Shown here: one piece after another, positions 1 to 48,737 of the stretch
Layout of the letters: the number at the start of each line of letters is the position of its first letter
Numbering within the stretch: position 1 is the first letter of the stretch
Program-made: the position numbers and the translations under genes
From: a phage
Length of the DNA stretch: 48,737 bases
Strand: one strand, 5' to 3'
Sequence record: PZ452607.1
Notes under the pieces: model-generated
The model's input: the letters and a program-made list of their open reading frames with translations, nothing else
What the model was told of the DNA's origin: nothing
Database searches by the model: none

Positions 1-15
1 ATGGGAGACTTAATC

Positions 16-1584
16 ATGATTCAATGGGAAGACCTTAACGCAACGCAGAAGTTAGCGATCAAGAAAATGAGCGAGGCCAATTTCGAAAAAATGATTCGGA
101 TCTGGTTCCAACTTATGCAGGCGCAGCAGTTCCAGCCTAACTGGCATCACCTTTACCTATGTCACGAAGTGGAGGAAATTATTGCAGGGCGGCGAGGGAA
201 TACAATCTTTAACGTCACACCAGGTTCCGGTAAAACTGAAGTGTTCTCAATTCACCTTCCGGTGTACGCAATGCTTAAGTGTAAGAAGGTGCGAAACCTT
301 AACGTGTCGTTTGCTGACAGCCTGGTTAAGCGTAACAGTAAGCGCGTCCGTGAGATTATCAGCAGCAACGAATTTCAAGAGCTATGGCCTTGCAAGTTCG
401 GTACATCGAAAGATGAGGAGATGCAGGTTCTTAACGAAGATGGAAAGGTTTGGTTTGAGTTGATATCCGCAGCGGCTGGCGGTCGTATTACTGGTTCGCG
501 TGGTGGCTACATGACGCCGGGATTCTCGGGGATGGTAATGCTAGACGATATCGACAAGCCTGATGATATGTTCTCAAAGGTTAAGCGTGAGCGTACGCAC
601 ATGCTATTGAAAAACACCATCCGTTCCCGTCGTATGCATAACGAGACGCCTATTATTGCAATTCAGCAGCGACTACATGCTCAGGATTCAACCTGGTTCA
701 TGATGAATGGCGGTATGGGTATTGAGTTTGACCAAATCTCAATACCGGCGCTGGTGACGGAAGAATACGGAAAGACACTTCCTGATTGGTTGCAGCCTTA
801 CTTTGAGCGTGATGTTTTATCGTCTGAGTATGTAGAATTGGATGGCGTTAAGCATTACTCTTTTTGGCCAAGCAAGGAAAGCGTTCACGACCTGTTGGCG
901 TTACGAGAAGCAGATCAGTATACCTTTGATTCTCAGTATCAGCAGAAACCGATCGCGCTGGGTGGCTCCGTGTTTAACTCAGAGTGGTGGACTTATTACG
1001 GCAGCAGTCTTGACGCTGACGAGCCAGATCCGGGTAAATATGATTACCGATTCATCACTGCCGATACCGCTCAGAAGACAGGCGAGCTAAACGACTACAC
1101 GGTATTTTGTTTGTGGGGCAAGAAGAATGATAAGGTTTACTTTATCGACGGCATTCGCGGAAAGTGGGAAGCGCCGGATATGGAGAGGCAATTTACAGCT
1201 TTCGTCAATCAGGCATGGAGGCACAATAAATCAATGGGGGTACTTCGTAAAATTTATGTGGAAGATAAGGCGAGCGGTACGGGCTTAATCCAGAACCTCA
1301 GGAAAAAGACCCCGATCTCAATCACTCCATTGCAGCGTAACAAAGACAAAGTTACCCGAGCTATGGATGCTCAGCCAGTTATTAAAGCCGGGCGCGTGGT
1401 TCTGCCAGAAGAGCACCCTATGCTTGCTGAAATTATCGCTGAACACAGTGCCTTCACTTACGATGACACCCATCCGCATGATGATATCGTCGATAACTTC
1501 ATGGATGCGGCGAACATCGAATTGCTGACCATTGATGATCCTATCGAGAGAATGAAGCGACTCGCCGGGATGGTTAAGCGGTAA
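16..1584 (+). CDS. terminase large subunit
   Basis: Long ORF directly after the putative small subunit and before portal; Walker A-like PGSGKT near N-terminus; RBS GGGAGA before ATG at 16 (track ORF starts at 1). Confidence 0.8.
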   Translation: MIQWEDLNATQKLAIKKMSEANFEKMIRIWFQLMQAQQFQPNWHHLYLCHEVEEIIAGRRGNTIFNVTPGSGKTEVFSIHLPVYAMLKCKKVRNLNVSFADSLVKRNSKRVREIISSNEFQELWPCKFGTSKDEEMQVLNEDGKVWFELISAAAGGRITGSRGGYMTPGFSGMVMLDDIDKPDDMFSKVKRERTHMLLKNTIRSRRMHNETPIIAIQQRLHAQDSTWFMMNGGMGIEFDQISIPALVTEEYGKTLPDWLQPYFERDVLSSEYVELDGVKHYSFWPSKESVHDLLALREADQYTFDSQYQQKPIALGGSVFNSEWWTYYGSSLDADEPDPGKYDYRFITADTAQKTGELNDYTVFCLWGKKNDKVYFIDGIRGKWEAPDMERQFTAFVNQAWRHNKSMGVLRKIYVEDKASGTGLIQNLRKKTPISITPLQRNKDKVTRAMDAQPVIKAGRVVLPEEHPMLAEIIAEHSAFTYDDTHPHDDIVDNFMDAANIELLTIDDPIERMKRLAGMVKR

Positions 1585-1601
1585 TAAATGAGATATAATT
1601 A

Positions 1602-1626
1602 GGGCTGTCAATTGACGGCCCTTTTT
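1602..1626 (+). terminator. hairpin plus T-run between terminase and portal (attenuator)
   Basis: GGGCTGTCAATTGACGGCCC then TTTTT. Confidence 0.45.
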
Positions 1627-1638
1627 ATTGGAGGAAAC

Positions 1639-2922
1639 ATGAAAATTGTTAAGCATGATGGATATAACGATATCTTTAACGGCGGCGCGGACGGATCGAC
1701 TAAGCCATTCTTTATGTCTGATGCATCATATCACGTCGGTTCTTTCTACAACGACAACGCAACCGCGAAGCGAATTGTGGATGTTATCCCGGAAGAGATG
1801 GTGACGGCTGGTTTTAAAATGTCAGGCGTTAAGGATGAAAAAGAGTTCAAGTCTTTATGGGATAGCTACAAACTTGATTCAAGTCTGGTGGATCTTCTTT
1901 GTTGGGCACGACTTTACGGTGGCGCGGCGATGGTGGCAATCATCAAAGACAACCGGATGTTAACCAGTCAGGCAAAGCCTGGAGCTAAACTTGAAGGCGT
2001 CCGAGTTTATGATCGATTTGCTATCACTGTTGAAAAGCGAGTCACCAATGCAAGATCTCCTCGCTATGGTGAGCCTGAAATTTACAAGGTATCCCCTGGC
2101 GACAATATGCAGCCGTACCTGATTCATCACTCAAGAGTCTTTATTGCTGATGGTGAACGAGTGGCGCAACAGGCAAGAAAGCAGAATCAAGGATGGGGAG
2201 CTTCGGTATTGAATAAGTCACTGATTGATGCAATCTGTGACTATGATTACTGTGAATCTCTGGCTACTCAGATCTTGCGACGTAAGCAACAGGCTGTATG
2301 GAAGGTCAAAGGTCTTGCCGAAATGTGTGATGATGATGATGCTCAGTATGCCGCGCGCCTGCGACTTGCTCAGGTAGATGATAACTCCGGCGTAGGCCGT
2401 GCGATCGGTATCGATGCTGAGACTGAGGAATATGACGTTCTCAACTCTGATATCAGCGGAGTCCCTGAGTTCTTATCAAGCAAGATGGACCGCATCGTCT
2501 CCCTATCCGGGATTCATGAGATTATCATCAAGAATAAGAACGTAGGCGGCGTATCAGCGAGCCAAAACACAGCGCTTGAGACTTTCTATAAGCTAGTCGA
2601 TCGCAAGCGCGAGGAAGATTACAGGCCGCTTCTTGAGTTCTTGTTGCCGTTCATTGTTGATGAGGAAGAGTGGTCGATCGAGTTTGAGCCTTTGTCTGTT
2701 CCGAGTAAGAAAGAGGAATCAGAGATCACGAAGAATAACGTTGAGTCAGTCACGAAGGCTATCACTGAGCAAATCATCGATCTGGAAGAAGCTCGCGACA
2801 CGTTGCGATCCATTGCCCCTGAGTTCAAACTCAAGGATGGTAATAACATCAACATTCGCGAACCGGAAGAAACAACCGAACCGGAGCCGGGATTAGGGGA
2901 GAAGTTAGAAGATGAAAATTAA
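1639..2922 (+). CDS. portal protein
   Basis: 427-aa ORF immediately after terminase; RBS GGAGGA before ATG 1639; acidic C-terminus; position in packaging module. Confidence 0.7.
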   Translation: MKIVKHDGYNDIFNGGADGSTKPFFMSDASYHVGSFYNDNATAKRIVDVIPEEMVTAGFKMSGVKDEKEFKSLWDSYKLDSSLVDLLCWARLYGGAAMVAIIKDNRMLTSQAKPGAKLEGVRVYDRFAITVEKRVTNARSPRYGEPEIYKVSPGDNMQPYLIHHSRVFIADGERVAQQARKQNQGWGASVLNKSLIDAICDYDYCESLATQILRRKQQAVWKVKGLAEMCDDDDAQYAARLRLAQVDDNSGVGRAIGIDAETEEYDVLNSDISGVPEFLSSKMDRIVSLSGIHEIIIKNKNVGGVSASQNTALETFYKLVDRKREEDYRPLLEFLLPFIVDEEEWSIEFEPLSVPSKKEESEITKNNVESVTKAITEQIIDLEEARDTLRSIAPEFKLKDGNNINIREPEETTEPEPGLGEKLEDEN

Positions 2923-3673
2923 TGGCGTTGCAACACAGTGGCGCTATCCTGAAATGAGCGAGCGCGCAATGTCGCGCTCCCTACAGGATGTTGCAGCCAA
3001 ACTAACTGAAAAAATGCGTGACGAATTAAAGCCGATGAAATTTGACGCTACCGACGAAGAGATAGATCAGACAGAGAGGTCATTGCTTGATTACGTCGAA
3101 TCACTCATCGCTCCGATTATTGGTTCTCTATCATCCGTTGCGCTCACGATCTATAAATTCAACTCTAAGCAGTGGCTGCGCATCGCTCGCAATGCTGGAG
3201 GTAAGAAGAATCAAGCCGTGATGCTACTTGCCCTGATTGGTCCTACCGCTGCCGAAAGCTGGTACTCAGGACAATATAATCTGTGGCGATCGCAGGTTGC
3301 TACTTCTATCAGGAAATTTGCCGCCAACATGGTTACTGATTTCACTGATAAACTTCGTGCGGCATCCGGTCAGGGTAAAAGCAAGGATTTTGTTGTTGAA
3401 CTTGCTAAGGAGCGATTTGGTATTTACCGGAACTGGGCCAAAAATAGAGCGTCGGGAATTGTCGGAACCTGGAACAGTAGACTGATGCGTCAGCGCATAA
3501 AAGACGCTGGTGTCTCTTACTATTTCTGGCGCGGGGTGATGGATTTACGCGAACGTGAAAAACATGTAAGATGGGAAGGTAAGCGCATAGCGGTAGATTC
3601 CGATCATGTATTCCCTGGTGAGGAATACAACTGCCGCTGTTGGGCTGTTCCAGACTTTTCTACAGGAGATTAA
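2912..3673 (+). CDS. minor head / head morphogenesis protein (Mu F / SPP1 gp7-like)
   Basis: Start overlaps portal stop; size and position typical of head morphogenesis protein. Confidence 0.5.
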   Translation: MKINGVATQWRYPEMSERAMSRSLQDVAAKLTEKMRDELKPMKFDATDEEIDQTERSLLDYVESLIAPIIGSLSSVALTIYKFNSKQWLRIARNAGGKKNQAVMLLALIGPTAAESWYSGQYNLWRSQVATSIRKFAANMVTDFTDKLRAASGQGKSKDFVVELAKERFGIYRNWAKNRASGIVGTWNSRLMRQRIKDAGVSYYFWRGVMDLREREKHVRWEGKRIAVDSDHVFPGEEYNCRCWAVPDFSTGD

Positions 3674-3675
3674 AA

Positions 3676-4788
3676 ATGAAGGCAAAGCAAAGATTCGATT
3701 CAGTAAAAATCAAGGCGCACTTTGATGATAACGGTTTTTTAGTTGACCGCCCAATCGTGGCGCGAATCGGCGCTCAGGTTTACAAAACGCCGCACGGCGA
3801 TCGAGTTGAGTTCCGTCCGGCGTCCGAAGTTTTCAAGCAAGACTCCTTGCAAAGTTTTGCGGGTAAGCCAATTACTGTCGGTCACGTAACGGTAACTCCG
3901 CAGAATGCTAAGAACGTTGTTGTCGGATCGTGTGCTGGCGCTGGTATTGCTTCAGGGGTTGGCGTTGAAGTTCCTTTGAGTATTTACAGCGACTACGCGA
4001 TCAGCAAGGCTAAAGCAAAAGAAGCAGGTGAATTATCTGTTGGTTATACTTCGGTTGATATTGATAAGCCTGGTTGGGGTTCAAATGAGACTGGAGAATA
4101 TATCTTCGAAGAGGATATGAAACAGGACGAAGCGCCGCCTGAAGGTTGGGTGAGATTCGACGCGGTACAAACTAATATCAAGGTCAACCATATTGCCCTA
4201 GTTTTTAAAGGTCGTGCGGGAATTGCTAAATTAAATCTTGATGCCGAACAGGAGTTCCCGTATGATAATAACGTTCAATTAACTAACGAGGACAAGCAAA
4301 TGAAAAAAATTAAGATCGACTCAGTTGATGTGGAAGTAACCGAAGACGTTGCGAACCATATCGAAAAATTAACCGCGCAGATTGCCACCATTCAGGGGAA
4401 AGCTGATGGCTTCGAAGCTGAGCGCGATGCGCTGAAGGTTAAGGTTGACTCTCTGCCGGAACTTGTGAAGGCCGAGGTAGAGAAGCAAAAAGCCGATGCC
4501 GCCGCACGCGCAGAAGTTACCGCAGTAGCAGAAACCGCAGGCGTCAAACATGATGGTCTTGATATCAAAGACGTCAAGATTGCCGTAGTTAAAGCCATGC
4601 TTGATAAAGATGTTAGTGAAAAATCAGACGCATATATCGACGCTATGTTTGATGTTGCTAAAGATTCTGATATCATGGCTATTCAGCGTAAAGCAGTAAA
4701 AGGCGACTCTATCGAAGGCGGTAAGCCGGAAGAGAAAAACGACGCCGCGCCTGTTACGCCAAATTCACGTTTAAGCAAAGTAATGTAA
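3676..4788 (+). CDS. putative scaffolding / prohead protein
   Basis: RBS AGGAG before ATG 3676; C-terminal charged coiled-coil-like segment; lies between head morphogenesis and capsid genes. Confidence 0.45.
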   Translation: MKAKQRFDSVKIKAHFDDNGFLVDRPIVARIGAQVYKTPHGDRVEFRPASEVFKQDSLQSFAGKPITVGHVTVTPQNAKNVVVGSCAGAGIASGVGVEVPLSIYSDYAISKAKAKEAGELSVGYTSVDIDKPGWGSNETGEYIFEEDMKQDEAPPEGWVRFDAVQTNIKVNHIALVFKGRAGIAKLNLDAEQEFPYDNNVQLTNEDKQMKKIKIDSVDVEVTEDVANHIEKLTAQIATIQGKADGFEAERDALKVKVDSLPELVKAEVEKQKADAAARAEVTAVAETAGVKHDGLDIKDVKIAVVKAMLDKDVSEKSDAYIDAMFDVAKDSDIMAIQRKAVKGDSIEGGKPEEKNDAAPVTPNSRLSKVM

Positions 4789-4799
4789 GGGGAAATATC

Positions 4800-5276
4800 A
4801 TGGCACAAATTAATGCATCTTATCAGCGAGATATGGCGATTGCGCTTCCGGGTATGGTTGCGGATACTTCAAAGTACAATATTGACGGCGCTTGTGTCGT
4901 TAATGAAGGTGATGTTCTTGTTGGCGCTGCCGTACAAGTTGTTCAAGCTCAGGCGGTTGATGGTCATAAGTTGGTTAAGGCTCTTACTACCGGAACCACT
5001 CCTTACGGCGTGGCAATCCGATCTCACTGGCAGACTGTTAACGCTCAAAATCAGATGATTTACGAAGATGGCGGCGCTATCAACGTGATGACTTCAGGCC
5101 GAGTATGGATGCTTTCCAAATCCACCGAAGCGCCAACTTTCGGCTCTGCCGTTAAACTTGATGTTGATGGTCAGGAAAAATCTGATGGCACGATCGAAAC
5201 AACCTGGACCTACGCTGGCGGTTGGACTAAATACAAAGATATTCAGCTTGTTGAGGTTCAGTTGCATCAACTGTAA
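4800..5276 (+). CDS. capsid-associated protein (paralogue of next gene N-domain)
   Basis: N-terminal region (YNIDGACV..G..VQVV) clearly similar to N-terminus of 5338..6105 product; followed by intrinsic terminator. Confidence 0.4.
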   Translation: MAQINASYQRDMAIALPGMVADTSKYNIDGACVVNEGDVLVGAAVQVVQAQAVDGHKLVKALTTGTTPYGVAIRSHWQTVNAQNQMIYEDGGAINVMTSGRVWMLSKSTEAPTFGSAVKLDVDGQEKSDGTIETTWTYAGGWTKYKDIQLVEVQLHQL

Positions 5277-5292
5277 TTAGCGTTTAATATGG

Positions 5293-5323
5293 GGACTATC
5301 CTTTTTTGGATAGTCCTTTTTTT
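5293..5323 (+). terminator. intrinsic terminator
   Basis: GGACTATCC / GGATAGTCC stem then T7. Confidence 0.6.
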
Positions 5324-5337
5324 ATGGAGAAATCATT

Positions 5338-6105
5338 ATGGCTTACGAAAATTTAATGTTGCGCCCGGCGTGTCCGGGAAATCTTTCTGATACTTCAACC
5401 TACAATATTGATGGCGCTTGCGTGGCTCAAGGTGACATTGAGTTCGGCTCAGCGGTTCAGGTTGTCGGCATCGTTGATGGTGTAAAAGTTGTTACGGCGC
5501 TTTCTGATGGTGGAACTCCTTACGGTATCGCTTTCCGTTCCCAATATGAACACCTGAGCGGTAAAATCCTCGACGGTGAAGTGTGCAACGTCGTTTCTCA
5601 CGGTCGCGTGTGGGCGCTTACTTCTCTTGATGAGGCTCCCAGCTTGTTCTCAAAGTTGCAGTTTGGATCTGGTGGGGTTGTTACTGGTGGATCTGGTTAC
5701 GCAGGATGGACCTTTGCTGGCGGCTTTGTTAAGCACGAAGATGGCTACATTATTGAGGTTCGGGTGAAACAAAATGCTTTCATCGTTCCACCGCCGCCGC
5801 CCCCTGTCGTTCTTGTTGAATCCGCTACAATCACCACTGACAAGGAAAGCCCTCAGCCAAACAACGTTACGATCCAGTGTGTAGCTAATGCTCTTCCGGC
5901 TAATGCAACTGATAAGACTGGCAAATGGTCAATCGACGCTACCAATATCGCCACTGTCAATCCGGACTCAGGTCTTGTAACTCCTGTTGGTGGAGAGGTA
6001 GTCGGTGATTTCAATATTACCTGGACGGCTAACGATGCCAGCAAGACGACGGCAACCATTGCTTATCGCGTAGAAGCAGTGCCAACGCCAGAGGTTGATG
6101 TATAA
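5338..6105 (+). CDS. capsid decoration-like protein with C-terminal Ig-like (Big_2-type) domain
   Basis: N-domain paralogous to 4800..5276; poly-proline linker PPPPPP; C-terminal Ig-like segment; followed by terminator. Confidence 0.5.
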   Translation: MAYENLMLRPACPGNLSDTSTYNIDGACVAQGDIEFGSAVQVVGIVDGVKVVTALSDGGTPYGIAFRSQYEHLSGKILDGEVCNVVSHGRVWALTSLDEAPSLFSKLQFGSGGVVTGGSGYAGWTFAGGFVKHEDGYIIEVRVKQNAFIVPPPPPPVVLVESATITTDKESPQPNNVTIQCVANALPANATDKTGKWSIDATNIATVNPDSGLVTPVGGEVVGDFNITWTANDASKTTATIAYRVEAVPTPEVDV

Positions 6106-6124
6106 CATAAAAACACTTTGACGC

Positions 6125-6144
6125 TTTAACAAAAAGTGCTATTA
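6125..6144 (-). promoter_or_regulatory. box copy, antisense orientation, late region
   Basis: Reverse complement reads AATAGCACTTTTTGTTAAAG; no convincing -10 at the usual spacing. Confidence 0.4.
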
Positions 6145-6150
6145 TTGAAG

Positions 6151-6175
6151 CCGTGAACATAATCACGGTTTTTTA
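6151..6175 (+). terminator. intrinsic terminator
   Basis: CCGTGA..TCACGG stem then T6. Confidence 0.6.
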
Positions 6176-6195
6176 TTAACTATGGAGAAGTAATC

Positions 6196-7155
6196 ATGAC
6201 TACTAAAAAATTTGATGAAGCAGATAAAAGCAATGTTGAAATGTATCTGATCCAGGCTGGCGTAAAACAGGATGCGGCCGCAACGATGGGTATCTGGACC
6301 GCTCAGGAACTACACCGCATCAAAAGCCAGTCCTATGAAGAAGACTACCCGGTCGGCTCAGCTTTACGCGTATTCCCGGTTACAACCGAGCTTTCTCCGA
6401 CCGACAAGACGTTTGAGTATATGACCTTTGATAAGGTTGGTACGGCTCAGATTATCGCAGACTACACCGACGATCTTCCGCTGGTTGATGCCCTGGGTAC
6501 TTCTGAATTTGGCAAGGTGTTCCGTCTTGGTAACGCGTACCTGATCTCAATCGACGAAATCAAAGCGGGTCAGGCAACTGGTCGCCCACTGTCAACCCGT
6601 AAGGCGAGTGCGTGCCAGTTGGCGCATGATCAGCTTGTTAACCGCCTGGTGTTCAAAGGTTCCGCGCCGCACAAGATTGTGTCCGTGTTCAACCATCCGA
6701 ATATCACCAAAATTACCTCTGGTAAGTGGATTGATGTATCTACTATGAAGCCGGAAACTGCGGAAGCTGAGCTAACTCAAGCGATCGAAACCATCGAGAC
6801 GATTACTCGTGGTCAGCACCGCGCAACCAACATCCTGATCCCGCCTTCCATGCGTAAGGTTTTGGCGATTCGTATGCCTGAGACAACCATGTCTTACCTG
6901 GACTATTTTAAGTCTCAGAACTCCGGTATCGAAATCGACTCTATCGCAGAGCTTGAGGATATTGACGGCGCAGGCACCAAAGGCGTACTGGTGTACGAAA
7001 AGAATCCGATGAACATGTCCATCGAGATCCCGGAAGCATTTAACATGCTGCCAGCACAACCGAAAGACTTGCACTTTAAAGTGCCTTGCACCTCTAAGTG
7101 TACTGGTCTTACAATTTATCGCCCGATGACTATTGTCTTAATCACTGGCGTGTAA
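6196..7155 (+). CDS. major capsid protein
   Basis: 319-aa ORF in head module bracketed by strong terminators; size and position fit major capsid subunit. Confidence 0.6.
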   Translation: MTTKKFDEADKSNVEMYLIQAGVKQDAAATMGIWTAQELHRIKSQSYEEDYPVGSALRVFPVTTELSPTDKTFEYMTFDKVGTAQIIADYTDDLPLVDALGTSEFGKVFRLGNAYLISIDEIKAGQATGRPLSTRKASACQLAHDQLVNRLVFKGSAPHKIVSVFNHPNITKITSGKWIDVSTMKPETAEAELTQAIETIETITRGQHRATNILIPPSMRKVLAIRMPETTMSYLDYFKSQNSGIEIDSIAELEDIDGAGTKGVLVYEKNPMNMSIEIPEAFNMLPAQPKDLHFKVPCTSKCTGLTIYRPMTIVLITGV

Positions 7156-7162
7156 TATTATA

Positions 7163-7190
7163 GGGGCTAACTTAGTTAGTCCCTTTTTTT
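7163..7190 (+). terminator. intrinsic terminator after major capsid gene
   Basis: GGGGCTAAC / GTTAGTCCC stem then T7. Confidence 0.6.
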
Positions 7191-7205
7191 ATTGGAGAAA
7201 TCAAA

Positions 7206-7493
7206 ATGGCTAAAGAAAAAACTGTTGTTATCGTAAACGTTGGTGTAGCTCTTCAGATGTTCCGTCTTGAAGATGGTTCATTTGCTAAAGTTCTTCCAGA
7301 TGAAGAGGTCACGCTTCCGGCGTCCGTTCTTGATTTACCTGGTCTGCGTTGCTTAATTGCTCGCGAAGAAATCGAAGTTAAAGACGACAGTGCAACCAAC
7401 CGCAAAATCCGCGCTGAAATGGCAAAGATCACGAAGCCAGATCCGTGGGATAAAATGAGCGTAAAAGAGCTTGAAGACGGCGGCGAATATTAA
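7206..7493 (+). CDS. hypothetical head-module protein
   Basis: 95-aa ORF with RBS GGAGAAA, flanked by terminators on both sides. Confidence 0.4.
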   Translation: MAKEKTVVIVNVGVALQMFRLEDGSFAKVLPDEEVTLPASVLDLPGLRCLIAREEIEVKDDSATNRKIRAEMAKITKPDPWDKMSVKELEDGGEY

Positions 7494-7498
7494 TCATC

Positions 7499-7524
7499 AA
7501 GGCGCTCATGTAGCGCCTTTTTTT
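7499..7524 (+). terminator. intrinsic terminator
   Basis: AAGGCGCT..AGCGCCTT stem then T7. Confidence 0.6.
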
Positions 7525-7537
7525 ATGGTGGTAAATT

Positions 7538-7948
7538 ATGAATCAAGAAACTTTAATTGCAGTTGTTGAGCAAATGCGAAAGCTGGTTCCGGCACTTCGT
7601 AAGGTTCCAGACGAAACGCTTTATGCGTGGGTAGAAATGGCTGAGCTTTTTGTATGCCAGAAGACCTTTAAAGACGCATACGTCAAAGCGCTCGCTCTTT
7701 ATGCATTGCACCTTGCTTTCCTTGACGGGGCGCTAAAAGGTGAAGATGAGGATCTGGAATCGTACTCACGACGAGTTACGTCATTCTCCCTGAGCGGTGA
7801 ATTTAGCCAGACTTTCGGAGAGGTTACAAAGAACCAGTCAGGAGACATGATGCTTTCGACGCCGTGGGGTAAGATGTTCGAACAGCTTAAAGCGCGACGC
7901 CGTGGTCGATTCGCATTAATGACAGGACTCCGTGGAGGATGCCACTAA
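7538..7948 (+). CDS. head-tail adaptor/connector protein
   Basis: Position after capsid genes; size typical of adaptor proteins. Confidence 0.4.
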   Translation: MNQETLIAVVEQMRKLVPALRKVPDETLYAWVEMAELFVCQKTFKDAYVKALALYALHLAFLDGALKGEDEDLESYSRRVTSFSLSGEFSQTFGEVTKNQSGDMMLSTPWGKMFEQLKARRRGRFALMTGLRGGCH

Positions 7949-8319
7949 TGAACTACTCACAGATTGAAAGGATGGCTCGCAAAGGTGTGGCTTTCTTCAC
8001 CGATCCGTCAAGACCTATGAACCTGATAAAGCAAGGTGAATACGGATATGATGAAAACGGATTCGAGATCCCACCGATGGAACAGGTTATTCCAATATCC
8101 GGCGCGACGCGAAGACCGAACGCGCGTGAGATTGACGGGGAAACCATCCGCGCCTCAGATATTTTGGGGATCTTCAATAATGATCATGAAATAAACGAAG
8201 GTGACTATATAGAGATTGATGGCATTCGTCATGTTGTCGTTGATGCTCGCCCGGTTCAGGCGTCACTGGAACCAGTTGCCTATCGTCCAGTATTGCGGAG
8301 GGTATCAGTCGGTGGCTAA
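7939..8319 (+). CDS. head closure / head-tail joining protein
   Basis: Overlapping start with previous gene; position in neck module. Confidence 0.4.
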   Translation: MPLMNYSQIERMARKGVAFFTDPSRPMNLIKQGEYGYDENGFEIPPMEQVIPISGATRRPNAREIDGETIRASDILGIFNNDHEINEGDYIEIDGIRHVVVDARPVQASLEPVAYRPVLRRVSVGG

Positions 8320-8755
8320 TTATCAGATTCGTAGATTTCAAGGCGAGATTGATGCGTGGATTAATGCCGCTGAAAGCACGTTAGAACATGCTATTGAGAT
8401 ATTCGTAAGGGATGTTCACGACGCTCTTGTTAGCCGCTCCCCTGTTGATACAGGTCGATTCAAGGGTAACTGGCAGATAACTTTTAACGAAATCCCTAAC
8501 CACGCATTAAACCGATACGATAAAACTGGCGGTGTCGTCAGGGGTGAGGAACAGGCAAAAACTTATGGCATGTTCAGCCGTGGCGGCGCGATAACATCCG
8601 TTCACTTTTCAAACATGTTGATTTATGCAAACGCTCTTGAGTACGGTCATTCACAGCAAGCACCGAGCGGCGTTGTCGGTCTTGTGGCGTTAAGGCTTAG
8701 ATCATATATGGCTGACGCAATCAAGCAGGCAAGGAGACAGCAAAATGCACTATGA
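8312..8755 (+). CDS. neck / tail completion protein (HK97 gp10-like)
   Basis: Motif RFKGNW and ..ALEYG.. remembered from HK97 gp10 family; probable GTG start at 8312 after GGAGG (track ORF extends to 8216); start uncertain. Confidence 0.4.
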   Translation: MANYQIRRFQGEIDAWINAAESTLEHAIEIFVRDVHDALVSRSPVDTGRFKGNWQITFNEIPNHALNRYDKTGGVVRGEEQAKTYGMFSRGGAITSVHFSNMLIYANALEYGHSQQAPSGVVGLVALRLRSYMADAIKQARRQQNAL

Positions 8756-9143
8756 GTTATCAGCGGCGGCGCGAGCCGCTTTTCTATCAAAGTACAGAGA
8801 CTTTCCTCACTACATGGAAAACAGAAATTTCACACCGCCGAAGGATGGCGGGATGTGGCTGAGGTTCAACTACATTGAAGGGGATACGCTTTATCTATCC
8901 ATTGACAGAAAGTGTAAATCTTACATCGCAATCGTTCAGATCGGCGTAGTGTTCCCTCCAGGCTCCGGCGTTGACGAAGCAAGATTGAAAGCAAAAGAGA
9001 TTGCTGATTTTTTCAAAGATGGTAAAATGCTTAACGTTGGTTATATTTTCGAGGGTGCAATCGTGCATCAAATTGTTAAACATGAAAGCGGGTGGATGAT
9101 TCCGGTTCGCTTTACAGTACGAGTAGACACAAAGGAGACTTAA
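8745..9143 (+). CDS. tail terminator-like protein
   Basis: ORF between neck protein and major tail protein. Confidence 0.35.
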   Translation: MHYELSAAARAAFLSKYRDFPHYMENRNFTPPKDGGMWLRFNYIEGDTLYLSIDRKCKSYIAIVQIGVVFPPGSGVDEARLKAKEIADFFKDGKMLNVGYIFEGAIVHQIVKHESGWMIPVRFTVRVDTKET

Positions 9144-9145
9144 TT

Positions 9146-9814
9146 ATGCACTTACCAAATGGCGCACAAATTTTCGTGGAAACCTCTCGCGGGGTAGAGG
9201 TTGAGGCAACCGCTATCACTAACGCAGAAAATCCTGTTGCTACAGTTGCATCTAAGGGTGACTTGGCAAAAGGTGATTACGTTATTGTAACTCAGTCAAC
9301 TTGGGCAAAGATGGTTAGTCGAGTGCTAATTGTTACTGACGCTCAGGAAACAAGTATCACTCTTGCTGGAATTGACACCTCCGATACTCTTGTTTTCCCG
9401 GCTGGCGGCACGATGAGCTTTGCAAAAATTACTGGCTGGACTGAGATCCCTTGCGTACAGGAGATTGGTCAGGACGGCGGCGAGCAGCAGTATTACACTT
9501 ATCAGTGTTTGTCCGACGATAAAGAGCAGCAGATCCCAACGTTTAAATCTGCGGTCTCGCTAACTTACACCTTCGCGCACGAATTTGATAACCCGATCTA
9601 CCCGATTCTGCGCAAGCTGGATTCGTCTGGTCAGGTAACAGCGGTTCGAATGTACGTTCCGAAAGCGAGCGAAATGCGCATGTGGGCTGGCATCTTGTCG
9701 TTTAACGATATCCCATCCACGCAGGTTAACGAAATGGAAACGGTGGAACTCGCCGTATCCCTGAAAGGTGACTTTACTTTCATCTCATCCACTCTGGCAT
9801 CGCCTGGTGCTTAA
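9146..9814 (+). CDS. major tail protein
   Basis: RBS AAGGAGAC before ATG 9146; directly upstream of chaperone/tape measure; followed by hairpin terminator. Confidence 0.55.
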   Translation: MHLPNGAQIFVETSRGVEVEATAITNAENPVATVASKGDLAKGDYVIVTQSTWAKMVSRVLIVTDAQETSITLAGIDTSDTLVFPAGGTMSFAKITGWTEIPCVQEIGQDGGEQQYYTYQCLSDDKEQQIPTFKSAVSLTYTFAHEFDNPIYPILRKLDSSGQVTAVRMYVPKASEMRMWAGILSFNDIPSTQVNEMETVELAVSLKGDFTFISSTLASPGA

Positions 9815-9826
9815 ATACCATCCACA

Positions 9827-9852
9827 GGGGGCTTGCACCCCCTTATTCATTT
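9827..9852 (+). terminator. probable intrinsic terminator after major tail protein
   Basis: GGGGG..CCCCC stem then T-rich tract. Confidence 0.4.
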
Positions 9853-9887
9853 CTGTAAAATCATCTTATCAACTTTATTCGATTAAC

Positions 9888-9907
9888 TTTTAACAAAAAG
9901 TGCTATC
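9888..9907 (-). promoter_or_regulatory. box copy, antisense orientation, late region
   Basis: Reverse complement reads ATAGCACTTTTTGTTAAAAG. Confidence 0.4.
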
Positions 9908-9927
9908 AACCAATCAGGAGAAACATC

Positions 9928-10245
9928 ATGGCTAAATTCAATTTCGTGTTGGGCCAGCTTCCAGACTTCAAACTTCCGGTGACGTTCACCATGCCAAACG
10001 GCGAGGATGCGACTATTATTTTTACAGTACGCCACCTTTCCAGTAAAGAAGTGCAAGATATGTATGCGAAGCAGGGCGAAATGAATGATAGCGATTTCAT
10101 CACTAAGATAGCATCAGGATGGAATCTGGAAGAAGAATTTAACGAAGAGAATACGCGTAAGCTGGTACAGTATTATCCTTCCGCAGCGTACAATCTGACG
10201 GCAACTTACATCAAGGCGCTCGCCGGACACCGCGCAAAAAACTAA
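9928..10245 (+). CDS. tail assembly chaperone (lambda G-like)
   Basis: Small ORF directly upstream of tape measure, ending at slippery heptamer A_AAA_AAC. Confidence 0.6.
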   Translation: MAKFNFVLGQLPDFKLPVTFTMPNGEDATIIFTVRHLSSKEVQDMYAKQGEMNDSDFITKIASGWNLEEEFNEENTRKLVQYYPSAAYNLTATYIKALAGHRAKN

Positions 10246-10562
10246 AAAGGGCGGTTTATCTGTTATATCAGAAACCGCCAACAGAAGAGCAATTAAGATC
10301 GGTTGGCCTCAGTCTTTCTGACTATGAAGACGAGGAACCGGAAACGATAATCGGCGATGCTGAAATGGTGAAGGCGTGGAATGTTTTTACGTCAATGCTC
10401 ACTCAGTGGAGAAGTTCAGGCGCTGGAGCTTATGGTCTTGACTATAATGTTTTGCCTATGTTGTTCAAAATCTATAAAATAGAAGATGAAGAACTGGCAT
10501 TGCAGGACGTTAGGATCATGGAAGCGAAAGCGCTTGAAATGATTGCTAAGCAAAACAACTAA
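9928..10562 (+). CDS. tail assembly chaperone frameshift fusion (lambda G-T-like), produced by -1 shift at 10236-10242
   Basis: -1 frame is open from 10236 through ORF 10365..10562 with no stop; conserved G/GT architecture of tailed phages. Confidence 0.55.
10236..10242 (+). other. -1 programmed frameshift slippery heptamer A_AAA_AAC with downstream stem-loop (10250..10279)
   Basis: Zero-frame codons GCA AAA AAC TAA; stem GGCGGTTT / AAACCGCC begins 7 nt downstream. Confidence 0.55.
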
Positions 10563-10583
10563 GCCGCCGTTTGGCGGTTTTTT
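10563..10583 (+). terminator. intrinsic terminator after chaperone T-domain
   Basis: CCGCC gttt GGCGG then T6. Confidence 0.5.
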
Positions 10584-10602
10584 CGTATATAGGGGGGGTT
10601 AT

Positions 10603-13476
10603 ATGGTTGATAAGGTAGCAGGTCTATCTCTTGACGTTGACGTGTCAACAGTTCAGCGCGCTGTCAAGTCACTGAAAGAGTTTTCAAAGGCCAACGATCA
10701 GGCCGCTGATTCTATGGGTTCTTTAATCAATGAGTCAGAGGTTGCAAAACAGAAGGCCAAAGAACACGCCGAACAACTCAGGCGCCAGAGAAAAGAGTAT
10801 GAGGCCGTGGAGAAGGCAATCGATCCTACAGTATCAAAAATGGAAAGGTTGAAGATTGCATCTCAGCAGCTTGATAAACTCTGGCAGCAGGGAGTCGTTC
10901 CAGATGAGACTTTTTTCCGTTTGGGTGAAATGCTGGATCTGCAAAACGCAAAACTTTCTCGCAGCCGGGCCATGCTGACAGAAGAAGGGCAGGCAGCATT
11001 GCAAGAGGCGAAAGCAAAAGAGCAGGCGGCAGTGCGTAGCAAGGCGTTCATGGATGCCCTGAATGGTCAAGTTAACGCGATCGGTAAGACTCATGCTGAA
11101 TTGATGGAACTGAAAGCGGCTGAGCTTGGTTTATCGAAAGAAGCAGAACCACTAATCGCAAAACTTAAAGATCAAGGCCGGGCTATGAATGCAGCAGGTA
11201 TTAGCGCCGGGGAATACAGACAGGCAATGCGAATGCTTCCTGCGCAGATCACAGATGTCGTAACATCTCTTGCATCCGGTATGCCAGTATGGATGGTTGC
11301 TATCCAACAGGGCGGTCAGATTAAGGATTCGTTCGGCGGGATCGGTAACACGTTTAAAGTGTTGCTGAGTTATATTAATCCGGTCACGGCAGGTGTTGGC
11401 GTTCTTGTTGGTTCGTTAGGTATTCTAGCGAAAGCTGGTTATGACTCTTACAAATCAATAACTGATATTCAGAATGCGCTTATTGAGACTGGAGGTTATG
11501 CAGGTGTTACGGCTGAAGAGCTTGATTCAGTGTCTAAAAAGATCGCGCAGACAAGCAACTCAACCATTGGGAGTATTCGCGAGATTGTAACGGAGTTGGC
11601 GAGTTCTGGTAAGTACACCCGCGAGCAGATCCAGAACATCACTAAGGCTACCGCAGAGTGGTCAGCGTCAACAGGAAAATCAGCAAGTCAAATTATTTCT
11701 GAGTTCGAAAAAATAGCAAGCGATCCGGTAAAAGGACTGAAGAAGTTAAACGAGCAATATAATTTCCTTGAAAAAGGGCAGCTTACCTATATCGATACAT
11801 TAAGCCGGACGAAAGGAGAAACTGAGGCTGTATCAGAGGCTACAAAACTATTCGCAGACGTAATGGAAAAGCGAATGAAGTCGATCGCGGATAACGCTAC
11901 TCCTCTGGAAAAGATGTGGAGCGATATTAAACAATGGGCTTCGGACGCGTGGGGATGGGTTGGTGATCATACACTCGGGGCACTAAACCTGATTATCGAC
12001 GTTGTTCAGGGTACAGTGATTCAGGTTAAAATGATTCTTGCGAAGGGTGATGAATACATCTCAAACTTTATCGCCTCAGCCATAAAGGCAACTCAGTCAC
12101 TGCCTGGAATGAGTGACTTCGGCGCTGATGTACTGAAGGAGCAGGAGAATATTGTAAAAAGTTCTCGCGACAACTACGATCAGTTAGCTTCAGATCTTGA
12201 CGCTATTAACGCTCGTGTAGAAAAAAGCGAGATGGGATACATTGAAGCAATGAGGCAGCGCCGCACCCTTGAAAAGCAGTACAGTGAGGAAACTAAGGAG
12301 GCAATAAGGAAAGAAGCAGAAGAGATCGAGAAGCGAAACCGAGAACGAAATAAGCAGTCGAAAATTGTACGATCACCGACAGAGCAATTCGACAAGGAGT
12401 TAATTTCACTCAGGGCTCAACTTAAGGTATTGCAGGAGCATAAGGAGATCGGTCAAAAACTATCAGCACAGAGAAAGGCGCTGTTTACAACTGAGGCTAC
12501 GATCGCTGTTCTTCGCGAAGCTAGTTCTAAGCGCCAGTTGTCTGCGGAAGAAAAAGCGTTGCTGGCAAGTCAGGAGAGAGTTATTGAGCTTGCGAAACAG
12601 AAGGCCGAGATTGGCGATCAGATTGTTAAGCAACAGCAGTTGAATGATCTTACCGATAAATCTCTGAAGTTTGTCAATGAGATGACGGCGGCGACGGAAC
12701 AGCTTAACGCGTCACGCGGTCTTAGTACTCGCGACATGGAACGACAAGCTGAACTAGCTAAAATCACCACTGATTACATCAACTCCGGCGGCAGCGAAGG
12801 AGACGAGAAACTTCAGAACATGATTAAGGCGCAAAATGATTACTACGCTGCGGAAGATGCCAAGCGAGCTGACTGGTTGGCAGGTGCTGAAAGTGCTTTT
12901 GCTGATTACGGTGATGCAGCAATGGATATGTACGGCAATGTTAACGAGATCGCGTCAAGTGCCCTTAACGGAATGTCAGATATGATGGTTCAATTTCTGA
13001 CCACAGGAAAAGCGAACTTTGAGGACTTTGCGAAAAATATCATCGGCATGATTATAAAGATGATTGCTCAGATGGTAATCTTCAATACGATCTCAGGCAT
13101 GATGGGCGGTAAGACGTGGAGCTTTGCTGGAGGGGCGTCGTCTGGTGCTTCTGCGGCATCACAGGCAACCCCTACACCTGCTGCTTCTGTTTTTAGATCT
13201 GTATCTTCCGGCGGGGCCGCTGTATCACTTGCTGCCGCAGCGGGTAGCGTGGCAACCTCTGGATTCAACGCATCAAACTCGGCGCCAAAGGTGGTAAACC
13301 ATTCAGGAGGTGGAACGGTCGTTGACGTTAGCGGAATGGAGGTGAAAGTTGACAACGGTTCAGATCCGAGGGGGATTTCTCAGGGCGTGGAAATGATGTT
13401 CAAAAAAATGATTCGTGAGTCTTGTTCGCAGGGCGGCGAGGTTTATAATTACATTCAGGAAAAAACAGGAGGCTAA
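10603..13476 (+). CDS. tail tape measure protein
   Basis: 957 aa, coiled-coil-rich, Gly/Ala/Ser-rich C-terminal segment; follows G/GT chaperone; RBS AGGGGGGG. Confidence 0.8.
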
Positions 13477-13478
13477 TA

Positions 13479-13832
13479 ATGGCGACACTTGACACTTTTG
13501 GTTGGTGTACGCAGGTTCAAGGGGGCGGTGGCTCCCTTACCACTACCAACAGCGACCGCTCTATTCAGTTCGGTAACGGGTACATGCAACTTGCATCATC
13601 TGGATTTAACACCACGCGGCGTGAATATTCAGTCGTCTATGCCGGGGAAGATTTCATGGCTGTTTACGACTTCTGCAACTCTCACCGCATTAAGCCGTTC
13701 GCATGGACGCCGCCGGACGGTAAGATCGGGATATGGGTAGTAAAGCCTAACAGTTTGGGAGCGAAGCCAGTATCGCGCGACGTGATGGAGATTAACGTCA
13801 CGTTTATGGAGCAATTTACATCTATGGAGTAA
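13479..13832 (+). CDS. minor tail protein (lambda M-like)
   Basis: Resembles lambda gpM (..YSV..WTPP.. region); gene order TMP-M-L-K-I-J. Confidence 0.65.
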   Translation: MATLDTFGWCTQVQGGGGSLTTTNSDRSIQFGNGYMQLASSGFNTTRREYSVVYAGEDFMAVYDFCNSHRIKPFAWTPPDGKIGIWVVKPNSLGAKPVSRDVMEINVTFMEQFTSME

Positions 13833-13848
13833 CGCCATATAACAAAAG

Positions 13849-13883
13849 CCCGCCTTGCGCGGGTTTTTTTGTAGCTGTAGAAT
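13849..13883 (+). promoter_or_regulatory. terminator hairpin with overlapping sigma70-like promoter (TTGCGC-17-TAGAAT)
   Basis: CCCGCCTTGCGCGGG then T7; -35 lies in hairpin loop; same cassette at 16028..16062. Confidence 0.5.
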
Positions 13884-13911
13884 GGTTGCAGGTAAACAAG
13901 AGGAAAAATCA

Positions 13912-14694
13912 ATGAGCGAAAACAAAAAACTTTATGATGAAGAAAGCGGAAAGAGCCTGTTTCACAACTGCCTTCAATCACTATATCCGGGAGAGATAAT
14001 CACTCTCATCGAAGTTGATGGTAGTAAGTTCGGCGCTCAGGTGTACCGATTCCACGGTGAGAATATCCAGTACACTCCAGAAGAAATCATGCAGGCCCAG
14101 CAAACTGGAACGCTACCGCCGAAGGAAATTACATTCCGTGGCGAGAAATACGGGGCGCGACCGTTCGGTATATCCGGGATCTCGTTTGACAGTTCCGGGA
14201 AGGCAACAAAACCACAATTAACGGTGGCAAACATTGATAGTCGCGTATCTGCGATGATTCGTGCATATAACGGACTAATGCAAGCTAAGGTGACTATCTG
14301 GATAACTCAGCGTGAGCTTATTAACTCCGATGGCTCAATCGCTGATGGAGCTTACCGTAAACTGGTATACTATATCGAGCGTCCGAACTATGTTGATAAA
14401 AGCGTTGCGCGGTTCGATCTCACATCACCTTACGATATGGACGGCATAATGATCCCGTCTCGACTCACGCAAAGCGTATGCTATTTTGCACAACGAGGGT
14501 GGTATAAAACAGGGAAAGGCTGCGGATACAACGGGCAAAATGGTTACTTCGATAAAGACAATAATCCTGTAGACGATCCGTCGCTGGATTTTTGCCCGGG
14601 AACGGTAACGGCCTGCCGCCTGAGATTCGGCGCAAACAATGAATTGGATTTTGGCGGTTGCGCTGTCGCTTCATTACAGAGGAAAAATCAATGA
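13912..14694 (+). CDS. minor tail protein (lambda L-like)
   Basis: PQLTVAN and C-terminal Cys-rich region with DFGG resemble lambda gpL; RBS AAGAGGA. Confidence 0.75.
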   Translation: MSENKKLYDEESGKSLFHNCLQSLYPGEIITLIEVDGSKFGAQVYRFHGENIQYTPEEIMQAQQTGTLPPKEITFRGEKYGARPFGISGISFDSSGKATKPQLTVANIDSRVSAMIRAYNGLMQAKVTIWITQRELINSDGSIADGAYRKLVYYIERPNYVDKSVARFDLTSPYDMDGIMIPSRLTQSVCYFAQRGWYKTGKGCGYNGQNGYFDKDNNPVDDPSLDFCPGTVTACRLRFGANNELDFGGCAVASLQRKNQ

Positions 14695-15425
14695 TTAGTG
14701 CAAAAATTAAACTTGAAATTATGACTCACGCTCAGGAAGAATACCCCCGCGAATGCTGCGGGGTAGTCACCCAAAAGGGCCGCGTGCAAAAATACCATCG
14801 CATTGATAATGTGCATCGTGATCCCGAGAATCATTTCATGATGGATGCTGTACAATACGCTTGCATTGAGGACGATGCGGAATCAACAACAATAGCAATT
14901 GTTCACAGCCACACAGGAGACGGGGCTACAACTCTACCAAGCGCTCACGATACGTGCATGTGCAACGAGATGGAAGTTACCTGGATTATTGTTAGCGTGC
15001 CGGAAGGGGATATGCGATTTGTGAAGCCGGAGAAATTGCCTCTGATTGGTCGTCCGTGGTCATTAGGATCATTCGACTGTTACGGTCTTGTTATGGCGTG
15101 GCACAAAGAGCACGGCGTAGAATTGCGCGATCGCCGATTGAATTTTGAATGGTGGAAACCTGAGTACGGAATTAATCTCTATCAGGATTATTACAAGCAG
15201 GATGGCTTCGTTGAGATTCCAGATCAGAATAATCCGTCATTCGGTGATATGGTAATCATGCAGATAGGGCAAAACGTTCCGGTATGGAACCATGCAGGGA
15301 TTTACCTGGGAGATAATCAGATCTTGCATCATGCCTTCGGCAAGCTATCTCGTCGTGATATTTATTCCGGATGGTATCAGGATCATACTGTTTTAATCGT
15401 TCGCCATAAGGATCTTAAATTATGA
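14691..15425 (+). CDS. tail assembly protein (lambda K-like; JAB/MPN plus NlpC/P60 domains)
   Basis: JAMM-like motifs (E..CCG, HSH) followed by NlpC/P60-like region; ATGA overlap with L-like gene. Confidence 0.75.
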   Translation: MISAKIKLEIMTHAQEEYPRECCGVVTQKGRVQKYHRIDNVHRDPENHFMMDAVQYACIEDDAESTTIAIVHSHTGDGATTLPSAHDTCMCNEMEVTWIIVSVPEGDMRFVKPEKLPLIGRPWSLGSFDCYGLVMAWHKEHGVELRDRRLNFEWWKPEYGINLYQDYYKQDGFVEIPDQNNPSFGDMVIMQIGQNVPVWNHAGIYLGDNQILHHAFGKLSRRDIYSGWYQDHTVLIVRHKDLKL

Positions 15426-16021
15426 ATGATGTAAAAGTAATTAAATTGTCAGGTTCACTTGGGAGACGCTTCGGCGTCTTTCACCGTTACGCTGTTGACT
15501 CTTACCCGGAAGCCATACGGGCGCTATCCAGTCAGGTTGACGGATTTAAAGAATACATGCAAAGCGAGGTAGGATCTCGTAGCAAGTTTGCAATATTTGT
15601 GGATGGCGTTAACGTGGGACACCATGAAGAGGAAAAATTCAAGTGCGCGAAAGAGATAAGAATCGTACCGATCCCTACTGGCTCTAAGACAGGAGGTCTA
15701 TTTCAGGTTGTATTGGGCGCGGCAATAATGGTTGCAGCATTCTATACTGGCGGCGCGTCTCTGGCTTTAATGGGCACAATGTCCTCGTCTCTGTTTATGA
15801 TGGGCGGCGCTATGGTGCTGGGCGGCGTGATGCAGATGATTTCACCGCAGCCGGGTGGCGCAAACTTTGAAGTTCAATCAAGCAAGAATAAACCTTCGTA
15901 CGCGTTCGGCGGTGCTGTCAATACGACGGCGGCGGGATACCCTCTCCCGGTCCCGTATGGATATCGCGCCGGAGGTGGGGCAACTTTCTCAGCAGGTTCT
16001 TATGCCGAGGATATGAGTTAA
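15422..16021 (+). CDS. tail assembly protein (lambda I-like)
   Basis: Overlapping start with K-like gene; hydrophobic Gly/Ala-rich C-terminus; position before J-like gene. Confidence 0.6.
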   Translation: MNDVKVIKLSGSLGRRFGVFHRYAVDSYPEAIRALSSQVDGFKEYMQSEVGSRSKFAIFVDGVNVGHHEEEKFKCAKEIRIVPIPTGSKTGGLFQVVLGAAIMVAAFYTGGASLALMGTMSSSLFMMGGAMVLGGVMQMISPQPGGANFEVQSSKNKPSYAFGGAVNTTAAGYPLPVPYGYRAGGGATFSAGSYAEDMS

Positions 16022-16027
16022 AATTAA

Positions 16028-16062
16028 CCCGCCTTGCGCGGGTTTTTTTTCGCCTGTATAAT
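16028..16062 (+). promoter_or_regulatory. terminator hairpin with overlapping sigma70-like promoter (TTGCGC-17-TATAAT)
   Basis: Identical hairpin CCCGCCTTGCGCGGG then T8 and TATAAT; upstream of J-like gene. Confidence 0.55.
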
Positions 16063-16073
16063 GAGTCCACCGA

Positions 16074-16097
16074 TAAATAGCACAAAAAGGTAAACAT
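16074..16097 (+). promoter_or_regulatory. degenerate box copy in leader of J-like gene
   Basis: ATAGCACAAAAAGGTAAAC; left half-site intact, right degenerate. Confidence 0.3.
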
Positions 16098-16098
16098 C

Positions 16099-19000
16099 AT
16101 GATTCAAAAAGTGATAAGCGGATCTAAAGGTGGGTCACAGAAGCCTCATAACCCAGTTGAGATGGAGGACAATCTAATCTCAATCAACAAAATCAAGATC
16201 CTGTTAGCTGTATCTGATGGTGAAATTGACGAAACATTCAGCCTGAAGCAGTTGATGTTTAACTCAGTCCCGGTGCAAAACGAGGATGGCTCATTTAACT
16301 TCGAGGGAGTAAAGGCAGAGTTCAGACCGGGGACGCAGACTCAGGAATATATCAAGGGAATGGAAGATAGCTCTAGTGAGGTAACTGTAAATCGTGAGGT
16401 TACTACCGATAACCCATACACAATCTCAGTAACCAACAAAACGCTGTCGGCAATCCGTATCAAAATGTTCATGCCTCGCGGCGTACGAATTGAAAGTAAC
16501 GGTGATAAAAATGGCGTAAGAGTTGAGTATGAGGTGCAACAAGCTGTTGATGGCGGCTCGTTTGAGACGGTGCTCACCGATGTAATCGAAGGCAAAACAA
16601 TGTCAGGTTACGATCGAAGCAGACGTGTAAACCTACCTAACTTCAACAATCAGGTGATATTCAGAGTGGTTCGGAAAACTCCAGACTCTAACGACTCGAA
16701 CGTTGTTGACGCGATTCAGGTAAAGAGCTATGCCGAGGTGATTGATGCCAAATTCCGTTATCCGCTGACTGGTCTTCTTTTTGTCGAGTTTGATTCGAAG
16801 ATGTTCCCAAACCAGTTACCTACGATCTCAATTCGTAAGCGCTGGAAGATTGTAAACGTTCCGTCAAACTATGATCCAGAATCACGAACTTATAACGGAA
16901 ATTGGGATGGAACTTTTAAGAAGGCATGGACGAATAATCCGGCCTGGGTGCTTTATGACCTGATGATTAATCAGCGTTATGGCTTGGATCAGAAAGAGCT
17001 TGGTATCGCTGTAGATAAATGGGCGCTCTACGAGGCTGCGCAATATTGCGATCAGATGGTTCCTGATGGGAAGGGCGGGACGGAACCTCGATACCTTTGC
17101 GACGTGATAATCCAGTCTCAGACTGACGCTTACAAGGTTATCCGAGATATTTGCTCAATCTTTCGTGGTATGAGCTTTTGGAATGGTGAGAGCATTTCGG
17201 TAATCATCGACAGGCCGCGTGAACCTGCGTACATCTTCACTAACGACAACGTTGTTAATGGTGACTTCTCCTACACGTTCGCAAGCGAAAAGAGCATGTA
17301 CACGACGTGTAATGTGATGTTTGATGATGAACAAAACATGTATCAGCAGGACGTTGAGCCAGTATTCGATCGTGAGGCTACTCTACGGTTTGGGAACAAC
17401 GTTACGAGCATTACAGCGATCGGTTGCACACGTCGAAGCGAGGCCAACCGACGCGGGAGATGGATTCTGAAAACTAACCTCCGCAGCACTACGGTAAACT
17501 TCGCTACCGGGCTTGAGGGCATGATCCCAACAATCGGAGATGTTGTGGCAATAGCTGATAACTTCTGGTCAAGTAACTTGACAATGAACCTGTCAGGGCG
17601 TTTGCTCGAAGTGTCTGGAAGTCAGATTTTCTTGCCGTTCCGGGTGGATGCACGCGCTGGTGACTTTATTATCGTAAATAAGCCAGATGGCAAGCCTGTG
17701 AAGCGCACAATCTCAAGTGTTAGTGCGGATGGTAAGACTATAGAGGTTAACATTGGCTTTGGCTTTCCTGTGAAGCCTAACACGGTATTCGCTATCGACC
17801 GCACCGACATTGCGTTACAGCAGTACGTCGTGACAAAAATCGATAAGGGCGATGATGATGAGGAATTTACCTACAAAATAACGGCGGTGGAGTACGATCC
17901 TAACAAGTATGATGAGATTGATTACGGAGTTAACATCGACGACCGACCGACGAGCATCGTTGAACCAGATCAGATCCCTAGACCGAAAAATGTGCAAGTA
18001 TCCTCAGAGTCGAGAATCGTCCAGGGGATGAGCGTAGAAACGATGATTGTTAGCTGGGATAAAGTTCCGTACGCTGTTTTCTATGACGTCCAGTGGCGAA
18101 AGGATAACGGTAACTGGCAAAATGTACCGCAGACAGCAAACAAAGAGGTATACGTTGAAGGTATTTACGCTGGCAACTATCAGGTTCGCGTTCGCTCAGT
18201 CGCTGGTTCGGGCACGACTTCAGGCTGGTCAAATATCGTCGCGGCAACGTTGACGGGTAAACAGGGTGAACCGGGCCGAACGATTAACCTCACAGCTACG
18301 GATGATGTTGTTTTTGGTATCCGTACAAAATGGGGGTTCTCTGATGGTTCTGGAGATACAGCCTATACAGAGTTGCAACAGTCACCGGATGGAACAGTGG
18401 ATAACGCAAGTTTGCTTTCTTTGATTCCGTATCCGCAGCATGAGTATTATCACTCACCAATGCCTGGAGGGAATATTGTTTGGTATCGGGTAAGGACGGT
18501 TGACAGGATCGGTAACGTGTCTCAGTGGACTGATTTTGTCAGAGGTATGGCATCAACAAACGTTGACGATATCATTGGGGAGATTTCTGTTGATATCGAA
18601 AACTCACCTGGTTACGAGTGGCTTGTTGATAACGCAACAGACAACGCGGCGCAGAACTCAGCTAACGCAGAGGCAGCAATAGAAAACGCGCTCGCCAATG
18701 ACAAAGACGCGATCTACATGAAGAAGGAGAACGGAAAACGAAAAGCTGAGTACACGAAATCACTGAAACTTATTGCTGATGAGACGCAGGCACGAGTGAC
18801 GGCGATCGAGCAATTGAAGGCAAGTTTTGGCGATCAGATTAGCGCTAGCAACAGCGAGCTGCGTGAGGTTATCGCAACCGAGACTGAAGCACTATCGCGT
18901 GAGATTGACCAGCTTAAGGCTCAGATTGGTGACGATATTCAGGCAAGTCTGACTGATATTCGGGAGGCTATCGCGAACGAGACTGAGGCTAGAACGCAAG

Positions 19001-19518
19001 CTGACTTAACACTTAGCGCGCGGCTTGGAAATAACGAGGCGGCACTTGCTCAAAAACTAGACTCGTGGAGTAACGCGGATTCTACTGGTGCAATGTACGG
19101 TGTCAAGTTGGGTCTGAAATACAACGGCCAGGAATACAGTGCAGGCATGGCTATGTCTCTAGTTGGTTCCGGAGCTGCGGTTAAGGCGCAGATTTTGTTT
19201 GAGGCGTCACGATTTGCCATCATGACTGGAATGAATGGTCAGACTCAGTACCCCTTCGTTGTTGAGAATGGTCAGGTTATTTTAAGTAGCGCGATTATCA
19301 AGAACGGATTCATCACCAACGCAATGATTGGAAACTTCATCCAGTCGAATAACTATGTATTTAACAAGTCCGGATGGAGGCTTGACAAGGGTGGAACATT
19401 CGAAAATTACGGAAGTGACGGTGAGGGTGCAATGAAGCAAACTAATACCACAATATCTGTTAGGGATGCGAGTGGTCGCCTGAGGGTTCAGATTGGCAGG
19501 TTGACTGGCTCATGGTAA
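16099..19518 (+). CDS. tail tip host-specificity protein (lambda J-like central fibre)
   Basis: 1139-aa ORF after K/I homologues with own promoter; coiled segment near C-terminus. Confidence 0.8.
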   Translation: MIQKVISGSKGGSQKPHNPVEMEDNLISINKIKILLAVSDGEIDETFSLKQLMFNSVPVQNEDGSFNFEGVKAEFRPGTQTQEYIKGMEDSSSEVTVNREVTTDNPYTISVTNKTLSAIRIKMFMPRGVRIESNGDKNGVRVEYEVQQAVDGGSFETVLTDVIEGKTMSGYDRSRRVNLPNFNNQVIFRVVRKTPDSNDSNVVDAIQVKSYAEVIDAKFRYPLTGLLFVEFDSKMFPNQLPTISIRKRWKIVNVPSNYDPESRTYNGNWDGTFKKAWTNNPAWVLYDLMINQRYGLDQKELGIAVDKWALYEAAQYCDQMVPDGKGGTEPRYLCDVIIQSQTDAYKVIRDICSIFRGMSFWNGESISVIIDRPREPAYIFTNDNVVNGDFSYTFASEKSMYTTCNVMFDDEQNMYQQDVEPVFDREATLRFGNNVTSITAIGCTRRSEANRRGRWILKTNLRSTTVNFATGLEGMIPTIGDVVAIADNFWSSNLTMNLSGRLLEVSGSQIFLPFRVDARAGDFIIVNKPDGKPVKRTISSVSADGKTIEVNIGFGFPVKPNTVFAIDRTDIALQQYVVTKIDKGDDDEEFTYKITAVEYDPNKYDEIDYGVNIDDRPTSIVEPDQIPRPKNVQVSSESRIVQGMSVETMIVSWDKVPYAVFYDVQWRKDNGNWQNVPQTANKEVYVEGIYAGNYQVRVRSVAGSGTTSGWSNIVAATLTGKQGEPGRTINLTATDDVVFGIRTKWGFSDGSGDTAYTELQQSPDGTVDNASLLSLIPYPQHEYYHSPMPGGNIVWYRVRTVDRIGNVSQWTDFVRGMASTNVDDIIGEISVDIENSPGYEWLVDNATDNAAQNSANAEAAIENALANDKDAIYMKKENGKRKAEYTKSLKLIADETQARVTAIEQLKASFGDQISASNSELREVIATETEALSREIDQLKAQIGDDIQASLTDIREAIANETEARTQADLTLSARLGNNEAALAQKLDSWSNADSTGAMYGVKLGLKYNGQEYSAGMAMSLVGSGAAVKAQILFEASRFAIMTGMNGQTQYPFVVENGQVILSSAIIKNGFITNAMIGNFIQSNNYVFNKSGWRLDKGGTFENYGSDGEGAMKQTNTTISVRDASGRLRVQIGRLTGSW

Positions 19519-19524
19519 TATCAA

Positions 19525-19550
19525 GGGCATCGAGAGATGCCCTTTTCTTT
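19525..19550 (+). terminator. intrinsic terminator after J-like gene
   Basis: GGGCATC gaga GATGCCC then T-rich tract. Confidence 0.55.
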
Positions 19551-19563
19551 TGGAGGATTTATT

Positions 19564-19869
19564 ATGGCGTACGGTATATCAACTTGGGACGCAAATGGCG
19601 TTTATAATAACTATGGAATTAAGCCTATTACGGTTGTTGGTTGGAACTTTTTGTCAGCAGGCCAGAATTCAGCATCGTTCAGCTATCAAGTGCCTCCTGG
19701 TATGCATGTGAACTACGTTATAAGCCTTGACGATGGCGCCATTAGTGGGCCTGGCAGGAAAATTATTGCTAGCGGTAATACGATAACAGTAACGCCAACA
19801 AACTCACCTGGGCCAAACGTGTACCCATCATCAAACTGTTACTTAATAGCATATCTGGAGAATGATTAA
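19564..19869 (+). CDS. hypothetical tail-associated protein
   Basis: RBS GGAGG; follows J-like gene; N-terminus resembles N-terminus of next ORF. Confidence 0.4.
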   Translation: MAYGISTWDANGVYNNYGIKPITVVGWNFLSAGQNSASFSYQVPPGMHVNYVISLDDGAISGPGRKIIASGNTITVTPTNSPGPNVYPSSNCYLIAYLEND

Positions 19870-20558
19870 TGTCATACGGTGCTTTTATAGATGTAAACGG
19901 AAACCCATTCATAACCCCGTTATCCACGCCATTCGCTTTATATGCGAGAGGGGAAATTCAATCAGTAAATGTTAGTGGTTCACAGGTTGCGGAGAGATAC
20001 GTTCGGATACCTACAGGTGTTCCGGTTATAGCTTTTTGCAAAACAACAAACACGCAGCAGGGGACCGCGCTTTCAGCCTTTACTTTCAGAAGCGGACCCA
20101 ATGTTGGAACTGTTTATATAAGGGGGACAAATCCAGCAAACCAATCATACACGCTAACATACTACATATTTGCCATATTTGAGCAGTCACTACCGAGATG
20201 GGGTATGGCAATATGGGATGCGACAGGAAAGCTAGTGCTGACAAATGAGACAAAAGTCCTTAGTGATTTGGTTACAATCGGCACTCCTGGATACGCTGGC
20301 GGTGGATTAAACATAGACACAACACTCAGCGGAAGCTACGCGGTTGTTCCAACTATACTTGGCAACTATCAAATTGTTATTGGAAGGTTGCCAACTGGGC
20401 AACCAATAATAGGAAACTCAACAGCAGGCAGTTCATGCAGGTACAACGGGAGCACAACGAGAATAAATGCAGCAGCAACCACTGCGGCAGGTCAGATAAT
20501 GAACACAGCGAATAATGGAAATATTATAACAGCAATCAAAACGGCAGCATACGACTAA
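19869..20558 (+). CDS. hypothetical tail-associated protein
   Basis: 229-aa beta-rich ORF; ATGA-type coupling with previous gene; followed by terminator. Confidence 0.4.
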   Translation: MSYGAFIDVNGNPFITPLSTPFALYARGEIQSVNVSGSQVAERYVRIPTGVPVIAFCKTTNTQQGTALSAFTFRSGPNVGTVYIRGTNPANQSYTLTYYIFAIFEQSLPRWGMAIWDATGKLVLTNETKVLSDLVTIGTPGYAGGGLNIDTTLSGSYAVVPTILGNYQIVIGRLPTGQPIIGNSTAGSSCRYNGSTTRINAAATTAAGQIMNTANNGNIITAIKTAAYD

Positions 20559-20576
20559 GCCCCTTGCGGGGCTTTT
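20558..20576. terminator. terminator hairpin between convergent genes
   Basis: GCCCC ttgc GGGGC then TTTT. Confidence 0.5.
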
Positions 20577-20579
20577 ATT

Positions 20580-20807
20580 TTATATCGAGCAATCGTGAGA
20601 TTTGAAGTTTTTCTCTGATACATAGTTGAAGGAGAATGGGTATCCAGCACGCAATACCATCTCCTTTCCGCGCATCTTAGATCCAAAAACGTAAACCGAG
20701 TACTCCGCGCCGCCTGATTCATAAATTGCCGTGCAAGTGCGCTCAGGCATCGATGAGCAACCAGTCAGGATGAATGCCGCAGCGATAATGGTGATTAACT
20801 TTTTCAT
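20580..20807 (-). CDS. small lipoprotein, candidate Cor/Llp-like superinfection-exclusion protein
   Basis: Signal peptide with lipobox LTGC; two later Cys; own sigma70-like promoter; adjacent to receptor-binding tail genes as for known exclusion lipoproteins. Confidence 0.45.
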   Translation of the reverse strand: MKKLITIIAAAFILTGCSSMPERTCTAIYESGGAEYSVYVFGSKMRGKEMVLRAGYPFSFNYVSEKNFKSHDCSI

Positions 20808-20836
20808 TTGTATGTCCTCGTCGTTAGTGTGATTGC

Positions 20837-20865
20837 ATTGTATGTCGCATTTACTTTTATTGCAA
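20837..20865 (-). promoter_or_regulatory. sigma70-like promoter for lipoprotein gene (TTGCAA-17-TACAAT)
   Basis: Hexamers read on minus strand with 17-nt spacer, about 30 nt upstream of ATG. Confidence 0.45.
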
Positions 20866-20886
20866 TAGAGCGATTACAATTTTTTT

Positions 20887-21170
20887 CGTGTAACAGGCGT
20901 ATATTTTTGTAACCGGAATGGGTGTTACAAAATCGCCTCCATCCGACCGCAGGGAGATATGATAAAAACTCTATATAATATATATAGATAGATAATATTT
21001 AATTTTAGCTTTATATATATAATTATTGTTGTGTAACAGTTGTATATCGTGTAACAGGTGATTTGATTGATTCGTCAAATTTCTATCATGTATGTTCAAA
21101 ATTTAATCAATCTGGATTCTATTTGTAGGTATCTCTGTATTTCTAATAAAAAGCGGTTACAAGTGTTACG
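20887..21170. repeat. GTGTAACA(G) / GTGTTACA motif cluster in AT-rich control region
   Basis: Copies at 20887, 20921 (inverted), 21031, 21049, 21164; same motif as inverted pair at 40261 and 40286. Confidence 0.5.
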
Positions 21171-21275
21171 CAATAGACAGCGCATAAAAATCTACTTAAG
21201 CCATTGATTCTGTTGATGCTGGTTGTAACTTGAGCAATATAGACACGCAATTACACACTGATTACATGTATTCGA

Positions 21276-21303
21276 TTGACTAAACGCTGTTAATGGCTAT
21301 AAT
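21276..21303 (+). promoter_or_regulatory. sigma70-like promoter for recombination module (TTGACT-16-TATAAT)
   Basis: Near-consensus hexamers about 30 nt upstream of ATG 21335. Confidence 0.55.
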
Positions 21304-21334
21304 GGATTCATCGTAAACGAAGGAGATAAACGCA

Positions 21335-22399
21335 ATGTTCCAGGTATTCACATCAAGCCAGCTTTCTAACGACGAGTATCATAGAAACGAAGGTTGGGCG
21401 TCAGAGTATGTAAGCGGATCGAGTCTTGCAGAAATTTATCAGACCTGCCCTGCTAACTGGAGATTCAAGAAGAACGAGACAACGAAAACTCTGGAGTTCG
21501 GTACTCAGTCGCACACCAACTTTGAGAGTCGAGATCTGTTTACTGCAACGTATGCTAGATGCCCTGCTCCGTCAGAGTTTAAGGATCTGATTACTTCGCA
21601 GGCGGCGCTGGCAGCAAAATTAAAATCATTCGGCCTGAAAGGTACATCCGGTAAGCAGTACCCGGACCTCATCAAAATGATGGTTGATTGTGGTGAAGAA
21701 CTCAACGTTCAATACCTGATTGAACTGATCGCAGAAGCTGAGGCCCGTGCTGAAGGAAAACAACTTGTTGACGCGGACAAATACGACGCTTGCATGAAGA
21801 TGAGAGCCATCCTTGAGCAGAATCCCGATCATGAAGCGTGCATCAACAGTGAAACGGCGCAGCGTGAGATTTCAATCTTCGGTGAGATATCCGGCGTAAA
21901 AGTTAAGGTTCGACTTGACCATCTGGACTACAAAGAGAATGTTCCAGGTCGTGTCCTGACTGGTTATGATGAGAATGGCGATCCGGTATTTGAAGACGTA
22001 ATTTTCCCGGAAGCACTGATTATCACAGATTTCAAAACTACGATGAGCGCCAACCCGTTAGAGTTCCCGAGACTGGCATACAATCACGGCTATTACCTGA
22101 AGATGGCATTGCAGCATGACCTGCTACGACGCGCAATCCAGGCTGGAGCTTTTGAAGGTAACTTCCCGGAAGACATTCCGATCGTGGTTCGATTGCTTGC
22201 GCAGGAGAAAAAAGAGCCTTATATCGCACTGGCTTACCGTATGACTATGGAGCAAATCAGGATAGGTCGTAACCAGTACATTAGCGTAGTCCACACTTAC
22301 AAGGCTTGCTCTGAAATGGATGTTTGGCCTGGGTACGCTGGCGACGCAAGCGAGATCGAACTTGAAACGCCATCATGGGTGCGTTACCAAAATAAGTAA
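21335..22399 (+). CDS. putative recombination exonuclease (RecE/YqaJ-like)
   Basis: First gene of module followed by Erf-like and SSB genes; strong upstream promoter TTGACT-16-TATAAT; family assignment from context. Confidence 0.45.
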   Translation: MFQVFTSSQLSNDEYHRNEGWASEYVSGSSLAEIYQTCPANWRFKKNETTKTLEFGTQSHTNFESRDLFTATYARCPAPSEFKDLITSQAALAAKLKSFGLKGTSGKQYPDLIKMMVDCGEELNVQYLIELIAEAEARAEGKQLVDADKYDACMKMRAILEQNPDHEACINSETAQREISIFGEISGVKVKVRLDHLDYKENVPGRVLTGYDENGDPVFEDVIFPEALIITDFKTTMSANPLEFPRLAYNHGYYLKMALQHDLLRRAIQAGAFEGNFPEDIPIVVRLLAQEKKEPYIALAYRMTMEQIRIGRNQYISVVHTYKACSEMDVWPGYAGDASEIELETPSWVRYQNK

Positions 22400-22473
22400 A
22401 CGGCATAAATAGCTAAACAAATAATTAATGAGGTGTTATAATGCACCTCATACACCAATCAGGAGAAGTTAAG

Positions 22474-23121
22474 ATGCAATTATCACCAGAAACAAACGAA
22501 ATCCTTCCCGCACTGTTCAATGCTCGCAATAAATTTGCTAAAGCAAAGAAGGACGCAAAAAACAATCACCTGAAAAATTCATACGCAACTCTTGATGCAA
22601 TGATGGCTGCGGTTAGTCCGGCGCTAACCGACAACGATATTATGATCCTGCAATCAATGCTGGACACCAGCACTGAAACAACCTTCCATCTTGAAACGAT
22701 GCTGATTCACAAATCCGGGCAGTGGGCCAAATTCTTCATGATGATGCCGATTGCAAAGCGCGATCCGCAAGGCGTAGGTTCTGCAATGACGTATGCTCGA
22801 CGTTACTCATTAGCCGCAGCGCTGGGGATTAGCCAGAGTGATGACGATGCTCAGCTTGCAGTGAAATCCGTCAAGGACTGGAAAAAAGAACTTGATGCGT
22901 GTGAAGACATCGAGTCACTGAAAGATGTATGGGCCAACGCTTACCGCCAGACTGACACGGCGAGCAAGTCAATCATTCAGGATCACTACAACGCATTGAA
23001 GGCTAAATTTGAGATCGGTAAAGCTCGCGGCATTCGCCCGGCGCAACCGGAACAGAAAAAACAGGTTGAAGCAACAAGCGCGAAGCCTGTACAATCCCAA
23101 TCAATCACCAACTTCGAATAA
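22474..23121 (+). CDS. Erf-like single-strand annealing protein
   Basis: N-terminal pattern (..KFAKAKKDAKNNHLKNSYATLD..) resembles Erf family; sits between exonuclease and SSB. Confidence 0.5.
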   Translation: MQLSPETNEILPALFNARNKFAKAKKDAKNNHLKNSYATLDAMMAAVSPALTDNDIMILQSMLDTSTETTFHLETMLIHKSGQWAKFFMMMPIAKRDPQGVGSAMTYARRYSLAAALGISQSDDDAQLAVKSVKDWKKELDACEDIESLKDVWANAYRQTDTASKSIIQDHYNALKAKFEIGKARGIRPAQPEQKKQVEATSAKPVQSQSITNFE

Positions 23122-23167
23122 TCATCAGGGCGGCTTAGGTCGCCCATAAAATTTAGGAGAGAAAAAC

Positions 23168-23590
23168 ATGCATATTATCACTGGCGAGATCCGCAAAGAA
23201 CCAAAGATTCTTGAACGTAACGGCGGCAATACTTATATTATCGAACTGGCAGAAAGCTATAAGCCTCGTGATGGCGATCGCGAATACACCAACTACACGT
23301 TCTTTTTTAGCGACGGTGGGAAGCCAGGCCTTGCTGACTGGTATCGTGAAGCGTTCCAAGTTGGTCGAGTTATCTCAGTATCGTGCGAGACGTTGAAGAT
23401 CTCATCACGCGAACACAACGGAATGATTTACAATTCATTGCAGGCGGCTGACTTCCCTAAACTAGTATTTAGTCAACGAGGTCAAAGCAACCAGCAACAA
23501 CGAGCGCCTCAGCAACAACAGCGTTCTCAGCAGCAATCACAACCACAACCAAATCAACAATCAACATTTGACGACGATATTCCATTCTAA
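23168..23590 (+). CDS. ssb: single-stranded DNA-binding protein
   Basis: OB-fold-sized N-domain, Gln/Pro-rich linker and acidic C-terminal tail ending DDDIPF. Confidence 0.7.
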   Translation: MHIITGEIRKEPKILERNGGNTYIIELAESYKPRDGDREYTNYTFFFSDGGKPGLADWYREAFQVGRVISVSCETLKISSREHNGMIYNSLQAADFPKLVFSQRGQSNQQQRAPQQQQRSQQQSQPQPNQQSTFDDDIPF

Positions 23591-23595
23591 AGAGA

Positions 23596-23619
23596 AGCCC
23601 CGCATTGCGGGGCTTTTTA
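23596..23619. terminator. bidirectional terminator between SSB and tail fibre genes
   Basis: AGCCCCGC attg CGGGGCT flanked by T-rich tracts on both strands. Confidence 0.55.
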
Positions 23620-23651
23620 TTACTTCATCTCAATTGCCTTCGGAAATGAGT

Positions 23652-25838
23652 CTACGTATTTTTTAAGCTTTCAACAAACTCTCCAGATACCATTCTTTCA
23701 TGATTTCTTTTGCACTCTTCAACCTTCTTGTTGTAAATCGAGTCATTAGGCATCTCAACTCGAACGCTAACAAAAACATCACTCGGAATGTCAATAGGAT
23801 CTCCGTCGCTATACCCATCCTTATGATTTCTTGCGAATGAAGGCGCGTTATCATGAGTTCTATGATAAGTCTTGATAACCAAAGACCCATCAGGGTTAAC
23901 ATCATAATCTACCCACAATATAGGCTGTCCGTTAATGTCTTTTGGTATCTCTATACCACCATTAACACCACCCCACGCTAGATCAGAATTTAGTGATAAA
24001 CACCCCCTTATCAAATACTCGCCAGTAGAAATCCTCTCAACTGTACAACCTTCGCTCTCGTCGTTTGTTCTATGGCTCCCGTTGCCAAAAATATCAACGA
24101 TGGGCGAGGCTCTTTTTATAAATCCGTTAGAGTCAACGGTTGTATTGCCTGTATTCCATATAACCTGGGTAGATTGCCATTGCCCCGCTCCTGTCTGTTT
24201 TCTGAGCCTCACATCCTTATAGTGTGGAGAGGTCATTGATGCGTCTTCAATAACAAAACCGAAAGCACTACCATCTCCTTGACCGTTTCTATGACGAACA
24301 GATATAGCTGTGACCCATCCAACAGAATTAACATTGTAACTTGCAAGGCTGCTAGGCTGAGATGATAAGGCGTTAACATAATCTACCCAGCTTGATTTCT
24401 CGTTAGATGCCGGACTTGATACAACGTTACCGGAAGAACTTGCCTGAAACGGTATCCACGGAGAAAACTTTGCATTATTGCCGTTTTTCATCCTTATGTA
24501 AAAAGTGCCGCGACCCGCTCTTGCGTATTCGTTTTGAGAATTTCCAGATTCTGGGTCAGTACCCAAATAAGTAAAAGGCGTAAATCTCTGAATGCAAGCG
24601 CTTGCACCGTTAGCTCCATTAGGAAGAACCTCAAGCATACCTGCCGTAGCCTCAGGATAGCCCCTACTAGCGGTAGCTAAAGCACTTGATGATTGCATAT
24701 ATATTCCAGGGCCATCACCTTCACCAGTTATTGAATCAAGATGTTTTTCCCCTAAGTTAGTTCTATCAAGTTTGTAAACCTTTAGGCTTGTCCTTGCCTG
24801 CTCCTCGGTAGTTCCACCAGTGCCACCAAAATTAACCCCTAGAGCCTTGTTTTCACTTCCATCATGAGTCATGGCGCCCCAGTCGCCGCTATCCTTGACT
24901 ATCAGCTTAAATCCGGTCCTATCGTCATTTGAATAGATTTCCGTTAAATCTCCGCGAGGTTGATTTAATCTATTTACTGCTAGATTTTTCTTTGATTGCT
25001 CCTTGTCAGCAAGGCCAGAAAGATTTCCGTCCTTAGTTAAAAGATTGTCAGCATTAACGCTATTTGCTGCGTCCTGAGCTTCCTGAGCACTTACCGCTGC
25101 CGCGTCTTTAGCGCTAACCGCCGCATCGCGTGCTGCCTGGGCATCGTTTTTTGCTGAGGTTGCAGTTTGCGCCGCAGTCTGAGCATCATTAACATAGCCA
25201 GATAGATCGCCTTTAGCGTCATTGATTGCCTGAATGGCCGCCGCCTCTTCAGAGTTAATATGCGTAACGGCTGAATTTTCTTTTTGCTGCACATTAGTGA
25301 TAGCCTTGTCTTTTGCTGCATTAATGCTACCAATAGCGCTATCTGAGATTTGCTGCGTCTGGTTTTTTATTGAGATAGACTCGTCACGCGCTGAATTAGC
25401 TGAGTCGCGAGCAAGCTCCGCTTGATTCTGCGCAGCTTCTGCGGCTGATTTGTTTGACTTAATTTCTTGAACGATATTGTTCAGGTTGTCCATATCAAGA
25501 TCGGCAATAATATCCAATGCCGATGCGATCTCAGTCTCTTTGCTCTGGTAGTACCGAAGCGTCTCAGCGACGTTTTGCGCAAGACCGTTAACGGTCAATG
25601 AATCGTTAAGCAAGATCACATACTTACCGTCAGCGGCAGTCTGACCATCCGTAGAGATAGCCTTTAGCTCTGTGTCGCTCACAATGTCGCTGATTACCGC
25701 CAGTTTAATTGGTTGCTCCAGGAATACGATAGTTGCACCGACTCGAATCAGAGCAAGCTGATCTTTCCATTTTGTATCGGTTCCGTGAACCGTACCGTCT
25801 GCATCCATTGATGCAGTACCGCGTCTATATAAAGCCAT
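23652..25838 (-). CDS. tail fibre protein
   Basis: 728 aa; Ala/Gln/Ser-rich repetitive fibrous middle region and Gly-rich C-terminal domain; own promoter. Confidence 0.6.
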   Translation of the reverse strand: MALYRRGTASMDADGTVHGTDTKWKDQLALIRVGATIVFLEQPIKLAVISDIVSDTELKAISTDGQTAADGKYVILLNDSLTVNGLAQNVAETLRYYQSKETEIASALDIIADLDMDNLNNIVQEIKSNKSAAEAAQNQAELARDSANSARDESISIKNQTQQISDSAIGSINAAKDKAITNVQQKENSAVTHINSEEAAAIQAINDAKGDLSGYVNDAQTAAQTATSAKNDAQAARDAAVSAKDAAAVSAQEAQDAANSVNADNLLTKDGNLSGLADKEQSKKNLAVNRLNQPRGDLTEIYSNDDRTGFKLIVKDSGDWGAMTHDGSENKALGVNFGGTGGTTEEQARTSLKVYKLDRTNLGEKHLDSITGEGDGPGIYMQSSSALATASRGYPEATAGMLEVLPNGANGASACIQRFTPFTYLGTDPESGNSQNEYARAGRGTFYIRMKNGNNAKFSPWIPFQASSSGNVVSSPASNEKSSWVDYVNALSSQPSSLASYNVNSVGWVTAISVRHRNGQGDGSAFGFVIEDASMTSPHYKDVRLRKQTGAGQWQSTQVIWNTGNTTVDSNGFIKRASPIVDIFGNGSHRTNDESEGCTVERISTGEYLIRGCLSLNSDLAWGGVNGGIEIPKDINGQPILWVDYDVNPDGSLVIKTYHRTHDNAPSFARNHKDGYSDGDPIDIPSDVFVSVRVEMPNDSIYNKKVEECKRNHERMVSGEFVESLKNT

Positions 25839-25857
25839 AGTATAAACTCCTTAAGTA

Positions 25858-25878
25858 AATAGCACGAATTGCTAAGCA
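25858..25878 (+). promoter_or_regulatory. box copy within tail-fibre leader
   Basis: AAATAGCACGAATTGCTAAGC; lies downstream of the minus-strand fibre promoter. Confidence 0.4.
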
Positions 25879-25881
25879 ATG

Positions 25882-25910
25882 ATTTTATCATTGTGATACC
25901 TGCCTTGCAA
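25882..25910 (-). promoter_or_regulatory. sigma70-like promoter for tail fibre gene (TTGCAA-17-TAAAAT)
   Basis: Hexamers on minus strand; box copy lies in the predicted 5' UTR. Confidence 0.5.
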
Positions 25911-25914
25911 TGGG

Positions 25915-25939
25915 CAATAAAAAACCGCCCGAAGGCGGT
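25915..25939 (-). terminator. intrinsic terminator of primase gene
   Basis: ACCGCC cgaa GGCGGT then T-run on minus strand. Confidence 0.5.
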
Positions 25940-26874
25940 TAGAGTAGGTCACTTGCTGAGAATAATTTGGCTTGCATTCCTGAGCGGTATCCTCCGGGAT
26001 TCGGTATGATTATTTTTAATTGTCTGTCGTCTGCCATGTACAAGGTATCCTTGTCTGAAGGTTCACACGCCACCCTTACCTCTCGATCACCTTTATACCT
26101 GTATGCAACCATTTCGAGGTTTTCAGGGGTGAAGCAGGCCCATACCTCTTGCTTTGTGTGAAATGCAATATGCTGAGCATCAATCCAGTTAAGGCATAAG
26201 TAGATCGCCTTTTCAGTTTTACCAGTCACGGCAACCGAGCAACTCGTGTATTTCTTCGCATAAAATGACTCTCTTCCTTCTTCATCAATAATCAAAATAT
26301 TGCAAAACTCATCATCAAGCCCATCCTCGTGCACAAGTTGACACGGTATAGTGTGAAATACGCTCTCTCTTCCATCCTCGCTACGCTTTATACCGACATC
26401 GAATGATTCGGTGGGTAGTGACTCAAACACGCTCAACGGCGTATTTACACGTTTCTCTGTGCGCTCCATAACCTTCATCACCGCCTCATGTTCAGCCATC
26501 ATGACATTGACACCTGACACCGGAGTCCGGCGCGCTTTCTTGTTTGCCTTGACGATGTATTCCTGCGGAACCTTTCCGAGAAATCTTCCCAGGATGTTTA
26601 CGCATTCGCTGTACGGCATACCAGTCAACTTCATCAGCCAGCCAATACCAGAGTCGTTACCGCATGAGTTGCAGATCGCACCGCCGTCGCCCGGGGTGTT
26701 CAGGTTATCAGTCCAGCGAAATCGGTCTTTACCGCCGCAGTTGGGGCAGGGTTGGTGCTTCTTATTAAAAACATTATTCGGCAATCCGCAGATTGATTGG
26801 AAAGCCTCGCGCCATAACCCCTTCATGTACGGTAAAACGTCCTCTTTCTGAAACATCATAAATTCTTCGTTCAC
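25939..26874 (-). CDS. DNA primase-like protein (Zn-ribbon plus probable TOPRIM)
   Basis: CPNCGG...CNSCG zinc ribbon near N-terminus; acidic-motif region; replication gene neighbourhood. Confidence 0.5.
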   Translation of the reverse strand: MNEEFMMFQKEDVLPYMKGLWREAFQSICGLPNNVFNKKHQPCPNCGGKDRFRWTDNLNTPGDGGAICNSCGNDSGIGWLMKLTGMPYSECVNILGRFLGKVPQEYIVKANKKARRTPVSGVNVMMAEHEAVMKVMERTEKRVNTPLSVFESLPTESFDVGIKRSEDGRESVFHTIPCQLVHEDGLDDEFCNILIIDEEGRESFYAKKYTSCSVAVTGKTEKAIYLCLNWIDAQHIAFHTKQEVWACFTPENLEMVAYRYKGDREVRVACEPSDKDTLYMADDRQLKIIIPNPGGYRSGMQAKLFSASDLL

Positions 26875-26935
26875 TTCCAGATCTCCAAAATAAAAAACGC
26901 GTAGAAGGATGTTAACCCGCTACGCGTCGTTTGTT

Positions 26936-27388
26936 TTAACTAAAAATGCTATTGGTCGTTCCGATATCTTCCCTCTTCACGACGCGCATAAATTTCTTGT
27001 TCTTGCATCGCTTCTCAAGGCACTTGCCGTTACCGTCAAACTTCAGGTCGAATCGCAACCATGCGGCCCTAAACCCTTTGCACCCCTGTCGGCGGTAAGC
27101 ACGATGCGCAGCTTCAGCGCCTTGCCATGAAATCATATTGCGTTCTTTCCAGCCTTGCACCGTCTGATTGCTAACCTTCAGAGCCTTTGCGCAGGCCGCC
27201 GGGCCGCCGTAATATTCGATAAGGGCATCAAGTCGCGCTCGCAGTCCGGCGCGCGTTTCTTCTTTATGAATATAGAACCCGCAACGCTGGCGAGGCTTTT
27301 TATCTTTACCGCGCCGTGTTCCGTTGTTACCATTGATGTGACGTTTATCGATTTCACCAGTTGACTCTGCGATACGTTGAATACTCAT
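26936..27388 (-). CDS. putative HTH DNA-binding protein
   Basis: Segment GGPAACAKALKVSNQTVQGWK resembles an HTH; basic protein; divergent from helicase gene. Confidence 0.4.
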   Translation of the reverse strand: MSIQRIAESTGEIDKRHINGNNGTRRGKDKKPRQRCGFYIHKEETRAGLRARLDALIEYYGGPAACAKALKVSNQTVQGWKERNMISWQGAEAAHRAYRRQGCKGFRAAWLRFDLKFDGNGKCLEKRCKNKKFMRVVKREDIGTTNSIFS

Positions 27389-27400
27389 CTTGATTCCCCT

Positions 27401-27444
27401 ATAGCACTTTTTGCTAAAAACGTTTACTTTATGCCGTGTATTAT
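27401..27444 (+). promoter_or_regulatory. box + hairpin + -10 element upstream of helicase
   Basis: ATAGCACTTTTTGCTAAAAAC, 22-nt spacer, TATTAT; inverted repeat AACGTTTAC/GTAAACGTT around -10. Confidence 0.5.
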
Positions 27445-27487
27445 AGCGTAAACGTTACAACGATTCAAAGGATTAATAGCCGTGACA

Positions 27488-29500
27488 ATGAACATTAAAA
27501 AACAGATTGCATTACTTGGCGATGACTATATAAAGAGAACTCAGGAGCGATTTACTGTTGGTGAGGTTGTTCCTTATCCGTACCAGGTTGTTGCTTATGC
27601 CGAGATCGCGAAACGCCTATCAAATTACGAGCATCCATTCTTCGTTAAAGCGTCTGTATCCGCAGGTAAGACAATCATCTTCGCTATGGTGGCAAAGCAG
27701 TGTCAGAAAATGGGCTTAAAAATGCTTGTCCTGGCTCGTCAGGGTGAGATTGTCGATCAGGATAGCGAAGAGATCGACAACTTTGGGGTAACGAACTCCA
27801 TCTTCTCAGCGTCACTTGGAATCAAGTCCTGCTACTTCCCGATCGTGGTTGGCTCAGAGGGTACTGTTGCAAATGGCCTCGACAATGAGTTAGCTGATTT
27901 CGTCCCGCATGTAATTGGGATCGACGAATGTCACCAGGTGGATTGGGAAGACCTTGCGCAAGCCATCGAGGGTAAGGAAACAATGGAACAAATGAGGGGC
28001 GAGAAAGGGAAAATTATCATGGACGGAGATATTCCCCTGATTGGTAATGATGGAAAGCCTTTGCTTGGAACTAAGCGCAGTCAGTACACGATCGTAATCA
28101 TGGAAATGATGCGGCGCTGTAAAAAGGTTCACGGTCACGATCTCAGAATATTTGGTATGACTGGATCTGAATTTCGTGGCGTAGTTCCTATTCTGGTAGA
28201 GAATCCGAAAGCATTGGGATTCTGGCGTGAGCGAGTAACTGATATCGACACAAACTATCTGATTGAGTTCGGCTCTGTCGTTCCGACTATATTCGGATCA
28301 ACAGACGGAGTTCATTACGATCTTGATAAGTTCAAGGCGTCTAGCGAGGACGGAGTGCAGGACTTTACAGAGAAAGACATGAAGGCTATGGAAGATGAGA
28401 TCCTTCATGATAAATCTCTGACTCAGCGAATCATGCAAATGGTCGCCAAAAAGGCAGAAGAACGCAATGCGGTCCTGATTACATGTGCTGGTGTGCGCCA
28501 CTGCAAAGAGGCAGCGGCAGCACTTCCTCCGGGAAGCACCTATGCAATTATTACTGGCGACACAGACAACAAAGCGCGCAAGAAGATTCTTGACGATGTA
28601 AGGGCCGGAAAAATTAAATACACCTTTCAGGTAATGGCGCTCACTACTGGCGTTAACGTTCCAAATTGGGATTTCAGTGTCATACTCCGCAAGATAGGAT
28701 CGCTCACTCTGTTGATTCAACTTTTGGGTAGGGGTATGCGACTGCTTAAATACTGGCAGGTTGCTGAAGGAATGGTTAAGCAGGACCATCTGGTATGGGA
28801 TTTTGCAGGTACGATGGATGAGCTGGGTCAGCTTTATTTCGATCCGATACTTGAGCAGGCGCAATTCCAGAAGCGTTTTGAAAACGGCAAAGATCCGAAA
28901 ACATGTCCGAAATGCGGTTGCGTAAATAGCTTCTATGCTCGACGATGCGTTAATGTCATTGATGGTGAGCGTTGCGATCATTTCTGGACTTCTCAGATTT
29001 GTGAGGACCAGGTTGACGAGCGAACCGGGAAAATCCTTGTTAAAGGATGCGGTGCAGAGAATGACGTTGTTGCGCGAGTCTGTCGTTGTTGTGATGCTTC
29101 TCTTGTCGATCCTAACCTGAAGTTATCCGGTAAGGCGTACACCAAGAATGACTGGTATGAAGTAAAGAATTTTGAGGTTACGCTAACCAAAAACCAGAAA
29201 GGCATAATATACAAATACACTCTGATTAACGACGATGGTGATGAGTTCAAGGCGTATGAAAAATTCTTCCCCGAGTCTGACTCTAAGATTTGCGGTACGC
29301 TATGGAAAACTAAAGGTGTACTTCCTCATGTGTCAGATCCTAAAATGCGCCGCTACTTTATCGGAATGAAGAACGCCATCAAGATTTTGCAATACTCACA
29401 TCATATTGCTCACCCGGTGCGCGTAACTCATCGTCGCAACCAGAAGAAAGAAGATATCATCTCACGCAAAGACTTCGGTATGGAGGATATCCCGGAATGA
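27488..29500 (+). CDS. superfamily-2 helicase with C-terminal Cys-rich zinc-binding region
   Basis: Walker A SAGKT, DECH box, later helicase motifs, C-terminal CxxC clusters; alternative GTG start at 27482. Confidence 0.7.
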   Translation: MNIKKQIALLGDDYIKRTQERFTVGEVVPYPYQVVAYAEIAKRLSNYEHPFFVKASVSAGKTIIFAMVAKQCQKMGLKMLVLARQGEIVDQDSEEIDNFGVTNSIFSASLGIKSCYFPIVVGSEGTVANGLDNELADFVPHVIGIDECHQVDWEDLAQAIEGKETMEQMRGEKGKIIMDGDIPLIGNDGKPLLGTKRSQYTIVIMEMMRRCKKVHGHDLRIFGMTGSEFRGVVPILVENPKALGFWRERVTDIDTNYLIEFGSVVPTIFGSTDGVHYDLDKFKASSEDGVQDFTEKDMKAMEDEILHDKSLTQRIMQMVAKKAEERNAVLITCAGVRHCKEAAAALPPGSTYAIITGDTDNKARKKILDDVRAGKIKYTFQVMALTTGVNVPNWDFSVILRKIGSLTLLIQLLGRGMRLLKYWQVAEGMVKQDHLVWDFAGTMDELGQLYFDPILEQAQFQKRFENGKDPKTCPKCGCVNSFYARRCVNVIDGERCDHFWTSQICEDQVDERTGKILVKGCGAENDVVARVCRCCDASLVDPNLKLSGKAYTKNDWYEVKNFEVTLTKNQKGIIYKYTLINDDGDEFKAYEKFFPESDSKICGTLWKTKGVLPHVSDPKMRRYFIGMKNAIKILQYSHHIAHPVRVTHRRNQKKEDIISRKDFGMEDIPE

Positions 29501-29913
29501 TTACAGACAAAGGTGATTATTTAGAATTTTACGAGAGAGACACAAGCGACACTCGAAAGGAGGATGCTCATCAGGTGGATTGTGTATCTTGGCTGAAATA
29601 CAATTTTCCTCACCTTCTATTTTGGCACACTGTCAATGAAGGTGAAAAAACAATCACATCGGCGCTCAGGGATGAGCAGGCAGGATTACTTAAAGGCGTG
29701 TCAGACTTCGTTATCCTGATTGGTGTTAACTCACGATACCCGTTTGCAGCAATCGAACTTAAGCGGGTTAATAAGTCAGGCAAAGGAAAGGCGTCACCAG
29801 TCAGCGACAAGCAAAGGGAATTTCTCCAAAAGGTCAGGGAGCGTGGCGGCTTCTCTGCCGTCGCATACGGATTCGGGCAATTCAAGATCGCAATTTACGA
29901 AATGATGAAATAG
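29497..29913 (+). CDS. VRR-NUC domain nuclease
   Basis: PD-(D/E)xK-like D..ELK core; overlaps helicase stop, a common helicase/VRR-NUC pairing. Confidence 0.55.
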   Translation: MITDKGDYLEFYERDTSDTRKEDAHQVDCVSWLKYNFPHLLFWHTVNEGEKTITSALRDEQAGLLKGVSDFVILIGVNSRYPFAAIELKRVNKSGKGKASPVSDKQREFLQKVRERGGFSAVAYGFGQFKIAIYEMMK

Positions 29914-29953
29914 CACTTTTTGTTAAAACTGCCGGGATGGAATCTGGCATTAT
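29909..29953 (+). promoter_or_regulatory. box + -10 element upstream of methyltransferase
   Basis: AATAGCACTTTTTGTTAAAAC, 22 nt, CATTAT; TAG of box is the stop of VRR-NUC gene. Confidence 0.45.
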
Positions 29954-29980
29954 TATCTCACCAAAACGAGAGGAATAAAA

Positions 29981-30694
29981 ATGAAAGACTTTAATGATAT
30001 CGAAACTATCGACTTTGCAGAAACTGGTTGCTCATTCACTCGCGAAGCAATAGCATCAGGCGGTTATTATCAGGCATTGAAAACGCCAACCTGTAAAGAG
30101 ATTTCAGGGCGTCGATACAAGGGGACAAATACCCCTGACGCTGTTCGTGATTTATGGTCAACTCCGCGAGAGGTTATTGCATACCTTGAGGGTCGTTATG
30201 GGAAATATGATCTCGACGCTGCGGCAAGCGAAGAAAATAAAGTTTGCGAGAAGTTTTACTCTCAGGAAACAAACTGCTTAAAACGTTGGTGGGGAAAGAA
30301 TAAGCACGTTTGGTTAAATCCTCCTTATAGCCGACCTGATATATTTGTCAAGAAGGCCATTGAGCAAATGGAGCACAACAATCAGATCGATATGCTTTTA
30401 CCTGCAGATAACTCTACTGCGTGGTTTACTGAAGCGCGGCAGAACGCAGCTGAAATAATCTGGATTGAAGCGGACTTGACTGAGGATATTGACGGCAATG
30501 AATACGCACGATCCGGTCGCCTGGCTTTCATATCCGGTGAAACTGGAAAGGCCGTAGACGGTAATAACAAAGGTTCGGTAATTTTTATTATGCGCGAACT
30601 TAAAGAAGGTGAGGTGCAACAGACTCACTACATCCCAATCACAAGCATTTGCCCTTCGGTGAAAAACAAACGAGCAAAGGTGAGGAAAGTATGA
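29981..30694 (+). CDS. DNA N6-adenine methyltransferase (Dam-type, NPPY motif)
   Basis: Catalytic NPPY motif and upstream SAM-binding-like region. Confidence 0.65.
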   Translation: MKDFNDIETIDFAETGCSFTREAIASGGYYQALKTPTCKEISGRRYKGTNTPDAVRDLWSTPREVIAYLEGRYGKYDLDAAASEENKVCEKFYSQETNCLKRWWGKNKHVWLNPPYSRPDIFVKKAIEQMEHNNQIDMLLPADNSTAWFTEARQNAAEIIWIEADLTEDIDGNEYARSGRLAFISGETGKAVDGNNKGSVIFIMRELKEGEVQQTHYIPITSICPSVKNKRAKVRKV

Positions 30695-30942
30695 TGAGCG
30701 AAAAAATGGTTCCTGTTAAATTAACTGAGCAAGGTTTATGGCTACTTTATCGAGCTACGTGCTGCGAAATTATGGAGCGAAACGGATTGACTCAGGATGT
30801 TATTGGTTGCGATCTGTGGGAGTTCACTAGTTCTCTTGATATGTCTTTCGATGAGATAAAAAATGAATACATAGAGAACTGGCCTTCAATCATACAGAAA
30901 GACGTGGAAGAACTTAAAGCTGATACAATCGTACAGCACTAA
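30691..30942 (+). CDS. hypothetical protein
   Basis: RBS GGTGAGGA; ATGA overlap with previous gene. Confidence 0.4.
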   Translation: MMSEKMVPVKLTEQGLWLLYRATCCEIMERNGLTQDVIGCDLWEFTSSLDMSFDEIKNEYIENWPSIIQKDVEELKADTIVQH

Positions 30943-30976
30943 TTGCTAAAACTACCCGGCGAAAGTCGGGTATAGT
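30935..30976 (+). promoter_or_regulatory. box + hairpin + -10 element
   Basis: AGCACTAATTGCTAAAAC, 22 nt, TATAGT; hairpin ACCCGGC gaaa GTCGGGT. Confidence 0.5.
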
Positions 30977-31008
30977 TATTTCATAGAAACGAAATGAGGA
31001 ATCAGAAG

Positions 31009-31218
31009 ATGGCACGCATTAACGCAAACTTTTTCAATATCGCTCAGCAGTCCGCAAAAATGGCTGTTCATATTACGAACAAGCAAGGCGGCAACTTCGA
31101 TTGGGATATTGCTATGAACTTCCTTAAAATGTCTTATTACCGTTGCTCAGTTGAAGAAGTCGAAGGCTTCATCTCTGACGTGGAGAAATTAACTAATGCT
31201 GATAAAAAAGCAAGGTAA
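31009..31218 (+). CDS. hypothetical protein
   Basis: RBS GAGGAA before ATG 31009; preceded by box/-10 element. Confidence 0.4.
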   Translation: MARINANFFNIAQQSAKMAVHITNKQGGNFDWDIAMNFLKMSYYRCSVEEVEGFISDVEKLTNADKKAR

Positions 31219-31468
31219 GCGCGAAGTGTGGGAGCACGCAAAGGAATGCGGCATCTCAGACGATATAGCATTAATTGCTAAATACTTTGATATAAAGGAT
31301 GTTAGCATTATATCAAACGGCAAGATTTCATTTATGGAAGGTATGCCGAGAAAAATGCAAAGAGTTCCAGCCACTCCATCACTTGAGTTTTACCGCGAAG
31401 AGGGAAAGAGAATTGAGCGAGAAAGAAAATCCACAAAAAACGGCAAGTCTTCCAGGCTTAAATATTAA
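31196..31468 (+). CDS. hypothetical protein
   Basis: ORF overlapping end of previous gene. Confidence 0.3.
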   Translation: MLIKKQGKREVWEHAKECGISDDIALIAKYFDIKDVSIISNGKISFMEGMPRKMQRVPATPSLEFYREEGKRIERERKSTKNGKSSRLKY

Positions 31469-31778
31469 TGCGGACGAATAACAGGCAATATGGATCGGGA
31501 AAAAGCAGGTTAAGCAAATCCCTTTCTCTGACTGGTTGCCACCTGACTTTGTTAATGTGCTTTGCACTATCGGTATTGAGCAGGAGTTGCATATAGGTTA
31601 CTACTCACCTGGCCGAAACAGTATGATGCTTGAGGTTGACGGAAAGCTCGTTGAGTTTAAATCTTCAGATCTAGGATTCTGGTTAAAGGCTGTGGCATGA
31701 AACTTTATTTTGCTGTAGTATTAACACCGCTAATTTCATTTTCAGTAATGTATTTCATTATCATGTAAGGATTAAAAT

Positions 31779-32912
31779 ATGTCACAAGCTAAAATCACTA
31801 CCGAGCAACTTATCGAAGAGCGCATGAGCGGCCTGACACTTCGCGAGATCGCGGAAAAGTACGGTATGCACATTCGCACTGTCGAGGCGCGTCACGCAAA
31901 ACTTGCAAAAGAAGGCCACTTCCACGGCAACGAGCATGTTGCTAAGATGGTTCCGGAAGGCTTCATGGTAAAAGGCACGTCAACCATGATTGACGCGGAA
32001 GGTAACGAGAAGATTCGTTGGGTTAAGACATCAGTTGATAATGAGCGCCTTGAGGTTCTAATGGAAAAAGCGCGTGAAGCATTCTGTTCAGAGTTGCCTA
32101 AGGCTATTCCATCTGAATCACCTGACGTTAGTTTTGATGAAGACACGCTTGCGATGTATCCAGTTTTTGATTTGCACATTGGTGCTCTTGCTCACAAACA
32201 TGAGTGCGGCGAAAACTACGACACAGCGACAGCAGAGAAGGTTATGAATGGGTTCTTTGACTACGCTGTAGATAAGGCGCCAAACTCAAAGAATGCCGTA
32301 TTGGTATTGGGTGGCGATTTCCTACATTACGACTCTTTGGAGTCTAAGACTCCAGCGTCAGGCCATTACTTAGATTCTGACAGTCGTTACGCTAAGCTTG
32401 TTTATGTCGCAATCCGATCAGTACGACGCGCAGTCTCTCGAATGCTGGAGAAGCACCAAGTTATTGATATTAAAGCAATAAGTGGGAATCACGACGAATC
32501 AGGGATGGTTTGGTTGCGCGCTGCGCTTGCTGCATTTTATGAAGATGAGCCGCGCGTAAATGTTGATGTTAGCCCTGCCGCAATGATGATGACCAGCTTT
32601 GGTAAGACCCTTATTGGATACACTCACGGGCATCAAATGCGAAAAGCAGATACTCGACTAAGTGTTATGGCAACTGATTTTCGTAAGTTGTTTGGTCAAA
32701 GTGATTACGTTTACACGCATAGCGGTCACTGGCACAGTCAAAAGATTACAGAAACAAACTTGGGTATTGATGAGGTTCATGGTCAGCTTGGAAGTCCTGA
32801 CGCATACTCTGCCAATGGCGGTTGGAGGTCTCAGCGTCAAGCTGCTGTGATTGTCTATCACAAGGAATTTGGTGAGGTTGGACGATTCATTTGTCGACCT
32901 GAAATGTTCTAA
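31779..32912 (+). CDS. calcineurin-like metallophosphoesterase with N-terminal HTH-like region
   Basis: Motifs DxH (DLHIG), GDxxD (GGDFLHYD), GNHD, GH, GHxH (HSGHWH) in canonical order. Confidence 0.6.
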   Translation: MSQAKITTEQLIEERMSGLTLREIAEKYGMHIRTVEARHAKLAKEGHFHGNEHVAKMVPEGFMVKGTSTMIDAEGNEKIRWVKTSVDNERLEVLMEKAREAFCSELPKAIPSESPDVSFDEDTLAMYPVFDLHIGALAHKHECGENYDTATAEKVMNGFFDYAVDKAPNSKNAVLVLGGDFLHYDSLESKTPASGHYLDSDSRYAKLVYVAIRSVRRAVSRMLEKHQVIDIKAISGNHDESGMVWLRAALAAFYEDEPRVNVDVSPAAMMMTSFGKTLIGYTHGHQMRKADTRLSVMATDFRKLFGQSDYVYTHSGHWHSQKITETNLGIDEVHGQLGSPDAYSANGGWRSQRQAAVIVYHKEFGEVGRFICRPEMF

Positions 32913-32956
32913 ATAGCACCTTTTGTTAAAACAGTACCCGCGAAAGCGGGTATTAT
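32913..32956 (+). promoter_or_regulatory. box + hairpin + -10 element upstream of HNH gene
   Basis: ATAGCACCTTTTGTTAAAAC, 22 nt, TATTAT; hairpin ACCCGC gaaa GCGGGT. Confidence 0.5.
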
Positions 32957-32984
32957 TGTTTTATAGAAACAAGAGGAGATTGCA

Positions 32985-33467
32985 ATGAACTGGCACGAGC
33001 ATTACGAATATAGGGATGGTGTTCTATATCACAAGGTAAAGCCATGCAGAAGGCATGATGTAAATATTGGGGATGTTGCTGGAAGGGTTGCCAAAAACGG
33101 CTATCACTATGTTGTTCACAAGAACAGGCCGTATAAGAGATCTCGAGTTATATGGGAGATGTTTAATGGTGAGATACCAGATGGTTTTGTTATAGATCAT
33201 CTGAATCACAATGCCACCGATGATAGGATCGATAACCTTGAGTGTAAGCCAAGAAGAGAGAATATGGTTAATGTTAAGTTAAGGATTGATAGCACGACCG
33301 GAGTAACTGGCGTATCAATAAAGAGGGATAACAAGTGGAGGGCGTACATAACAATTATGGGTAAGCAGAAGTGCAAGAGCTTTGACACGTTTGAGGAAGC
33401 TTGCGCGCAGAGGATTGAATGGTCAGTAACTCATGATTTTCACCCAAATCACGGTGGAACATACTAA
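32985..33467 (+). CDS. HNH homing endonuclease
   Basis: HNH core (DHLNHN..DDRIDNLE) plus AP2-like DNA-binding tail; paralogous to 37042..37581 and 45258..45752. Confidence 0.75.
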   Translation: MNWHEHYEYRDGVLYHKVKPCRRHDVNIGDVAGRVAKNGYHYVVHKNRPYKRSRVIWEMFNGEIPDGFVIDHLNHNATDDRIDNLECKPRRENMVNVKLRIDSTTGVTGVSIKRDNKWRAYITIMGKQKCKSFDTFEEACAQRIEWSVTHDFHPNHGGTY

Positions 33468-33485
33468 TAGCACCTTTTACCTAAC
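33466..33485 (+). promoter_or_regulatory. degenerate box copy
   Basis: AATAGCACCTTTTACCTAAC directly after HNH stop. Confidence 0.3.
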
Positions 33486-33539
33486 CCGCGCCACAGAAGT
33501 GCGGCATAGTAACCACATCGAAAACAGAGATGCTATATC

Positions 33540-33716
33540 ATGAAGATAGTCAAGTGCATCCGAAATGACTCCAAAACACTTCCATTCCGTGTAAATCAGA
33601 TCTATAGTGTTGGTTATGATTTCGGTGGGGGATTATTTGAGATTTACGACGGACGAGGTTCAGCAATCCAGACTCCTCTGAACGGTCACTACCTGGAATT
33701 TATTGAGATAGATTAA
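33540..33716 (+). CDS. small hypothetical protein (58 aa)
   Basis: Short ORF (not in track) followed by hairpin terminator; no strong RBS. Confidence 0.3.
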   Translation: MKIVKCIRNDSKTLPFRVNQIYSVGYDFGGGLFEIYDGRGSAIQTPLNGHYLEFIEID

Positions 33717-33737
33717 CAATAGCATTCATCACCTTAC

Positions 33738-33769
33738 AGGCTGGCATGATTTACATGCTGGCCTTTTTG
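33738..33769 (+). terminator. intrinsic terminator
   Basis: AGGCTGGCATG..CATGCTGGCCT stem (two wobble pairs) then T5. Confidence 0.45.
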
Positions 33770-33771
33770 CG

Positions 33772-33800
33772 TTGTGTCAAATAAATTTGAAGGTTAAAAT
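33772..33800 (+). promoter_or_regulatory. sigma70-like promoter for lysis cassette (TTGTGT-17-TAAAAT)
   Basis: Hexamers with 17-nt spacer about 35 nt upstream of holin ATG. Confidence 0.4.
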
Positions 33801-33834
33801 CGACTCACTTGTTCAAAAAATATATGGTGAGATT

Positions 33835-34050
33835 ATGAAAGAGTTTTTAACGGCTGCTACGTCAAGCACTGGCGGTGCTTCGTTGGTAGGGGCGGCGACA
33901 GGGCAACTTTATATTGCTGGCGCTACATTCATTTGCTTTCTGCTTTTTGGTGCCTGGGGAGCGTACTGGAAGTATCGTGATAGCAAGGCAATTCAGGAAG
34001 CGTTAAACGATGGCGATCTAAATAAGGCGCTTAAGATCAGGGGGAGATAA
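33835..34050 (+). CDS. holin
   Basis: 71-aa protein with hydrophobic TMD, immediately upstream of endolysin; RBS GGTGAG. Confidence 0.45.
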
Positions 34051-34538
34051 TGAGTTTAAAAAATAACGTTATAGGCGCATCAATCGGGGCCGCTTTGACG
34101 TTGACACCTACCCTACTGGAACGGATCGAAGGTATAGAATACGAGGTTTATTACGATATCGCCGGAGTCCCTACCGTATGCAGCGGAATAACCGGGCCTG
34201 ACGTCATACCTGGTAAGAAATACACTAAGCGAGAATGCGATGCATTGCTGATAAAACATATCGGCGTCGCTCAGCGATACGTTGACAAGAAGGTTAAGGT
34301 TGACATTCCGGTAACTATGCGCGCATCACTGTATAGCTTCACTTTCAACGTTGGGACTGGCGCTTTCGGATCGTCTACAATGCTTAAGCTAATCAATCAG
34401 CGCAAGCACAAAGAAGCGTGTAATCAGTTATGGCGATGGGTATACTACTACAACCCAAAAACCAAAAAGCGCGAAGTGTCGAGAGGGATCAAGAATCGGC
34501 GCGCTGAAGAATACGCATATTGCGTTAAGGAACTATAA
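34050..34538 (+). CDS. endolysin (lysozyme, GH24-like)
   Basis: Catalytic triad spacing E-x8-D-x5-T ([13 protein letters not shown]); ATGA overlap with holin. Confidence 0.7.
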
Positions 34539-34939
34539 TGAAACTTAAGAAAACGTGCATTGCAATTACGGTTGCTGTTGGTGTGATTTCTCTATCCGGT
34601 TGTTCGACGGCATCTGCTCTGAGTGGTTTACTTTCTGACTCCCCGGATGTTACGGCGCAGGTTGGCGCTGAGAACACAAAACAACTAGCAGGAGTAACAG
34701 CAAAGGCGGATGATAAGCGAGAAGTGAAGGTGAGTGATTCAAATATTGGCAAGATTGACTCATCCGTCAAGAAGTCCGTGGAGGTGTCAACCATTCAGGC
34801 CAACACGGTTAACGCTGAAAGCATCACAGTAACCAAATCTGGAAGCTGGTACGATCCTGTGGTTTGCTGGATTCTCGTTTTTATTGTCCTGTTGCTGTTT
34901 TATTTTTTAATTCGTAAGCACGAAAAAAAGGAGGCGTAA
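34538..34939 (+). CDS. unimolecular spanin (lipoprotein with C-terminal TMD)
   Basis: Lipobox LSGC at N-terminus and a single C-terminal TMD, the T1 gp11-type architecture. Confidence 0.6.
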   Translation: MKLKKTCIAITVAVGVISLSGCSTASALSGLLSDSPDVTAQVGAENTKQLAGVTAKADDKREVKVSDSNIGKIDSSVKKSVEVSTIQANTVNAESITVTKSGSWYDPVVCWILVFIVLLLFYFLIRKHEKKEA

Positions 34940-34954
34940 GCCTCCTTTCTTATT
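34922..34954. terminator. bidirectional terminator at end of lysis cassette
   Basis: AGGAGGC gta GCCTCCT flanked by A-run upstream and T-rich tract downstream; overlaps spanin stop. Confidence 0.5.
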
Positions 34955-35061
34955 TGTACCTTTTGACGTGAAGTAGCAACTCCCCATCCTGATCGCAAAG
35001 ATTGTGCTCACCGTCGTTATTGGCCCTCATCGAAGTGAGCAGTAGGCTAAGTAATCCTTGC

Positions 35062-35469
35062 TCAAATTCTTCTTTCGTAAGCTGGAGCCTTGCGCACAAT
35101 TCGACGTTCCGATCTATCAATGTTTCTACGTTCGCCAAACAAGTCTTCATCACTCATTTCTCCAATGTGCATCATTTCCCACGTATATCGATTGTTGTAG
35201 CCATCAATACACATCAGCTTCATCATTACCGGGCGCTTGATCTTTCCCTTGCACCAGTAAAATCCACCCTTGCAATCAAGATAACCCTCAGTCACGCAGC
35301 GTGCGCAAAACTCCTTAGACAGCGCGCTTGTAAATTCACGGCGAGTCATTCCGGCGGCCTTAGCAAATCGCTCACTTTCCTTGTGGGCGTATATAAATTT
35401 CGCTATGTGCTGTCGAGTGTATTTGTCGTAACCTTCGCAGAACCTGAACAGATCTAAAAGAAGAAGCAT
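35062..35469 (-). CDS. hypothetical protein
   Basis: 135-aa Cys-rich ORF downstream of ATPase gene; 3' end overlaps another frame (34950..35153). Confidence 0.35.
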   Translation of the reverse strand: MLLLLDLFRFCEGYDKYTRQHIAKFIYAHKESERFAKAAGMTRREFTSALSKEFCARCVTEGYLDCKGGFYWCKGKIKRPVMMKLMCIDGYNNRYTWEMMHIGEMSDEDLFGERRNIDRSERRIVRKAPAYERRI

Positions 35470-35473
35470 ATTA

Positions 35474-37042
35474 TTAACCCATCAGTCGAGGATTGATGAA
35501 AACAATATCATCAATCCGGCAAGTGTAGTTCATCTCTTCGAGCGTGATCAGCAGGCTGTCGATTCGCTCAGCTACTTTTTGTTGACCGTTGAACGGCGTA
35601 ACGTTACGGCACTTTGCAACAATGCTATGAATAGGTGCGCGACCTTTGTTCTTCTTTGCGATCTCAGTGATAACATCAATCAGCTTACGAGATTCAGCCT
35701 CATCACCAGCATACCCGGCGGCGCTGGCAGACGACAGATAGGTTCTGGAAAGCTCATTGAAAATCATGATCGCTTCCTGCATTGTTTCAAGGTCAATCTC
35801 ACGGTTGGAACGGTTCGGTGATTCACCCTCCCAGTTCTTGATTGTGTGAAGAACTGAAGCAATGCGCAAAGCGTGCTTATCGAACTTGCCGAGATGACCG
35901 CGTAGCATTGAGTGAGAGTATTTGCCCCCGGCTGCGAAATCCGGCTCCATAGCCTGGCGAGCAAGGTTTAATTCACGCATAGCATTACGGCTTACAGAGA
36001 GAACAACGTTGTCCTCCTTCATAATGTTGTGCACAAGTCGATAATATTTACTCACCAATCCTCGATCGACTTCCTTATACAGTGCATCACCATTTTCATC
36101 GCAAAGAATACGAGTGCCTAAAAGAGGTTCCTCGCGAACCAATAGGAAACGCTCAGATACACCGATACCGCGCTGGCCTGCGTCCATGATACCCTTGATT
36201 GTTTCATCCTGCGCAATGACGCAGATCGAACCGACCGGGCAAAGAGATAAGTTATTGTCCTGATTTGAACGCGCAACCTCCATATGGTTTTTATCCCACG
36301 CCTTGAGGATAAGCTCGCTGTTTGATTTCTTATCAGAACCGCCATAAGTCAGGCCAAGCAATGTATTTATTGCCGTTGCCTCATCAGAGATTACGGAAAA
36401 GTGGCCTTGAACAGCAGCTACTTTCGCAAGACCTTCCGGTGTAGGATCTGATACCGCGAAAACAATATCAGCCATCTTCTTGATCTTCTCTTCCAGTTTT
36501 TCCTTGTCCTCGTACAGCGCCGCCGTCGTGTTACCCTTCGGATCGTTTTTGATTTCCTTCTCGATCTGACGTAGCTGACTGGTTAAACGGATACGTTCCT
36601 TTTTGCGCTCTTCATTCAGTCTCTGAATCTCTGCGCGCATAGGTGTAATCGCCGCTGAGTTAATCGCGGATTTACCTGTTGATGGTGGCTGGCTAATCAC
36701 CATATAAAGAGCGGTCGGTTGTTCTTCTCCGTGATATTGCACCCAAAACTTCCCTAGCATCGCGGCTGAGATGCACCCAATGAAATGAGCGTACGCAGAC
36801 GAAACAGGAAACTGTACAGACTCAGCTTTTGCTTTTGCATATTCGAATACCAGGTTATCGCCACCTAACGAAATCAGCGGGAACTTATCGTTTCCACTGT
36901 TGATATCGATCGGGTCTTGCCAAAACGAAACTGAATCCCCGTAGCTGTTTTCACGAATTGCGATCGCCACCGGATTAACTCCAGTGCTATTTGCGATCTC
37001 AATAATCTGTTGGTAATTCAGTTTTGGCTTAATATTAAACAT
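35474..37042 (-). CDS. P-loop ATPase, putative replication protein (DUF3987-like)
   Basis: Walker A-like PPSTGKS and Walker B-like VIAQDE; RBS AAGGAG before ATG (minus) at 37042; track ORF has 21-codon N-extension. Confidence 0.45.
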   Translation of the reverse strand: MFNIKPKLNYQQIIEIANSTGVNPVAIAIRENSYGDSVSFWQDPIDINSGNDKFPLISLGGDNLVFEYAKAKAESVQFPVSSAYAHFIGCISAAMLGKFWVQYHGEEQPTALYMVISQPPSTGKSAINSAAITPMRAEIQRLNEERKKERIRLTSQLRQIEKEIKNDPKGNTTAALYEDKEKLEEKIKKMADIVFAVSDPTPEGLAKVAAVQGHFSVISDEATAINTLLGLTYGGSDKKSNSELILKAWDKNHMEVARSNQDNNLSLCPVGSICVIAQDETIKGIMDAGQRGIGVSERFLLVREEPLLGTRILCDENGDALYKEVDRGLVSKYYRLVHNIMKEDNVVLSVSRNAMRELNLARQAMEPDFAAGGKYSHSMLRGHLGKFDKHALRIASVLHTIKNWEGESPNRSNREIDLETMQEAIMIFNELSRTYLSSASAAGYAGDEAESRKLIDVITEIAKKNKGRAPIHSIVAKCRNVTPFNGQQKVAERIDSLLITLEEMNYTCRIDDIVFINPRLMG

Positions 37043-37581
37043 CACAATAAACTCCTTAGTTGACGGCGTGAATGATACACCGTCAATGGTACACGCGTTT
37101 TGCAAAAAGTGCTATTCGATCCGTGATTCTCATGAAAACCGTATAGCCTTTCCGCTTCCTTCCTTGCTTTAGCCGCTGCATCCAGCGTCATGAAGGTCCC
37201 TAAGTGTTTTGTCTTTTTATTTATGGTTATGTTTGCCGTGTATCTATTTGTTTTTTTATTCCAATACACTCCCATAACTCCTGTGTTTGATGACACTACT
37301 CCCTTGTTTCTTAGGTTGTCTTGCCTAGTTACTAGCCTGAGATTCTCAATTCTGTTATCGTCTCTTTCATGGTTTATGTGGTCTACATCCATTCCTTCTG
37401 GTATGTTTCCGTAGTGTATTTTCCATACTATTCGATGGGCGTATTCAAATACACCTCCTGGAAAACATATTGACCGATAACCTTTTTTATTAACAGTTCC
37501 GGCAAGTAGATTTCGTCTTCTTCCGATTCTCCACTCTTTCCAGTACAGTCTCCCGCTAACGTATTTCAGTTCATCTTTCAT
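37042..37581 (-). CDS. HNH homing endonuclease
   Basis: HNH core (DHINHERDDNRIENLRLV) plus AP2-like tail; C-terminal about 25 codons read through the promoter box of the downstream gene; stop overlaps next start (TGATG). Confidence 0.7.
   Translation of the reverse strand: MKDELKYVSGRLYWKEWRIGRRRNLLAGTVNKKGYRSICFPGGVFEYAHRIVWKIHYGNIPEGMDVDHINHERDDNRIENLRLVTRQDNLRNKGVVSSNTGVMGVYWNKKTNRYTANITINKKTKHLGTFMTLDAAAKARKEAERLYGFHENHGSNSTFCKTRVPLTVYHSRRQLRSLL
37072..37116 (-). promoter_or_regulatory. box + hairpin + -10 element upstream of ATPase gene (inside 3' end of HNH ORF)
   Basis: Minus strand AATAGCACTTTTTGCAAAAC, 22 nt, TATCAT; inverted repeat TTGACGGTG/CGCCGTCAA around -10. Confidence 0.5.
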
Positions 37582-37994
37582 AAGTATTTACTCTCAAAGG
37601 TTGTGCCGTCTGCGATACTAAAACCAACCTCTTCGCGGAATAAGGTCCAGCGGCAACCGTCCTCATCAAAGATGTAACCAGCTACGCCTCCAAGAGCGCG
37701 ACCGCTTTCTACCTGGTAACGCTTTCCAACCTTGAATGATTTTTTCATTGGGTTGCGATGGTCAAGTCCGGTGCACTTGAGCGTCTTTGTTTTCAACTCG
37801 GTGAACTTCGCGAAGAAGATTTCATCAGATCCGTGAATATGTAATTCATCATGCTTTTCAAGTTTTAAATACTTCCCGCATTTTAACTTTACTTCACGAG
37901 TATCATCATAGCGCTCACGACCTTTGTACAGATTGTTTACTTCGAATCCTGTGATTTTGTCTGCGGAAGTGCATTTAAGTTTGATTGATTTCAT
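37578..37994 (-). CDS. hypothetical protein
   Basis: 138-aa ORF with box/-10 element upstream. Confidence 0.4.
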   Translation of the reverse strand: MKSIKLKCTSADKITGFEVNNLYKGRERYDDTREVKLKCGKYLKLEKHDELHIHGSDEIFFAKFTELKTKTLKCTGLDHRNPMKKSFKVGKRYQVESGRALGGVAGYIFDEDGCRWTLFREEVGFSIADGTTFESKYL

Positions 37995-38030
37995 TGTGTT
38001 CGCTCCTGATTGGTTATCTTGAATAAGGCC

Positions 38031-38076
38031 ACTTTATCAAATGACCTTACGGCAATATTAACAAATCGTGCTATTT
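38031..38076 (-). promoter_or_regulatory. box + hairpin + -10 element
   Basis: Minus strand AATAGCACGATTTGTTAA, 22 nt, TAAAGT; box follows TAA stop of acidic-protein gene. Confidence 0.5.
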
Positions 38077-38284
38077 ACCAGGGAATATAATCGTCAACGT
38101 CCTCATTAATATCATCACCGGGTAACTCAAAGTTAGGATCGTATTCGCTTTCAGCATCCATATCCATATCACCAAGAGCCTCGTCAAGTGTGATTTCTTT
38201 ATATGCTACCTTGATGCACCATTCGGAACTAAGTCCGGCATCAAGCGCTGCAAAATAACGAGTCCAGAAATTATCTTGTTCCAT
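38075..38284 (-). CDS. small highly acidic protein (candidate DNA mimic)
   Basis: 69 aa; C-terminal half dominated by D/E (..DEALGDMDMDAESEYDPNFELPGDDINEDVDDYIPW). Confidence 0.4.
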   Translation of the reverse strand: MEQDNFWTRYFAALDAGLSSEWCIKVAYKEITLDEALGDMDMDAESEYDPNFELPGDDINEDVDDYIPW

Positions 38285-38287
38285 TAA

Positions 38288-38512
38288 TTAGCCCCACGAA
38301 TTAATGTAAATCGAGTTAGCCTCAAGCGTTGCACGAACATCCGCATCTGTTGCATTTATCAGTCGAGAGCCTGGCACGCTTCCGATAACACTATTTCCGT
38401 TACGCGTCTTAGTTACCGTCATTGAAATAAAGCCTGAAGACTTATCCATCTTGATAAATACACGGCCTTTTGCGTTCAGGTGCTTGATGATATTCTCAAC
38501 TTTAATGCTCAT
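38288..38512 (-). CDS. hypothetical protein
   Basis: RBS AAAGGA before internal ATG; box/-10 element upstream. Confidence 0.4.
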   Translation of the reverse strand: MSIKVENIIKHLNAKGRVFIKMDKSSGFISMTVTKTRNGNSVIGSVPGSRLINATDADVRATLEANSIYINSWG

Positions 38513-38545
38513 TTTTGATTCCTTTGTTTTGTTTGGTATGGGAGT

Positions 38546-38592
38546 AATATACCTTACTCCCCGATGTGTGTCTTTAGCAATTTGTGCTATCA
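38546..38592 (-). promoter_or_regulatory. box + hairpin + -10 element
   Basis: Minus strand GATAGCACAAATTGCTAAAG, about 22 nt, (G)TATATT; stem GGGGAGTA/TACTCCC. Confidence 0.45.
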
Positions 38593-38733
38593 GCACTCAG
38601 AAATTACTTTACACTCTTTGATCGTGCCGCCGAGAACTACCTTTTGCATCATTGCTTTTTGGCGACTATCGTAAACGCGAACATTTTTTACGCTGTTAAA
38701 CTTTCCTGTATAGAAAGTGTGAACATAAATCAT
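38590..38733 (-). CDS. small hypothetical protein (47 aa)
   Basis: ATGA overlap with upstream gene stop; own stop lies inside a box copy; not in ORF track. Confidence 0.3.
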   Translation of the reverse strand: MIYVHTFYTGKFNSVKNVRVYDSRQKAMMQKVVLGGTIKECKVISEC

Positions 38734-39050
38734 TTTTTACCGTCCCATGTTTGATATGCCGTAACCAGGTTAATGCTATGGTCGAACTCGTCAACGCTAA
38801 GCGATCCGATTCTAACAAGCTCTTTGTTGTGCTTAATGTCAACCATCCGGCTATATGGATGACCTGGCGCGTATTTAAATAGACGCTTGCTGTCGGCAAT
38901 GTCTGCGTTAATTCCGTAGAATCGGCCTACTGCCGCCTTAACGCGCTCCATGATGTTTTTTTCGTGGATTGCCGCCGCGTTATTTAGTGCCGCAACCGTA
39001 CTTCCGTTAATCTTCGGTGACTTCGTTGTGATTTTGTAAGTGTGGTTCAT
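38730..39050 (-). CDS. hypothetical protein
   Basis: RBS AGGGGGA before ATG (minus) at 39050; track ORF longer. Confidence 0.4.
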   Translation of the reverse strand: MNHTYKITTKSPKINGSTVAALNNAAAIHEKNIMERVKAAVGRFYGINADIADSKRLFKYAPGHPYSRMVDIKHNKELVRIGSLSVDEFDHSINLVTAYQTWDGKK

Positions 39051-39066
39051 TATTCCCCCTAACCAG

Positions 39067-39267
39067 TCAGGATAGCTTTCTAGCTTCATCAATGATAACA
39101 GGTTCGAGACGCTCAAGTCGAACGCGGAACGTGTTCATAAATCCCTCGTTATTCTTCAATAACTCGAAGGCGTCCGTAGCTTCAATGGCGCTACTACCCA
39201 TGTAAGCGATTACGCGCTTCTGTGTTTTTCGTGAGATCGCCACTACGCGGTAAATATTATCACTCAT
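39067..39267 (-). CDS. hypothetical protein
   Basis: RBS AAGGAGG before ATG (minus) at 39267. Confidence 0.4.
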   Translation of the reverse strand: MSDNIYRVVAISRKTQKRVIAYMGSSAIEATDAFELLKNNEGFMNTFRVRLERLEPVIIDEARKLS

Positions 39268-39631
39268 ACAATGCCTCCTTAACACGATCCGCTACGAATG
39301 AGTTAACGGTGATTGAATAGTCAGCCACGAAGCAAGGAGCAACACTGCCTGGCTCAGTGCGCATGAATGGTTTATTGAACTGAGTGATTACCTCGCCAGT
39401 ATCGTTATCAATTAAGCGAGACGCGCCTAAGCGGTCCACCACGCGCGTTACGCGGTCCACGCACTCCATTACATCACTTACGTCATAATAGGCGGTTAGA
39501 GCGGCTATCATTGCCTTCTCTTGCTTGTTGTGAATCTTACGCGCAATGTTCTCTATCGCAACGTGCACTTTCTCGTCAGTCTGGATTACCGAGCTGGCTG
39601 AGAAGTCCAGATCTGTGAACTGCTTAAACAT
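39260..39631 (-). CDS. hypothetical early protein (first gene of leftward early block)
   Basis: RBS GAGGAAAG; two tandem box elements upstream. Confidence 0.45.
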   Translation of the reverse strand: MFKQFTDLDFSASSVIQTDEKVHVAIENIARKIHNKQEKAMIAALTAYYDVSDVMECVDRVTRVVDRLGASRLIDNDTGEVITQFNKPFMRTEPGSVAPCFVADYSITVNSFVADRVKEALYE

Positions 39632-39663
39632 AATACTTTCCTCGTTTACTGTTGATGTGATGA

Positions 39664-39709
39664 ATCATACCCAGTAGACATGGATAAGTCGTTAGCAAAA
39701 AATGCTATT
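39664..39709 (-). promoter_or_regulatory. box + -10 element upstream of leftward early block
   Basis: Minus strand AATAGCATTTTTTGCTAACG, 23 nt, TATGAT. Confidence 0.45.
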
Positions 39710-39787
39710 CCAATAATTGCTCATTATTCCATCAATACTGGAATATCTGGAATAATCACTATCATGATTGATCTCTAATGATGAGAT

Positions 39788-39827
39788 GTGATTGTTGCAT
39801 GGTGTGCAACTGTTGATGTGATTGTTT
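39788..39827. repeat. direct repeats GATGTGATTGTT (third related copy near 39652)
   Basis: gatgtgattgttgca...ctgttgatgtgattgtttc; ctgttgatgtgatgaatca at 39650..39668. Confidence 0.5.
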
Positions 39828-39893
39828 CTTAGAATGCAATGATTGTGAGAGGGGGGATCTAGTGTTACCAGGTTCGCCTGGTAGTCATCTCCA

Positions 39894-39915
39894 TTTTTAG
39901 CAAAAAGTGCTATCG
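39894..39915 (-). promoter_or_regulatory. box copy, second (distal) copy upstream of leftward early block
   Basis: Minus strand GATAGCACTTTTTGCTAAAAAT followed by hairpin ACCAGG cgaa CCTGGT. Confidence 0.4.
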
Positions 39916-40190
39916 ATTACGATTACGCTTGATTGCGTGTTAATCATTGTATATGATTTGCCTAAATCGCAATCGTATACAAAATTACGCCAAATTACGC
40001 CTTATAATATACATATAGATATATGTATATATATAATATATAAGTGTTTTTTTTATTTATATATATAGATACTATTATTTGTAATATGGTTGTATAGCGT
40101 GTCTTTTATGTTAATCGTTGGATGCTCTGATTATGATGCTCATGTTTATATATACAGTAGTTTTATCGGCGCATATTTATTTAGGGAAAT

Positions 40191-40217
40191 CGATTAACAC
40201 GATTAACACGATTAACC
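40191..40217. repeat. tandem 9-bp repeat CGATTAACA x3
   Basis: cgattaaca cgattaaca cgattaacc; related copies CGATTACGATTACG at 39914..39927 and AAATTACGCC x2 at 39982..40001. Confidence 0.6.
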
Positions 40218-40260
40218 ACACTTAAAATCGCCCCGCAGACCTTGACACATGCGGGTCGTC

Positions 40261-40293
40261 GTGTAACACTACGATTAGAGACACGGTGTTACA
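40261..40293. repeat. inverted pair GTGTAACAC ... GTGTTACA upstream of first rightward early gene
   Basis: Half-sites about 17 bp apart, just downstream of a TTGACA hexamer at 40242. Confidence 0.5.
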
Positions 40294-40331
40294 TGTTAAT
40301 CATGGTGTATATTGAAACTAAGGAGAAAGCT

Positions 40332-40907
40332 ATGAGTTCTTACCAGTCAGACGCAGTACAGGCAGCAATCAAGGCAGCTTACGAGAAGGCCGGAGTAACG
40401 GTTGAGCAGCGACCGGAGGCAAAAGTGACCGATGTTATCCGGGCCGCCTGCGATCAGCTTTATGGTGATGGCGAGAATACCGAGTTCACATTCGACGCGA
40501 ATAAGATGGCTGAGGCCGCAGCAAGAAAGTCGATGCCAGACGCTGACGAACATGATGTTGCCAAAGGCGCCGAGTCCTGGTTGCTCGGGAAGACGGATGA
40601 GATTAACGAGAAGTTTAAATCCTCATTCATCACCCCGATCGTTTCTCGACACTTCTCCAAGATCGGCAAGTCGGTCAAGGTGAGCGTGACCATGAACGAT
40701 GAGAAGTTGCGAGTCGTTACTATCTCAGTGAGTGACGAAGAAGTTCCGGTGAAGAAGCGCCGCAGCCGGAAAAAAGTCAGCCTGGCTGATTGTCTGGATT
40801 CGTTTGTTCCTGATGTTGATGATCTTGAGAAAGGCGACGTTACTGTAAGCACCGTGCGCGACCTGGTTCGCCAGATGAAAGCGCATATCGAAAAATGTGG
40901 ACTGTAA
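40332..40907 (+). CDS. hypothetical early protein (first gene of rightward early block)
   Basis: RBS AAGGAGAAAG before ATG 40332; preceded by iteron-rich control region; basic C-terminal patch KKRRSRKK. Confidence 0.45.
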   Translation: MSSYQSDAVQAAIKAAYEKAGVTVEQRPEAKVTDVIRAACDQLYGDGENTEFTFDANKMAEAAARKSMPDADEHDVAKGAESWLLGKTDEINEKFKSSFITPIVSRHFSKIGKSVKVSVTMNDEKLRVVTISVSDEEVPVKKRRSRKKVSLADCLDSFVPDVDDLEKGDVTVSTVRDLVRQMKAHIEKCGL

Positions 40908-40919
40908 GGAGAAGTAATT

Positions 40920-41246
40920 ATGTTTAATATCAAACCATTAACAGAAGCAGAGAAACAGGCTCAGGCCAAGCAAACCGAAAACATCCAAGTGATCGCTGAT
41001 GCGCTGATTGGTAAGAGGTCAATCAAAATAAACCTCGACACTGTTGGTCAGTCATTTTTTACTAAAGGTTTGGATAAGTACGTTATAAATGTGAAGGCGA
41101 GAGACCTGGTGGCGAGAATTCAAAAGCTAAACAATCAAAAGCTAAAGCTCATCAAGGTCGAAGGCAACATGTGCGAAATTGAGAACCTCAGCGCACCAGA
41201 CCCGAATAAGTGGGAAATCACCGATGTCGAGTTTATCGTAGAATAG
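40920..41246 (+). CDS. hypothetical protein
   Basis: RBS AAGGAGAAG; stop TAG lies inside a box copy. Confidence 0.45.
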   Translation: MFNIKPLTEAEKQAQAKQTENIQVIADALIGKRSIKINLDTVGQSFFTKGLDKYVINVKARDLVARIQKLNNQKLKLIKVEGNMCEIENLSAPDPNKWEITDVEFIVE

Positions 41247-41286
41247 CACTTTTTGTTAAAACCGGATCGGGGTATCTTGCTATAGT
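41243..41286 (+). promoter_or_regulatory. box + hairpin + extended -10 element
   Basis: AATAGCACTTTTTGTTAAAAC, 22 nt, TGcTATAGT; stem GGGGTA/TACCCC. Confidence 0.55.
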
Positions 41287-41324
41287 TACCCCATCAAAAC
41301 GAGATACCAATCAGAGGAATCACC

Positions 41325-41555
41325 ATGTCAATCGTCAAGAACCAGCAAGCCATCGATTCAACCAATAACAACCGCTTTGCTATTTTCATCACTCGCGACA
41401 ACAAGCGCTTTGCAGTAAAGGCCGTACCAGGTGGATACAAAACCTACATGGAAGATAACGGAAAGTGGGTGCGGTGCGACAACCTCGCAAACTTCTTGGT
41501 CTGGAACGCAGACCTGCAGGGATTCGATGACATCAGCACTTTAATTGAGGAGTAA
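41325..41555 (+). CDS. hypothetical protein
   Basis: RBS AGAGGAA; box/hairpin/-10 element upstream. Confidence 0.45.
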   Translation: MSIVKNQQAIDSTNNNRFAIFITRDNKRFAVKAVPGGYKTYMEDNGKWVRCDNLANFLVWNADLQGFDDISTLIEE

Positions 41556-41560
41556 TAATC

Positions 41561-41788
41561 ATGCCACGTTACAGCAACCTAACTCAACTAACCCGCGTCA
41601 ACGGGCACATGATCCCGGCAAAATCCACTCACTACGCAATGGGAGCAAAGCACGGATTGTATTTCAAATGGCGCGGTCAATGGAACTTCACGGTTATTCG
41701 TAATTTCTACATTAGAGTTACAGGTGATGACCCGCAATCGGTCGTAGAGAACTCAATCGGCGACAACAAGATCGAGGTGCTGAAATGA
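41561..41788 (+). CDS. hypothetical protein
   Basis: RBS GAGGAG shortly after previous stop. Confidence 0.45.
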   Translation: MPRYSNLTQLTRVNGHMIPAKSTHYAMGAKHGLYFKWRGQWNFTVIRNFYIRVTGDDPQSVVENSIGDNKIEVLK

Positions 41789-41895
41789 ACTTCAACATAA
41801 TTGCTTTCTGGTCTGCCGTATGGTTCTTTTGCGTAGGTCATGTTGTGGTTGGAATCGTAATCATGTTGCTACTGTGTGCGGGAGCGTTCGAATGA
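41785..41895 (+). CDS. small hydrophobic membrane peptide (36 aa)
   Basis: ATGA overlap with previous gene; one predicted TMD; not in ORF track. Confidence 0.35.
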   Translation: MNFNIIAFWSAVWFFCVGHVVVGIVIMLLLCAGAFE

Positions 41896-42065
41896 TGCGG
41901 ATTCTGATTTGCATGATGGCGGCGGTCGCCATGGCTATCCTGGTAGTGTCCGGCTGCGGCGAGGCCAGGGATAGCTGTCATGAAACCGGGAGCCAGGTTA
42001 CTACTTTCGTGATGGTTGGCAACGTATTGCTACCAATAACATCAAATGAAATCACTTGCGAATAG
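41892..42065 (+). CDS. small lipoprotein (57 aa)
   Basis: Signal peptide with lipobox VVSGC; start overlaps stop of preceding peptide; stop inside a box copy. Confidence 0.4.
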   Translation: MMRILICMMAAVAMAILVVSGCGEARDSCHETGSQVTTFVMVGNVLLPITSNEITCE

Positions 42066-42105
42066 CACTTTTTGTTAAAACTCAACTCCGGGGTTGCGAT
42101 ATAGT
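42061..42105 (+). promoter_or_regulatory. box + hairpin + -10 element
   Basis: AATAGCACTTTTTGTTAAAAC, 22 nt, TATAGT; stem GGGGTT/AACCCC. Confidence 0.55.
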
Positions 42106-42136
42106 AACCCCATCGACAACGAACGAGGACGCAAAC

Positions 42137-42625
42137 ATGAAAATTAAATTACTTAGCAATGGCGGTTACAAGGGATTCACCCGCGACCTGGAAGCTGACC
42201 CTATCGTGGTTGACGCGGTTAAGTGCGACTCAAGTACTGGAGGCTACCGCGTTAAGGTTGATGACCTTGTAAAAGCTGGCGTGTACGATCTTGATTATGG
42301 CCTGTCGGTTAGCCCGGTATTTGGCCCAGCTGACTTCAACGAGAAAGACGGAACGATGTTCTTTTTTGATTGGGAAGTGAAGGCAAACATCAAGCCGCGC
42401 AAGGTTCGTCTTCTCAGCAATGGCGGCTACCCGATGCGACCAGGTTATGAGAATCGCACGTTCCCGGTTATCGTTGACTTCATTGGGACAACTGACAACT
42501 TGGTATACGTTAGCCATGAGCAACTTAAGGCAGTTGGATTCGTTGGCGGTATGAATAAAGAAGCGCTTTGCTTCTTCCATCGATGTCCAGAGCCGATCGG
42601 TATTGAGTGCGAGTTAGTATACTAA
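42137..42625 (+). CDS. hypothetical protein with internal duplication
   Basis: Two copies of K(I/V)(K/R)LLSNGGY motif about 100 residues apart; box/-10 element upstream. Confidence 0.45.
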   Translation: MKIKLLSNGGYKGFTRDLEADPIVVDAVKCDSSTGGYRVKVDDLVKAGVYDLDYGLSVSPVFGPADFNEKDGTMFFFDWEVKANIKPRKVRLLSNGGYPMRPGYENRTFPVIVDFIGTTDNLVYVSHEQLKAVGFVGGMNKEALCFFHRCPEPIGIECELVY

Positions 42626-42666
42626 GCACGAATTGTTAAAAGGGGATTTGGCCTGACTGGTATAAT
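42621..42666 (+). promoter_or_regulatory. box + hairpin + extended -10 element
   Basis: AAGCACGAATTGTTAAAAG, 22 nt, TGgTATAAT; stem GGGGATT/AATCCCC. Confidence 0.55.
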
Positions 42667-42696
42667 CCCCACATCAACCACTAATAGGAAAGCATC

Positions 42697-42894
42697 ATGT
42701 TAAAATTAAAAGATATTCAGTTCCCTGTAGTATTTAACACTATTAGCTGCGGTAAAATAACCTGCCACAGCAAAGATCGCGCAACAGATTCATCATTCAA
42801 TGAGTGCCACCCGTCTATTGTTGGTAATCTTATTGAGCTTCATAACAATCACAATCCTGATAACATCCCATCTCTTCCATATTATGTTGAGTGA
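42697..42894 (+). CDS. hypothetical protein
   Basis: Cys/His-containing 65-aa ORF downstream of box/-10 element with TATAAT. Confidence 0.4.
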   Translation: MLKLKDIQFPVVFNTISCGKITCHSKDRATDSSFNECHPSIVGNLIELHNNHNPDNIPSLPYYVE

Positions 42895-42984
42895 GTCGGG
42901 CCTGGTTGGAAGGTTGGTCGCTCCATCTTCCATGCAGCAAAGCCAGAAATCAAGCCAGCGCTACAATGCACTCAGATCGAGAAC

Positions 42985-43182
42985 ATGCCATTGAGCGCGA
43001 CACTAAAAGGTGTCCAACTTGATAGCGAATCCTGGATCGAGATTACCGCCACGCCTAAAACTATTGAGGTACATGATGATGTGGTGATTCTCCTGTTGCA
43101 TTACGGCAGCTTTAAGCACAAGACGGTATCAGGTGAAATCAGCATTAAGCGCGGAACTCTTGTCCGCTACGAGGTGAAATAA
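42985..43182 (+). CDS. hypothetical protein
   Basis: ORF with weak RBS. Confidence 0.3.
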   Translation: MPLSATLKGVQLDSESWIEITATPKTIEVHDDVVILLLHYGSFKHKTVSGEISIKRGTLVRYEVK

Positions 43183-43331
43183 TGACTGCATGGGTCTTGA
43201 TTATCTTGATGAGCAAAGGTCCGGATCACGTATACATGGAAAGTCAACAATCATGCAACAAGGCACGGGAAGTTATCGCAGAGAACAAGCCGTTCGGATA
43301 TGAAGTAAAAACTATGTGCGTTAAACGATAG
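43182..43331 (+). CDS. small hypothetical protein (49 aa)
   Basis: ATGA coupling with previous gene; N-terminal hydrophobic stretch; stop TAG inside box. Confidence 0.3.
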   Translation: MTAWVLIILMSKGPDHVYMESQQSCNKAREVIAENKPFGYEVKTMCVKR

Positions 43332-43371
43332 CACGAATTGCTAAACCTTCCGCAAGGCCATTTGATATAGT
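43327..43371 (+). promoter_or_regulatory. box + hairpin + extended -10 element
   Basis: GATAGCACGAATTGCTAAAC, 22 nt, TGaTATAGT; stem GGCCA/TGGCC. Confidence 0.55.
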
Positions 43372-43411
43372 GGCCTTATTGAAGCACGACAACCAACTGG
43401 AGGTAAAATTT

Positions 43412-43786
43412 ATGAAATTCGAATGTATCAGCGATAACACCAAAAAATTTACTGTTGGCAAAATTTACGATGTTCCGACTGAGCACACAGAGCAAACCGT
43501 AGCTCTGACCGACGACACGGGCCGCAACCGAATTGCAACCGTAACTCACAACGGTGAAGGTCTTCGCTGGAATAGCGGCGGCACTAAGTTCGCAACGTTC
43601 GACAAGAAGCGCAAGCGCACCTTCCGCGTCAACGGCAATGTTGCAGCTAACAAGATCCATAACGTCAAGCCGTCGGAAGTTGACCGCAAGCCAGCGCTGA
43701 AGTTTAAAGAGAAGGTGGATTTATTCAATCTTGCCGCCTCGCTTGTTCTCCTGGTCGCTGCTATTTCGCTGCTTTCCATCATGTAA
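43412..43786 (+). CDS. hypothetical C-tail-anchored membrane protein
   Basis: RBS GGAGG; soluble basic domain then one C-terminal TMD; followed by terminator. Confidence 0.45.
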   Translation: MKFECISDNTKKFTVGKIYDVPTEHTEQTVALTDDTGRNRIATVTHNGEGLRWNSGGTKFATFDKKRKRTFRVNGNVAANKIHNVKPSEVDRKPALKFKEKVDLFNLAASLVLLVAAISLLSIM

Positions 43787-43793
43787 TGCTAAT

Positions 43794-43828
43794 GGGGAAT
43801 CGACTCTGAACGGTTCCCCTTTCTTTTG
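43794..43828 (+). terminator. intrinsic terminator
   Basis: GGGGAA..TTCCCC stem then T-rich tract. Confidence 0.5.
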
Positions 43829-43934
43829 GAGAAAACACTATGCCAGACTTTTCTAACTGGAATAACGAGCCGCCATCATTTCAGGAGTTGCTATTCTGCC
43901 TCCTGGTCCTGACATTATCTCTTAAGGGTGTTTT

Positions 43935-44153
43935 ATGGCTACTATCATGACAGTAGAAGATGCAGCACGCGATGCAGTGGAAGGAATGCGCCCAAATACC
44001 TCCAGAATAGCACACTACTACAAATCTGAGGTGTCGGTAGTGCAATTGGTCCACGAAATTTTAAGGCTCCCACAAGTCGATTCAGCGCGCGTTGTGACGT
44101 GCTTAAAAAATTATTTTTGCATCACTATTAAAACGAATAGCACGAATTGCTAA
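43935..44153 (+). CDS. hypothetical protein
   Basis: 72-aa ORF; 3' end reads through box copy; overlaps a possible 36-aa hydrophobic ORF at 43840..43950. Confidence 0.3.
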   Translation: MATIMTVEDAARDAVEGMRPNTSRIAHYYKSEVSVVQLVHEILRLPQVDSARVVTCLKNYFCITIKTNSTNC

Positions 44154-44180
44154 AACCTATCAAGGGGAATACGCTATGAT
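44136..44180 (+). promoter_or_regulatory. box + hairpin + -10 element
   Basis: AATAGCACGAATTGCTAAAAC, 22 nt, TATGAT; stem GGGGAAT/ATTCCCC. Confidence 0.55.
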
Positions 44181-44210
44181 TCCCCTACACCAACAAACGA
44201 GGAAGCGATC

Positions 44211-44657
44211 ATGAAACACTTAATCTGCATTGAAGCGCCTAACGATCAATACACCCTGCATGGACTTGGTGTGTTCAAAGGTCACTACATTACCGCAGGA
44301 ACTTACGATGCTCGTCGCGGCGATGGCGACCTAATGATTACGTCAAAAGAAGTAAATCCGTACATCATGCAGAATCTTGGCAATAACGAATATATGGCCT
44401 ATGGCTGCAACGCGGTGTACAAGCACGTTAAGATCCGCAAGCGTGTTGTGCGTGCATTCAAGAAGATTGCAATTAAATACTGGAAAATGAGCAAGAAAGA
44501 TGCCGGACGTTGGGCGCGCAACGTTGCAGATTCATACTTCTATCGTAACGGCGAATCCTGCTACTTCCTGATCGATGAACTTATGGAAAACTACGGTGGC
44601 GACTTCAGCCAGGGTAGCTTTGATGACTGGGCCAACTATGAGATCAGTTGCTGGTAA
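44211..44657 (+). CDS. hypothetical protein
   Basis: RBS GAGGAAG; box/hairpin/-10 element upstream. Confidence 0.45.
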   Translation: MKHLICIEAPNDQYTLHGLGVFKGHYITAGTYDARRGDGDLMITSKEVNPYIMQNLGNNEYMAYGCNAVYKHVKIRKRVVRAFKKIAIKYWKMSKKDAGRWARNVADSYFYRNGESCYFLIDELMENYGGDFSQGSFDDWANYEISCW

Positions 44658-44700
44658 TAGCACGAATTGCTAAAACTTGCTCAAGGGCATTTGTTAGAAT
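44656..44700 (+). promoter_or_regulatory. box + hairpin + extended -10 element
   Basis: AATAGCACGAATTGCTAAAAC, 22 nt, TGtTAGAAT; stem AAGGGCATT/AATGCCCTT. Confidence 0.55.
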
Positions 44701-44740
44701 GCCCTTCGTTGAGTTAAGCAACCAATCAGAGGAATAAATC

Positions 44741-45271
44741 ATGGATAAAATCACAATTTGGGGCCAGACAATCAACCTGTTTCTCGGCACGCGCCGAGTG
44801 GCAATCTTTGACTTTGACGGGACACTTAGCGATGGATCTGGTCGACTTCACCTGCTGCCAACAAAGGATTTGCACTTGACTGAAAGCTGGTCTGAGTTTA
44901 ACCGAGCGGCAATATTTGATAACCCAATCCAGAGCACGATCGATGTGATGAACTCTATGTTTGCCGCTGGGTATCATGTGATCATTTTAACCGGGCGAAG
45001 TGATGAGGTGCGTTACGCATCTGAGTTATGGCTTAAGCATCACGGCGCTCGATATGATTACTTAGTCATGCGACCGCATACCGACAACCGCAAAGACACG
45101 GTAATGAAAGAAGAGGCAGTGCGCGCTATCGGCATTGATAACATTCTTGCGGCTTGGGATGACTCAGTGAATATAATAAAAAAATTCAGAGATCTAGGGA
45201 TAACCACATATCAGGTTTGTGAATATGCCTGTGATAGTCGAGAGGATTTAAATAGTCATGGTGTCGATTGA
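44741..45271 (+). CDS. HAD-superfamily phosphatase
   Basis: Motif I FDFDGT, motif II ILTGR, motif IV WDDS. Confidence 0.6.
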   Translation: MDKITIWGQTINLFLGTRRVAIFDFDGTLSDGSGRLHLLPTKDLHLTESWSEFNRAAIFDNPIQSTIDVMNSMFAAGYHVIILTGRSDEVRYASELWLKHHGARYDYLVMRPHTDNRKDTVMKEEAVRAIGIDNILAAWDDSVNIIKKFRDLGITTYQVCEYACDSREDLNSHGVD

Positions 45272-45752
45272 TAACAAATCAATGGTAAGAGAGTTATTTA
45301 CTTATTCTGACGGCGTTCTGTATTGGAAGGCCAAATCATCTAAATACAGTAGAACTAAAATAGGAGGCGCGGCAGGAAGCAAGGATAAAGACGGATACAT
45401 AATAATCAGAGTAAGAAACGAAACTAGAGGCGCTCACAGGCTTGTATGGATATACCATAATGGCAAGATACCTGATGGAATGGAGGTAGACCATATGGAT
45501 GGAGACATAACAAACAATAGAATAGAAAACCTAAGATTGGTAACGAGAACCATAAATAACAGGAATCAAAAAAAGAGATCTGATAACACAACCGGAGTAT
45601 CCGGTGTAACTTTCATGAAAGATAGAGGAAAGTATAGGGCGCAAGTTAGAAACAAGAGACTCGGGCAGTTCGACACAATAGAAGAGGCCGCCAAAGCAGT
45701 AAAGGATGAGCGGGATAGATTAGGTTTATTCACAAAAAGACACGGGGTGTAA
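45258..45752 (+). CDS. HNH homing endonuclease
   Basis: HNH core (DHMDGDITNNRIENLRLV) plus AP2-like tail; lies between phosphatase and kinase genes. Confidence 0.75.
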   Translation: MVSIDNKSMVRELFTYSDGVLYWKAKSSKYSRTKIGGAAGSKDKDGYIIIRVRNETRGAHRLVWIYHNGKIPDGMEVDHMDGDITNNRIENLRLVTRTINNRNQKKRSDNTTGVSGVTFMKDRGKYRAQVRNKRLGQFDTIEEAAKAVKDERDRLGLFTKRHGV

Positions 45753-45754
45753 AC

Positions 45755-46327
45755 ATGAAAACAGCTATCATTTTAAACGGCGCACCTGGTGCGGGAAAGG
45801 ACACTATCGGATGCATCCTGGCTGACACTTACGATCATGTAGCGCTACGCAGCTTCAAAGCGCCAATGTTTGAGATTGCCCGAGCAATCCTGGGTGAGAC
45901 TAATTTCGAGTATTTCATGTTCTTGTATGAGGACCGTCGCTATAAAGAAGAGCCAGCGTCAATCCTGAACGGTAAAAGCCCGCGCCAGTTTATGATCTGG
46001 ATTAGCGAGGAGGTCATCAAGCCGCAGTTCGGAAATCGCTTCTTCGGTATGCGAGCGGAAAGTAAGGTGAAAGAGTCGCATTCACTTTCGGTATTTACTG
46101 ACGGTGGATTCAAAGACGAGATCTTGCAGATGATTGAAGGTGACATCCAGGTCAAGCTGTGTCGAATCCATCGCAACGGTTGCAACTTTGACAACGACAG
46201 TCGCGACTATATCTATCTTGACGATATGATCGGGGTCAACGGTTATCAGGAGTGTGACTTCTTTTCTGTCGAAGGCCATCCAGAAATTACCGCTCAGCAC
46301 ATAGCCGCCACGTTCATCAATAAATAG
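45755..46327 (+). CDS. P-loop nucleotide/polynucleotide kinase
   Basis: Walker A GAPGAGKDT at N-terminus; size fits dNMP kinase or Pnk kinase domain. Confidence 0.55.
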   Translation: MKTAIILNGAPGAGKDTIGCILADTYDHVALRSFKAPMFEIARAILGETNFEYFMFLYEDRRYKEEPASILNGKSPRQFMIWISEEVIKPQFGNRFFGMRAESKVKESHSLSVFTDGGFKDEILQMIEGDIQVKLCRIHRNGCNFDNDSRDYIYLDDMIGVNGYQECDFFSVEGHPEITAQHIAATFINK

Positions 46328-46367
46328 CACGAATTGCTAAAACGTCGGTGTGGTGATTTGATATAGT
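46323..46367 (+). promoter_or_regulatory. box + extended -10 element
   Basis: AATAGCACGAATTGCTAAAAC, 22 nt, TGaTATAGT; TAG of box is the kinase stop codon. Confidence 0.55.
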
Positions 46368-46399
46368 TACCTCATCGACAACGAAGAGAGAAAATCGAA

Positions 46400-46609
46400 A
46401 TGATGGTATCAACTGATAAGTTTTTCACTTGCACCAAAACTTCTGAGGTATTCGAGCTGGTTCATACTGACAACGGTGATTTCATGCATGACGGTTGCGA
46501 CGCTTTCATTGAAGTGAAAGAAAGCGACTATGACGACGGAGTTTATTACAACCCTGCGGTTAACACGCAGTTTTTTACCCCGATCGAAGAGGAAGGAGAA
46601 GAGGCATGA
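46400..46609 (+). CDS. small acidic hypothetical protein
   Basis: 69 aa, acidic C-terminus (EEEGEEA); box/-10 element upstream. Confidence 0.4.
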   Translation: MMVSTDKFFTCTKTSEVFELVHTDNGDFMHDGCDAFIEVKESDYDDGVYYNPAVNTQFFTPIEEEGEEA

Positions 46610-46950
46610 TCACGATTAACCTGTCAGATAAACAAGCGCGTGAAATACTAGACACTATCGGAGAACAGCTTCACGTAAAAGGCGATACCGCTGAGATTCT
46701 TAACCAGATCGAAAGACAGCTAACCCCTGTGTCGACGAATCAAGCTGAGTTCGCAGCATGGAAAAGCGAACGCATCCTGCCAAATATCATCAAGGCATGG
46801 AAGCGCAAGCATAAAAAAGAAATCAACGTTGAGGATTTATTTACCGATGAATTAAGTCCTTCAAATGTTGCTCAATACCAGTTGCGATACATGGAGTCGG
46901 TTTGCAATCAGGTTTTAGGTGTAAGTTTTTCATTCAAAGGTGATAAATAA
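46606..46950 (+). CDS. hypothetical protein
   Basis: ATGA overlap coupling. Confidence 0.45.
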   Translation: MITINLSDKQAREILDTIGEQLHVKGDTAEILNQIERQLTPVSTNQAEFAAWKSERILPNIIKAWKRKHKKEINVEDLFTDELSPSNVAQYQLRYMESVCNQVLGVSFSFKGDK

Positions 46951-47180
46951 TGTTCGGTTTAAGCGAAGCGGAGTGGAATGTTGTAAAGCGTGCCGCGAAA
47001 GAATTAAACAAATTCGTCAGCGGAATGAAGAAAGAAGATCGGAAAAACGACAAGATTATGATTGACGTAATTTCGACTCACCATAAAAAGGTCGAACTAC
47101 TCATTGACCGCTACAAATTTGTCTGGACTGCCGGGTATATTGCAGGGCGCGTAGGTAACAAAGAGGGGGATTATGAATAA
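46950..47180 (+). CDS. hypothetical protein
   Basis: Overlap coupling. Confidence 0.4.
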   Translation: MFGLSEAEWNVVKRAAKELNKFVSGMKKEDRKNDKIMIDVISTHHKKVELLIDRYKFVWTAGYIAGRVGNKEGDYE

Positions 47181-47383
47181 TGGCCAATTTACCAAAGAAA
47201 GGCGATCAGGTTCGATGTGTCACTTCACGCAATGGTAATGCTTTATCGGCGGGGTGCTTGTACGACGTAGAAAAAGTCAGTAAGTCAAAGAGGCTTGTAT
47301 TCGTGTACGGCGACGATGGAAATCTGCATGAGATTGATTACCCGCAGGATGTAACTAATGGTCAATTCGAAATTAATGATTGA
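47180..47383 (+). CDS. hypothetical protein
   Basis: Overlap coupling. Confidence 0.4.
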   Translation: MANLPKKGDQVRCVTSRNGNALSAGCLYDVEKVSKSKRLVFVYGDDGNLHEIDYPQDVTNGQFEIND

Positions 47384-47409
47384 CCTAAATCCCTGAGCGG
47401 TGATAGTAT
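47380..47409 (+). promoter_or_regulatory. sigma70-like promoter (TTGACC-18-TAGTAT, TG-extended)
   Basis: Hexamers upstream of a structured leader and small ORF 47548..47709. Confidence 0.4.
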
Positions 47410-47547
47410 TAATCCCGTAGACAGACGAGGCGCAACTAAGCGCAACGCGTGAGACGATTCTCACACTTCCAGCTAACAAGCTCGGTTGCATAGTGGTTAA
47501 GCAACGCCGCAGACCCGTAAGCGGCAACAATTCAAGAGGATTGCATA

Positions 47548-47709
47548 ATGCAAAAAACTAAAGACGAATCAGTCAAAATTGAAATTAAAGTAACTCGCAA
47601 CGGTGAAACCACTCGTTATAAAAAACGATTAAATCCTGGCGAGGCTGTTATTGGTCGCATTGCTGGCGTTATGATTAAGGCGCAGGAAGATGAAGCGATT
47701 CAAAGTTAA
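47548..47709 (+). CDS. small hypothetical protein (53 aa)
   Basis: RBS AAGAGGA before ATG; preceded by structured about 140-nt leader; not in track. Confidence 0.3.
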   Translation: MQKTKDESVKIEIKVTRNGETTRYKKRLNPGEAVIGRIAGVMIKAQEDEAIQS

Positions 47710-47875
47710 ATTAATTATTCGAAAGATGGGAATGTTTTGCCAGTCGTGCAAGCAATCTTTCGAAGCTGAATTATCAGCAACCAGTCAGGATGAAGCCATC
47801 ACGAAAGCAAAAAAACTTTCCGGCGCTAACCTTGACACTCACAAAATAAATATTGAATTAATCAAGGAGATTTAA
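47690..47875 (+). CDS. hypothetical protein
   Basis: 61-aa ORF; start uncertain (internal Met at 47726). Confidence 0.3.
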   Translation: MKRFKVKLIIRKMGMFCQSCKQSFEAELSATSQDEAITKAKKLSGANLDTHKINIELIKEI

Positions 47876-47876
47876 C

Positions 47877-48104
47877 ATGACAATTTTTTTATTAATTATC
47901 GCTGGTGTCATTATTTTTGGTGCTGGTTTGTTTGCTGGCTTCGCACTTGTGGCGGCAGCAATTGCGATGGACGCGAAGGATAAAACTGGTGTATGGCTGA
48001 CCTACTCACCTAAGAAGGACCAATGGGAAATGACTGGCGACCTTGCTCACTGCTATTCTAAAGCTAAGACCCACCATAAAGGCATTAAACGACGATTGTC
48101 GTGA
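47877..48104 (+). CDS. hypothetical membrane protein
   Basis: N-terminal hydrophobic helix; followed by terminator. Confidence 0.4.
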   Translation: MTIFLLIIAGVIIFGAGLFAGFALVAAAIAMDAKDKTGVWLTYSPKKDQWEMTGDLAHCYSKAKTHHKGIKRRLS

Positions 48105-48114
48105 TGAACACTAA

Positions 48115-48156
48115 CCCGCTCCGGCGGGTTTTTTTATGCCTGCAATATGGTAAAAT
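48115..48156 (+). promoter_or_regulatory. terminator hairpin then extended -10 promoter (TGgTAAAAT) upstream of terminase small subunit
   Basis: CCCGC tccg GCGGG then T7 (same family as 13849/16028 hairpins); TGGTAAAAT at 48148..48156. Confidence 0.45.
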
Positions 48157-48174
48157 AGCACTAAATGTTAAACA
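48156..48174 (+). promoter_or_regulatory. degenerate box copy in leader of terminase small subunit gene
   Basis: ATAGCACTAAATGTTAAAC directly after the extended -10. Confidence 0.35.
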
Positions 48175-48188
48175 AAGAGGATGTATTT

Positions 48189-48713
48189 ATGAGTGAACCT
48201 AAGAACGCTCCCGTAGTCCAGGGTGGTAATTTCAAAGAGCTATACAAGAAAAAGTTTGGCACTGTACTCGCGAAAAACCGGGCTATGACGCCAGAGCAAC
48301 TATTCGATCTGTCAGTGAAGTATTTCGAATGGGCCGAGGACAATGCGATCAAGGCGTCAGAATCAGCCAGCTTTCAGGGTGGCGTTTATGAGTCGCTTGT
48401 CCATAAGCCGCGCGTCTTCACCTGGACCGGATACCGACTATTCATCGGTGCAAGCGAGGCTGCAATCATTAAGTGGAAGCGAGAGGAAGAATACAGCGAG
48501 GTTATGGAGTTTGTGGAATCGGTAATCAACGAGCAAAAATTCCAGCTTGCCGCCAACGGTGTTATTAATGCCTCCTTTATCGGTAAGGATCTCGGAATCG
48601 ATAAGCCAGCCTCAATCAATATCGAAAACTCGTCAGCTTCCGCATCGACAGTAGTCGCCACTACTGAGGATGCGATGAAAGAGGCGGTAAACAGCATTCT
48701 TGATATGCTTTAA
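48189..48713 (+). CDS. putative terminase small subunit
   Basis: RBS AAGAGGA before ATG 48189; directly precedes terminase large subunit across the window join; own terminator/promoter unit upstream. Confidence 0.5.
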   Translation: MSEPKNAPVVQGGNFKELYKKKFGTVLAKNRAMTPEQLFDLSVKYFEWAEDNAIKASESASFQGGVYESLVHKPRVFTWTGYRLFIGASEAAIIKWKREEEYSEVMEFVESVINEQKFQLAANGVINASFIGKDLGIDKPASINIENSSASASTVVATTEDAMKEAVNSILDML

Positions 48714-48737
48714 CTTTAGGGGCGCGAGAGCGCCCAC

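Follow-up and report, generated by a model that had tools for sequence, protein, structure and literature searches.

An inverted copy of a repeated box on the predicted start point of the side tail fibre gene of coliphage T1: a possible operator

The DNA analysed here, referred to as the window, is a stretch of 48,737 nucleotides (record PZ452607.1) that originates from coliphage T1 (99.9% identity). Positions 23,652 to 25,910 hold, on the minus strand, the gene for the lateral tail fibre and its promoter. The assignment of the gene follows from homology to tail-fibre families: its product matches the PHROG 1591 tail fibre over its full length (1e-149), and residues 565-698 form a C-terminal domain of the Pfam family Phage_tail_C_2 (PF25670). 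The N-terminal 100 aa of the protein are found in 848 phage records. The features of the locus are as follows.

23589..23621, both strands: terminator hairpin common to the converging ssb (plus) and fibre (minus) genes, folded on both strands
23652..25838, minus strand: lateral (side) tail fibre gene, T1 orf26, 728 aa (open reading frame list and 99.9% identity to T1)
25847..25852, minus strand: Shine-Dalgarno sequence AAGGAG, 8 nt before the ATG; annotated as a ribosome binding site in AY216660, invariant in 13 relatives
25859..25875, no strand assigned: box core, pseudo-dyad TAGCA-N5-TGCTA (sequence search and alignment)
25882..25890, minus strand: extended -10 element TGaTAAAAT, invariant in 13 relatives
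25893..25899, minus strand: degenerate box half-site in the promoter spacer (alignment)
25905..25910, minus strand: -35 hexamer TTGCAA, with a 17-nt spacer to the -10, invariant in 13 relatives
25915..25940, minus strand: intrinsic terminator of the primase transcript, directly upstream of the fibre promoter, annotated in AY216660

The control region of the fibre gene occupies about 100 bp (25839-25940). Intrinsic terminators, each a GC-rich hairpin with a U-tract, flank the gene and its promoter. The upstream one is clear: the hairpin AACCGCC-TTCG-GGCGGTT at 25940-25923, followed on the minus strand by TTTTTTATT, folds at -11.8 kcal/mol (z -3.9). The initial annotation had placed the gene between two terminators of the minus strand, and hairpins do stand on both sides; however, the downstream one (23596-23614) is primarily the plus-strand terminator of ssb, given as '+' in AY216660 and folding at -20.4 kcal/mol with the tail UUUUUAUU, whereas on the minus strand it folds at -17.7 kcal/mol with the poorer, suboptimal tail UUCUCUUU. 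The T1 late region as a whole is rich in terminators.

The fibre promoter has the form of a sigma-70 extended -10 promoter (TGn plus TAnnnT with a -35-like hexamer at 17 nt, all conserved), with TAAAAT at 25887-25882 preceded by TG at 25890-25889. Its hexamers match the consensus at 9/12 positions (4/6 in the -35 and 5/6 in the -10), to which the TGn is added, so that the earlier description of it as near-consensus was an overstatement. A scan of 10 kb at the 9/12 threshold yielded 21 sites versus 17 expected, and the match alone is thus not above chance. The promoter call is nevertheless credible because of the conservation of the hexamers, neither of which has a variable column (0/6 each) in 13 related genomes; at the fibre promoters of other genera the equivalent element is TGnTACAAT or TGaTATAAT. 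We found no transcript mapping for T1 in the literature, and the start of the fibre transcript is a predicted one.

The box follows the -10 and spans the predicted +1 to +17, with its centre at about +9; its downstream edge is 20 nt from the ATG, with 6 nt between it and the Shine-Dalgarno sequence. The earlier placement of the segment 25858..25878 downstream of the -10, in the predicted 5' untranslated region, is thus upheld. The box reads TTAGCAATTCGTGCTAT in the sense of the fibre gene and takes its canonical form, ATAGCACGAATTGCTAA, on the plus strand. Its membership by sequence in the Drexlerviridae repeat ATAGCACnnnTTGnTAA is far above chance: the 21-mer 25858-25878 has five matches at up to three mismatches versus 0 expected, the 17-mer core 25859-25875 has 13 versus 0.2 expected and is identical in 17/17 positions to four other copies, and the score against the position weight matrix is 30.7 bits. 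A sigma-54 promoter (TGGCAC-N5-TTGCA, with GG and GC doublets 10 nt apart) was considered and rejected, the box being TAGCAC-N3-TTGCTA, with AG in place of GG and the doublets 2 nt too close together.

PMC11447400 describes the 21-nt direct repeat aaATAGCACnnnTTGnTAAAA of T1-like phages in TLS and mentions it for T1, Rtp, and Rogue1. The repeats of that report are oriented with transcription, some 76 nt ahead of the start codons, and their function was not assigned. The fibre copy has the same sequence, with the core of the 'G' (GAA) subtype, identical to that of four other T1 copies, but differs from the published repeat in being inverted, in lying 20 nt from the ATG, and in following the -10 rather than preceding it. 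Two observations of this study are not in PMC11447400, namely that the distance to the -10 is fixed at 22 nt and that fibre promoters have a conserved copy in inverted orientation.

This distance emerged from the comparison of the T1 copies, of which the following bear on the argument, together with the genes of two candidate regulators.

6126..6142, minus strand: inverted box filling the spacer of the MCP (major-capsid-protein) promoter TTGACG-16-TATTAT; promoter annotated in AY216660, conserved in TLS
16077..16093, plus strand: weak forward box in the gpJ leader, 14 nt after TATAAT, conserved in TLS
26936..27388, minus strand: pir (orf23), Cro/C2-like HTH regulator, the second candidate binder (Pfam and PHROG matches; PMC6737242)
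27401..27417, no strand assigned: box between pir (minus) and helicase (plus), canonical for the helicase promoter and inverted in the pir leader, at about +17..+33
44137..44153, plus strand: reference canonical copy at the orf65 promoter, sharing its 17-mer with the fibre copy and followed at 22 nt by TATGAT
44211..44657, plus strand: orf65, candidate box-binding regulator (PMC6737242)
48155..48171, plus strand: box that covers both the -10 and the start of the terS promoter (ggTAAAATAGCAC) and lies 17 nt upstream of the ATG (sequence)

In its normal setting the box stands exactly 22 nt upstream of the -10 and spans about -50 to -34, and the promoters so equipped carry extended -10 elements. 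Judged by sequence, this placement is that of an activator site and not of a -35 element: of the 23 T1 copies scored, 16 have a TAnnnT hexamer 22-23 nt past TTG(C/T)TA, and the flanks in TLS, Rtp, and Rogue1 are alike, contrary to a reading of TTGCTA as a -35 hexamer with a 17-nt spacer. The latter three phages have 19, 14, and 14 copies of the box, respectively, and the canonical spacing was seen there by inspection of the listed flanks. The fibre copy departs from this arrangement. Unlike normal copies, it is inverted relative to its gene; moreover, in the sense of the box neither the TAnnnT at 22-23 nt nor the start codon at about 65-76 nt is found. At the canonical 22 nt T1 has TACCTG, and a -10 at this distance is absent in T1 and its relatives; thus the fibre box is not a rightward or divergent promoter. 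The initial annotation was silent on both the inversion and the fixed 22-nt distance that defines the usual geometry, and its count of three copies outside that geometry has to be raised to at least six (MCP at 6126, chaperone at 9890, J at 16077, fibre at 25859, pir leader at 27401, and terS at 48155). Besides the fibre promoter, the late T1 promoters with a box over the core promoter or the start are those of terS, MCP, and J. The orientation is mixed at these late promoters, with the terS and J copies being forward.

In the alignment of 13 Tunavirus loci the box has a single variable column (1/17, the central base), whereas the Shine-Dalgarno sequence, like the two hexamers, has none (0/6), and the intervening parts change faster, with 8/17 variable columns in the spacer and 4/6 in the gap between the -10 and the box. 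By this pattern the fibre box is under purifying selection. The search with the primase protein for related loci reached close relatives only. In other genera the composite of terminator, TGnTAnAAT, 5-13 nt, TTAGCAAnnnGTGCTAT, and Shine-Dalgarno sequence recurs in Rtpvirus, LF82-19, Eclunavirus, Warwickvirus, Nouzillyvirus, and one Tlsvirus; the phages with an inverted leader box 5-13 nt after the -10 are Rtp, LF82-19, Ec_L1, mar001J1, ESCO41, and UTK0006, and their intergenic sequences are otherwise unalignable. The gap between the -10 and the box is 5-6 nt in five lineages and 11-13 nt in Warwickvirus and UTK0006, and the distance from the box to the Shine-Dalgarno sequence varies between genera. 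No leader box was found at the fibre gene of TLS itself, Citrobacter phage CF1, Rogue1, and Webervirus.

We propose that the fibre gene may form a self-contained late unit inside the early and replication region, consisting of the primase terminator, the extended -10 promoter, the box, the Shine-Dalgarno sequence, the gene, and the shared terminator. The box, a 17-bp pseudo-dyad, would be bound as DNA by a factor that recognizes its sequence. It stands at about -50 to -34 in about 16 promoters of early and middle T1 genes, where an activator would contact the polymerase; the fibre promoter has it in reverse orientation and, by prediction, on the start point, so that the bound factor may sterically block polymerase binding or escape. 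The fibre promoter, which by itself looks constitutive, would then be shut while the factor is abundant and open once the factor is titrated or lost. That the fibre box is an operator which blocks RNA polymerase and holds the gene off while occupied is, in our judgement, an evenly balanced proposition. In agreement with it, the box combines dyad symmetry, although imperfect, with an overlap of the polymerase footprint. Moreover, since a promoter with a 4/6 -35 hexamer, a 17-nt spacer, and TGn before a 5/6 -10 would be active unaided, late timing would seem to need negative control. Repression at this site, which the initial annotation had suggested, remains the best-supported reading because the box overlaps the predicted start, is under selection, recurs in distant genera, and has a counterpart in the repressed pir leader; by analogy with the latter, repression is the putative effect at the fibre gene.

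The published reporter data fit the model (PMC6737242). The Porf65 fragment (44128-44228, 101 bp) was activated by Orf65 and not by Pir; it starts 9 nt upstream of the box, and this box, identical to the fibre copy, is its sole upstream element. The Ppir fragment (27546-27366), which contains the leader box, was repressed by both Pir and Orf65 (PMC6737242). Thus Orf65 activates the fragment with an upstream box and represses the one with a leader box. The pir leader box is the closest experimentally tested analogue of the fibre copy, and its promoter is the only leader-box promoter so tested. On the other hand, a factor that activates early promoters and blocks a late one would need some relief of the block, and no such relief is visible in the sequence. 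A further objection is that TLS, Citrobacter phage CF1, Rogue1, and Webervirus do without a leader box.

The logic of the proposed operator has precedents. The lambda cI protein acts through a single operator type at OR2 and OR1, activating PRM from about -42 and repressing PR by overlap. The T1 box is likewise a 17-bp pseudo-dyad whose placement at -50 to -34 coincides with that of OR2 relative to PRM, and a site of this type over a core promoter would repress; unlike the single clustered switch of lambda, the T1 sites are dispersed over about 24 loci and have candidate binders only. The lac O1 operator, centred near +11, represses sterically. The fibre box resembles it in lying inside the polymerase footprint, around +9 of the predicted start, but the same T1 site is also used upstream at other promoters. 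Protein p4 of phage phi29, a single regulator, activates the late promoter and represses early promoters from far upstream sites through alpha-CTD contacts. There, as proposed for T1, the position of one site and its factor gives opposite outcomes for temporal control; T1 differs in that repression would come from the start site and that the polarity would be opposite, with early genes on and late genes off. Finally, the stoperators of mycobacteriophage L5, which PMC11447400 cites, resemble the T1 boxes in being one short site in many, mostly intergenic copies. The L5 sites are, however, asymmetric and orientation-dependent, act on elongation, and have no fixed relation to the -10, whereas the canonical T1 boxes keep 22 nt from it and those at late promoters are of mixed orientation. 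Against this background the fibre box is a sound and modestly novel case of known regulatory logic.

Stoperators were proposed by the TLS authors (PMC11447400), and one alternative to the operator model takes the boxes for silencers genome-wide: a repressor would shut every box promoter, whether from -50 to -34 or at the start site, for instance in a carrier or lysogen-like state of T1, and the fibre copy would silence like all the others and would not be a switch of opposite sign. All T1 copies indeed lie within or near the polymerase footprint (about -50 to +33), the canonical promoters with their extended -10 might need no activator, and T1 can persist as an extrachromosomal prophage, according to PMC6737242. 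We consider this reading unlikely. At about 16 promoters with unrelated spacers the box keeps a strict 22-nt spacing and one orientation, which points to a stereospecific contact with the polymerase rather than simple occlusion; Orf65 activates a minimal fragment beginning at the box, and Pir activates the box-bearing dam promoter (PMC6737242).

Action at the RNA level, which the initial annotation had also allowed, would mean that the transcribed box controls translation or stability as a hairpin, as a protein site, or by pairing with the boxes of early transcripts. A start at or before 25875 puts the whole box, just upstream of the Shine-Dalgarno sequence, in a 37-nt leader, its dyad can form a 5-bp hairpin, and it is exactly complementary to four intergenic boxes expected in early read-through transcripts. 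The leader as a whole, however, forms no more stable a fold than its shuffled versions (-6.6 kcal/mol, z 0.09) and has no match in Rfam, the below-threshold matches being at the downstream terminator only. In addition, the copies in the MCP spacer and at the terS -10 are partly or wholly upstream of the start and thus outside the RNA, the leader copies are of mixed orientation, and the distance to the Shine-Dalgarno sequence differs between genera. The suggestion is therefore unsupported, and we regard such a role as improbable.

An equally slim chance is given to a positive element, in which the distal half of the inverted box, TGcTATTTA (+12 to +20, non-template strand), would be a -10-like sigma-70 pause where a lambda-Q-like factor loads, or in which a bound factor would activate from downstream. 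GTGCTAT does resemble the beginning of an extended -10, and in the MCP promoter and the Webervirus and Warwickvirus fibre promoters it is the -10 itself (TGcTATTAT). The uniform 5-6-nt gap in five lineages would agree with a pause, and a late region studded with terminators would suit antitermination. Yet the critical last T is not conserved (TATTTA, TATTAA, TATGAG, TAAACA), the gap widens in Warwickvirus and UTK0006, the annotation contains no Q-like gene, and the tested leader-box promoter, that of pir, is repressed and not activated.

Finally, a rightward canonical promoter antisense to primase, working or remnant and without a role for the fibre gene, is highly improbable: the box is canonical on the plus strand and its TTGCTA is followed at 17 nt by TGTGAT (a 4/6 match), but at the canonical 22 nt the TACCTG of T1 is replaced by TGTGCT or TATCAG in relatives and by nothing -10-like in distant genera, there is no open reading frame to be served in the rightward direction, and a relic would neither stay invariant amid varying flanks nor recur in unalignable intergenic regions elsewhere.

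As to the factor that would occupy the fibre operator, Orf65 is the best T1 candidate, with Pir, another phage protein, or a host factor as further possibilities. Orf65 has no recognizable DNA-binding fold: it has no Pfam match and no sequence match in the PDB, its AlphaFold model is poor (pLDDT 59.6), and a Foldseek search against the PDB gave nothing below E 0.6. Homologues or the C-terminal domain were found in T1, IME347, SRT8, Motto, Ec_L1, and TLS (gp18). As a family-wide binder Orf65 was rejected, as tblastn and HMM searches detected none in Rtp or Rogue1, though both have the box and Rtp has it in the fibre leader as well. Pir is conserved in T1, TLS, Rtp, and Rogue1 at 52-58%. It was rejected since its recognition helix varies between genera with an identical box, and its regulon skips a perfect box promoter, Porf65, and includes the box-less promoters hol and recE (PMC6737242). 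Subfamilies with proteins of about 50% identity share a nearly identical box, a hint that its reader is encoded by the host.

A bolder version of the operator model, rather doubtful at present, is that this one 17-bp site, read by a protein not recognized as DNA-binding, runs the whole transcription programme of Drexlerviridae. The reader might belong to the Orf65 family, which has no recognizable fold, or be some other protein of the phage or a component of the host that acts on the polymerase. At -50 to -34 of hairpin-embedded extended -10 promoters lacking a -35 the site would mean on, and mirrored onto the start of side-fibre and other late promoters it would mean off. If so, the fibre copy would be the clearest natural 'sign-inverted' case of a new bifunctional phage promoter architecture.

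The T1-like phages are common contaminants in laboratories and industry and candidates for therapy. The fixed activator-type position and the mirrored start-site copy in many genera turn a published sequence curiosity into a defined system, and offer a testable model for the timing of a late structural gene embedded among early genes. The fibre gene is, in addition, a host-range determinant that is commonly swapped, and its control would be a handle for engineering.

Two minor features of the fibre promoter may be added. The palindrome CAATGATAAAATCATTG around the -10, which looks like a Fur box or a hairpin, was rejected as a regulatory element, being specific to T1 and not kept in relatives. 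The degenerate half-site in the spacer reads GTATCAC in T1, ATAGCAC in several relatives, and ATAGCAA in TLS-like phages, and the right half-site of the box tolerates C or T.

Over 23400-26200 the sequence shares 99.9% identity with Escherichia phage T1 (AY216660, NC_005833, MK213796), and the window as a whole is T1 circularly permuted, with terL as the first gene and about 35 SNPs genome-wide relative to the T1 reference. In addition, gpJ (16099-19518) has 1139 aa in the window versus 1172 aa in AY216660, the difference being a 99-bp in-frame deletion in a direct repeat (~18862-18986). The 728-aa ORF 23652-25838(-) is T1 orf26, the lateral tail fibre gene. Its product matches PHROG 1591 (tail fibre; 1e-149) and, at the C-terminus, Pfam PF25670; the N-terminal 100 residues are present in 848 phage records, Drexlerviridae for the most part. 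The neighbours of the gene are early recombination and replication genes.

The initial annotation described this gene as flanked by two minus-strand terminators, with a near-consensus promoter of its own and a copy of the repeated box in its leader, and every one of these elements was found where it had been placed. The upstream terminator, at the end of the primase gene, is a clean intrinsic one (25940-25923, minus strand, followed by a U-tract; -11.8 kcal/mol, z -3.9). The downstream one, the hairpin 23596-23614, is the plus-strand ssb terminator as annotated; its minus-strand tail UUCUCUUU is poorer, so it is better seen as a shared and probably bidirectional terminator.

Fibre promoter elements, read from the sequence
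25910-25905, minus strand: -35 TTGCAA, separated from the -10 by a 17-nt spacer
25887-25882, minus strand: -10 TAAAAT, with TG two bases upstream (extended -10)

"Near-consensus" is too generous a description: the extended -10 is decent, yet the promoter scores only 9/12. Matches at this level occur 21 times here and 17 times in shuffles, without excess, so the sequence match alone does not prove the promoter. The promoter should be able to work unaided. The fibre -10 lies within a perfect 17-nt palindrome, CAATGAT-AAA-ATCATTG (25876-25892, minus strand), loosely resembling a Fur box and absent from all 12 related genomes compared. The annotated T1 "orf25" (47 aa; 25748-25891, minus strand) starts at an ATG within the same -10 (aATGATAAAAT), crosses the box and the SD, and then continues over the fibre start in another reading frame; sitting upstream of the predicted transcript start, it is probably not a gene.

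Four other copies in the window match the core of the fibre copy (25859-25875) exactly. At up to three mismatches there are 13 copies against 0.2 expected, and a position-weight scan of the window enlarges the family to about 24. In gene sense the box reads aaATAGCACnnnTTG(C/T)TAAAA, with the pseudo-dyad TAGCA-N5-TGCTA as its core. The same 21-nt direct repeat is known from phage TLS and was also mentioned for T1, Rtp, and Rogue1, and the possible roles put forward for it are those of a stoperator, an enhancer, or a UP-like element (PMC11447400). Of the 23 T1 copies scored, 16 have a TAnnnT hexamer, often with TGn just upstream, exactly 22 (sometimes 23) nt past TTGCTA, a spacing at which TTGCTA was rejected as a -35 element; by inspection, the flanks in TLS, Rtp, and Rogue1 (19, 14, and 14 copies) follow this spacing too. 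The sequence of the intervening 22 nt is not conserved. With the start taken as 7 nt past the -10, the canonical 17-mer spans approximately -50 to -34. A class II activator occupies this position, as does lambda OR2 with respect to PRM.

When the 42 nt past the box were folded for 16 canonical promoters (window 27401-46340; e.g., 43345-43386, 44674-44715, and 46341-46382), a stable hairpin was nearly always found (mean z -3.6; below -1.5 in 14 of 16), with the -10 hexamer in its loop or 3' arm. The predicted start lies 3' of the hairpin, and hence the promoter's own transcript would lack it. Such hairpins are visible in TLS, Rtp, and Rogue1 too. Most canonical promoters of these three phages and T1 also carry the motif (C/T)CATC(G/A)A(A/C)A about 6 nt past the -10; it probably shows where the start site and the initial transcribed sequence lie.

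The fibre copy has its canonical sense on the plus strand and is thus inverted relative to the fibre gene. It starts 6 nt past the -10, spans predicted positions +1 to +17 (centre about +9), and ends 6 nt before the SD. Among 13 Tunavirus loci (12 distinct sequences), every column of the -35, -10, and SD is invariant, and in the box just the central base varies; the variable columns number 8/17 in the spacer, 4/6 in the -10-to-box gap, and 3/7 in the SD-to-ATG gap. This is a clear phylogenetic footprint. Moreover, the composite of terminator, extended -10, short gap, inverted box, and SD recurs in genera whose intergenic regions are not alignable with T1.

The fibre leader composite in other phages
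Rtp (Braunvirinae): -10 TGcTACAAT, gap 5 nt, inverted box TTAGCAAttcGTGCTAT
LF82-19: -10 TGaTATAAT, gap 5 nt, inverted box identical to that of Rtp, TTAGCAAttcGTGCTAT
Ec_L1 (Eclunavirus): -10 TGgTACAAT, gap 5 nt, inverted box TTAGCAAaatGTGCTAT
ESCO41 (Nouzillyvirus): -10 TGaTACAAT, gap 5 nt, inverted box with one mismatch
mar001J1 (Warwickvirus): -10 TGcTATTAT, gap 11 nt, inverted box TTAGCAAaaaGTGCTAT
Salmonella UTK0006 (Tlsvirus): -10 CATAAT, gap 13 nt, inverted box TTAACAAaaaATGCTAT

The leader box is absent in TLS itself, Citrobacter phage CF1, Rogue1, and two Weberviruses; several of these retain a single half-site, either within the spacer or joined to the -10.

T1 promoter-gfp fusions were tested with plasmid-borne Pir and Orf65 by Laganenka et al. 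(PMC6737242), and we located the fragments by mapping the published primers onto the window. The Porf65 fusion was activated by Orf65, Pir being without effect (PMC6737242); only 9 nt of its fragment (44128-44228) precede a box that has the same 17-mer as the fibre copy. The Ppir fusion was repressed by both proteins (PMC6737242); within its fragment (27546-27366), a box follows the predicted pir start. Pdam, activated by Pir, has a canonical box; Phol and PrecE both respond to Pir (PMC6737242), and the position-weight scan found no box in either. Both Orf65 results fit a scheme of activation from an upstream box and repression from a leader box, and the only leader-box promoter examined, Ppir, is repressed whichever protein reads the box.

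The suggestion that the fibre copy may repress rather than activate is the reading we favour, at about even chances: a box at the start site would block the fibre promoter, and an upstream box would aid early and middle promoters. The anatomy, its conservation, and the lack of an alternative promoter are observed; the start site, binding, and the sign of regulation are inferred. The fibre gene lies among early genes, insulated by terminators, and yet has to be expressed as a structural gene; a factor on the box at +1 to +17 would exclude or trap RNA polymerase, and the same factor at -50 to -34 would help polymerase at promoters lacking a -35. Similarly, occupied lac O1, at +11, blocks polymerase. 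One site with opposite outcomes by position is classical regulatory logic. The phage, the fibre gene, and the repeat are already known; in the literature searched, there seems to be no earlier description of the 22-nt rule, of the inversion at the fibre gene, or of a start-site box kept family-wide at the promoter of the side fibre.

A global silencer, repressing from whatever position the box occupies, seems unlikely. Action of the transcribed box at the RNA level, also raised initially, is rather more doubtful: folding gives no signal in the leader (z 0.09), Rfam has no match there, and several late-promoter boxes would stay untranscribed. Equally doubtful is an element that causes sigma-dependent pausing or activates from downstream, for which both a conserved -10-like T at the key position and a strictly constant spacing are missing. 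Finally, a relic or divergent promoter is very improbable, since both the footprint and the reappearance of the composite in other genera contradict it; in its own sense the fibre copy has no -10 at 22 nt (T1 has TACCTG) and the candidate at 17 nt, TGTGAT, is TGTGCT in relatives, so the divergent promoter was rejected.

Boxes over core promoters or starts recur in late or autoregulated T1 units, and copies outside the usual geometry, initially counted as three, number at least six.

Other non-canonical copies in T1
terS: forward box over its -10, ggTAAAATAGCAC
6118-6145, plus strand: major capsid promoter TTGACG-16-TATTAT, with an inverted box as the whole spacer
gpJ leader: weak forward box 14 nt past TATAAT, kept in TLS
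9860-9906, minus strand: tape-measure chaperone, inverted box immediately upstream of the SD
27401-27417: pir/helicase box, canonical for helicase (plus strand), inverted in the pir leader (minus strand)

The capsid box, whose GTGCTAT provides the TGnTAT of the extended -10, is kept in TLS (L020 ~15010-15045). Read in its own sense, the chaperone box is followed at exactly 22 nt by TAAGAT and could belong to a canonical promoter that fires antisense into the major tail gene. Between pir and helicase (window 27388-27482) the two promoters face each other, with a common -10 stretch, TATTATA/TATAATA (27439-27445); since they share this stretch and one box, activating one promoter could shut the other by competition.

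Orf65, Pir, and a host reader are all candidates for reading the box, and we therefore commit to a DNA-level mechanism and not to a protein; the reader may turn out to be unusual. Pir (orf23), a Cro/C2-like HTH protein, is found in all four genera, those of T1, TLS, Rtp, and Rogue1 (52-58% identity); its recognition helix varies across them, the box is constant, and its published regulon does not follow box presence. A near-identical box across subfamilies is the pattern that would be expected from a host-encoded reader. Orf65 has no Pfam or PDB relative and no fold match, the predicted model being poor (pLDDT 59.6). Its family, defined by the conserved C-terminal domain, includes T1, IME347, SRT8, Motto, Ec_L1, and TLS gp18; not even an HMM detects it in Rtp or Rogue1. 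Orf65 (44211-44657) is a two-part protein with a variable, beta-rich N-terminal half and a conserved helical C-terminal domain of the pattern RKRxxRAF...WAR...EISCW, which alone constitutes TLS gp18 (81 aa; L020 5712-5954).

Follow-up and report, generated by a model that had tools for sequence, protein, structure and literature searches.

A repeated box at early and middle promoters of coliphage T1 matches the marbox of the host activators MarA, SoxS and Rob

What reads the 20-bp box that recurs at gene junctions of this phage genome? The window, i.e. the whole stretch of DNA analysed (PZ452607.1, 48,737 nt), is coliphage T1 in a rotated/permuted form (99.9% identity). The original prediction was of a dyad-symmetric box, read by one dimeric factor at a regulon of early and middle promoters. 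The repetition itself is well founded: 21 matches to ATAGCAC-N3-TTGYTAAAAC (≤3 mismatches) were found against 0.27 expected, a number reached in none of 100 shuffles, and a copy is present, with an offset of 0–5 nt, at essentially every coordinate proposed, although the list missed the copy at 26933 (minus strand) upstream of the primase gene. The consensus first proposed, AATAGCAC-N4-TTGYTAAAAC, has one N too many and gives no match even at 3 mismatches, N3 being right. Three copies changed class: that at 39894 (minus strand), taken as promoter-associated, has no -10, and those at 6123 and 9887 (both minus strand), taken as degenerate or non-promoter copies, are near-perfect and have good extended -10 hexamers, though antisense to late genes (Table 1).

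Approximately 19 copies in T1 are co-oriented with the downstream gene, each upstream of a -10 hexamer, and they cover nearly all early and middle transcription units, in agreement with the proposed regulon. The spacing of 22 nt originally given between TTGYTA and the -10 holds and equals 18 nt counted from the end of the 20-mer, as seen in 18 copies; two have 19 nt (38571 and 39689, both minus strand) and one degenerate copy has 17 nt (22400, plus strand). Measured from the first nucleotide of the box, the start codon follows after 70–84 nt. The box recurs with its spacing and -10 in phages Rtp, JeanPiccard, KP1801 (of Klebsiella) and Vc1 (14–18 copies each), and per-position statistics were derived from 68 promoter-type copies pooled from the five phages, in all of which the orientation of the box relative to the -10 is the same. 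G occupies -14 in 54 of these 68 copies (79%) and T occupies -15 in 28 (TG in approx. 40%). TTGYTA was rightly excluded as a -35, 22 nt being too far from the -10, and no -35-like hexamer was found 16–18 nt from the -10 of the box promoters. With +1 predicted at the conserved A seven nt past the -10 hexamer, the box occupies -50 to -31 and its partial dyad is centred at -42, the class II geometry that had been proposed. Canonical sigma-70 promoters are not enriched between 26.8 and 46.5 kb (28 found, 36.9 expected), and the curated T1 GenBank record annotates one promoter in the box region, that of gp23.

Table 1. Box copies, box promoters and gp23 features of the window, by position
Feature	Coordinates	Strand	Details
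Near-perfect box + TGtTATACA	6092..6142	-	antisense to late genes
Near-perfect box + TGaTAAGAT	9856..9906	-	antisense to late genes; between terminator after major tail protein gene and next late gene
Box without -10	16077..16096	+	ends 2 nt before start codon of J-like tail tip gene
Degenerate marbox-like copy ACGGCATAAATAGCTAAACA	22400..22449	+	17 nt, TGtTATAAT; upstream of Erf-like recombinase gene
Box without -10	25859..25878	+	between tail fibre and primase genes, both minus strand
Primase gene box promoter	26902..26952	-	box ATAGCATTTTTAGTTAAAAC overlaps gp23 end; 18 nt, TAACAT; -10 within loop of hairpin annotated as terminator in T1 record
gp23 (CPTT1_056), 150 aa	26936..27388	-	Cro-like single-HTH core, residues 40-100
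Helicase gene (Orf22) box promoter	27401..27451	+	box 27401-27420 ATAGCACTTTTTGCTAAAAA, 18 nt; faces canonical gp23 promoter
Helicase (Orf22) promoter -10, TATTAT	27439-27444	+	predicted +1 27451
Canonical sigma-70 promoter of gp23	27440..27468	-	TTGAAT-17-TATAAT
Dam methylase gene box promoter	29910..29960	+	perfect box, 18 nt, TGgCATTAT
Orf18 box promoter	30933..30983	+	box ACAGCACTAATTGCTAAAAC, -10 TATAGT; GNRA-loop hairpin occupies spacer
Weaker box ATAGCATTAATTGCTAAATA	31265..31315	+	18 nt, TGtTAGCAT; within small ORF
HNH endonuclease gene (Orf15) box promoter	32913..32963	+	-10 TATTAT; spacer contains hairpin annotated as rho-independent terminator in T1 record
Degenerate box ATAGCACCTTTTACCTAACC	33467..33517	+	18 nt, CATAGT; upstream of Orf14
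DUF3987 ATPase/helicase gene (Orf9) box promoter	37065..37115	-	18 nt, TATCAT; box in 3' end of HNH gene
Orf7 box promoter	38024..38074	-	18 nt, TGaTAAAGT; stem surrounds -10
Orf5 box promoter	38539..38590	-	19 nt, TATATT; stem surrounds -10
Orf1 box promoter	39657..39708	-	box ATAGCATTTTTTGCTAACGA, 19 nt, TATGAT; first gene of leftward block
Box without -10	39894..39913	-	in 700-bp non-coding region between divergent gene blocks
Orf75 box promoter	41243..41293	+	perfect box, 18 nt, TGcTATAGT; TACCCC after -10, then A = predicted +1; stem GGGGTA/TACCCC surrounds -10
Orf71 box promoter	42062..42112	+	perfect box, TATAGT; stem surrounds -10
Orf70 box promoter	42623..42673	+	box TAAGCACGAATTGTTAAAAG, TGgTATAAT
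Orf68 box promoter	43328..43378	+	0 mismatches to 19-mer marbox consensus; -10 TGaTATAGT
Orf65 box promoter	44137..44187	+	perfect box, TATGAT
Polynucleotide kinase gene box promoter	44657..44707	+	perfect box, TGtTAGAAT
Orf61 box promoter	46324..46374	+	perfect box, TGaTATAGT
Box without -10	48155..48174	+	between annotated terminator and ribosome-binding site of small terminase gene; early/late boundary

Whether the box had already been described was left undecided in the original prediction; it had, as an unexplained direct repeat. The 2024 re-annotation of phage TLS reports a 21-nt direct repeat, aaATAGCACnnnTTGnTAAAA, in 21 copies that follow the direction of transcription approx. 76 nt upstream of start codons, notes similar repeats in T1, Rtp and Rogue1, and does not decide between a stoperator, an enhancer-binding site and an UP element as its function (PMC11447400). 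The TLS repeat and the T1 box are the same element; that paper mentions neither a -10 at a fixed 18 nt nor an identity with the marbox (PMC11447400). What is new here is the recognition of the published repeat as a near-consensus marbox.

The half-sites TAGCA and TGCTA are indeed separated by 5 bp. However, the symmetric part comprises just 5+5 bp, the box is only weakly dyad-symmetric, and the notion of a dimeric factor reading a dyad was not supported. G4, C5, A6, A16 and A17 are invariant in the 68 copies and C7 and A18 nearly so, yet position 14, the dyad partner of G4, holds C in 37 copies and T in 25; C7, T11 and A17–A18 are conserved without symmetric partners, and the left flank is A-rich rather than T-rich. 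At positions 9 and 10 only A and T occur, at similar frequencies, which corresponds to the ‘ww’ of the marbox, and the C or T of position 14 corresponds to its Y. The marbox comprises an ‘A site’ (GCAC) and a ‘B site’ (AAA), to which the conserved G4 C5 A6 C7 and A16–A18, respectively, correspond. The box is degenerate at the marbox's own degenerate positions, and its asymmetric conservation in a fixed orientation is the pattern of the marbox, the site of the monomeric two-HTH proteins MarA, SoxS and Rob. The same positions bear on a reading to which we give hardly any credence, namely that RNA polymerase acts alone and the box is an UP-element-like or unusual upstream promoter element read by alpha-CTD or sigma. 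In its favour are the location of the box upstream of the -10 and its partial A/T-richness (TTTTT, AAAA). Against it, G and C are among the invariant positions (GCAC, G13), and the stretch occupied by the box, -50 to -31, differs from the -40 to -60 of UP elements, which are tracts of A/T; we know of no RNA polymerase determinant that reads a box-like sequence there. An UP element is among the options of the TLS authors (PMC11447400).

The published MarA motif, 5'-gcannwwntgnnaaa-3' or GCANNWWNTGNNAAA (PMC12052159), matches the window without mismatch at 20 places (0.82 expected), of which 18 are boxes. The 19-mer marbox consensus AYNGCACNNWNNRYYAAAY gave 21 sites in the window at ≤1 mismatch, against 0.95 expected. 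The 20-mer marbox consensus used in the ≤1-mismatch search reportedly goes back to Martin et al. 1999. The micF marbox ACAGCACTGAATGTCAAAAC is identical to the T1 box at 30933 in 16/20 positions, as is the mar-promoter marbox ATGCCACGTTTTGCTAAATC to the T1 consensus, and in micF, sodA and inaA of E. coli MG1655 the best marbox is found exactly 18 nt upstream of the -10, co-oriented with transcription. A forward marbox overlapping the -35 and centred between -36 and -55 defines class II (PMC12052159); the centre lies at approx. -41 to -41.5 in micF and approx. -40.5 in T1. Judged by these matches, the T1 box is a marbox close to consensus, marboxes being the asymmetric 20-bp sites of the AraC/XylS-family proteins MarA, SoxS and Rob, which serve E. 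coli as activators in stress and drug resistance. No MarA-like protein was found in T1 by tblastn (best E 0.44), by hmmsearch (best E 0.039, in a non-gene frame) or by hhalign of 99 conserved ORF families (best probability 2.5%), and no Pfam DNA-binding domains were found in 31 small T1 ORFs.

Because sequence, orientation and spacing of the box all match, MarA/SoxS/Rob are probably recruited by this phage family to turn on its early and middle genes, and we lean towards regarding the box promoters as class II promoters activated by these host proteins. Upon entry of T1 DNA, a host activator would bind every box at -50 to -31: in unstressed cells most likely Rob, which is constitutively abundant, to which MarA or SoxS (in Klebsiella RamA, which likewise reads the marbox) would be added by salicylate, redox agents, bile, or mar/ram mutations. 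The bound activator would touch sigma-70 region 4 and alpha-CTD and thereby recruit host RNA polymerase to the early/middle promoters, which otherwise have only a -10. Several observations speak against activation by the host. Without stress, most Rob is sequestered and its activity is weak, while MarA and SoxS are scarce, and T1 nonetheless multiplies rapidly in ordinary broth. A TG-extended -10 is present in about half of the promoters, and these might not need an activator. Conservation is tighter than in host marboxes, with A3 and T11 conserved though unspecified in both marbox definitions and T12 though unspecified in the Martin consensus; such tight conservation is typical of phage-specific promoter elements. 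Furthermore, the box-carrying phage Vc1 is recorded on Vibrio cholerae, a host that would have to supply a Rob/MarA/SoxS orthologue, and directly beside a box lies the canonical promoter of gp23, a conserved phage regulator.

The candidate originally named as box-binding factor was this gp23, and it stands as a rival binder. A phage protein, most plausibly a Cro-like gp23 dimer on TAGCA-N5-TGCTA (centre -42), would then be the class II activator, made first from its canonical promoter and then turning on all box promoters, like Mu Mor/C and T4 MotA, with the resemblance to the marbox being coincidence or mimicry. We consider this possible but doubtful. gp23 is the only clear DNA-binding protein encoded by T1. 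It has the all-alpha fold of the N15 and Xfaso-1 Cro proteins; its basic N-terminal segment is invariant and its C-terminal part conserved. The protein is conserved throughout Drexlerviridae and occurs in 825 phage records, essentially the entire box-carrying family. Its promoter is near-consensus sigma-70 in T1 and KP1801 and weaker in Rtp and JeanPiccard, where it was read from the alignment and not recovered by the promoter scan. The -10 of this promoter overlaps that of the 27401 box promoter, the gp23 transcript crosses the box, and the only conserved elements between gp23 and the helicase gene are the box and the -10, as expected for gp23 binding. A dimeric class II activator would fit the 10 bp between the half-site centres and the dyad centred at -42. 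Nevertheless, such a dimer sits badly with the fixed orientation of the box and with its asymmetry (G4 invariant against C/T at position 14; C7, T11 and A17–A18 unpaired), and gp23 has a single HTH whose predicted recognition helix diverges among phages with identical boxes (NQTVQGWKER in T1, VRLTNAYRLR in Vc1, most positions differing), only structural residues of the HTH being invariant. The perfect fit to two marbox definitions and to the micF/sodA/inaA spacing would have to be chance, estimated at approx. 1 in 1000 when allowing for many comparable motifs. The gp23 gene lies between the primase and helicase genes, and the protein could serve replication instead.

The copies at late-gene junctions raise a further alternative, which we find improbable: the box would be mainly a negative element (an operator, ‘stoperator’ or roadblock) at which a bound protein of the phage or the host shuts off early/middle transcription or keeps late genes silent, with activator-independent extended -10 promoters. 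Copies that lack a -10 or are reversed follow terminators at late-gene junctions (9887, 16077, 25859 and 48155), that at 25859..25878 having a counterpart at the same place in Rtp and JeanPiccard. The box at 6123-6142 forms, on the plus strand, the spacer of a promoter-like TTGACG-16-TATTAT (6118-6145) just upstream of the major capsid gene. The frequent G at -14 and TG make some basal activity plausible even with no -35, and the stoperator idea was raised by the TLS authors (PMC11447400). On the other hand, the distance to the -10 is fixed at 18 nt even though the spacers vary and the five phages are divergent, which is required by an activator contacting RNA polymerase but not by a roadblock; approximately half of the promoters have neither TG nor -35 and would be expected to be very weak on their own; an L5-type repressor is absent from T1, a virulent phage; and the marbox identity stays unexplained. 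Under activation by host proteins, the reversed or -10-less copies at late-gene junctions would bind the same protein and might damp or block late transcription, one of them from within the spacer of the putative capsid-gene promoter.

Compared with known systems, the T1 box resembles the class II promoters micF (the archetype), sodA and inaA in fitting both marbox definitions and in lying forward, in place of the -35, 18 nt from the -10 and centred near -41. Unlike the sites of the host mar/sox/rob regulon, those of T1 belong to a virulent phage, with about 19 promoter copies in 48.7 kb that make up the majority of its early and middle promoters; they have 0–1 mismatches to the marbox consensus, as against 1–3 in the host's own sites, and differ from host marbox promoters in that A3, T11 and T12 are additionally conserved and that the box is followed by an embedded stem-loop and by a discriminator and leader that are C-rich and conserved. 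Mu Mor and C are dimeric activators with dyad-symmetric sites centred at -43.5 at promoters without a -35; T1 likewise has a regulon of -35-less promoters with a site over the -35 position and a partial dyad near -42, but its box is asymmetrically conserved and constant in orientation, and no Mor or C homologue was found among recognisable T1 proteins. T4 middle promoters combine a MotA box, centred at -30 and 11–13 bp from the -10, with sigma appropriation by AsiA. As in T4, a conserved box stands in for the -35 of promoters with a sigma-70 -10, and some sequence is shared (TGCT core), whereas the TGCTA of T1 is separated from the -10 by 22 nt; neither a MotA nor an AsiA domain turned up in the Pfam search of small ORFs. 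MarA also represses rob, purA and hdeA, the core promoters of which contain a backward marbox. At flgB it binds inside the core promoter (PMC12781870). The reversed T1 box before the capsid gene is placed in the same manner, as the spacer of a putative promoter.

The window was found to share 99.9% identity with the genome of coliphage T1 (NC_005833/AY216660; Drexlerviridae, Tunavirus) in rotated form: the large terminase gene starts at its first base, and base 1 of the T1 record corresponds to position 39794. Compared with AY216660, the total length is 99 bp shorter, 15 substitutions were counted over the 23 kb compared, and a stop codon interrupts T1 Orf70 in this isolate (window 42697-43182; record 2904-3389). 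The region of the original prediction comprises the replication, recombination and lysis block together with both blocks of small early genes. In the curated T1 GenBank record, which has annotated ribosome-binding sites and terminators, window 25.7-48.7 kb carries one annotated promoter and no annotated repeat. Between 26.8 and 46.5 kb, canonical -35/-10 promoters showed no enrichment (28, vs 36.9 in shuffles), and an Rfam search of the window gave no match.

The repeat described in the original prediction proved to be real. As first written, AATAGCAC-N4-TTGYTAAAAC, the consensus contains one N too many and gave no matches even at three mismatches; with N3 instead, ATAGCAC-N3-TTGYTAAAAC (the box) gave 21 matches with up to three mismatches, vs 0.27 expected from shuffles, and every coordinate listed at the time was recovered to within a few bases. 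The 22 nt then counted between TTGYTA and a -10 hexamer are the same as 18 nt counted from the end of the 20-mer, a distance found exactly in 18 T1 copies (19 nt in two, 17 nt in one degenerate copy). All 19 promoter-type copies are oriented with the downstream gene, the start codon of which lies 70-84 nt from the start of the box. Ordinary sigma-70 promoters were detected at the recombination module, upstream of the gene for the RecE-like exonuclease (a counterpart is in the phage Vc1 record, L008 20899-20926), and at the gene for gp23, a T1 protein considered below, in contrast to most other early and middle genes, which have box promoters.

As a repeat, the box is already published, with its function unexplained, and is not novel in itself. 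A re-annotation of phage TLS in 2024 reported a 21-nt direct repeat, aaATAGCACnnnTTGnTAAAA, present in 21 copies oriented with transcription, approximately 76 nt upstream of start codons; only three sigma-70-like promoters were found in TLS, 'similar repeats' in T1, Rtp and Rogue1 were given as unpublished observations, and stoperators, enhancer-binding sites or UP elements were proposed as functions (PMC11447400). In T1, classes of the central triplet of the box cluster by region: GAA at 42623-46324, TTT in boxes 27401, 29910, 41243 and 42062 and on the minus strand, and TAA or AAA in boxes 30933, 31265 and 38571. The same classes were reported for TLS (PMC11447400). They might set the response to particular activator paralogues or to timing.

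Boxes were also found, with 14-18 copies each and with the orientation rule and 18-nt spacing of T1, in KP1801 (Klebsiella, Webervirus), Rtp and JeanPiccard (both Braunvirinae) and Vc1 (Jhansiroadvirus), whose capsid proteins share only 50-55% identity with the T1 capsid protein. A conservation profile was computed from the 68 promoter-type copies pooled from T1 and these four relatives, numbered from the first base of the box. Positions G4, C5, A6, A16 and A17 are invariant, and A1, A3, C7, T11, T12, G13, T15 and A18 nearly so; positions 9 and 10 admit only A or T, each in roughly half of the copies, and positions 19-20 are weakly conserved. Within the 18-nt spacer, only G at -14 (54/68, 79%) and T at -15 (28/68) show sequence conservation, and the -35 position reads AAAACn. 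The -10 hexamer reads TAtaaT, with T at its first position in 58 and at its third in 57 of the 68 copies, A at the second and T at the sixth being fixed by the criterion used to select the copies. It is followed by a C-rich discriminator and, at the seventh base, by A in 60 of 68, likely to be the start site; taking this A as a predicted +1, the box would span -50 to -31 and the leader is near ATCGAAACGA.

The box was initially seen as a dyad read by a dimeric factor. The symmetry of TAGCA-N5-TGCTA is genuine, though partial at only 5+5 bp, and GCA-N5-TGY is also contained in the consensus of the marbox, the asymmetric binding site of the Escherichia coli activators MarA, SoxS and Rob. The profile does not support the dimer: G4 is present in 68/68 copies, whereas its partner, position 14, is C in 37 and T in 25. 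Furthermore, C7, T11, A17 and A18 are conserved without symmetric counterparts, both flanks of the box are A-rich, and its orientation relative to the -10 is fixed; the unequal conservation, the flanks and the fixed orientation together argue for asymmetric reading of the site. A dyad-symmetric operator or activator site read by an HTH dimer (of the Cro, Mor or CRP type) is thus not supported on symmetry, as the box lacks the corresponding symmetry of sequence and conservation. The class II reading of the geometry, by contrast, was right.

Judged by its sequence, the box fits the marbox, which is bound by monomeric activators with two HTH motifs. The 19-mer AYNGCACNNWNNRYYAAAY, reportedly the marbox consensus of Martin et al. 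in 1999, had 21 matches in the T1 window with up to one mismatch (0.95 expected). In the version of the Grainger laboratory, the marbox is 5'-gcannwwntgnnaaa-3' (PMC12052159), for which the window contains 20 sites with no mismatches vs 0.82 expected, 18 of the 20 being boxes. Recognition elements GCAC and CAAA have been described for SoxS (PMC9638938), and CACT-N7-AAA for RamA at micF (PMC8811837); the box has the same layout, with a GCAC 'A site', approximately 7 bp and a YAAA 'B site', and its variable positions 8-10, 14 and 20 are the degenerate positions of the marbox, including the A/T-only positions 9-10 and the pyrimidine at 14. In E. coli MG1655, micF shows the arrangement ACAGCACTGAATGTCAAAAC, 18 nt, TAGAAT, 7 nt and then the first base of MicF, with the marbox forward relative to micF, as are the T1 boxes to their downstream genes; the best marbox matches of sodA and inaA are likewise exactly 18 nt from the -10 hexamer downstream, TATAAT for sodA and TATAGT for inaA. 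The micF marbox is identical to T1 box 30933 at 16/20 positions, as is that of the mar promoter (ATGCCACGTTTTGCTAAATC, in reverse orientation) to the T1 consensus, and the T1 boxes are closer to the marbox consensus than the host's own sites. A scan of 185,579 species genomes for ATAGCACNNNTTGYTAAAA gave single matches in about the number expected by chance, and the enterobacterial cluster among them is one homologous, apparently coding locus, so the scan is uninformative on any host regulon.

Class II marbox promoters have a forward marbox overlapping the -35 (centre -36 to -55) (PMC12052159), and the micF marbox is centred at approximately -41.5 (PMC8811837, PMC9638938). The T1 box promoters have a weak or absent -35 with a recognisable sigma-70 -10, and a site overlapping the -35 at a fixed distance from the -10. 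With a forward marbox over the -35 and a micF-like centre, the T1 modules thus show every feature of class II promoters that can be read from sequence. We infer, leaning modestly to this reading, that the box promoters would be bound by host Rob, MarA or SoxS and activated in class II fashion from the predicted start sites. These predictions, to within 1 nt, are 27451, 29960, 30983, 32963, 41293, 42112, 42673, 43378, 44187, 44707 and 46374 (plus strand) and 39657, 38539, 38024, 37065 and 26902 (minus strand). Literature searches combining T1-like phages or Drexlerviridae with a named transcription factor (marbox, Rob, MarA, SoxS) found no linking paper, and searches for transcript maps of T1-like phages no relevant one; as far as could be found, the box had not been recognised as a consensus class II marbox before. 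Rob is plentiful, yet for the most part inactive unless an inducer is present, and unstressed cells contain little MarA or SoxS, which makes activation by these host proteins an awkward fit with the fast growth of T1 in broth. The TG-extended -10 of approximately 40% of copies may give basal activity.

No AraC/XylS-family protein was recognised in T1. Searching the window by tblastn with MarA, SoxS and Rob yielded nothing better than E = 0.44, and the lowest E for a MarA/SoxS/Rob HMM against 541 six-frame ORFs was 0.039, for an ORF in a frame without a gene; profile-profile comparison (hhalign) of 99 conserved ORF families with MarA-like proteins gave a best probability of 2.5%. Pfam searches found no DNA-binding domain in 31 small early/middle ORFs, nor any support, even at E = 10, for two T1 proteins annotated as 'HTH-like' in GenBank (35062-35469 and 37578-37994, both minus strand), which are not paralogues.

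The activator could, in the alternative, be encoded by the phage, with gp23 (26936-27388, minus strand), a candidate binder in the original prediction, as the leading candidate; gp23 would be made first and then activate the box promoters. It has a Cro/YdaS-like HTH, is the one clear phage regulator in T1, is represented in 825 phage records, which are essentially all Drexlerviridae, and co-occurs with the box. The gp23 gene has a near-consensus sigma-70 promoter of its own, with conservation in KP1801 and weaker conservation in Rtp, and the conserved elements of its regulatory region are the box and -10 only. The HTH, the family-wide occurrence, the separate promoter and the adjoining conserved box make a cascade headed by gp23 a serious rival, albeit one we hold to be rather unlikely: the conservation of the box is asymmetric, its marbox identity and micF spacing would need to be coincidence, and the predicted recognition helix diverges between T1 (NQTVQGWKER) and Vc1 (VRLTNAYRLR), the boxes of which are identical; its Q, V, W and R are kept in four phages and replaced in Vc1. 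A MarA-like fold with two HTH motifs was rejected for gp23, as its AlphaFold model (pLDDT 81) matches only single-HTH, all-alpha Cro proteins. The most conserved parts of gp23 lie outside the HTH, at residues 5-33 and 100-130 (window 26939-27388), namely a basic N-terminal segment predicted to be disordered, RIAxSTGEIDKRxINGNNGTRRGKDKKPRKR, with many invariant residues, and a C-terminal motif, GxxGxRAxxxRxDLxFDxNG, with a conserved Cys; these suggest a conserved partner or a second function. Approximately 20 'Campylobacter phage' records (e.g. MG065669, MG065675) contain T1-like capsid and gp23 genes with 50-75% identity to enterobacterial T1-like phages, and their host labels look doubtful.

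Window coordinates of individual boxes, promoter-like sites, stem-loops and a non-coding region
Position	Strand	Feature	Context
6123	-	near-perfect box with good extended -10	antisense in late region
9887	-	near-perfect box with good extended -10	antisense in late region
6123-6142 (site from 6118)	+ (site)	reversed box as exact 16-bp spacer of TTGACG-16-TATTAT promoter-like site	just upstream of major capsid gene
16077	+	box without -10	
25859	+	box without -10	between primase and tail-fibre genes, strand opposite to both
39894	-	box without -10	
48155	+	box without -10	between annotated terminator and small terminase ribosome-binding site; early/late boundary
21276-21303		strong canonical promoter TTGACT-16-TATAAT (11/12)	upstream of RecE-like exonuclease gene
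27468-27440	-	sigma-70 promoter TTGAAT-17-TATAAT	gp23
27421-27460	+	stem-loop	
30953-30972	+	stem-loop	
32933-32954	+	stem-loop	
41251-41292	+	stem-loop	
42072-42111	+	stem-loop	
42643-42672	+	stem-loop	
43336-43377	+	stem-loop	
44145-44186	+	stem-loop	
44665-44706	+	stem-loop	
46344-46380	+	stem-loop	
38024-38054	-	stem-loop	
38539-38570	-	stem-loop	
39632-40331		700-bp non-coding region	between divergent gene blocks; T1 record base 1 inside

For 60% of the 68 modules, folding of the segment that begins where the box ends and runs slightly beyond the predicted start was far more favourable than in shuffled sequence (z < -2), with a mean z of -2.6 over all 68. Two layouts were recognised. In the first, a GC-rich stem-loop occupies the 18-nt spacer and abuts the T-rich -10, resembling a terminator (two such hairpins are annotated terminators in the T1 record); in the second, the arms flank the -10, with the hexamer in the loop, the discriminator as 3' arm and no U-tract. 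The sequences of the arms differ between copies and their complementarity is kept. In most box promoters a GC-rich stem-loop thus lies downstream of the box and before +1, and likewise in the records of the four relatives (L005-L008).

At the promoter-like site near the capsid gene (6118-6178), a terminator-like hairpin, CCGTGA..TCACGG with TTTTTT, follows immediately, and a reversed box also stands at the corresponding place in Vc1 (L008 5711). Rtp and JeanPiccard carry a copy at the same place as that between the T1 primase and tail-fibre genes. It is speculation that a protein at such non-promoter boxes damps late transcription. That the box acts mainly negatively throughout appears improbable to us; these late-junction copies would suit such a role, and most copies stand at a fixed distance from a -10.

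The non-coding region between the divergent gene blocks contains iteron-like direct repeats (CGATTAACA three times, GATGTGATTGTT, AAATTACGCC and GATTACG twice each) as well as a long block of alternating A/T that includes a TATACA-18-TATAAT site, and may be an origin or packaging region.

A wider scheme, which we put forward tentatively and consider somewhat doubtful, is that Drexlerviridae (T1, TLS, Rtp, Klebsiella Webervirus), as an entire family of virulent phages of enterobacteria, have no early/middle promoter factor of their own and would use the host's stress and multidrug-resistance activators Rob, MarA, SoxS or RamA through consensus class II marboxes, with the same protein as a titrated late brake. 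Phage expression would then rise in hosts exposed to bile, salicylate or oxidants and in drug-resistant hosts with derepressed mar or ram. At late junctions, reversed or -10-less boxes would let the host protein act as a brake, released once replicating phage DNA titrates it, giving a simple early-to-late timer.

T1, which belongs to the classic set of seven T phages, has a single promoter on record for the 23 kb that hold its early and middle genes, and a shortage of promoters is a recurrent finding in genome papers on T1-like phages. The class II marbox reading offers a specific mechanism, testable at low cost, by which this classic family would programme its transcription. If true, it would tie infection by a large, therapeutically used family, including Klebsiella Weberviruses, to regulators of clinical multidrug resistance, with bearing on phage-antibiotic combinations and host range, and would provide both a strong natural target set for Rob, an abundant protein of unclear normal role, and compact activator-dependent promoter parts. 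Should gp23 be the binder, a defined new phage activator/promoter pair would still result.

Among known systems, the UP element, an A/T-only tract at approximately -40 to -60 contacted by alpha-CTD, was rejected, as the box has invariant or nearly invariant G or C at positions 4, 5, 7 and 13 and would lie at -50 to -31; direct reading of the box by RNA polymerase seems to us very improbable. The MotA box of T4 middle promoters has its centre at -30, at 11-13 bp from the -10, and depends on phage MotA and AsiA, whereas the TGCTA core in T1 is 22 nt from the -10 and no MotA or AsiA domain was found. The stoperators of mycobacteriophage L5 are asymmetric repressor sites that lie within transcription units and keep no fixed relation to promoter elements, the phage being temperate and having a cognate repressor; T1 is virulent, has no such repressor recognisable and keeps most boxes at 18 nt from a -10, which rejects this type for the set as a whole, although the minority of T1 boxes at late junctions would fit it.

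Follow-up and report, generated by a model that had tools for sequence, protein, structure and literature searches.

The window analyzed here, a stretch of 48,737 nt of phage DNA (PZ452607.1), is coliphage T1 with a rotated start (99.9% identity). It carries 17 copies of a module whose geometry is fixed, and every copy is co-oriented with the gene downstream. The order of elements is a box (aAATAGCACnnnTTGyTAAAAc), an 18-nt spacer that holds the 5′ arm of a hairpin, a −10 hexamer that is often TGn-extended, a CA-rich leader with a Shine-Dalgarno sequence (SD), and the ATG. The −10 begins 18 nt past the box in most modules, and the distance from box start to start codon is 72–94 nt. The box motif AATAGCAC occurs 16 times in the window, against 1.67 copies expected from shuffles.

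The repeat itself is already known. In phage TLS, it has been described as a 21-nt direct repeat with the consensus aaATAGCACnnnTTGnTAAAA, which runs with transcription about 76 nt ahead of start codons. In the same paper, T1, Rtp, and Rogue1 are reported to carry similar repeats, and the role of the repeat is left open between a stoperator, an enhancer site, and an UP element (PMC11447400). The TLS repeat and the T1 box are one element, agreeing in consensus, orientation, and distance to the start codon. The accessible portion of that paper makes no mention of an overlap with stop codons, a match to the marbox, a fixed −10 spacing, or indels bounded by the repeat (PMC11447400).

Box modules and their genes

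Box modules precede genes on both strands. The module of primase gene ST24 (26860..26953, minus strand) has its box within the last codons of ST23, followed by a strong hairpin and a T-run; that of helicase gene ST22 (27400..27481, plus strand) lies in the region divergent with ST23 and has its box at 27400–27420, the −10 sequence TATTAT, and a GTG start at 27482. Further along the plus strand are the modules of dam ST20 (29909..29980), ST18 (30932..31008; the T1 record labels its hairpin a terminator), the HNH endonuclease gene ST15 (32912..32984), and ST14 (33466..33539), the last with a degenerate box, AATAGCACCTTTTACCTAACC. The minus strand carries those of helicase gene ST9 (37043..37116), ST7 (37995..38075), ST5 (38513..38591), and ST1 (39632..39709), the first of the leftward operon. 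A solo box with neither a −10 nor a gene lies 205 nt upstream of the ST1 module (39894..39914, minus strand). The remaining modules, all on the plus strand, belong to ST75 (41242..41324), ST71 (42061..42136), ST70 (42622..42696, with the variant box CTAAGCAC...), ST68 (43327..43411), ST65 (44136..44210), pnk ST64 (44656..44740), and ST61 (46323..46399). Units from box to box span 1–7 genes (mean ~2.6), and only three of the 17 hold a single gene, which does not bear out the claim of the initial annotation that each small early gene is a cassette.

Most modules contain a hairpin between the box and the start site. Significant hairpins occur in 16 of the 17 modules, with z-scores from −1.9 to −6.1; the exception is the ST1 module, which has no upstream gene. 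Several module hairpins carry a terminator annotation in the T1 and SA32RD records.

Stop codons in and on the box

Upstream genes end in or on the box. Sixteen T1 box promoters follow a neighbouring gene that runs in the same direction; at 15 of these, the last base of the stop codon lies at box +0 to +17, and at none does the upstream gene end before the box. The stops that the initial annotation listed are all where it placed them. The box TAG is the in-frame stop of ST21 (29911–29913, at the ST20 module), ST76 (41244–41246, ST75 module), ST72 (42063–42065, ST71 module), ST69 (43329–43331, ST68 module), and ST62 (46325–46327, ST61 module). A TAA overlapping base 1 or bases 1–2 of the box ends ST16 (32910–32912, abutting the ST15 module), ST6 (38077–38075 on the minus strand, overlapping base 1 of the ST7 module's box), and ST65 (44655–44657, ST64 module), the last of which is in frame with the box TAG and forms a tandem stop. 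Four cases lie outside that list. HNH gene ST15 ends at TAA 33465–33467, followed by TAG in frame; the TGA of ST4 overlaps the start of the ST5 module's box, whose TAG comes next in frame; ST71 ends at a TAA within the variant box of ST70; and ST19 ends at a TAA in the variable NNN triplet of the ST18 module's box, where CAG replaces TAG.

Two reading frames had been thought to run on through a box, and only one does. HNH gene ST8 (37042..37581, minus strand), the one exception among the 16, reads through the box and the entire promoter of ST9 and ends on the helicase start codon, so that the ST9 module is translated in T1 as its final 25 codons. The frame of ST66 (43935–44153), however, ends at the TAA of ...GCTAAAAC (44151–44153, in the ST65 module), which occupies box positions 16–18; ST23 ends likewise.

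The stops partly follow from the box sequence itself. TAG is the stop of just six of 77 T1 genes, and five of these six are box TAGs (Fisher p = 0.0012). Across the family, we surveyed 682 non-identical box promoters with an upstream open frame of at least 45 codons; among these phylogenetically non-independent sites, 340 (50%) have a stop that starts at the box TAG, and 581 (85%) one that starts between −2 and +16. The box holds stops in two of the three frames, TAG at positions 3–5 and TAA at 16–18, and an ORF that reaches it therefore ends there two times in three. For the third frame, a TAA or TGA is supplied at the box edge, and upstream genes thereby terminate within the box or against it. 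The pattern is in part a consequence of box sequence, and frame choice in T1 (9/2/5) is without significant skew (chi-square p = 0.10). The true regularity is the tight packing of upstream ORFs against the box.

Predicted promoter role and marbox match

The box is primarily a promoter element. This main role, predicted from the fixed spacing to the −10 and the co-orientation with the next gene, escaped the initial annotation. No −35 hexamer is present in the T1 modules at the normal spacing of 16–18 nt, and the TTGyTA of the box lies 22 nt from the −10. A scan for canonical sigma-70 promoters returned 15, against 17.3 in shuffles, showing no enrichment; no box promoter was among the 15. Across Drexlerviridae, the consensus reads TATAnT preceded by a G at −14, which 84% of sites share.

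The box matches the binding site of a family of host activators. It is a perfect match in forward orientation, at 15 of 15 positions, to the published marbox core, gcannwwntgnnaaa, for which class II placement has also been defined (PMC12052159). Thirteen of the 17 modules match perfectly, and three have one mismatch. In the window, perfect matches number 20 where 0.82 would be expected, and 18 of them are boxes; in 2.78 Mb of Drexlerviridae loci, there are 1354 matches against ~21 expected, at a density of 5–7 per 10 kb over three divergence tiers. If the start site is assumed to lie 7 nt after the inferred −10, the box centre is at about −41, and the class II site of micF is likewise at about −41 (PMC8811837). 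Relative to these inferred start sites, every module has its box forward, over the −35 region, and centred within −36 to −55, as in class II promoters. We found no MarA/SoxS homologue or AraC-type domain in the phage. The match suggests that Rob, MarA, or SoxS of the host may bind the box. The literature that we searched yielded no phage that exploits the Mar/Sox/Rob regulon.

Alternatively, the box could be the operator of a dimeric regulator, phage-encoded or as yet unnamed, or a stoperator-type silencer; we consider this unlikely. The box contains a partial dyad, TAGCA-N5-TGCTA, and a candidate regulator exists in the Cro-like ST23, although its match to the P22_Cro helix-turn-helix is weak (E = 4.5e-5) and below the Pfam threshold. 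Two further boxes, at 16076 and 48154, lie downstream of extended −10 motifs, a placement that would suit a repressor. An operator would also fit a Keio single-deletion screen with the T1-like phage LL5, which reported LPS-core, tolC, ppiB, and secB mutants and nowhere names rob, marA, or soxS in its text (PMC7229145); a partial effect could, though, have been masked in that screen by redundancy among Rob, MarA, and SoxS or by basal activity of the extended −10. The conservation of the box, however, is asymmetric: core G1 never varies, but the base opposite it in the dyad is mostly C (56% of sites) or T (41%), and C4 and T8 are each more than 90% conserved yet not complementary. Moreover, the first promoters to act after injection are already boxed, before any phage protein exists, and a 15/15 marbox match in the right orientation and position is unlikely to arise by chance.

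HNH genes, breakpoints, and indels among relatives

Two of the three HNH genes lie at box junctions. All three had been placed exactly at such junctions, which is correct for ST15 and ST8 but not for ST63 (45258..45752, plus strand); this gene overlaps pnk, is directly followed by ST62, and is missing in 12 relatives. ST15 (32985..33467, plus strand), together with its own promoter, is a box-flanked cassette: the 13-nt repeat AATAGCACCTTTT occurs on its left in the ST15 module's box and on its right in the degenerate ST14 box. In T1, JMPW2, and L078, this cassette lies between direct repeats of the 5′ half of the box, AATAGCAC(C)TTTT. It is missing from nine Tunavirus relatives and from Rtp (L077) and L126; the last two keep one intact box at the ST16/ST14 site, as expected of HNH-less relatives if boxes are the junctions; the 3′ half of the ST14 box, CCTAAC, is homologous to the box of the empty Rtp site. 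ST8 has its insertion point precisely where the ST7 stop meets the box, and seven relatives lack the segment 37117–37579, their ST7 stop lying 2 nt before the box. Among Drexlerviridae HNH genes, about a quarter to a third have a box promoter (~6 of ~25, with the box 73–80 nt upstream).

Breakpoints are enriched at box edges and at gene boundaries generally. Comparing T1 with 24 close relatives, we obtained 49 breakpoint clusters. Six fall at box 5′ edges, against 0.79 expected (P = 1.4e-4; 7.6-fold), 12 at gene starts (1.35 expected), and nine at box-less gene junctions (2.5 expected); a breakpoint is carried by 5 of 16 box edges and by 6 of 24 box-less junctions. The idea that boxes bound exchangeable units is supported by the enrichment at their edges and weakened by the enrichment at gene starts and box-less junctions. 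The initial annotation had named mosaic breakpoints away from boxes as the result that would count against it, and 43 of the 49 clusters lie off box 5′ edges.

Long junction repeats consist largely of box sequence. Among 98 distinct indels from 153 Drexlerviridae loci, 13 run box-to-box in register, the T1 ST15 cassette being one of them, and their junction repeat is the box (14–59 nt). For 24 indels, one end coincides with a box edge and homology amounts to only 0–7 nt; for 26, an end falls at the leader/SD. Almost all of the longest junction repeats (14–59 nt) are box sequence in exact register; a second class of long repeats at junctions comes from the conserved leader/SD region, the other repeated sequence of the modules. 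ST76 and SA32RD_53 are unrelated genes that have been swapped, both ending in the same box TAG, and in 12 relatives homology picks up exactly at the start of the ST75 module's box. SA32RD has an additional 64-aa ORF between GAATAG repeats at the ST71 module and a 1.07-kb insertion of three genes at the 3′ edge of the ST68 module, while at the site of the ST1 module, relatives hold cassettes of 1–1.85 kb between box-containing repeats.

These exchanges raise the question of whether boxes are chiefly recombination linkers for the box-to-box exchange of single early genes and of HNH genes, with the stop codon in the box included by design. The 13 in-register indels with the box as junction repeat, the ST15 cassette between box half-repeats opposite an intact single-box site in Rtp, the ORF-precise swaps that share a terminal box TAG, and the 7.6-fold enrichment at box 5′ edges all agree with such a role, and a family-wide excess of the TAG frame (~60% of sites) would suit ORFs that move with their box. 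Nevertheless, linkers seem a doubtful primary function: the 18-nt spacing to the −10, co-orientation, and the 72–94 nt to the start codon are promoter traits that recombination does not need, and units span up to seven genes. ST63 and most HNH genes of the family are, moreover, away from boxes, and box-less junctions and gene starts are just as prone to breakpoints.

A model for the box module

We consider it probable, taking the model as a whole, that the box belongs to a terminator–promoter module that uses a host Mar/Sox/Rob activator, with box-to-box recombination as a secondary effect. The box would be the upstream half of this composite module, which would head each short early or middle T1 operon. 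A monomeric host activator with two helix-turn-helix motifs would bind the box, most plausibly Rob, which is constitutively abundant in the host, with MarA and SoxS as backup. Once bound, the activator would stand in for the missing −35 contact, while the hairpin would attenuate or terminate transcription coming from upstream.

Secondarily, blocks from box to box may be gained, lost, and swapped through recombination between boxes, because the box is the commonest repeat of at least 20 nt in these genomes; this mechanism is suggested by the pattern of presence and absence among relatives. The conserved leader/SD region would be a second point of exchange. T1 genes ST29 and ST28 are annotated as RecE/Erf-type recombination genes, and RecE/Erf-type systems can work with short homologies. 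Boxes lie on ~40% of early gene junctions, and therefore illegitimate events, once filtered by selection that keeps genes and promoters intact, could also yield in-register box-to-box indels. That boxes are promoters with no part in recombination, breakpoints merely reflecting selection after random illegitimate recombination, is nonetheless quite improbable: it would explain breakpoint enrichment at all gene boundaries, boxed or not, the 24 box-edge indels with little homology, and a share of box-to-box events expected regardless, but the longest junction repeats are nearly all in-register box sequence, the second class is again a repeat of the modules, and T1 has RecE/Erf-type genes of its own.

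Comparison with known systems

Besides the TLS repeat, three known systems resemble the T1 boxes. Stoperators of mycobacteriophage L5 are sites for the lysogenic repressor, placed without fixed relation to a −10, whereas T1 is virulent and its boxes occupy a fixed promoter position. Both are short, asymmetric repeats in intergenic spaces, oriented along transcription (L5 as cited in PMC11447400).

Class II Mar/Sox/Rob promoters of Enterobacteriaceae, among them micF, lpxC P2, and rfaY P1 (PMC12052159, PMC8811837), also share features with the T1 modules. In both, an asymmetric gcannwwntgnnaaa site lies forward over the −35 region with its centre, predicted in the case of T1, at about −41, and the −35 is weak or absent. 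Host marboxes, however, are degenerate and occur once per promoter, whereas T1 has ~18 near-consensus copies, which unlike host marboxes have extra conserved flanks (AATA before GCAC, T before TG, and TAAAAC).

The closest known analogue of the T1 modules is the promoter-early stem-loop (PeSL) of T4-type phages (Arbiol et al. 2010, PMC2839356; Comeau et al. 2014, PMC4122927). The PeSL definition includes sigma-70 −35 and −10 elements with an AT-rich upstream region; T1 modules have the −10, but in place of a −35 at normal spacing they carry the 20-bp marbox-like element. They also differ in belonging to siphoviruses of the family Drexlerviridae. The PeSL definition further includes demonstrated promoter and terminator activity and the formation of mini-circles; for the T1 modules, promoter and terminator activities are predicted. 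In other respects, the two are alike. Both extend from the upstream stop codon to the SD and start codon of the following gene, and both combine an early promoter with a stem-loop, which covers the −10 or sits in the space separating the promoter elements. Finally, both occur in many copies in plastic regions rich in small ORFs, where the motif bounds indels and replacements between relatives.

Genome Context

The window is coliphage T1 in rotated form, with the large terminase gene first, and is 99.9% identical to NC_005833. The T1 annotation, with its ST gene names, was carried over onto the window to give gene coordinates. Relative to the reference, the tail gene ST33 has lost one 99-bp tandem-repeat copy in frame (window ~18862-18986). 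Two small early genes carry single-base nonsense changes: G196T in ST70, giving TGA at 42892-42894, and C69A in ST17, giving TAA at 31479-31481. The annotation lists ST21 (29497-29913) as hypothetical, yet it clearly contains a VRR-NUC nuclease domain (E = 4.6e-14), and ST77 (40332-40907) has sub-threshold matches only, to DUF7174 and the anti-CRISPR family AcrF2.

The Box as a Probable Promoter Element

The ~20-nt repeat (box) is most probably first of all a promoter element. The sequence AATAGCAC occurs 16 times in the window, where shuffles predict 1.67, and scoring finds about 25 copies of the full box, aATAGCACnnnTTGnTAAAAC. Seventeen T1 copies have a fixed architecture, and all 17 are co-oriented with the downstream gene. 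Each such module comprises the box; a spacer of 18 nt (rarely 19-21); a -10 hexamer such as TATAGT, TATTAT, or TATAAT, in many cases with TGn before it; a CA-rich leader that includes a Shine-Dalgarno (SD) sequence; and a start codon 72-94 nt from the start of the box. Family-wide, 84% of sites have G at -14, and the consensus 3' of the box then continues with TATAnT. From the -10 to the SD, the leaders (e.g., 41289-41324, 42108-42136, and 46370-46399) have a CA-rich motif in common (CATCGACAACGA..GAGG).

Canonical sigma-70 promoters at the modules were ruled out, as a consensus scan found none of the modules and showed no enrichment (15 vs 17.3 in shuffles). The TTGyTA within the box lies 22 nt from the -10 and is therefore too distant for a -35 role. 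Given the fixed -10 spacing and the absence of a sigma-70 -35, these are therefore probably promoters of the extended -10 type, in which the box takes the place of the -35 region.

The repeat itself is already in the literature. In their 2024 reannotation of phage TLS, its authors describe aaATAGCACnnnTTGnTAAAA, a direct repeat of 21 nt oriented with transcription and ~76 nt before start codons, mention similar repeats in T1, Rtp, and Rogue1, give three canonical promoters only, and leave the repeat's function open among stoperator, enhancer site, and UP element (PMC11447400). The marbox reading and the box-bounded indels described here appear to be new.

Boxes Match the Marbox Core of Host Regulators

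The marbox core defined by the Grainger laboratory is 5'-gcannwwntgnnaaa-3'; at class II promoters it points forward and overlaps the -35 region, with its centre between -36 and -55 (PMC12052159). The class II site of micF is at about -41 (PMC8811837). Both GCACGAATTGCTAAA and GCACTTTTTGTTAAA match this core at 15 of 15 positions. The window has 20 perfect cores, 18 of which are boxes; the expected number is 0.82, and none of 100 shuffles gave more than 3. With the -10 at 18 nt past the 20-mer, the site is centred ~-41 from the inferred start. The Drexlerviridae loci contain 1354 perfect cores in 2.78 Mb, where ~21 are expected, at a density of 5-7 per 10 kb that is similar in three divergence tiers, TLS and Rtp among them.

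From this match we infer that a host factor may activate the box promoters. Rob is our candidate because it is constitutively abundant; MarA and SoxS are the alternatives. None of rob, marA, and soxS is mentioned in a Keio screen of the T1-like phage LL5 (PMC7229145), which speaks against any one of these regulators being strictly required. Our literature search returned no paper tying marboxes or Rob to phage promoters.

The dyad TAGCA-N5-TGCTA could point to a palindromic operator for a dimeric regulator, a minor rival, but this dyad is only partial, and the asymmetry of box conservation is what a monomeric two-HTH protein would produce. A phage-encoded MarA-like activator is improbable, since tblastn of MarA and SoxS (approximate query sequences) against T1 gave nothing better than E = 0.5 and Pfam scans of 20 T1 early proteins found no AraC or HTH_18 domain. 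ST23 has a weak Cro-like HTH match only.

Upstream Genes Extend Right Up to the Box

The initial annotation had observed that box copies contain or abut the stop codon of the preceding gene, and we confirm this, with all of its coordinates correct. ST21, ST76, ST72, ST69, and ST62 end in frame at the box TAG, and the terminal TAA of ST16, ST6, and ST65 overlaps the first bases of the box. Four further cases are ST15 (TAA, then an in-frame box TAG), ST4 (TGA, then TAG), ST71, and ST19. Two reading frames had also been described as running on through the box; this holds for the HNH gene ST8, the sole such gene, and fails for ST66 (43935-44153), which, like ST23, stops within the box at the TAA of GCTAAAAC.

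Among box promoters with an adjacent co-directional upstream gene, the last base of the stop lies at box +0 to +17 in 15 of 16, and no gene ends earlier. Only 6 of 77 T1 genes end in TAG, and 5 of these TAGs belong to boxes (Fisher p = 0.0012). Across 153 related loci, whose counts are not phylogenetically independent, 682 non-identical box promoters have a long open frame upstream; the box TAG is the stop in 50% of them, and the stop begins between box -2 and +16 in 85%.

Because one frame of the box contains TAG and another contains TAA, an incoming ORF has a two-in-three chance of ending there. The choice of stop frame in T1 shows no significant skew (9/2/5, p = 0.10), and a TAG-frame preference in T1 was dropped on that basis. 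The family-wide TAG-frame excess is real by counts, yet confounded by common ancestry. The true regularity is that ORFs extend right up to the box, with TAA or TGA at its edge in the third frame. The best explanation for the stop-codon overlap is that genes are tightly packed against a motif with stops in two of its three frames, and taken alone it is a modest consequence of that packing.

In HNH-less Tunavirus relatives (SA32RD, locus L002, at 32849-32889, and eight others), the ST16 allele crosses a box that has TCG for TAG (GGATCGCACTAATTG) and stops at a TAA in the variable triplet of the box. The box TAG can thus be lost when the upstream ORF needs that frame.

Module Hairpins

Hairpins accompany nearly all modules. 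A stem of 6-10 bp lies between box and start site in 16 of 17, preceding or enclosing the -10 (z-scores -1.9 to -6.1), and its sequence varies by module. The sole hairpin-less module (z = -0.15) heads the leftward operon as its first promoter and has no upstream gene. That the hairpin is missing only there fits a putative role in attenuating transcription that arrives from upstream. The T1 and SA32RD records label several of the hairpins as rho-independent terminators. A known RNA family was dropped as a candidate, as Rfam has no family for the module hairpins at the gathering threshold.

Boxes Bound Exchangeable Units

Breakpoints between T1 and its relatives follow gene boundaries generally. 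We compared T1 with 24 relatives of 77-91% identity, in which 260 alignment ends formed 61 breakpoint clusters, 49 of them in early regions, for which observed and expected counts were computed. Clusters were in excess at box 5' edges (6 observed, 0.79 expected, P = 1.4e-4), at the SD/ATG edges that close modules 3' (12 observed, 1.35 expected, P = 7e-9), and at box-less gene edges (9 observed, 2.5 expected, P = 8e-4), and they were depleted within genes (14 observed, 39.6 expected). The prediction that breakpoints coincide with boxes is contradicted by 43 of the 49 early clusters, which lie away from box edges. Per junction, a breakpoint is present at 5 of 16 box edges versus 6 of 24 box-less junctions, and these similar rates show that, in this T1-centred test, boxes are not specially favoured.

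Indels across the family do have box-to-box junctions. All-against-all comparison of 154 sequences (the window and 153 loci) gave 224 pure insertions, which reduce to 98 distinct events. Thirteen of these run from box to box in exact register, with the box as a junction repeat of 14-59 nt (median 21). Another 24 meet a box 5' edge at one of their ends (homology 0-7 nt), 26 end in the module leader, SD, or ATG (homology up to 29 nt), and 35 lie elsewhere. The leader/SD stretch is the second most common indel junction repeat among relatives.

The presence/absence pattern of the box-to-box events is the footprint expected from recombination between repeated boxes, their putative mechanism; RecE- and Erf-like proteins, ST29 and ST28, are annotated in T1. 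Selection acting on illegitimate events could mimic the pattern, given that ~40% of early junctions have a box and only in-register hybrids yield a working promoter. The exchangeable units are bounded by boxes as the initial annotation held, although they are short operons of 1-7 genes instead of the single-gene cassettes it described.

HNH genes illustrate both the pattern and its limits. At the ST16/ST14 site, T1, JMPW2, and L078 carry a promoter-plus-HNH cassette between direct repeats of the box 5' half, AATAGCAC(C)TTTT, and Rtp (L077) and L126 have a single box. The box junction at this site is intact in the latter two, HNH-less relatives. The HNH gene ST8 (37117-37579) forms a precise insertion between the stop of ST7 and the box, and its last 25 codons form the promoter of the helicase gene ST9. 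All three HNH genes had been placed at box junctions; ST15 and ST8 are, and ST63 lies away from any. The family-wide survey shows no general rule, as a box promoter precedes only ~6 of the roughly 25 HNH genes.

Other slots vary in content. ST76 and the unrelated SA32RD_53 occupy the same one, and the box TAG ends both; SA32RD also has an additional 64-aa ORF past ST72, with GAATAG on its flanks. The ~200 nt at 39710-39893, between the box at 39709 and a solo box at 39914, are gene-less. Relatives carry cassettes of 1-1.85 kb at the position of box 39709, flanked by box-containing repeats and encoding a DNA methylase in SA32RD, and beside them T1 looks like the deleted state.

Boxes Outside Early Modules

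Two perfect boxes lie on the minus strand in the late structural region, at 6123-6143 (ST48/ST47 spacer) and 9887-9907 (ST41/ST40 spacer). Both are opposed to the late genes, with no minus-strand gene downstream, and the 9907 box has an extended -10-like motif, TGATAAGAT, at the usual spacing. These boxes may serve antisense transcription or act as class I sites, in reverse orientation. Late-region junctions at 16019-16096 and 48105-48174, and also at 13840-13884, have the common layout of repeat family D9: a strong terminator hairpin, a T-run, and then an extended -10-like TGTATAATG / TGCAATATG. At two D9 junctions a box follows ~10 nt further downstream, right before the SD of ST33 and of terS, which is a repressor-like, not an activator-like, position.

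Implications and Comparison with Known Systems

T1-like phages are abundant coliphages and Klebsiella phages and form part of therapy cocktails. Their transcription has been a puzzle, and the class II marbox reading offers a directly testable model, with a possible tie of host stress and antibiotic-resistance regulators to phage growth. Taken jointly, our observations raise a tentative scenario, which we consider somewhat less probable than its negation. Early and middle transcription in Drexlerviridae would be almost wholly under host Mar/Sox/Rob control through ~18 near-consensus class II marboxes per genome; expression would be Rob-dependent and modulated by bile salts, oxidative stress, or antibiotics through Rob/SoxS/MarA; and the same boxes would act as homologous linkers that shuffle operon-sized cassettes, homing-endonuclease genes included, between phages. 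The box-bounded indels help account for the plastic, ORFan-rich arms of Drexlerviridae genomes.

Two points set the T1 box apart from an L5 stoperator: it keeps a fixed distance from the -10, and T1 is virulent. The closest analogue of the T1 module is the promoter-early stem-loop (PeSL) of T4-type phages. PeSLs run from an upstream stop codon through an early promoter and stem-loop to an SD and start codon, with the stem-loop between -35 and -10 or over the -10; they are repeated in plastic regions, where they bound indels (PMC2839356; PMC4122927). The T1 module has all of these features, and the box-bounded indels suggest that PeSL-style promoter-mediated gene shuffling is not limited to T4-type myoviruses. 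It differs from a PeSL in having a marbox-type element instead of a -35 and in belonging to another phage family.

Follow-up and report, generated by a model that had tools for sequence, protein, structure and literature searches.

Free-standing seg and mob genes of the T4 type spread by intronless homing with localized marker exclusion; the seg genes encode GIY-YIG enzymes, and only mobE and I-TevIII are of the HNH class. The HNH genes of coliphage T1 resemble these genes in being intergenic, optional and absent from close relatives, in leaving their neighbours undisrupted, and in having divergent flanking sequence that is consistent with co-conversion. However, the T1 case is known from sequence comparison rather than from crosses or cleavage assays. 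The only clear relative of solved structure detected by sequence is I-HmuI of Bacillus phage SPO1 (PDB 1U3E), which matches over the catalytic core (E = 3.9e-8). Its VDH...N...N stretch aligns with the T1 HNH motif, and both are of the Pfam HNH_3 type. I-HmuI is an HNH nicking endonuclease whose gene lies within a group I intron, unlike the free-standing genes of T1. The C-terminal part of I-HmuI did not align with the C-terminal region of the T1 proteins, which weakly resembles AP2. At the annotation level, the T1 GenBank notes give similarity to the HNH endonuclease-like proteins T7 gp3.8, phiYeO3-12 gp1.45 and that of T5 for all three genes.

The T1 genes lie among copies of a short repeated element, here termed the box, for which there are two described counterparts. 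PeSL (promoter-early stem-loop) cassettes are, like the T1 boxes, short repeated intergenic stem-loop elements flanking optional genes (PMC2839356, PMC4122927), and the likeness extends to the boxes on either side of the first HNH gene and to the way in which divergent HNH genes at that site, beside an exonuclease gene, have conserved flanks. The two differ in that promoter and terminator activity has been measured for PeSL whereas the T1 box is known from sequence, in that the breakpoints of acquisition in T1 do not both coincide with boxes, and in that no mini-circles are known for T1. The box is the same element as aaATAGCACnnnTTGnTAAAA, a direct repeat of 21 nt described in phage TLS and also noted in T1, Rtp and Rogue1 (PMC11447400), having the same consensus, an orientation with transcription and a position about 76 nt upstream of start codons. 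Its function was left open between a stoperator, an enhancer site and an UP-like element, and the TLS paper does not link the repeat to HNH insertions, to the stops of upstream genes or to a fixed 22-nt spacing from a -10-like hexamer (PMC11447400).

The window analysed here (48,737 nt; PZ452607.1) is a strain of T1 with the sequence rotated so that terL comes first, and is 99.9-100% identical to T1 across the HNH region. That T1 has three HNH genes is already known, as they are annotated in GenBank and published: a 2017 paper, which mentions T4's complement of seg and mob genes, describes SH6 and pSf-2 as lacking T1's "three homing HNH endonucleases" (PMC5238451). What we add is a base-level map of each insertion, including one HNH gene whose last 24 codons are the regulatory DNA of its neighbour. 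Otherwise the picture is one of ordinary, unsurprising selfish-gene biology.

Three HNH genes of one family

The three open reading frames lie exactly where a preliminary description of this DNA, made from the sequence alone, had placed them: HNH1 (T1 orf15 / CPTT1_065; 160 aa, free-standing, annotated as an HNH endonuclease) at 32985..33467 (+), HNH2 (T1 orf8 / CPTT1_072; 179 aa) at 37042..37581 (-) and HNH3 (T1 orf63 / CPTT1_015; 164 aa) at 45258..45752 (+). All three match Pfam HNH_3 (PF13392) with E values between 3e-19 and 2e-22 (3.4e-19, 5.7e-22 and 2.1e-22, respectively) and scores of 68.7, 77.5 and 78.9 bits, against a gathering score cut-off of 24.8 bits. The reading frames are intact with conserved catalytic residues, and the D-H...N...N motif is invariant in the alignment (D71, H72, N84, N93 and N96 in HNH1 numbering), the roles of these residues being those that we take to apply from I-HmuI. 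The shared HNH core holds in each of the three proteins. The proposed AP2-like tail is less uniform. HNH2 (28.4 bits, E = 2e-6) and HNH3 (21.3 bits, E = 3e-4) match AP2/ERF (PF00847) below its 33.3-bit cut-off, and InterPro AP2/ERF is cited for HNH3 in the T1 record. HNH1 gave no match to the AP2 profile at E <= 0.01, and its putative tail is supported only by the alignment, in which the columns TGV.GV...A...K..F.T..A are common to the C-terminal regions of all three proteins.

Pairwise identity among the three is 36-42%. Although they had been termed paralogous and do belong to one family, each is nearer to an HNH protein of another phage than to its T1 siblings, at identities of 78% for HNH1, 57% for HNH2 and 66% for HNH3 (the last outside T1, JMPW2 and Eco_BIFF). 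Members of the family were found by tblastn in over 3,000 phage records.

Occupied and empty sites in Tunavirus

Among the Tunavirus genomes compared, all three HNH genes occur together only in T1 and JMPW2. Eco_BIFF has HNH3 and a different HNH at site 2, and ~35-37 other genomes have shorter alignment spans at each HNH site. The empty alleles of SH6, JMPW1 and BrunoManser were read at the sequence level and that of FCWL1 was taken from annotation; for most of the ~35 genomes, an empty site was deduced from the alignment spans. The homing interpretation had been staked beforehand on the existence of empty sites, and HNH-less alleles are found at all three sites in most Tunavirus genomes. The neighbouring genes are intact at the polymorphic sites, as judged from base-level junctions and annotations. 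The same HNH lineage also recurs at the same site in divergent genomes, HNH1 in AugustePiccard and HNH3 in Eco_BIFF. Among the papers searched, there was no report of cleavage activity, a target site or super-Mendelian inheritance for any T1 HNH.

HNH1 lies within an imported block

HNH1, which is not present in most Tunavirus, is preceded by a leader (32912..32984, +) that contains a DR box AATAGCACCTTTTGTTAAAAC (32912-32932), a hairpin CCCGC-GAAA-GCGGG inside an extended stem (32933-32954), a -10-like TATTAT (32951-32956) and the SD GAGGAG (32973-32978). The hairpin is terminator-like on both strands and is annotated as a terminator. The leader has a predicted folding energy of -28.5 kcal/mol (z = -7.0), with part of the SD base-pairing to the box. 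A nearly identical leader is found in AugustePiccard, DTL and ACG-M12, and the structure is kept in four phages with one compensatory pair. This SD-sequestering hairpin is presumably of the kind that restrains T4 endonuclease genes, and sequestration of the SD in read-through transcripts may gate HNH1 translation. At the other end of the gene, the stop TAA (33465-33467) overlaps a degenerate DR box AATAGCACCTTTTACCTAAC that is followed by a hairpin and a -10-like CATAGT (33466..33510, +) and that matches the single box of the empty Rtp site. Boxes thus flank HNH1 at 32912 and 33466, and their 5' half, AATAGCACCTTTT, forms a direct repeat that delimits a 554-nt cassette.

The cassette forms part of a ~1.5-kb block of Rtp/Braunvirinae type (31950..33503, +), which comprises ~930 nt of the 3' part of the exonuclease gene, the cassette itself and ~37 nt of the downstream box. 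At about 31940-32040 the identity of T1 to SH6 falls from 95-99% to 56-71% and that to Rtp/ACG-M12 climbs from 50-68% to 79-96%. Across 313 informative sites, T1 switches from the SH6 type to the Braunvirinae type between 31945 and 31990, and the left crossover is thus inside the exonuclease gene. The right crossover is at about 33503, where homology with other Tunavirus resumes. The T1 exonuclease has 87% amino acid identity to that of Rtp/ACG-M12/DTL and 67% to that of SH6. At the same exonuclease/DUF7244 junction, AugustePiccard (Braunvirinae) has a homologue with 78% identity to HNH1, next to an exonuclease that is only 65% identical. In all, four different HNH lineages occupy the exonuclease/box junction, and HNH genes that are only 37-44% identical share the same leader and downstream box in T1, AugustePiccard, DTL and ACG-M12. 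We read the ~1.5-kb block as a probable co-conversion tract, although it could also have originated by ordinary homologous recombination without an endonuclease.

HNH2 reads through the helicase leader

HNH2 is joined to both of its neighbours: its ATG overlaps the stop of the upstream gene (ATGA), and its stop (37044-37042) overlaps the ATG (37042-37040) of the downstream gene (TGATG), a DUF3987 gene annotated as 'helicase / putative ATPase' (35474..37042, -; Pfam DUF3987, E = 2.9e-42). Base-level alignment of T1 with the empty alleles of SH6, JMPW1 and BrunoManser and with the occupied allele of Eco_BIFF shows that the insert proper is 463 nt (37117..37579, -), which replaces the 4 nt AACC of the empty alleles just upstream of the helicase gene's box, at the box 5' edge. 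About 37 phages have record spans at this site that are shorter by 459 nt, and HNH2 is 100% identical in JMPW2.

No stop codon lies within the insert. HNH2 instead ends with 24 codons (37045..37116, -) of native intergenic DNA, and HNH-less alleles have the same sequence in the gap from the stop of the upstream gene to the helicase ATG. These codons include the DR box (37116-37096, with AATAGCACTTTTTGCAAAAC at 37116-37097), the hairpin TTGACGGTG...CGCCGTCAA (37086-37060), the -10-like TATCAT (37077-37072) and the SD AAGGAG (37057-37052). The read-through noticed in the preliminary description is thus correct to the base in its box, hairpin, SD and TGATG overlap, with exactly 24 native codons in place of the estimated 25 or so. 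What that description overlooked is its cause, which is that T1 genes normally get their stop from the box itself, as the TAG of ATAGCAC, a TAA at the box edge or the TAA of TGnTAAAA. Of these, the TAA of TGnTAAAA serves the genes that share the frame of HNH2 (ST66 and ST23). In the helicase box, a variant that reads TTGCAAAAC, this in-frame TAA is missing, and the HNH2 frame therefore stays open for 24 codons up to the TGA over the helicase ATG.

In Eco_BIFF and Lg3, an HNH gene at the identical junction stops 5 codons into the box through a TGC -> TGA change, which is derived and alters the box. That HNH genes at this site can gain a stop strengthens the earlier suggestion that HNH2 has not acquired one. 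That the insertion is recent, as had been proposed, is not borne out by this comparison: an HNH only ~40-44% identical has the same junction and the same final 24 nt, so the junction may be old or reused. The HNH2 flanks show no divergence and are 96-100% identical to the empty alleles up to the junction, so the evidence for the mobility of HNH2 is its presence and absence alone.

HNH3 and a recoded PNK 3' end

The first 14 nt of HNH3 lie within the end of the PNK gene, and 2 nt separate its stop from the dNMP-kinase ATG. HNH3 is found only in T1, JMPW2 and Eco_BIFF (94% amino acid identity); elsewhere a ~36-aa hydrophobic ORF lies between the PNK and dNMP-kinase genes. Linked to HNH3 is a recoded PNK 3' end of ~110 nt (45150..45257, +) with 58-70% identity to SH6/JMPW1, against 92-100% further upstream, and 96% identity to the HNH3-bearing Eco_BIFF. 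Among the loci compared, the recoded tract occurs only in HNH3-bearing genomes. The co-inherited flanks thus amount to ~930 nt on the left and ~37 nt on the right of HNH1 and ~110 nt on the left of HNH3. These comparisons support the view that both genes have linked divergent flanks of the kind expected from co-conversion.

The box element

T1 contains about 24 copies of the box, more than any of 100 shuffles. Most are intergenic and oriented with transcription, and are accompanied by a hairpin and, at a constant distance of 22 nt, a -10-like hexamer. Although each HNH gene had been described as adjoining a box, this is true of HNH1 and HNH2 only: no TAGCAC core is present within 45000-46000, and the boxes nearest HNH3 are at 44656 and 46323. 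Because about 18 of the ~72 same-strand gene junctions of T1 (about a quarter) hold a box, the association does not exceed chance, the probability that at least 2 of 3 HNH sites lie beside one being about 0.16-0.23. Insertion at box junctions is therefore not a rule. The description of the box as a promoter element is likewise an assumption: a simple sigma-70 scan called none of the copies as a promoter, because the TTGnTA is 22 nt away from the -10-like hexamer, and in the literature the element is a direct repeat whose function is left open.

Origin of the insertions

Taken together, the three genes are likely to be free-standing homing endonuclease genes that belong to one large phage family, were acquired independently and have spread by intronless homing. 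An alternative in which the HNH genes are passengers, with PeSL-like recombination between boxes moving or swapping the intervening DNA, has a precedent in T4-type phages (PMC2839356). It would fit the direct repeat that bounds the HNH1 cassette, the empty Rtp site that is exactly one box, the shared leader and downstream box around divergent HNH genes, and the box ~72 nt upstream of about ten homologues elsewhere. However, the left breakpoint in T1 is ~930 nt inside the exonuclease gene and not at a box; HNH3 is boxless and only one side of HNH2 has a box; and in the wider family a box just downstream is found only in T1, JMPW2 and DTL. Moreover, each of the four occupied alleles at the exonuclease site carries an HNH gene as its cargo, which the shuffling of arbitrary DNA would not readily explain, and we regard this alternative as unlikely. 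The box could instead be the target of the HNH proteins, with the AP2-like domain recognizing ATAGCAC...TGnTAAAA or its junction. This would account for the two HNH genes that abut a box 5' edge, HNH1 and HNH2 both ending exactly at the first A of AATAGCAC, and for the several lineages at the exonuclease/box junction. But with about 24 boxes T1 would be cut at many places by a box-specific nuclease that it encodes itself, HNH3 is not near a box, two of three sites is at chance level, and ending at a box edge is the normal arrangement of T1 genes. Box targeting thus seems extremely improbable.

It is also very unlikely that the genes have been domesticated, whether as packaging cofactors of the HK97 type, for the exclusion of competitors or, in the case of the HNH2 tail, to couple helicase translation. 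Their intact reading frames and catalytic residues would suit such a role, as would the coupling of HNH2 at both ends, where ribosomes finishing HNH2 would open the hairpin before the helicase SD. Yet close relatives lack all three genes, the HNH2 tail is dictated by native regulatory DNA that is identical in HNH-less phages, and the tail at this site is truncated in Eco_BIFF and Lg3. With respect to packaging, SH6 lacks all three HNH genes although its terminase subunits are 99% identical to those of T1, which packages by headful from a pac site (PMC5238451). None of the three genes adjoins terS or terL, the nearest being HNH3, ~2.4 kb and nine genes upstream of terS. A terminase-associated cofactor resembling HK97 gp74 was considered separately and rejected, as no HNH gene is adjacent to the terminase genes or conserved with them.

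Under intronless homing, T1 would co-infect a cell with an HNH-less relative and the enzyme, with a predicted architecture of an I-HmuI-like HNH_3 catalytic core and a C-terminal AP2-type DNA-binding region, would cut or nick the DNA of that relative close to its empty site. Repair templated by the T1 copy would then carry the gene and some flanking sequence across. Both the nuclease activity of the T1 proteins and their cleavage sites are assumed in this scheme. On the comparisons made here, HNH1 is a 554-nt cassette that carries a box, a hairpin and an RBS in its own leader, and T1 received it within the ~1.5-kb block from an Rtp/Braunvirinae-like donor. HNH3 has displaced the small ORF at the junction of the PNK and dNMP-kinase genes and has brought in the recoded PNK 3' end of ~110 nt. 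HNH2 is the 463-nt insert at the box 5' edge, and its ATGA and TGATG overlaps suggest that it may be translationally coupled to the helicase gene.

Three separately acquired HNH genes

The window is a rotated genome of coliphage T1, a Tunavirus (Drexlerviridae), that begins with terL. Positions 41043-48836 of the deposited T1 record (AY216660/NC_005833) correspond to window 32000-39794 at 100% identity, after which the window runs into T1 position 1. In the region of the HNH genes, window coordinates are T1 coordinates minus 9043, and T1 position 1 is window 39794. With 99 nt fewer than the deposited record and SNPs scattered along its length, the window represents a T1 strain and not a copy of any single record. 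The products of HNH1 and HNH3 each differ by 1 residue from all T1/JMPW2 records in the collection.

The three open reading frames that the preliminary description had reported are present at 32985..33467 (+) (HNH1; T1 orf15/CPTT1_065), 37042..37581 (-) (HNH2; orf8/CPTT1_072) and 45258..45752 (+) (HNH3; orf63/CPTT1_015), and each is already annotated as an HNH endonuclease. All three match Pfam HNH_3 (E = 3e-19 to 2e-22), as expected from the HNH core ascribed to them. The AP2-like tail also ascribed to them is partly recovered: HNH2 and HNH3 match Pfam AP2 weakly, under the gathering score, but HNH1 gives no match. The proteins are 36-42% identical in pairwise comparisons and share an invariant D-H...N...N pattern. 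A profile built from the three genes finds one clear relative of solved structure, the SPO1 intron endonuclease I-HmuI (1U3E, E=3.9e-8), and the alignment spans the catalytic core.

By tblastn, T1 contains exactly three copies of this family, which has members in >3,000 phage records. HNH1 is 78% identical to a gene of AugustePiccard, HNH2 is 57% identical to genes of Salmonella phages, and HNH3 is 94% identical to a gene of Eco_BIFF and 66% identical to one of TH21. As each resembles a gene of some other phage more closely than its T1 siblings, the three are separately acquired family members and not duplicates that arose within T1. Salmonella phages Skate and PJN025 also gave tblastn matches that cover the HNH2 tail; these were set aside for their different gene context (checked for Skate).

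The absence of the T1 HNH genes from relatives is already published (PMC5238451), so that with the genes also annotated the significance of our analysis outside phage genomics is small. A literature search found no paper analysing the T1 HNH junctions and no nuclease or homing assays of the T1 HNH proteins. What is new is anatomical detail only, namely the base-level junctions, the cause of a read-through, the chimeric nature of the exonuclease gene and a landing site, with a conserved leader, that HNH genes have used repeatedly.

HNH2 reads through a regulatory repeat

We compared about 15 loci of relatives at the sequence level. In the empty alleles of SH6, JMPW1 and BrunoManser at site 2, where T1 carries HNH2, the homologue of T1 ST7 ends ...TAC TTA TAA and is followed by CC, a copy of a 21-nt direct repeat (the box), a hairpin, AAGGAG and the ATG of the helicase gene (35474..37042 (-) in T1), with a spacer of 76 nt. 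The record span had suggested a larger insert in FCWL1, which proved to have an ordinary empty site, the annotation showing the same 76-nt spacing. In T1, 4 nt of the empty alleles (AACC) are replaced by 463 nt (37579-37117), and the flanks are 96-100% identical to the empty alleles right up to the junction. The HNH2 start codon is formed from the native AT and the first inserted G, giving an ATGA overlap with the upstream stop. At its 3' end the insert reads ...CAC GGA TCG and continues, with no stop codon, into AAT AGC ACT TTT TGC AAA ACG ... TTG TGA TG. The last 24 of the 179 codons of HNH2 are therefore native box, hairpin and ribosome-binding site, which bears out the earlier claim that the C terminus reads through these elements. 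Read-through occurs because the T1 box copy is TTGCAAAAC and not TTGCTAAAAC, so that the terminating TAA of this frame is missing; the canonical BrunoManser copy would stop the HNH2 frame after six codons. A 24-residue protein tail can thus arise as a by-product of gene insertion before a regulatory repeat. Folding energy gives the hairpin of the helicase-gene box weak support (z=-1.0); what supports it is only its conservation in T1 and the empty alleles, the differences being wobble changes.

Eco_BIFF and Lg3 have the same site-2 junction, yet the HNH gene there is only ~40-44% identical, while the final 24 nt of the insert are the same in all three phages. In Eco_BIFF and Lg3 a box TGC, at 37101-37099 in T1, has become TGA, so that the protein ends five codons into the box and the TTGCAA motif is altered. 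The TGA is derived, because the empty alleles have TGT or TGC at that codon. HNH2 had been described as a recent insertion that has yet to acquire its own stop; the derived TGA fits T1 as the earlier state but does not show recency. Comparison of Eco_BIFF and Lg3 with T1 (37045-37116) suggests partial gene replacement in an already occupied site. In Eco_BIFF the final ~70 nt of the gene upstream of the site-2 HNH gene are also divergent.

HNH1 lies in a block of Braunvirinae type

At site 1, where T1 carries HNH1, the record spans are 555 nt shorter in ~35 relatives. The order in T1 is exonuclease TAA, box (32912-32932), a CCCGC-GAAA-GCGGG hairpin with a T-run that is annotated as a terminator, the -10-like TATTAT, GAGGAG and the HNH1 ATG. 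The HNH1 TAA overlaps a degenerate second box at 33466, and AATAGCACCTTTT is common to both boxes.

The junction after the exonuclease gene is occupied in other phages too. AugustePiccard, which belongs to the Braunvirinae, has its HNH1 relative here, DTL an unannotated 142-aa HNH protein (39% identical to HNH1) and ACG-M12 a 164-aa HNH protein (42%). These three phages carry a ~70-nt leader near-identical to that of T1, and their downstream box equals the single box of the empty Rtp site. The HNH1 leader has a predicted fold of -28.5 kcal/mol (z=-7.0) in which the Shine-Dalgarno sequence is partly paired with the box. This fold is retained in 4/4 phages with one compensatory pair, although as the four sequences are >90% identical the conservation is weak support. 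We considered whether the leader travels with HNH genes elsewhere and rejected this, as the CCGCGAAAGCGG leader was found only after the exonuclease gene; in ~10 other family members some box lies ~72 nt upstream. The DTL gene, at 1794-2222 of the DTL locus (L099; NC_047893), is an intact reading frame preceded by a leader of T1 type. It falls within 626 nt, between the exonuclease gene and ORF 5, for which RefSeq has no annotation, and its product has no C-terminal FH.NHG motif, unlike its relatives.

The T1 exonuclease gene itself is a chimera and should be excluded from phylogenies. Before ~31940 it is 95-99% identical to SH6 and 50-68% identical to Rtp/ACG-M12, whereas after that point the values are 56-71% and 79-96%, respectively. 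Among 313 sites that separate SH6 from the Rtp/ACG-M12/DTL consensus, T1 agrees with SH6 at the first ~42 and with the Braunvirinae at nearly all that follow, with the switch between 31945 and 31990. Homology with other Tunavirus returns at 33503, inside the downstream box element. From this identity switch on the left and the resumption at 33503, T1 gained a ~1.5-kb block of Braunvirinae type that holds HNH1. Such a block is what homing-linked gene conversion would leave, although ordinary recombination could also produce it.

HNH3 is a replacement

The first 14 nt of HNH3 overlap the end of the PNK gene, and 2 nt separate its stop codon from the dNMP-kinase ATG. The interval is occupied in SH6 and JMPW1 by a ~36-aa hydrophobic reading frame, and JMPW1 also has a longer PNK C terminus; HNH3 therefore replaced existing sequence and was not simply inserted. 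Over the final ~110 nt of PNK, identity is 58-70% with HNH-less alleles but 96% with Eco_BIFF, which bears HNH3 as well. Among the loci compared, this recoded tract is confined to HNH3-bearing genomes, and no donor for it was found among them.

The PNK C terminus is variable in Tunavirus, the JMPW1 type (442-1053 of its locus, L010, compared with window 44741-45271) being longer by ~26 residues, a CxxC pair among them. The ~36-aa hydrophobic peptide before dNMP-kinase in HNH-less alleles is missing from T1. In Shigella phage vB_SsoS_008 (MK335533; ~990-1430 of locus L012) the interval between PNK and dNMP-kinase is a patchwork in which HNH3 and the small-ORF allele alternate at a ~10-nt scale, with several deletions, and the annotation breaks the kinase gene next to it into fragments. 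This could be a decaying endonuclease gene or the consensus of a mixed HNH3+/HNH3- population. In ACG-M12 (NC_019404; 2509-3553 of locus L100) the exonuclease gene is followed by the HNH gene and then directly by PNK and dNMP-kinase, so that the neighbourhoods of T1 sites 1 and 3 are adjacent there.

Probable spread of the HNH genes

The three are probably selfish homing endonuclease genes, free-standing and spread by intronless homing, a process that would carry each of them into empty sites. This reading draws on presence or absence at exact sites, on divergent linked flanks at two of the three sites, and on a lineage shared, at one and the same site, with another subfamily. The interpretation in the preliminary description was largely right, while its observations held only in part. 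Shuffling mediated by the box, resembling that described for PeSL (PMC2839356), may contribute at the exonuclease site, but fits neither T1's own breakpoints nor HNH3. That the HNH proteins are nucleases targeting the box is unlikely, because the phage's own genome contains ~24 copies of it. Domestication by the phage is likewise unlikely, since close relatives with a 99%-identical terminase have no T1 HNH genes and the genes are not linked to the terminase genes. The junction maps offer ready substrates should homing be tried for the first time in a T1-type phage: SH6 and JMPW1 provide empty sites, and the marker gradients to be expected extend over ~930 nt and ~110 nt.

The box as a possible gene joint

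A more interesting loose end than the HNH genes is the box itself. A 2024 reannotation of TLS described the 21-nt direct repeat aaATAGCACnnnTTGnTAAAA, oriented in the direction of transcription ~76 nt 5' of start codons and 'also found in T1, Rtp and Rogue1'; a stoperator, an enhancer-binding site and an UP-like element were suggested, with no function established (PMC11447400). T1 has ~24 copies at <=2 mismatches to ATAGCAC-N4-TG-N-TAAA, of which 13 are perfect, and 0/100 shuffles reached the count observed at 3 mismatches. The structure of the element goes beyond the published description. The box is a partial palindrome (TAGCA-N5-TGCTA), and in every copy read a -10-like hexamer follows exactly 22 nt past TTGnTA, as at 41242-41290, 42061-42109, 43327-43375, 44136-44184, 44656-44704 and 46323-46371. 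A hairpin usually brackets the hexamer, with arms that vary among copies yet stay complementary (GGGGTA/TTACCCC, AGGGCAT/ATGCCCT, AGGCCA/TGGCCT).

The box had been called a promoter element, but it is no proven promoter. We rejected a canonical sigma-70 promoter, as the 22-nt gap recurs in every copy and a scan calls none; it is this spacing that makes a simple scan miss the boxes. A sigma-54 promoter was rejected on inspection: the box resembles TGGCAC-N5-TTGC, but its GG-to-GC spacing is 2 nt short. If transcription started 7 nt past the hexamer, the centre of the palindrome would be at about -42, a geometry that suits an activator or operator site and not a -35 element.

The stop codon of a T1 gene that precedes a box is usually provided by the box. 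In five genes it is the TAG of ATAGCAC, in several a TAA that overlaps or abuts the first A of the box, and in ST66 and ST23, in frame AAT-AGC-AC., the TAA of TGnTAAAA; the box thereby doubles as a stop in two frames (for example at 41242, 42061, 46323 and 44136). Gene ends and repeat are thus fused at most such junctions, and in T1 it is normal for a gene to end exactly at the edge of the box. Each HNH gene had been placed beside a box. This is so for HNH1 and HNH2, but HNH3 has no box within 500 nt. The association is not above chance, because boxes occur at ~18 of ~72 same-strand T1 gene junctions, so that two or more of three junctions picked at random would have one with a probability of ~0.16-0.23. 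Nor is an HNH gene abutting a downstream box a rule of the family, the arrangement being found only in T1, JMPW2 and DTL among 80 IMG/VR loci.

A speculative reading, to which we give little credence, would join these observations. The T1-type box would be a general gene joint that supplies stops in two frames, followed by the hairpin and the hexamer at 22 nt; HNH cassettes of Drexlerviridae would exploit such joints, perhaps by PeSL-like recombination; and HNH genes would land repeatedly behind the exonuclease gene, several lineages of them reusing a conserved leader there that sequesters the Shine-Dalgarno sequence. If so, the HNH2 read-through would be the exception that exposes the rule.

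Two perfect boxes, at 6125-6142 (-) and 9889-9906 (-), are antisense to the surrounding late genes, in the intergenic gaps T1 ST48/ST47 and ST41/ST40. A third, at 39896-39913 (-), lies near the left end of the T1 record (T1 position 120). None of the three has an annotated downstream gene on the same strand, at odds with the published account, in which the repeats are oriented with transcription.

Follow-up and report, generated by a model that had tools for sequence, protein, structure and literature searches.

What occupies the 700 bp between the two early operons of coliphage T1, and could replication of the genome begin there? T1 belongs to the seven classical T phages of Delbruck. For T1-like phages, the TLS paper of 2024 (PMC11447400) and the SU57 paper of 2020 (PMC7718038) both state that they did not find an origin, and a literature search returned no report of T1 origin mapping or of transcript mapping in the Drexlerviridae. 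The window analyzed here, a stretch of 48,737 nucleotides, is the T1 genome in rotated form, with 99.9% identity to NC_005833, AY216660 and MK213796. Its gap at 39632-40331 had been read from the letters as a divergent control region carrying several iteron families, and as a candidate origin. The observation behind this original prediction is confirmed and its interpretation is partly supported, but the repeats are not a single iteron set. The best explanation, held tentatively and as a whole somewhat below an even chance, is a composite terminus and control region made of two modules, with a layout kept across the Drexlerviridae. The pac end and the divergent early promoters in the gap are already known or ordinary. 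The cassette of repeats and AT-rich core is undescribed, and offers a candidate for the T1 replication origin that can be put to the test.

The general description of the gap stands. It separates the leftward ST1 early operon from the rightward ST77 early operon, contains no conserved ORF, and has a GC content of 34.0% compared to 45.5% for the genome. The longest ORF within it encodes 53 amino acids, and small ORFs keep neither length nor start codon across relatives, making a hidden gene unlikely. Rfam covariance models applied to 39300-40600 gave no match at E <= 1, and GATC is not enriched in the gap. GC skew, proposed earlier as a check on the origin, does reach a local minimum here when cumulated, but it is confounded by gene orientation, which alone explains the minimum.

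Comparison with relatives divides the gap in two (Table 1). The left 280 bp are conserved at 83-89% in all tunaviruses, and the right 420 bp are swapped immediately after box2, with a mosaic breakpoint directly to the right of that box. ST1, on the far side of the conserved part, is 73-76% identical in relatives irrespective of repeat type. The left module (39632-39913) would comprise, in order, the leftward promoter P_L1, an array of TATTCCA and TGGAATA words, the GATT-rich pac end, a hairpin and box2.

Table 1. Features of the gap between the divergent early operons and of its borders, in window coordinates
Feature	Position	Strand	Remarks
ST1	39260..39631	-	First gene of leftward early operon; left border of gap
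P_L1 -10 hexamer TATGAT	39664..39669	-	22 nt downstream of box1; predicted start near 39657
Box1	39692..39708	-	21-nt intergenic repeat copy, ATAGCATTTTTTGCTAA in transcription direction; about -51 to -35 of P_L1
TATTCCA x2 / TGGAATA x2 array	39706..39754	.	Palindromic arrangement upstream of P_L1
GATT-rich pac-end stretch	39764..39883	.	Contains conventional genome end; conserved in all tunaviruses
Box2	39897..39913	-	21-nt repeat copy, ATAGCACTTTTTGCTAA; right edge of universally conserved left module
Right module	39914-40331	.	Exchangeable cassette: AT-only core, words, P_R, then ST77
Candidate promoter P_A, TTGATT-17-TATGAT	39929..39957	+	From consensus scan; would fire into AT core
Word copy TGTTAATCA in P_A spacer	39938-39946	inverted
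AAATTACGCC x2	39982..40001	+	Conserved only in T1 sub-lineage
AT-only core	40003..40092	.	12% GC; T8 run, TATATAGATA-type words
Inverted lineage word TGTTAATCG	40109..40117	-	Just right of AT core
Three tandem 9-bp words CGATTAACA CGATTAACA CGATTAACC	40191..40217	+	24 bp upstream of P_R -35
P_R, rightward early promoter	40242..40270	+	TTGACA, 17 nt, extended -10 TGt-AACACT; predicted start near 40277
Inverted pair GTGTAACAC/GTGTTACA	40261..40294	.	Operator-like; spans P_R -10 and early transcribed region
Inverted lineage word TGTTAATCA	40294..40302	-	5' untranslated region of ST77
ST77	40332..40907	+	First gene of rightward operon; right border of gap

The two boxes, described earlier as tandem, do share an orientation, but they lie 205 bp apart. 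Nor are they local iterons, as both are copies of a repeat that in T1-like phages is dispersed over the genome and associated with promoters (PMC11447400). This 21-nt repeat, with the consensus aaATAGCACnnnTTGnTAAAA (German et al. 2024, PMC11447400), is intergenic, oriented with transcription and located about 76 nt upstream of the start codon, as in TLS, and its function was left open between stoperator, enhancer and UP-like element (PMC11447400). Both boxes fit the consensus and point along leftward transcription, with 17/17 (box1) and 16/17 (box2) positions identical; the genome holds 20 copies against 0.5 expected. Beyond the published description, a fixed spacing to a -10-like hexamer is found in T1: 16 of the 20 copies are followed after 21-22 nt by a TAnnnT hexamer (null 0.041, P ~3e-19), and a Shine-Dalgarno (SD) sequence and a start codon come next. 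This fixed spacing favours a promoter element or an activator site at about -50 to -34.

Box1 conforms to the pattern. Downstream of the TATGAT of P_L1 is the SD sequence AGGAA and then the ST1 ATG, 77-79 nt from the box and in leftward orientation, which agrees with the published description of the repeat. The box1 core, from G96 on, is invariant in seven phages. Box1 and TATGAT would thus form an early promoter of box type, a class belonging to the phage itself, that drives the ST1 operon leftward. Box2 is atypical, being ~270 nt from the nearest start and having no canonical -10 hexamer at 21-22 nt.

Two of the repeats once grouped with the iterons, GATGTGATTGTT and GGAATA, in fact both belong to the separate, universally conserved left module. 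GGAATA does occur twice, within the TGGAATA copies at 39739 and 39748, which face inverted TATTCCA copies at 39706 and 39725. Four of the 12 genome copies of TATTCCA/TGGAATA fall within these 61 bp (P ~2e-9), and the array is kept in all tunaviruses, in Webervirus 1513 and in Enterobacter phage BHUENT9; in TLS, two AGACCGATTGGTCT palindromes replace it. The GATT-rich stretch contains four copies of TGATTG, the palindrome GTTGCAtggtgTGCAAC at 39794-39810 and, at 39785 and 39815, exactly two copies of GATGTGATTGTT. A third copy of this direct repeat had been counted, and is merely the shorter ACTGTTGATGTGAT common to 39648 and 39809. At its right end, 39866-39883, is a hairpin, TACCAGG-TTCG-CCTGGTA. 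As a conserved structure the hairpin was rejected, since relatives have an uncompensated A-to-C change in an alignment read by eye.

The conventional genome end lies inside the left module, a feature overlooked by the original prediction. Position 1 of the T1 record, which is also the start of the 2.8-kb terminal repeat, corresponds to window position 39794, and other records open at 39848, 39849, 39862 and 39882. The map of TLS was opened at a pac site located by restriction mapping, and starts 588 bp upstream of the ST77-family gene, in homologous GATT-rich DNA. The pac end therefore maps to the left module, an indirect assignment that rests on the depositors' choice of coordinate 1. It would presumably be recognised by the invariant small terminase of P22 gp3 type; consistent with this, phages whose TerS is 99% identical all conserve the left 280 bp.

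Well-known pac sites of headful phages include P1 pac, the pacL-pacC-pacR arrangement of SPP1 and P22 pac. The left module likewise is non-coding, with short repeated words around the start of mature DNA, and T1 TerS belongs to the family of P22 gp3. In T1, however, the pac end is not within terS but 8.4 kb away. It could be argued that the whole 700 bp form an extended pac site, with all repeats serving as small-terminase sites on either side of the cut, as in P1 and SPP1. The maps of T1, TLS and several relatives do end in the gap, the literature places pac in the corresponding untranslated region, and the TerS family would suit such a model. Co-conservation with the terminase is nevertheless limited to the left 280 bp, and TerS (99%) and TerL (100%) stay identical between phages with wholly dissimilar right-half words and AT cores. 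The terminase thus cannot read the right-half words, and the repeats there cannot be terminase sites. The P22 pac 22-mer also finds no resemblance above chance, its best match in the gap being 13/22 and the best in the genome, elsewhere, 15/22. An extended pac is decidedly unlikely.

The right module contains the remaining repeats and the long AT tracts of the earlier description, most of which were located as described. CGATTAC occurs twice, at 39914-39926; the pair of AAATTACGCC is followed by TATAAT at 40003-40008; the repeat CGATTAACA, counted as three copies, amounts to 2.9 copies at 40191-40216; and the inverted pair consists of GTGTAACAC at 40261-40269 and GTGTTACA at 40287-40294. The word GATTAAC(A) has three tandem and three inverted copies (39938, 40109 and 40294) in 365 bp. 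Six of the 17 genome copies of GATTAAC fall within 418 bp (P ~1e-8). AAATTACGCC is not enriched genome-wide.

P_R is predicted to be a strong sigma-70 promoter, and a TTGACN, with a 17/18-nt spacer, TGt and a -10 hexamer, is found at the same place in all lineages. At the position of the inverted pair that overlaps it, AV106 has TGTAAC...GTTACA. A hairpin formed by this pair was rejected, its folding being unexceptional (z -0.9). P_A has a counterpart in six of seven aligned phages and is absent from Sso008. In SA12KD and LeonhardEuler, both of the Shfl1 type, the same alignment columns, read by eye, hold TTGTCA-17-TAGAAT, and these phages' own word, TGTCTAG, overlaps the -10 of this counterpart.

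Between the two promoters is the AT-only core. In windows of 80-150 bp, no other duplex of the genome is less stable (~6 sd from the mean). The core holds an 11-bp perfect palindrome (40007-40030); its folding is unexceptional (z -1.3). Positions 40005-40075 are invariant in seven phages of two word types, and analogous AT cores are present in AV106, TLS, Webervirus and BHUENT9. It may be asked whether such repeats arose by chance or are scars of recombination in an AT-rich spacer, without function. Sigma-70-like matches in the gap are no commoner than in shuffled sequence (4 vs 3.1), and neither the lack of enrichment of AAATTACGCC nor the ordinary fold of the core speaks for selection. Against this are the strong enrichment statistics for the box, GATTAAC and TATTCCA/TGGAATA, the long invariant stretches beside diverging flanking genes, and the recurrence of one geometry with different words in five lineages, and the reading is very unlikely, close to negligible.

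Five lineages share the geometry and use five words: GATTAACA in T1, and CTAGACA, GGTTGCA, GTGAACA and ATCTTACC in the others. At the position of the inverted word at 40109, the Shfl1 type has TGTCTAGCG and the AV106 type has TGCAACC, and the tandem words are replaced in other lineages by CTAGACAGCTAGACAA, by CGGTTGCAT CGGTTGCAC TGGTTACAA, or by two copies of GTGAACA. Foreign words are absent from every lineage, except for one GATTAAC in a T1-type 5' UTR remnant of Sso008. Words on either side of a 70-bp invariant core have changed together, which would be difficult to account for unless one factor binds them all.

The primase, ATPase and HTH proteins had been proposed as binders of the region. 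These are 96-100% identical between phages with different repeat words, and proteins so nearly identical across word types cannot set word specificity. A whole-proteome comparison across word types gives 99% identity for TerS, 100% for TerL, 96% for the primase, 97-100% for both helicases, 97-99% for ST10 and 97% for the C2-like regulator. TerS, TerL, the primase, the helicase ST22 and the DUF3987 helicase ST9 were rejected as word readers on these grounds, as were ST10, SSB and the C2/Cro-like regulator ST23, all showing 89-100% identity from one word type to another. The only proteins that differ between word types are ST77 (54%, then no match) and ST76. ST76 is disfavoured as a reader, as it also varies within a single word type, with 44% identity in ULIM2. 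The N-terminus of ST77 is 87-90% identical within one word type, and it is its N-terminal 135 amino acids, not its C-terminal tail, that follow the word. ST77 is thus the candidate word-binding protein on comparative grounds, although mere physical linkage could account for part of the co-variation between its N-terminus and the words.

ST77 encodes a protein of 191 amino acids, assigned to phrog_11083, with a weak resemblance to DUF7174 and a position conserved family-wide. Domain, profile and fold searches found no known DNA-binding domain and no initiator signature. Pfam gives just sub-threshold matches to DUF7174 and AcrF2, the PHROGs entry for the family lists no function, and a PDB profile search has no match. 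Foldseek against viral models returns family members only, with weak fold matches, and a profile search of 5.8 billion proteins yields no fusions and no named members. No ST77 homologues were found on plasmids, and no copy of the cassette was found in E. coli genomes. In vB_SsoS_008, the homologue has an in-frame stop at codon 89 and the words are intact, which argues against an essential initiator, unless the stop is a sequencing error.

Taken together, the cassette words may be sites at which ST77 binds, controlling the early promoter and probably also marking an iteron-like origin, a reading that comparative sequence evidence places a little short of an even chance; an origin role as such is possible and is put no higher. 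ST77 would bind the words via its variable N-terminal domain. When bound at the tandem triplet and in the 5' UTR, it would feed back on P_R as an early on/off switch, and occupied words flanking the core, one of which lies within P_A, a candidate promoter that would fire into the core, would organise the AT tract as an iteron-like replication origin. A conserved basic linker and C-terminal helix of ST77 would then contact the invariant replication machinery.

The features expected of an iteron origin are partly present. There are at least three repeated words, shorter than classical iterons, and an adjacent AT-rich unwinding region at 40003-40092; sites for the host factors DnaA and IHF, common though not universal in such origins, were not found in the gap with the consensus sequences TTWTNCACA, TTATNCANA and WATCAANNNNTTR. 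Of the earlier iteron reading, then, the GATTAACA family survives as site-like and beside an easily melted AT tract, and the boxes do not. Iteron replicons such as pSC101 combine an AT-rich melting region, direct repeats, a promoter with inverted copies, and the gene for the binder. The T1 cassette has a matching order of elements, and promoter-proximal binding would give autoregulation. Repeats in those replicons, however, are phased and 17-22 bp long, whereas the T1 words are contiguous, 8-9 bp long and in two or three tandem copies, and the cassette family, besides lacking DnaA and IHF boxes, was not seen on plasmids.

It may be that the words control transcription only, as ST77 operators that switch P_R and possibly P_A, with the AT core acting as curved, UP-like or nucleoid-protein-binding DNA. 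Replication would then start elsewhere, for example at a second AT-core and repeat element (site B), or be initiated through recombination at the redundant ends. The words are mostly promoter-associated (one in the P_A spacer, three at ~-87 to -61 of P_R and one at ~+17 to +25), and the inverted pair overlaps the P_R -10; the copy at 40109, however, has no promoter nearby. The small size of ST77, its lack of an initiator signature and its possible dispensability in vB_SsoS_008 also fit this view, and site B supplies a conserved alternative origin. Yet operators need no 90-bp AT-only core 150-240 bp upstream with inverted words on both sides, and this core-flanking word geometry is kept in five lineages. 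In TLS, the tandem words are ~100 bp upstream of the -35, so that it is adjacency to the AT tract and not distance to the promoter that is conserved. Control of transcription alone is a serious rival, though a rather unlikely one.

Site B, at ~20880-21335 upstream of recE, is 93-95% conserved in all lineages and adjoins recombination and replication genes. It is thus better conserved than the site in the gap, and this conservation and these neighbours make it no worse a candidate for an origin used by the invariant replication proteins. Its core shares TATATAGATA-type words with that of the gap (site A), and the GTGTAACAC/GTGTTACA word is repeated seven times there. The AT core of the gap might be an origin read by conserved replication proteins (ST9, ST10 and the primase) or opened by transcription, with the words and ST77 unrelated to it, for instance in the regulation of a fast-evolving early host-takeover gene. 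The sharing of words between the two sites would be consistent with this, as would the invariance of 40005-40075 between two word types and of the replication proteins themselves, among which ST9 is a DUF3987 protein (phrog 'DNA helicase'). The weak, sub-threshold AcrF2 match of ST77 and its variation, like that of an arms-race gene, also fit. In the AV106 type, however, the core sequence differs and the replication proteins are the same, and the words flank the core rather than the promoter alone. An origin of this kind is unlikely.

The reading with ST77 as the binder of origin words also has parallels in phage-related systems. In lambdoid phages, origin words and the N-terminal part of O vary together, and the conserved C-terminus contacts the helicase-loading partner. 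The T1 words and the ST77 N-terminus likewise co-vary, with a conserved C-terminus and an AT tract beside the repeats. The lambda iterons are inside the O gene, whereas the T1 words are upstream of ST77; T1 is virulent, and ST77 has no sequence relation or clear fold relation to O. Staphylococcal pathogenicity island (SaPI) origins reportedly consist of two sets of island-specific short words flanking an ~80 bp AT-rich stretch, and the word specificity is said (Ubeda et al. 2007) to co-vary with a domain of the adjacent protein. The T1 cassette is alike in its AT stretch flanked by lineage-specific words and its co-varying adjacent protein. The SaPI Rep protein, however, is a helicase that carries an ATPase domain; ST77 has 191 amino acids and lacks one, and the T1 helicases are word-invariant. 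The T7 primary origin and T4 oriF and oriG pair a promoter with an AT-rich unwinding element, and P_A, so far a consensus match only, would similarly fire into a core ~45 bp downstream. A broader proposal, that the ST77 family (phrog_11083/phrog_4841, DUF7174-like) is a new class of small, sequence-specific DNA-binding proteins, that with its words and the AT core it makes up an exchangeable cassette of origin and specificity in virulent T1-like phages, and that site B is a second origin, is somewhat doubtful.

The gap is thus resolved into three separable elements: a box-type promoter class, a pac-end module, and a cassette of words, AT core and ST77. The pac-end module co-conserves with the terminase, and the cassette offers a named candidate binder along with five specificity variants found in nature. 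Even as a mere early switch, the cassette defines a new phage regulator family. If it is an origin, it would be the first location for T1 replication initiation and would provide a handle for engineering or inhibiting a notorious contaminant of laboratories and fermentations. It would also be the equivalent, in lytic phages, of the O/ori modules of lambdoid phages, and virulent siphophages would exchange origin-specificity modules as temperate lambdoid phages do.

The window is coliphage T1, rotated to begin at the large-terminase gene; over 39400-40600 it shares 99.9% identity with NC_005833, AY216660 and MK213796. Besides an in-frame 99-bp (33 aa) tandem repeat in tail-tip gene J, present in one copy fewer and leaving the window 99 bp shorter at ~18862-18986, only 35 mismatches genome-wide separate it from the T1 reference. 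Coordinate 1 of all three records, which is also the start of their annotated 2.8-kb terminal repeat, falls inside the gap between ST1 and ST77, and the gap thus spans the conventional T1 map ends. It is present, gene-free and 650-800 bp long, in seven of seven tunaviruses, even where the left-hand genes differ. The region is genuine and rich in functional elements, yet composite, with three parts: a promoter-associated repeat and a pac-end region, both known, and an exchangeable cassette of AT core, lineage-specific words, promoter and ST77, previously undescribed. The original prediction of a candidate origin or early switch is partly supported: its proposed binders are excluded, and it overlooked both the genome terminus and the occurrence of the boxes throughout the genome.

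Coordinates of features in and beyond the gap
Feature	Position	Strand	Description
ST1	39260-39631	minus	first in the leftward operon of small early genes, divergent from the ST77 operon
Gap	39632-40331		gene-free
Left module	39651-39913		box1, TATTCCA/TGGAATA array, GATT-rich stretch with palindrome GTTGCAtggtgTGCAAC, hairpin, box2
box1 hexamer	39669-39664		TATGAT
box1	39692-39708		
T1 coordinate 1	39794		base 1 of palindrome GTTGCAtggtgTGCAAC
box2	39897-39913		
Right module	39914-40331		inverted word, AT-only core, second inverted word, ~80-100-bp gap, 2-3 tandem words, promoter TTGACN-17/18-(TGt), ST77-family gene
Promoter directed into core	39929-39957		TTGATT-17-TATGAT, candidate
CGATTAACA, inverted copies	39938, 40109, 40294		additional to tandem repeat
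AT-only core	40003-40092		12% GC
ST77	40332-40907	plus	first in the rightward operon of small early genes, divergent from the ST1 operon
ST9	35474-37042		DUF3987 helicase
Site B	~20880-21335		between cor and recE; resembles gap anatomy
Site B core	~20956-21035		AT-only; contains TATATAGATAGATAAT
Site B promoter	21277-21304		TTGACT-17-TATAAT
TGTAAC/GTTACA regions	20889-21224; 40262, 40288; 27454		site B; P_R, the rightward early promoter ahead of ST77; promoter of C2/Cro-like regulator ST23
Box sites (examples; 20 in all)	27401, 30933, 32913, 37099, 38058, 38574, 41243, 42062, 43328, 44137, 44657, 46324		21-nt repeat

All the predicted features exist, subject to minor corrections. The largest ORF in the gap is 53 aa, the small ORFs keep neither start nor length in relatives, and GC content is 34.0%, versus 45.5% for the genome. 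The paired AAATTACGCC and CGATTAC repeats and the GTGTAACAC/GTGTTACA pair are as described, and the CGATTAACA tandem repeat has 2.9 copies. Both boxes exist, but they are not tandem because 205 bp separate them; GATGTGATTGTT has two exact copies, not three, and the two GGAATA repeats are present but belong to a four-copy TATTCCA/TGGAATA array. GATTAAC and TATTCCA are clustered in the gap (P ~1e-8 and ~2e-9, respectively), while AAATTACGCC was not enriched in the enrichment test.

The left module is 83-89% identical in all tunaviruses found, and box1 and the TATTCCA/TGGAATA array are still discernible in Webervirus 1513 and Enterobacter phage BHUENT9. The records of Shfl1, S2_02, SH2 and IME167 open at positions equivalent to 39848-39882. 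In TLS, pac was placed by restriction mapping (PMC11447400), and the map starts 588 bp upstream of the first rightward gene in closely similar sequence (...ATGATGATTGATGTGTG|AGATTTTGTGATTG...); the pac sites of T1 and its relatives are stated to be in the same untranslated region (SU57 paper, PMC7718038). TerS is a P22-gp3-family protein, and nothing resembling the P22 pac 22-mer occurs anywhere in the gap. In the left part of the TLS gap (~480-530), two copies of palindrome AGACCGATTGGTCT stand where T1 has the TATTCCA/TGGAATA array, so that this site upstream of the leftward box promoter is conserved in position and swapped in sequence. Three metagenomic contigs with ST77-family genes begin 272-674 bp upstream of the gene, within the gap, one of them inside the AT core; a physical end, a coverage change or low-complexity DNA that breaks assemblies could each account for these starts.

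Directly after box2, some lineages have exchanged the right module wholesale, with its layout retained. The word, a short lineage-specific repeat, is GATTAACA in T1, LHE71, Lg3 and ULIM2, CTAGACA in SA12KD, LeonhardEuler and vB_SsoS_008 (the Shfl1 type), GGTTGCA in AV106, DELF2 and one metagenomic relative, GTGAACA in TLS and ATCTTACC in Webervirus. No right module contains a foreign word in any lineage, except for one GATTAAC in vB_SsoS_008; there, within ~2100-2440, a T1-type 5' UTR remnant including TGTTAATCA and an RBS lies between the phage's own promoter and gene. Between the T1 and Shfl1 types, 70 bp (40005-40075) are perfectly invariant and the flanking words have changed together. When scattered copies shift together to a single new word, this is the signature of one reading factor with altered specificity, and the words are probably sites for a lineage-specific factor.

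If so, ST77 is a good candidate for that factor, and probably the correct one. Each annotated T1 protein was compared with one complete genome from each of the two other tunavirus word types, and only ST77 (54%, then no match) and ST76 (no match in either) differ between all types. The binders originally proposed (primase, ATPase and HTH proteins) are excluded by their 96-100% identity across types. Identity is high for the primase (96%), the helicases (97-100%), the C2/Cro-like regulator (97%), TerS (99%), TerL (100%), SSB (89-98%) and ST10 (97-99%). Among the helicases, ST22 is the SF2 enzyme (ResIII/Helicase_C; 97-98%), and ST9 (DUF3987, E 2.5e-42; 99-100%), which matches the PHROG 'DNA helicase', is probably the replicative helicase. 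Within the GATTAACA type, ST76 is only 44% identical in ULIM2 and the ST77 N-terminus 87-90%. The N-terminal 135 aa of ST77 follow the word, unlike the basic linker (KKRRSRKK), which is conserved, and the C-terminal helix. Physical linkage contributes to this co-variation, since the N-terminus is the coding DNA nearest the words. Two C-tail variants (…VPDVDDLEKGDVTVSTVRDLV… and …DVDVSKLGDSELMVRDVNEIV…) are distributed without regard to N-terminal type; Lg3 and ULIM2 share theirs with the CTAGACA phages, and the halves of ST77 therefore recombine independently, which indicates recombination within the gene at the linker. The first genes of AV106, TLS and Webervirus are remote ST77-family members (phrog_11083/phrog_4841 bridging, Foldseek E 1e-8 to SH6, A2 profile matches). 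A further caveat on ST77 as the factor is that codon 89 of the vB_SsoS_008 homologue is an in-frame stop, TAA (ATT GAT TAA CGT).

The origin of T1-like phages has been reported as not found (PMC11447400, PMC7718038). That the cassette is an origin, rather than an early transcriptional switch alone, is conceivable but somewhat doubtful. No duplex in the genome is less stable than its AT core (80-150-bp windows), and a candidate promoter is directed into this core, with a counterpart in SA12KD and LeonhardEuler (TTGTCA-17-TAGAAT) overlapped by their own word. Word copies also flank the core on both sides, as in iteron plasmids, lambda ori and, above all, SaPI origins. However, the words are short and contiguous, the gap has no host-factor boxes, and ST77, possibly dispensable, has no recognisable initiator features and belongs to a family absent from plasmids. 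A local GC-skew minimum does occur at 39-40 kb, but gene orientation accounts for it.

Site B is a candidate for an alternative or an additional origin. Its core is the genome's second least stable duplex, flanked by seven TGTAAC/GTTACA words and followed by a promoter. Conservation of site B is 93-95% across the three tunavirus word types, which is what a target of the invariant replication proteins should show and which counts against an origin in the gap. Ten of the 24 genome copies of TGTAAC/GTTACA lie within three early promoter regions, chosen post hoc; a conserved regulator could control these regions as a regulon.

The boxes belong to a previously described element that occurs throughout the genome. 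All 20 copies, far above the 0.5 expected by chance, match the 21-nt intergenic repeat aaATAGCACnnnTTGnTAAAA, reported in TLS and mentioned for T1 by German et al. (2024; PMC11447400), who left its function open. Read in the aaATAGCACnnnTTGnTAAAA orientation, 16 of the 20 T1 copies have, exactly 21-22 nt downstream, a TAnnnT hexamer that agrees with TATAAT at four or more of its six positions, often as TGnTATAGT (chance of such a hexamer at that spacing 0.041; P ~3e-19), and an SD and start codon lie 30-40 nt past the hexamer. The pattern includes box1, whose hexamer precedes AGGAA and the ST1 ATG, but not box2. In at least seven units (38058, 38574, 41243, 42062, 43328, 44137 and 44657), the -10 hexamer falls in the loop of a 6-8-bp inverted repeat; structure is preserved and sequence is not (GGGGTA/TACCCC, GGGGTT/AACCCC, AAGGCCA/TGGCCTT, AGGGGAAT/ATTCCCCT, AAGGGCAT/ATGCCCTT and others), and some annotators have labelled these repeats terminators. 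The fixed spacing places the box at ~-50 to -34 in a promoter-like unit. The TTGnTA within the box lies 22 nt from the -10, too distant for an ordinary -35, so that the box is most naturally read as a site for an activator or as part of an unusual class of promoter. The arrangement argues that the repeat serves there as a promoter element or an activator's site. The fixed spacing between box and hexamer bears on the function of the repeat, a question raised in the TLS study (PMC11447400).
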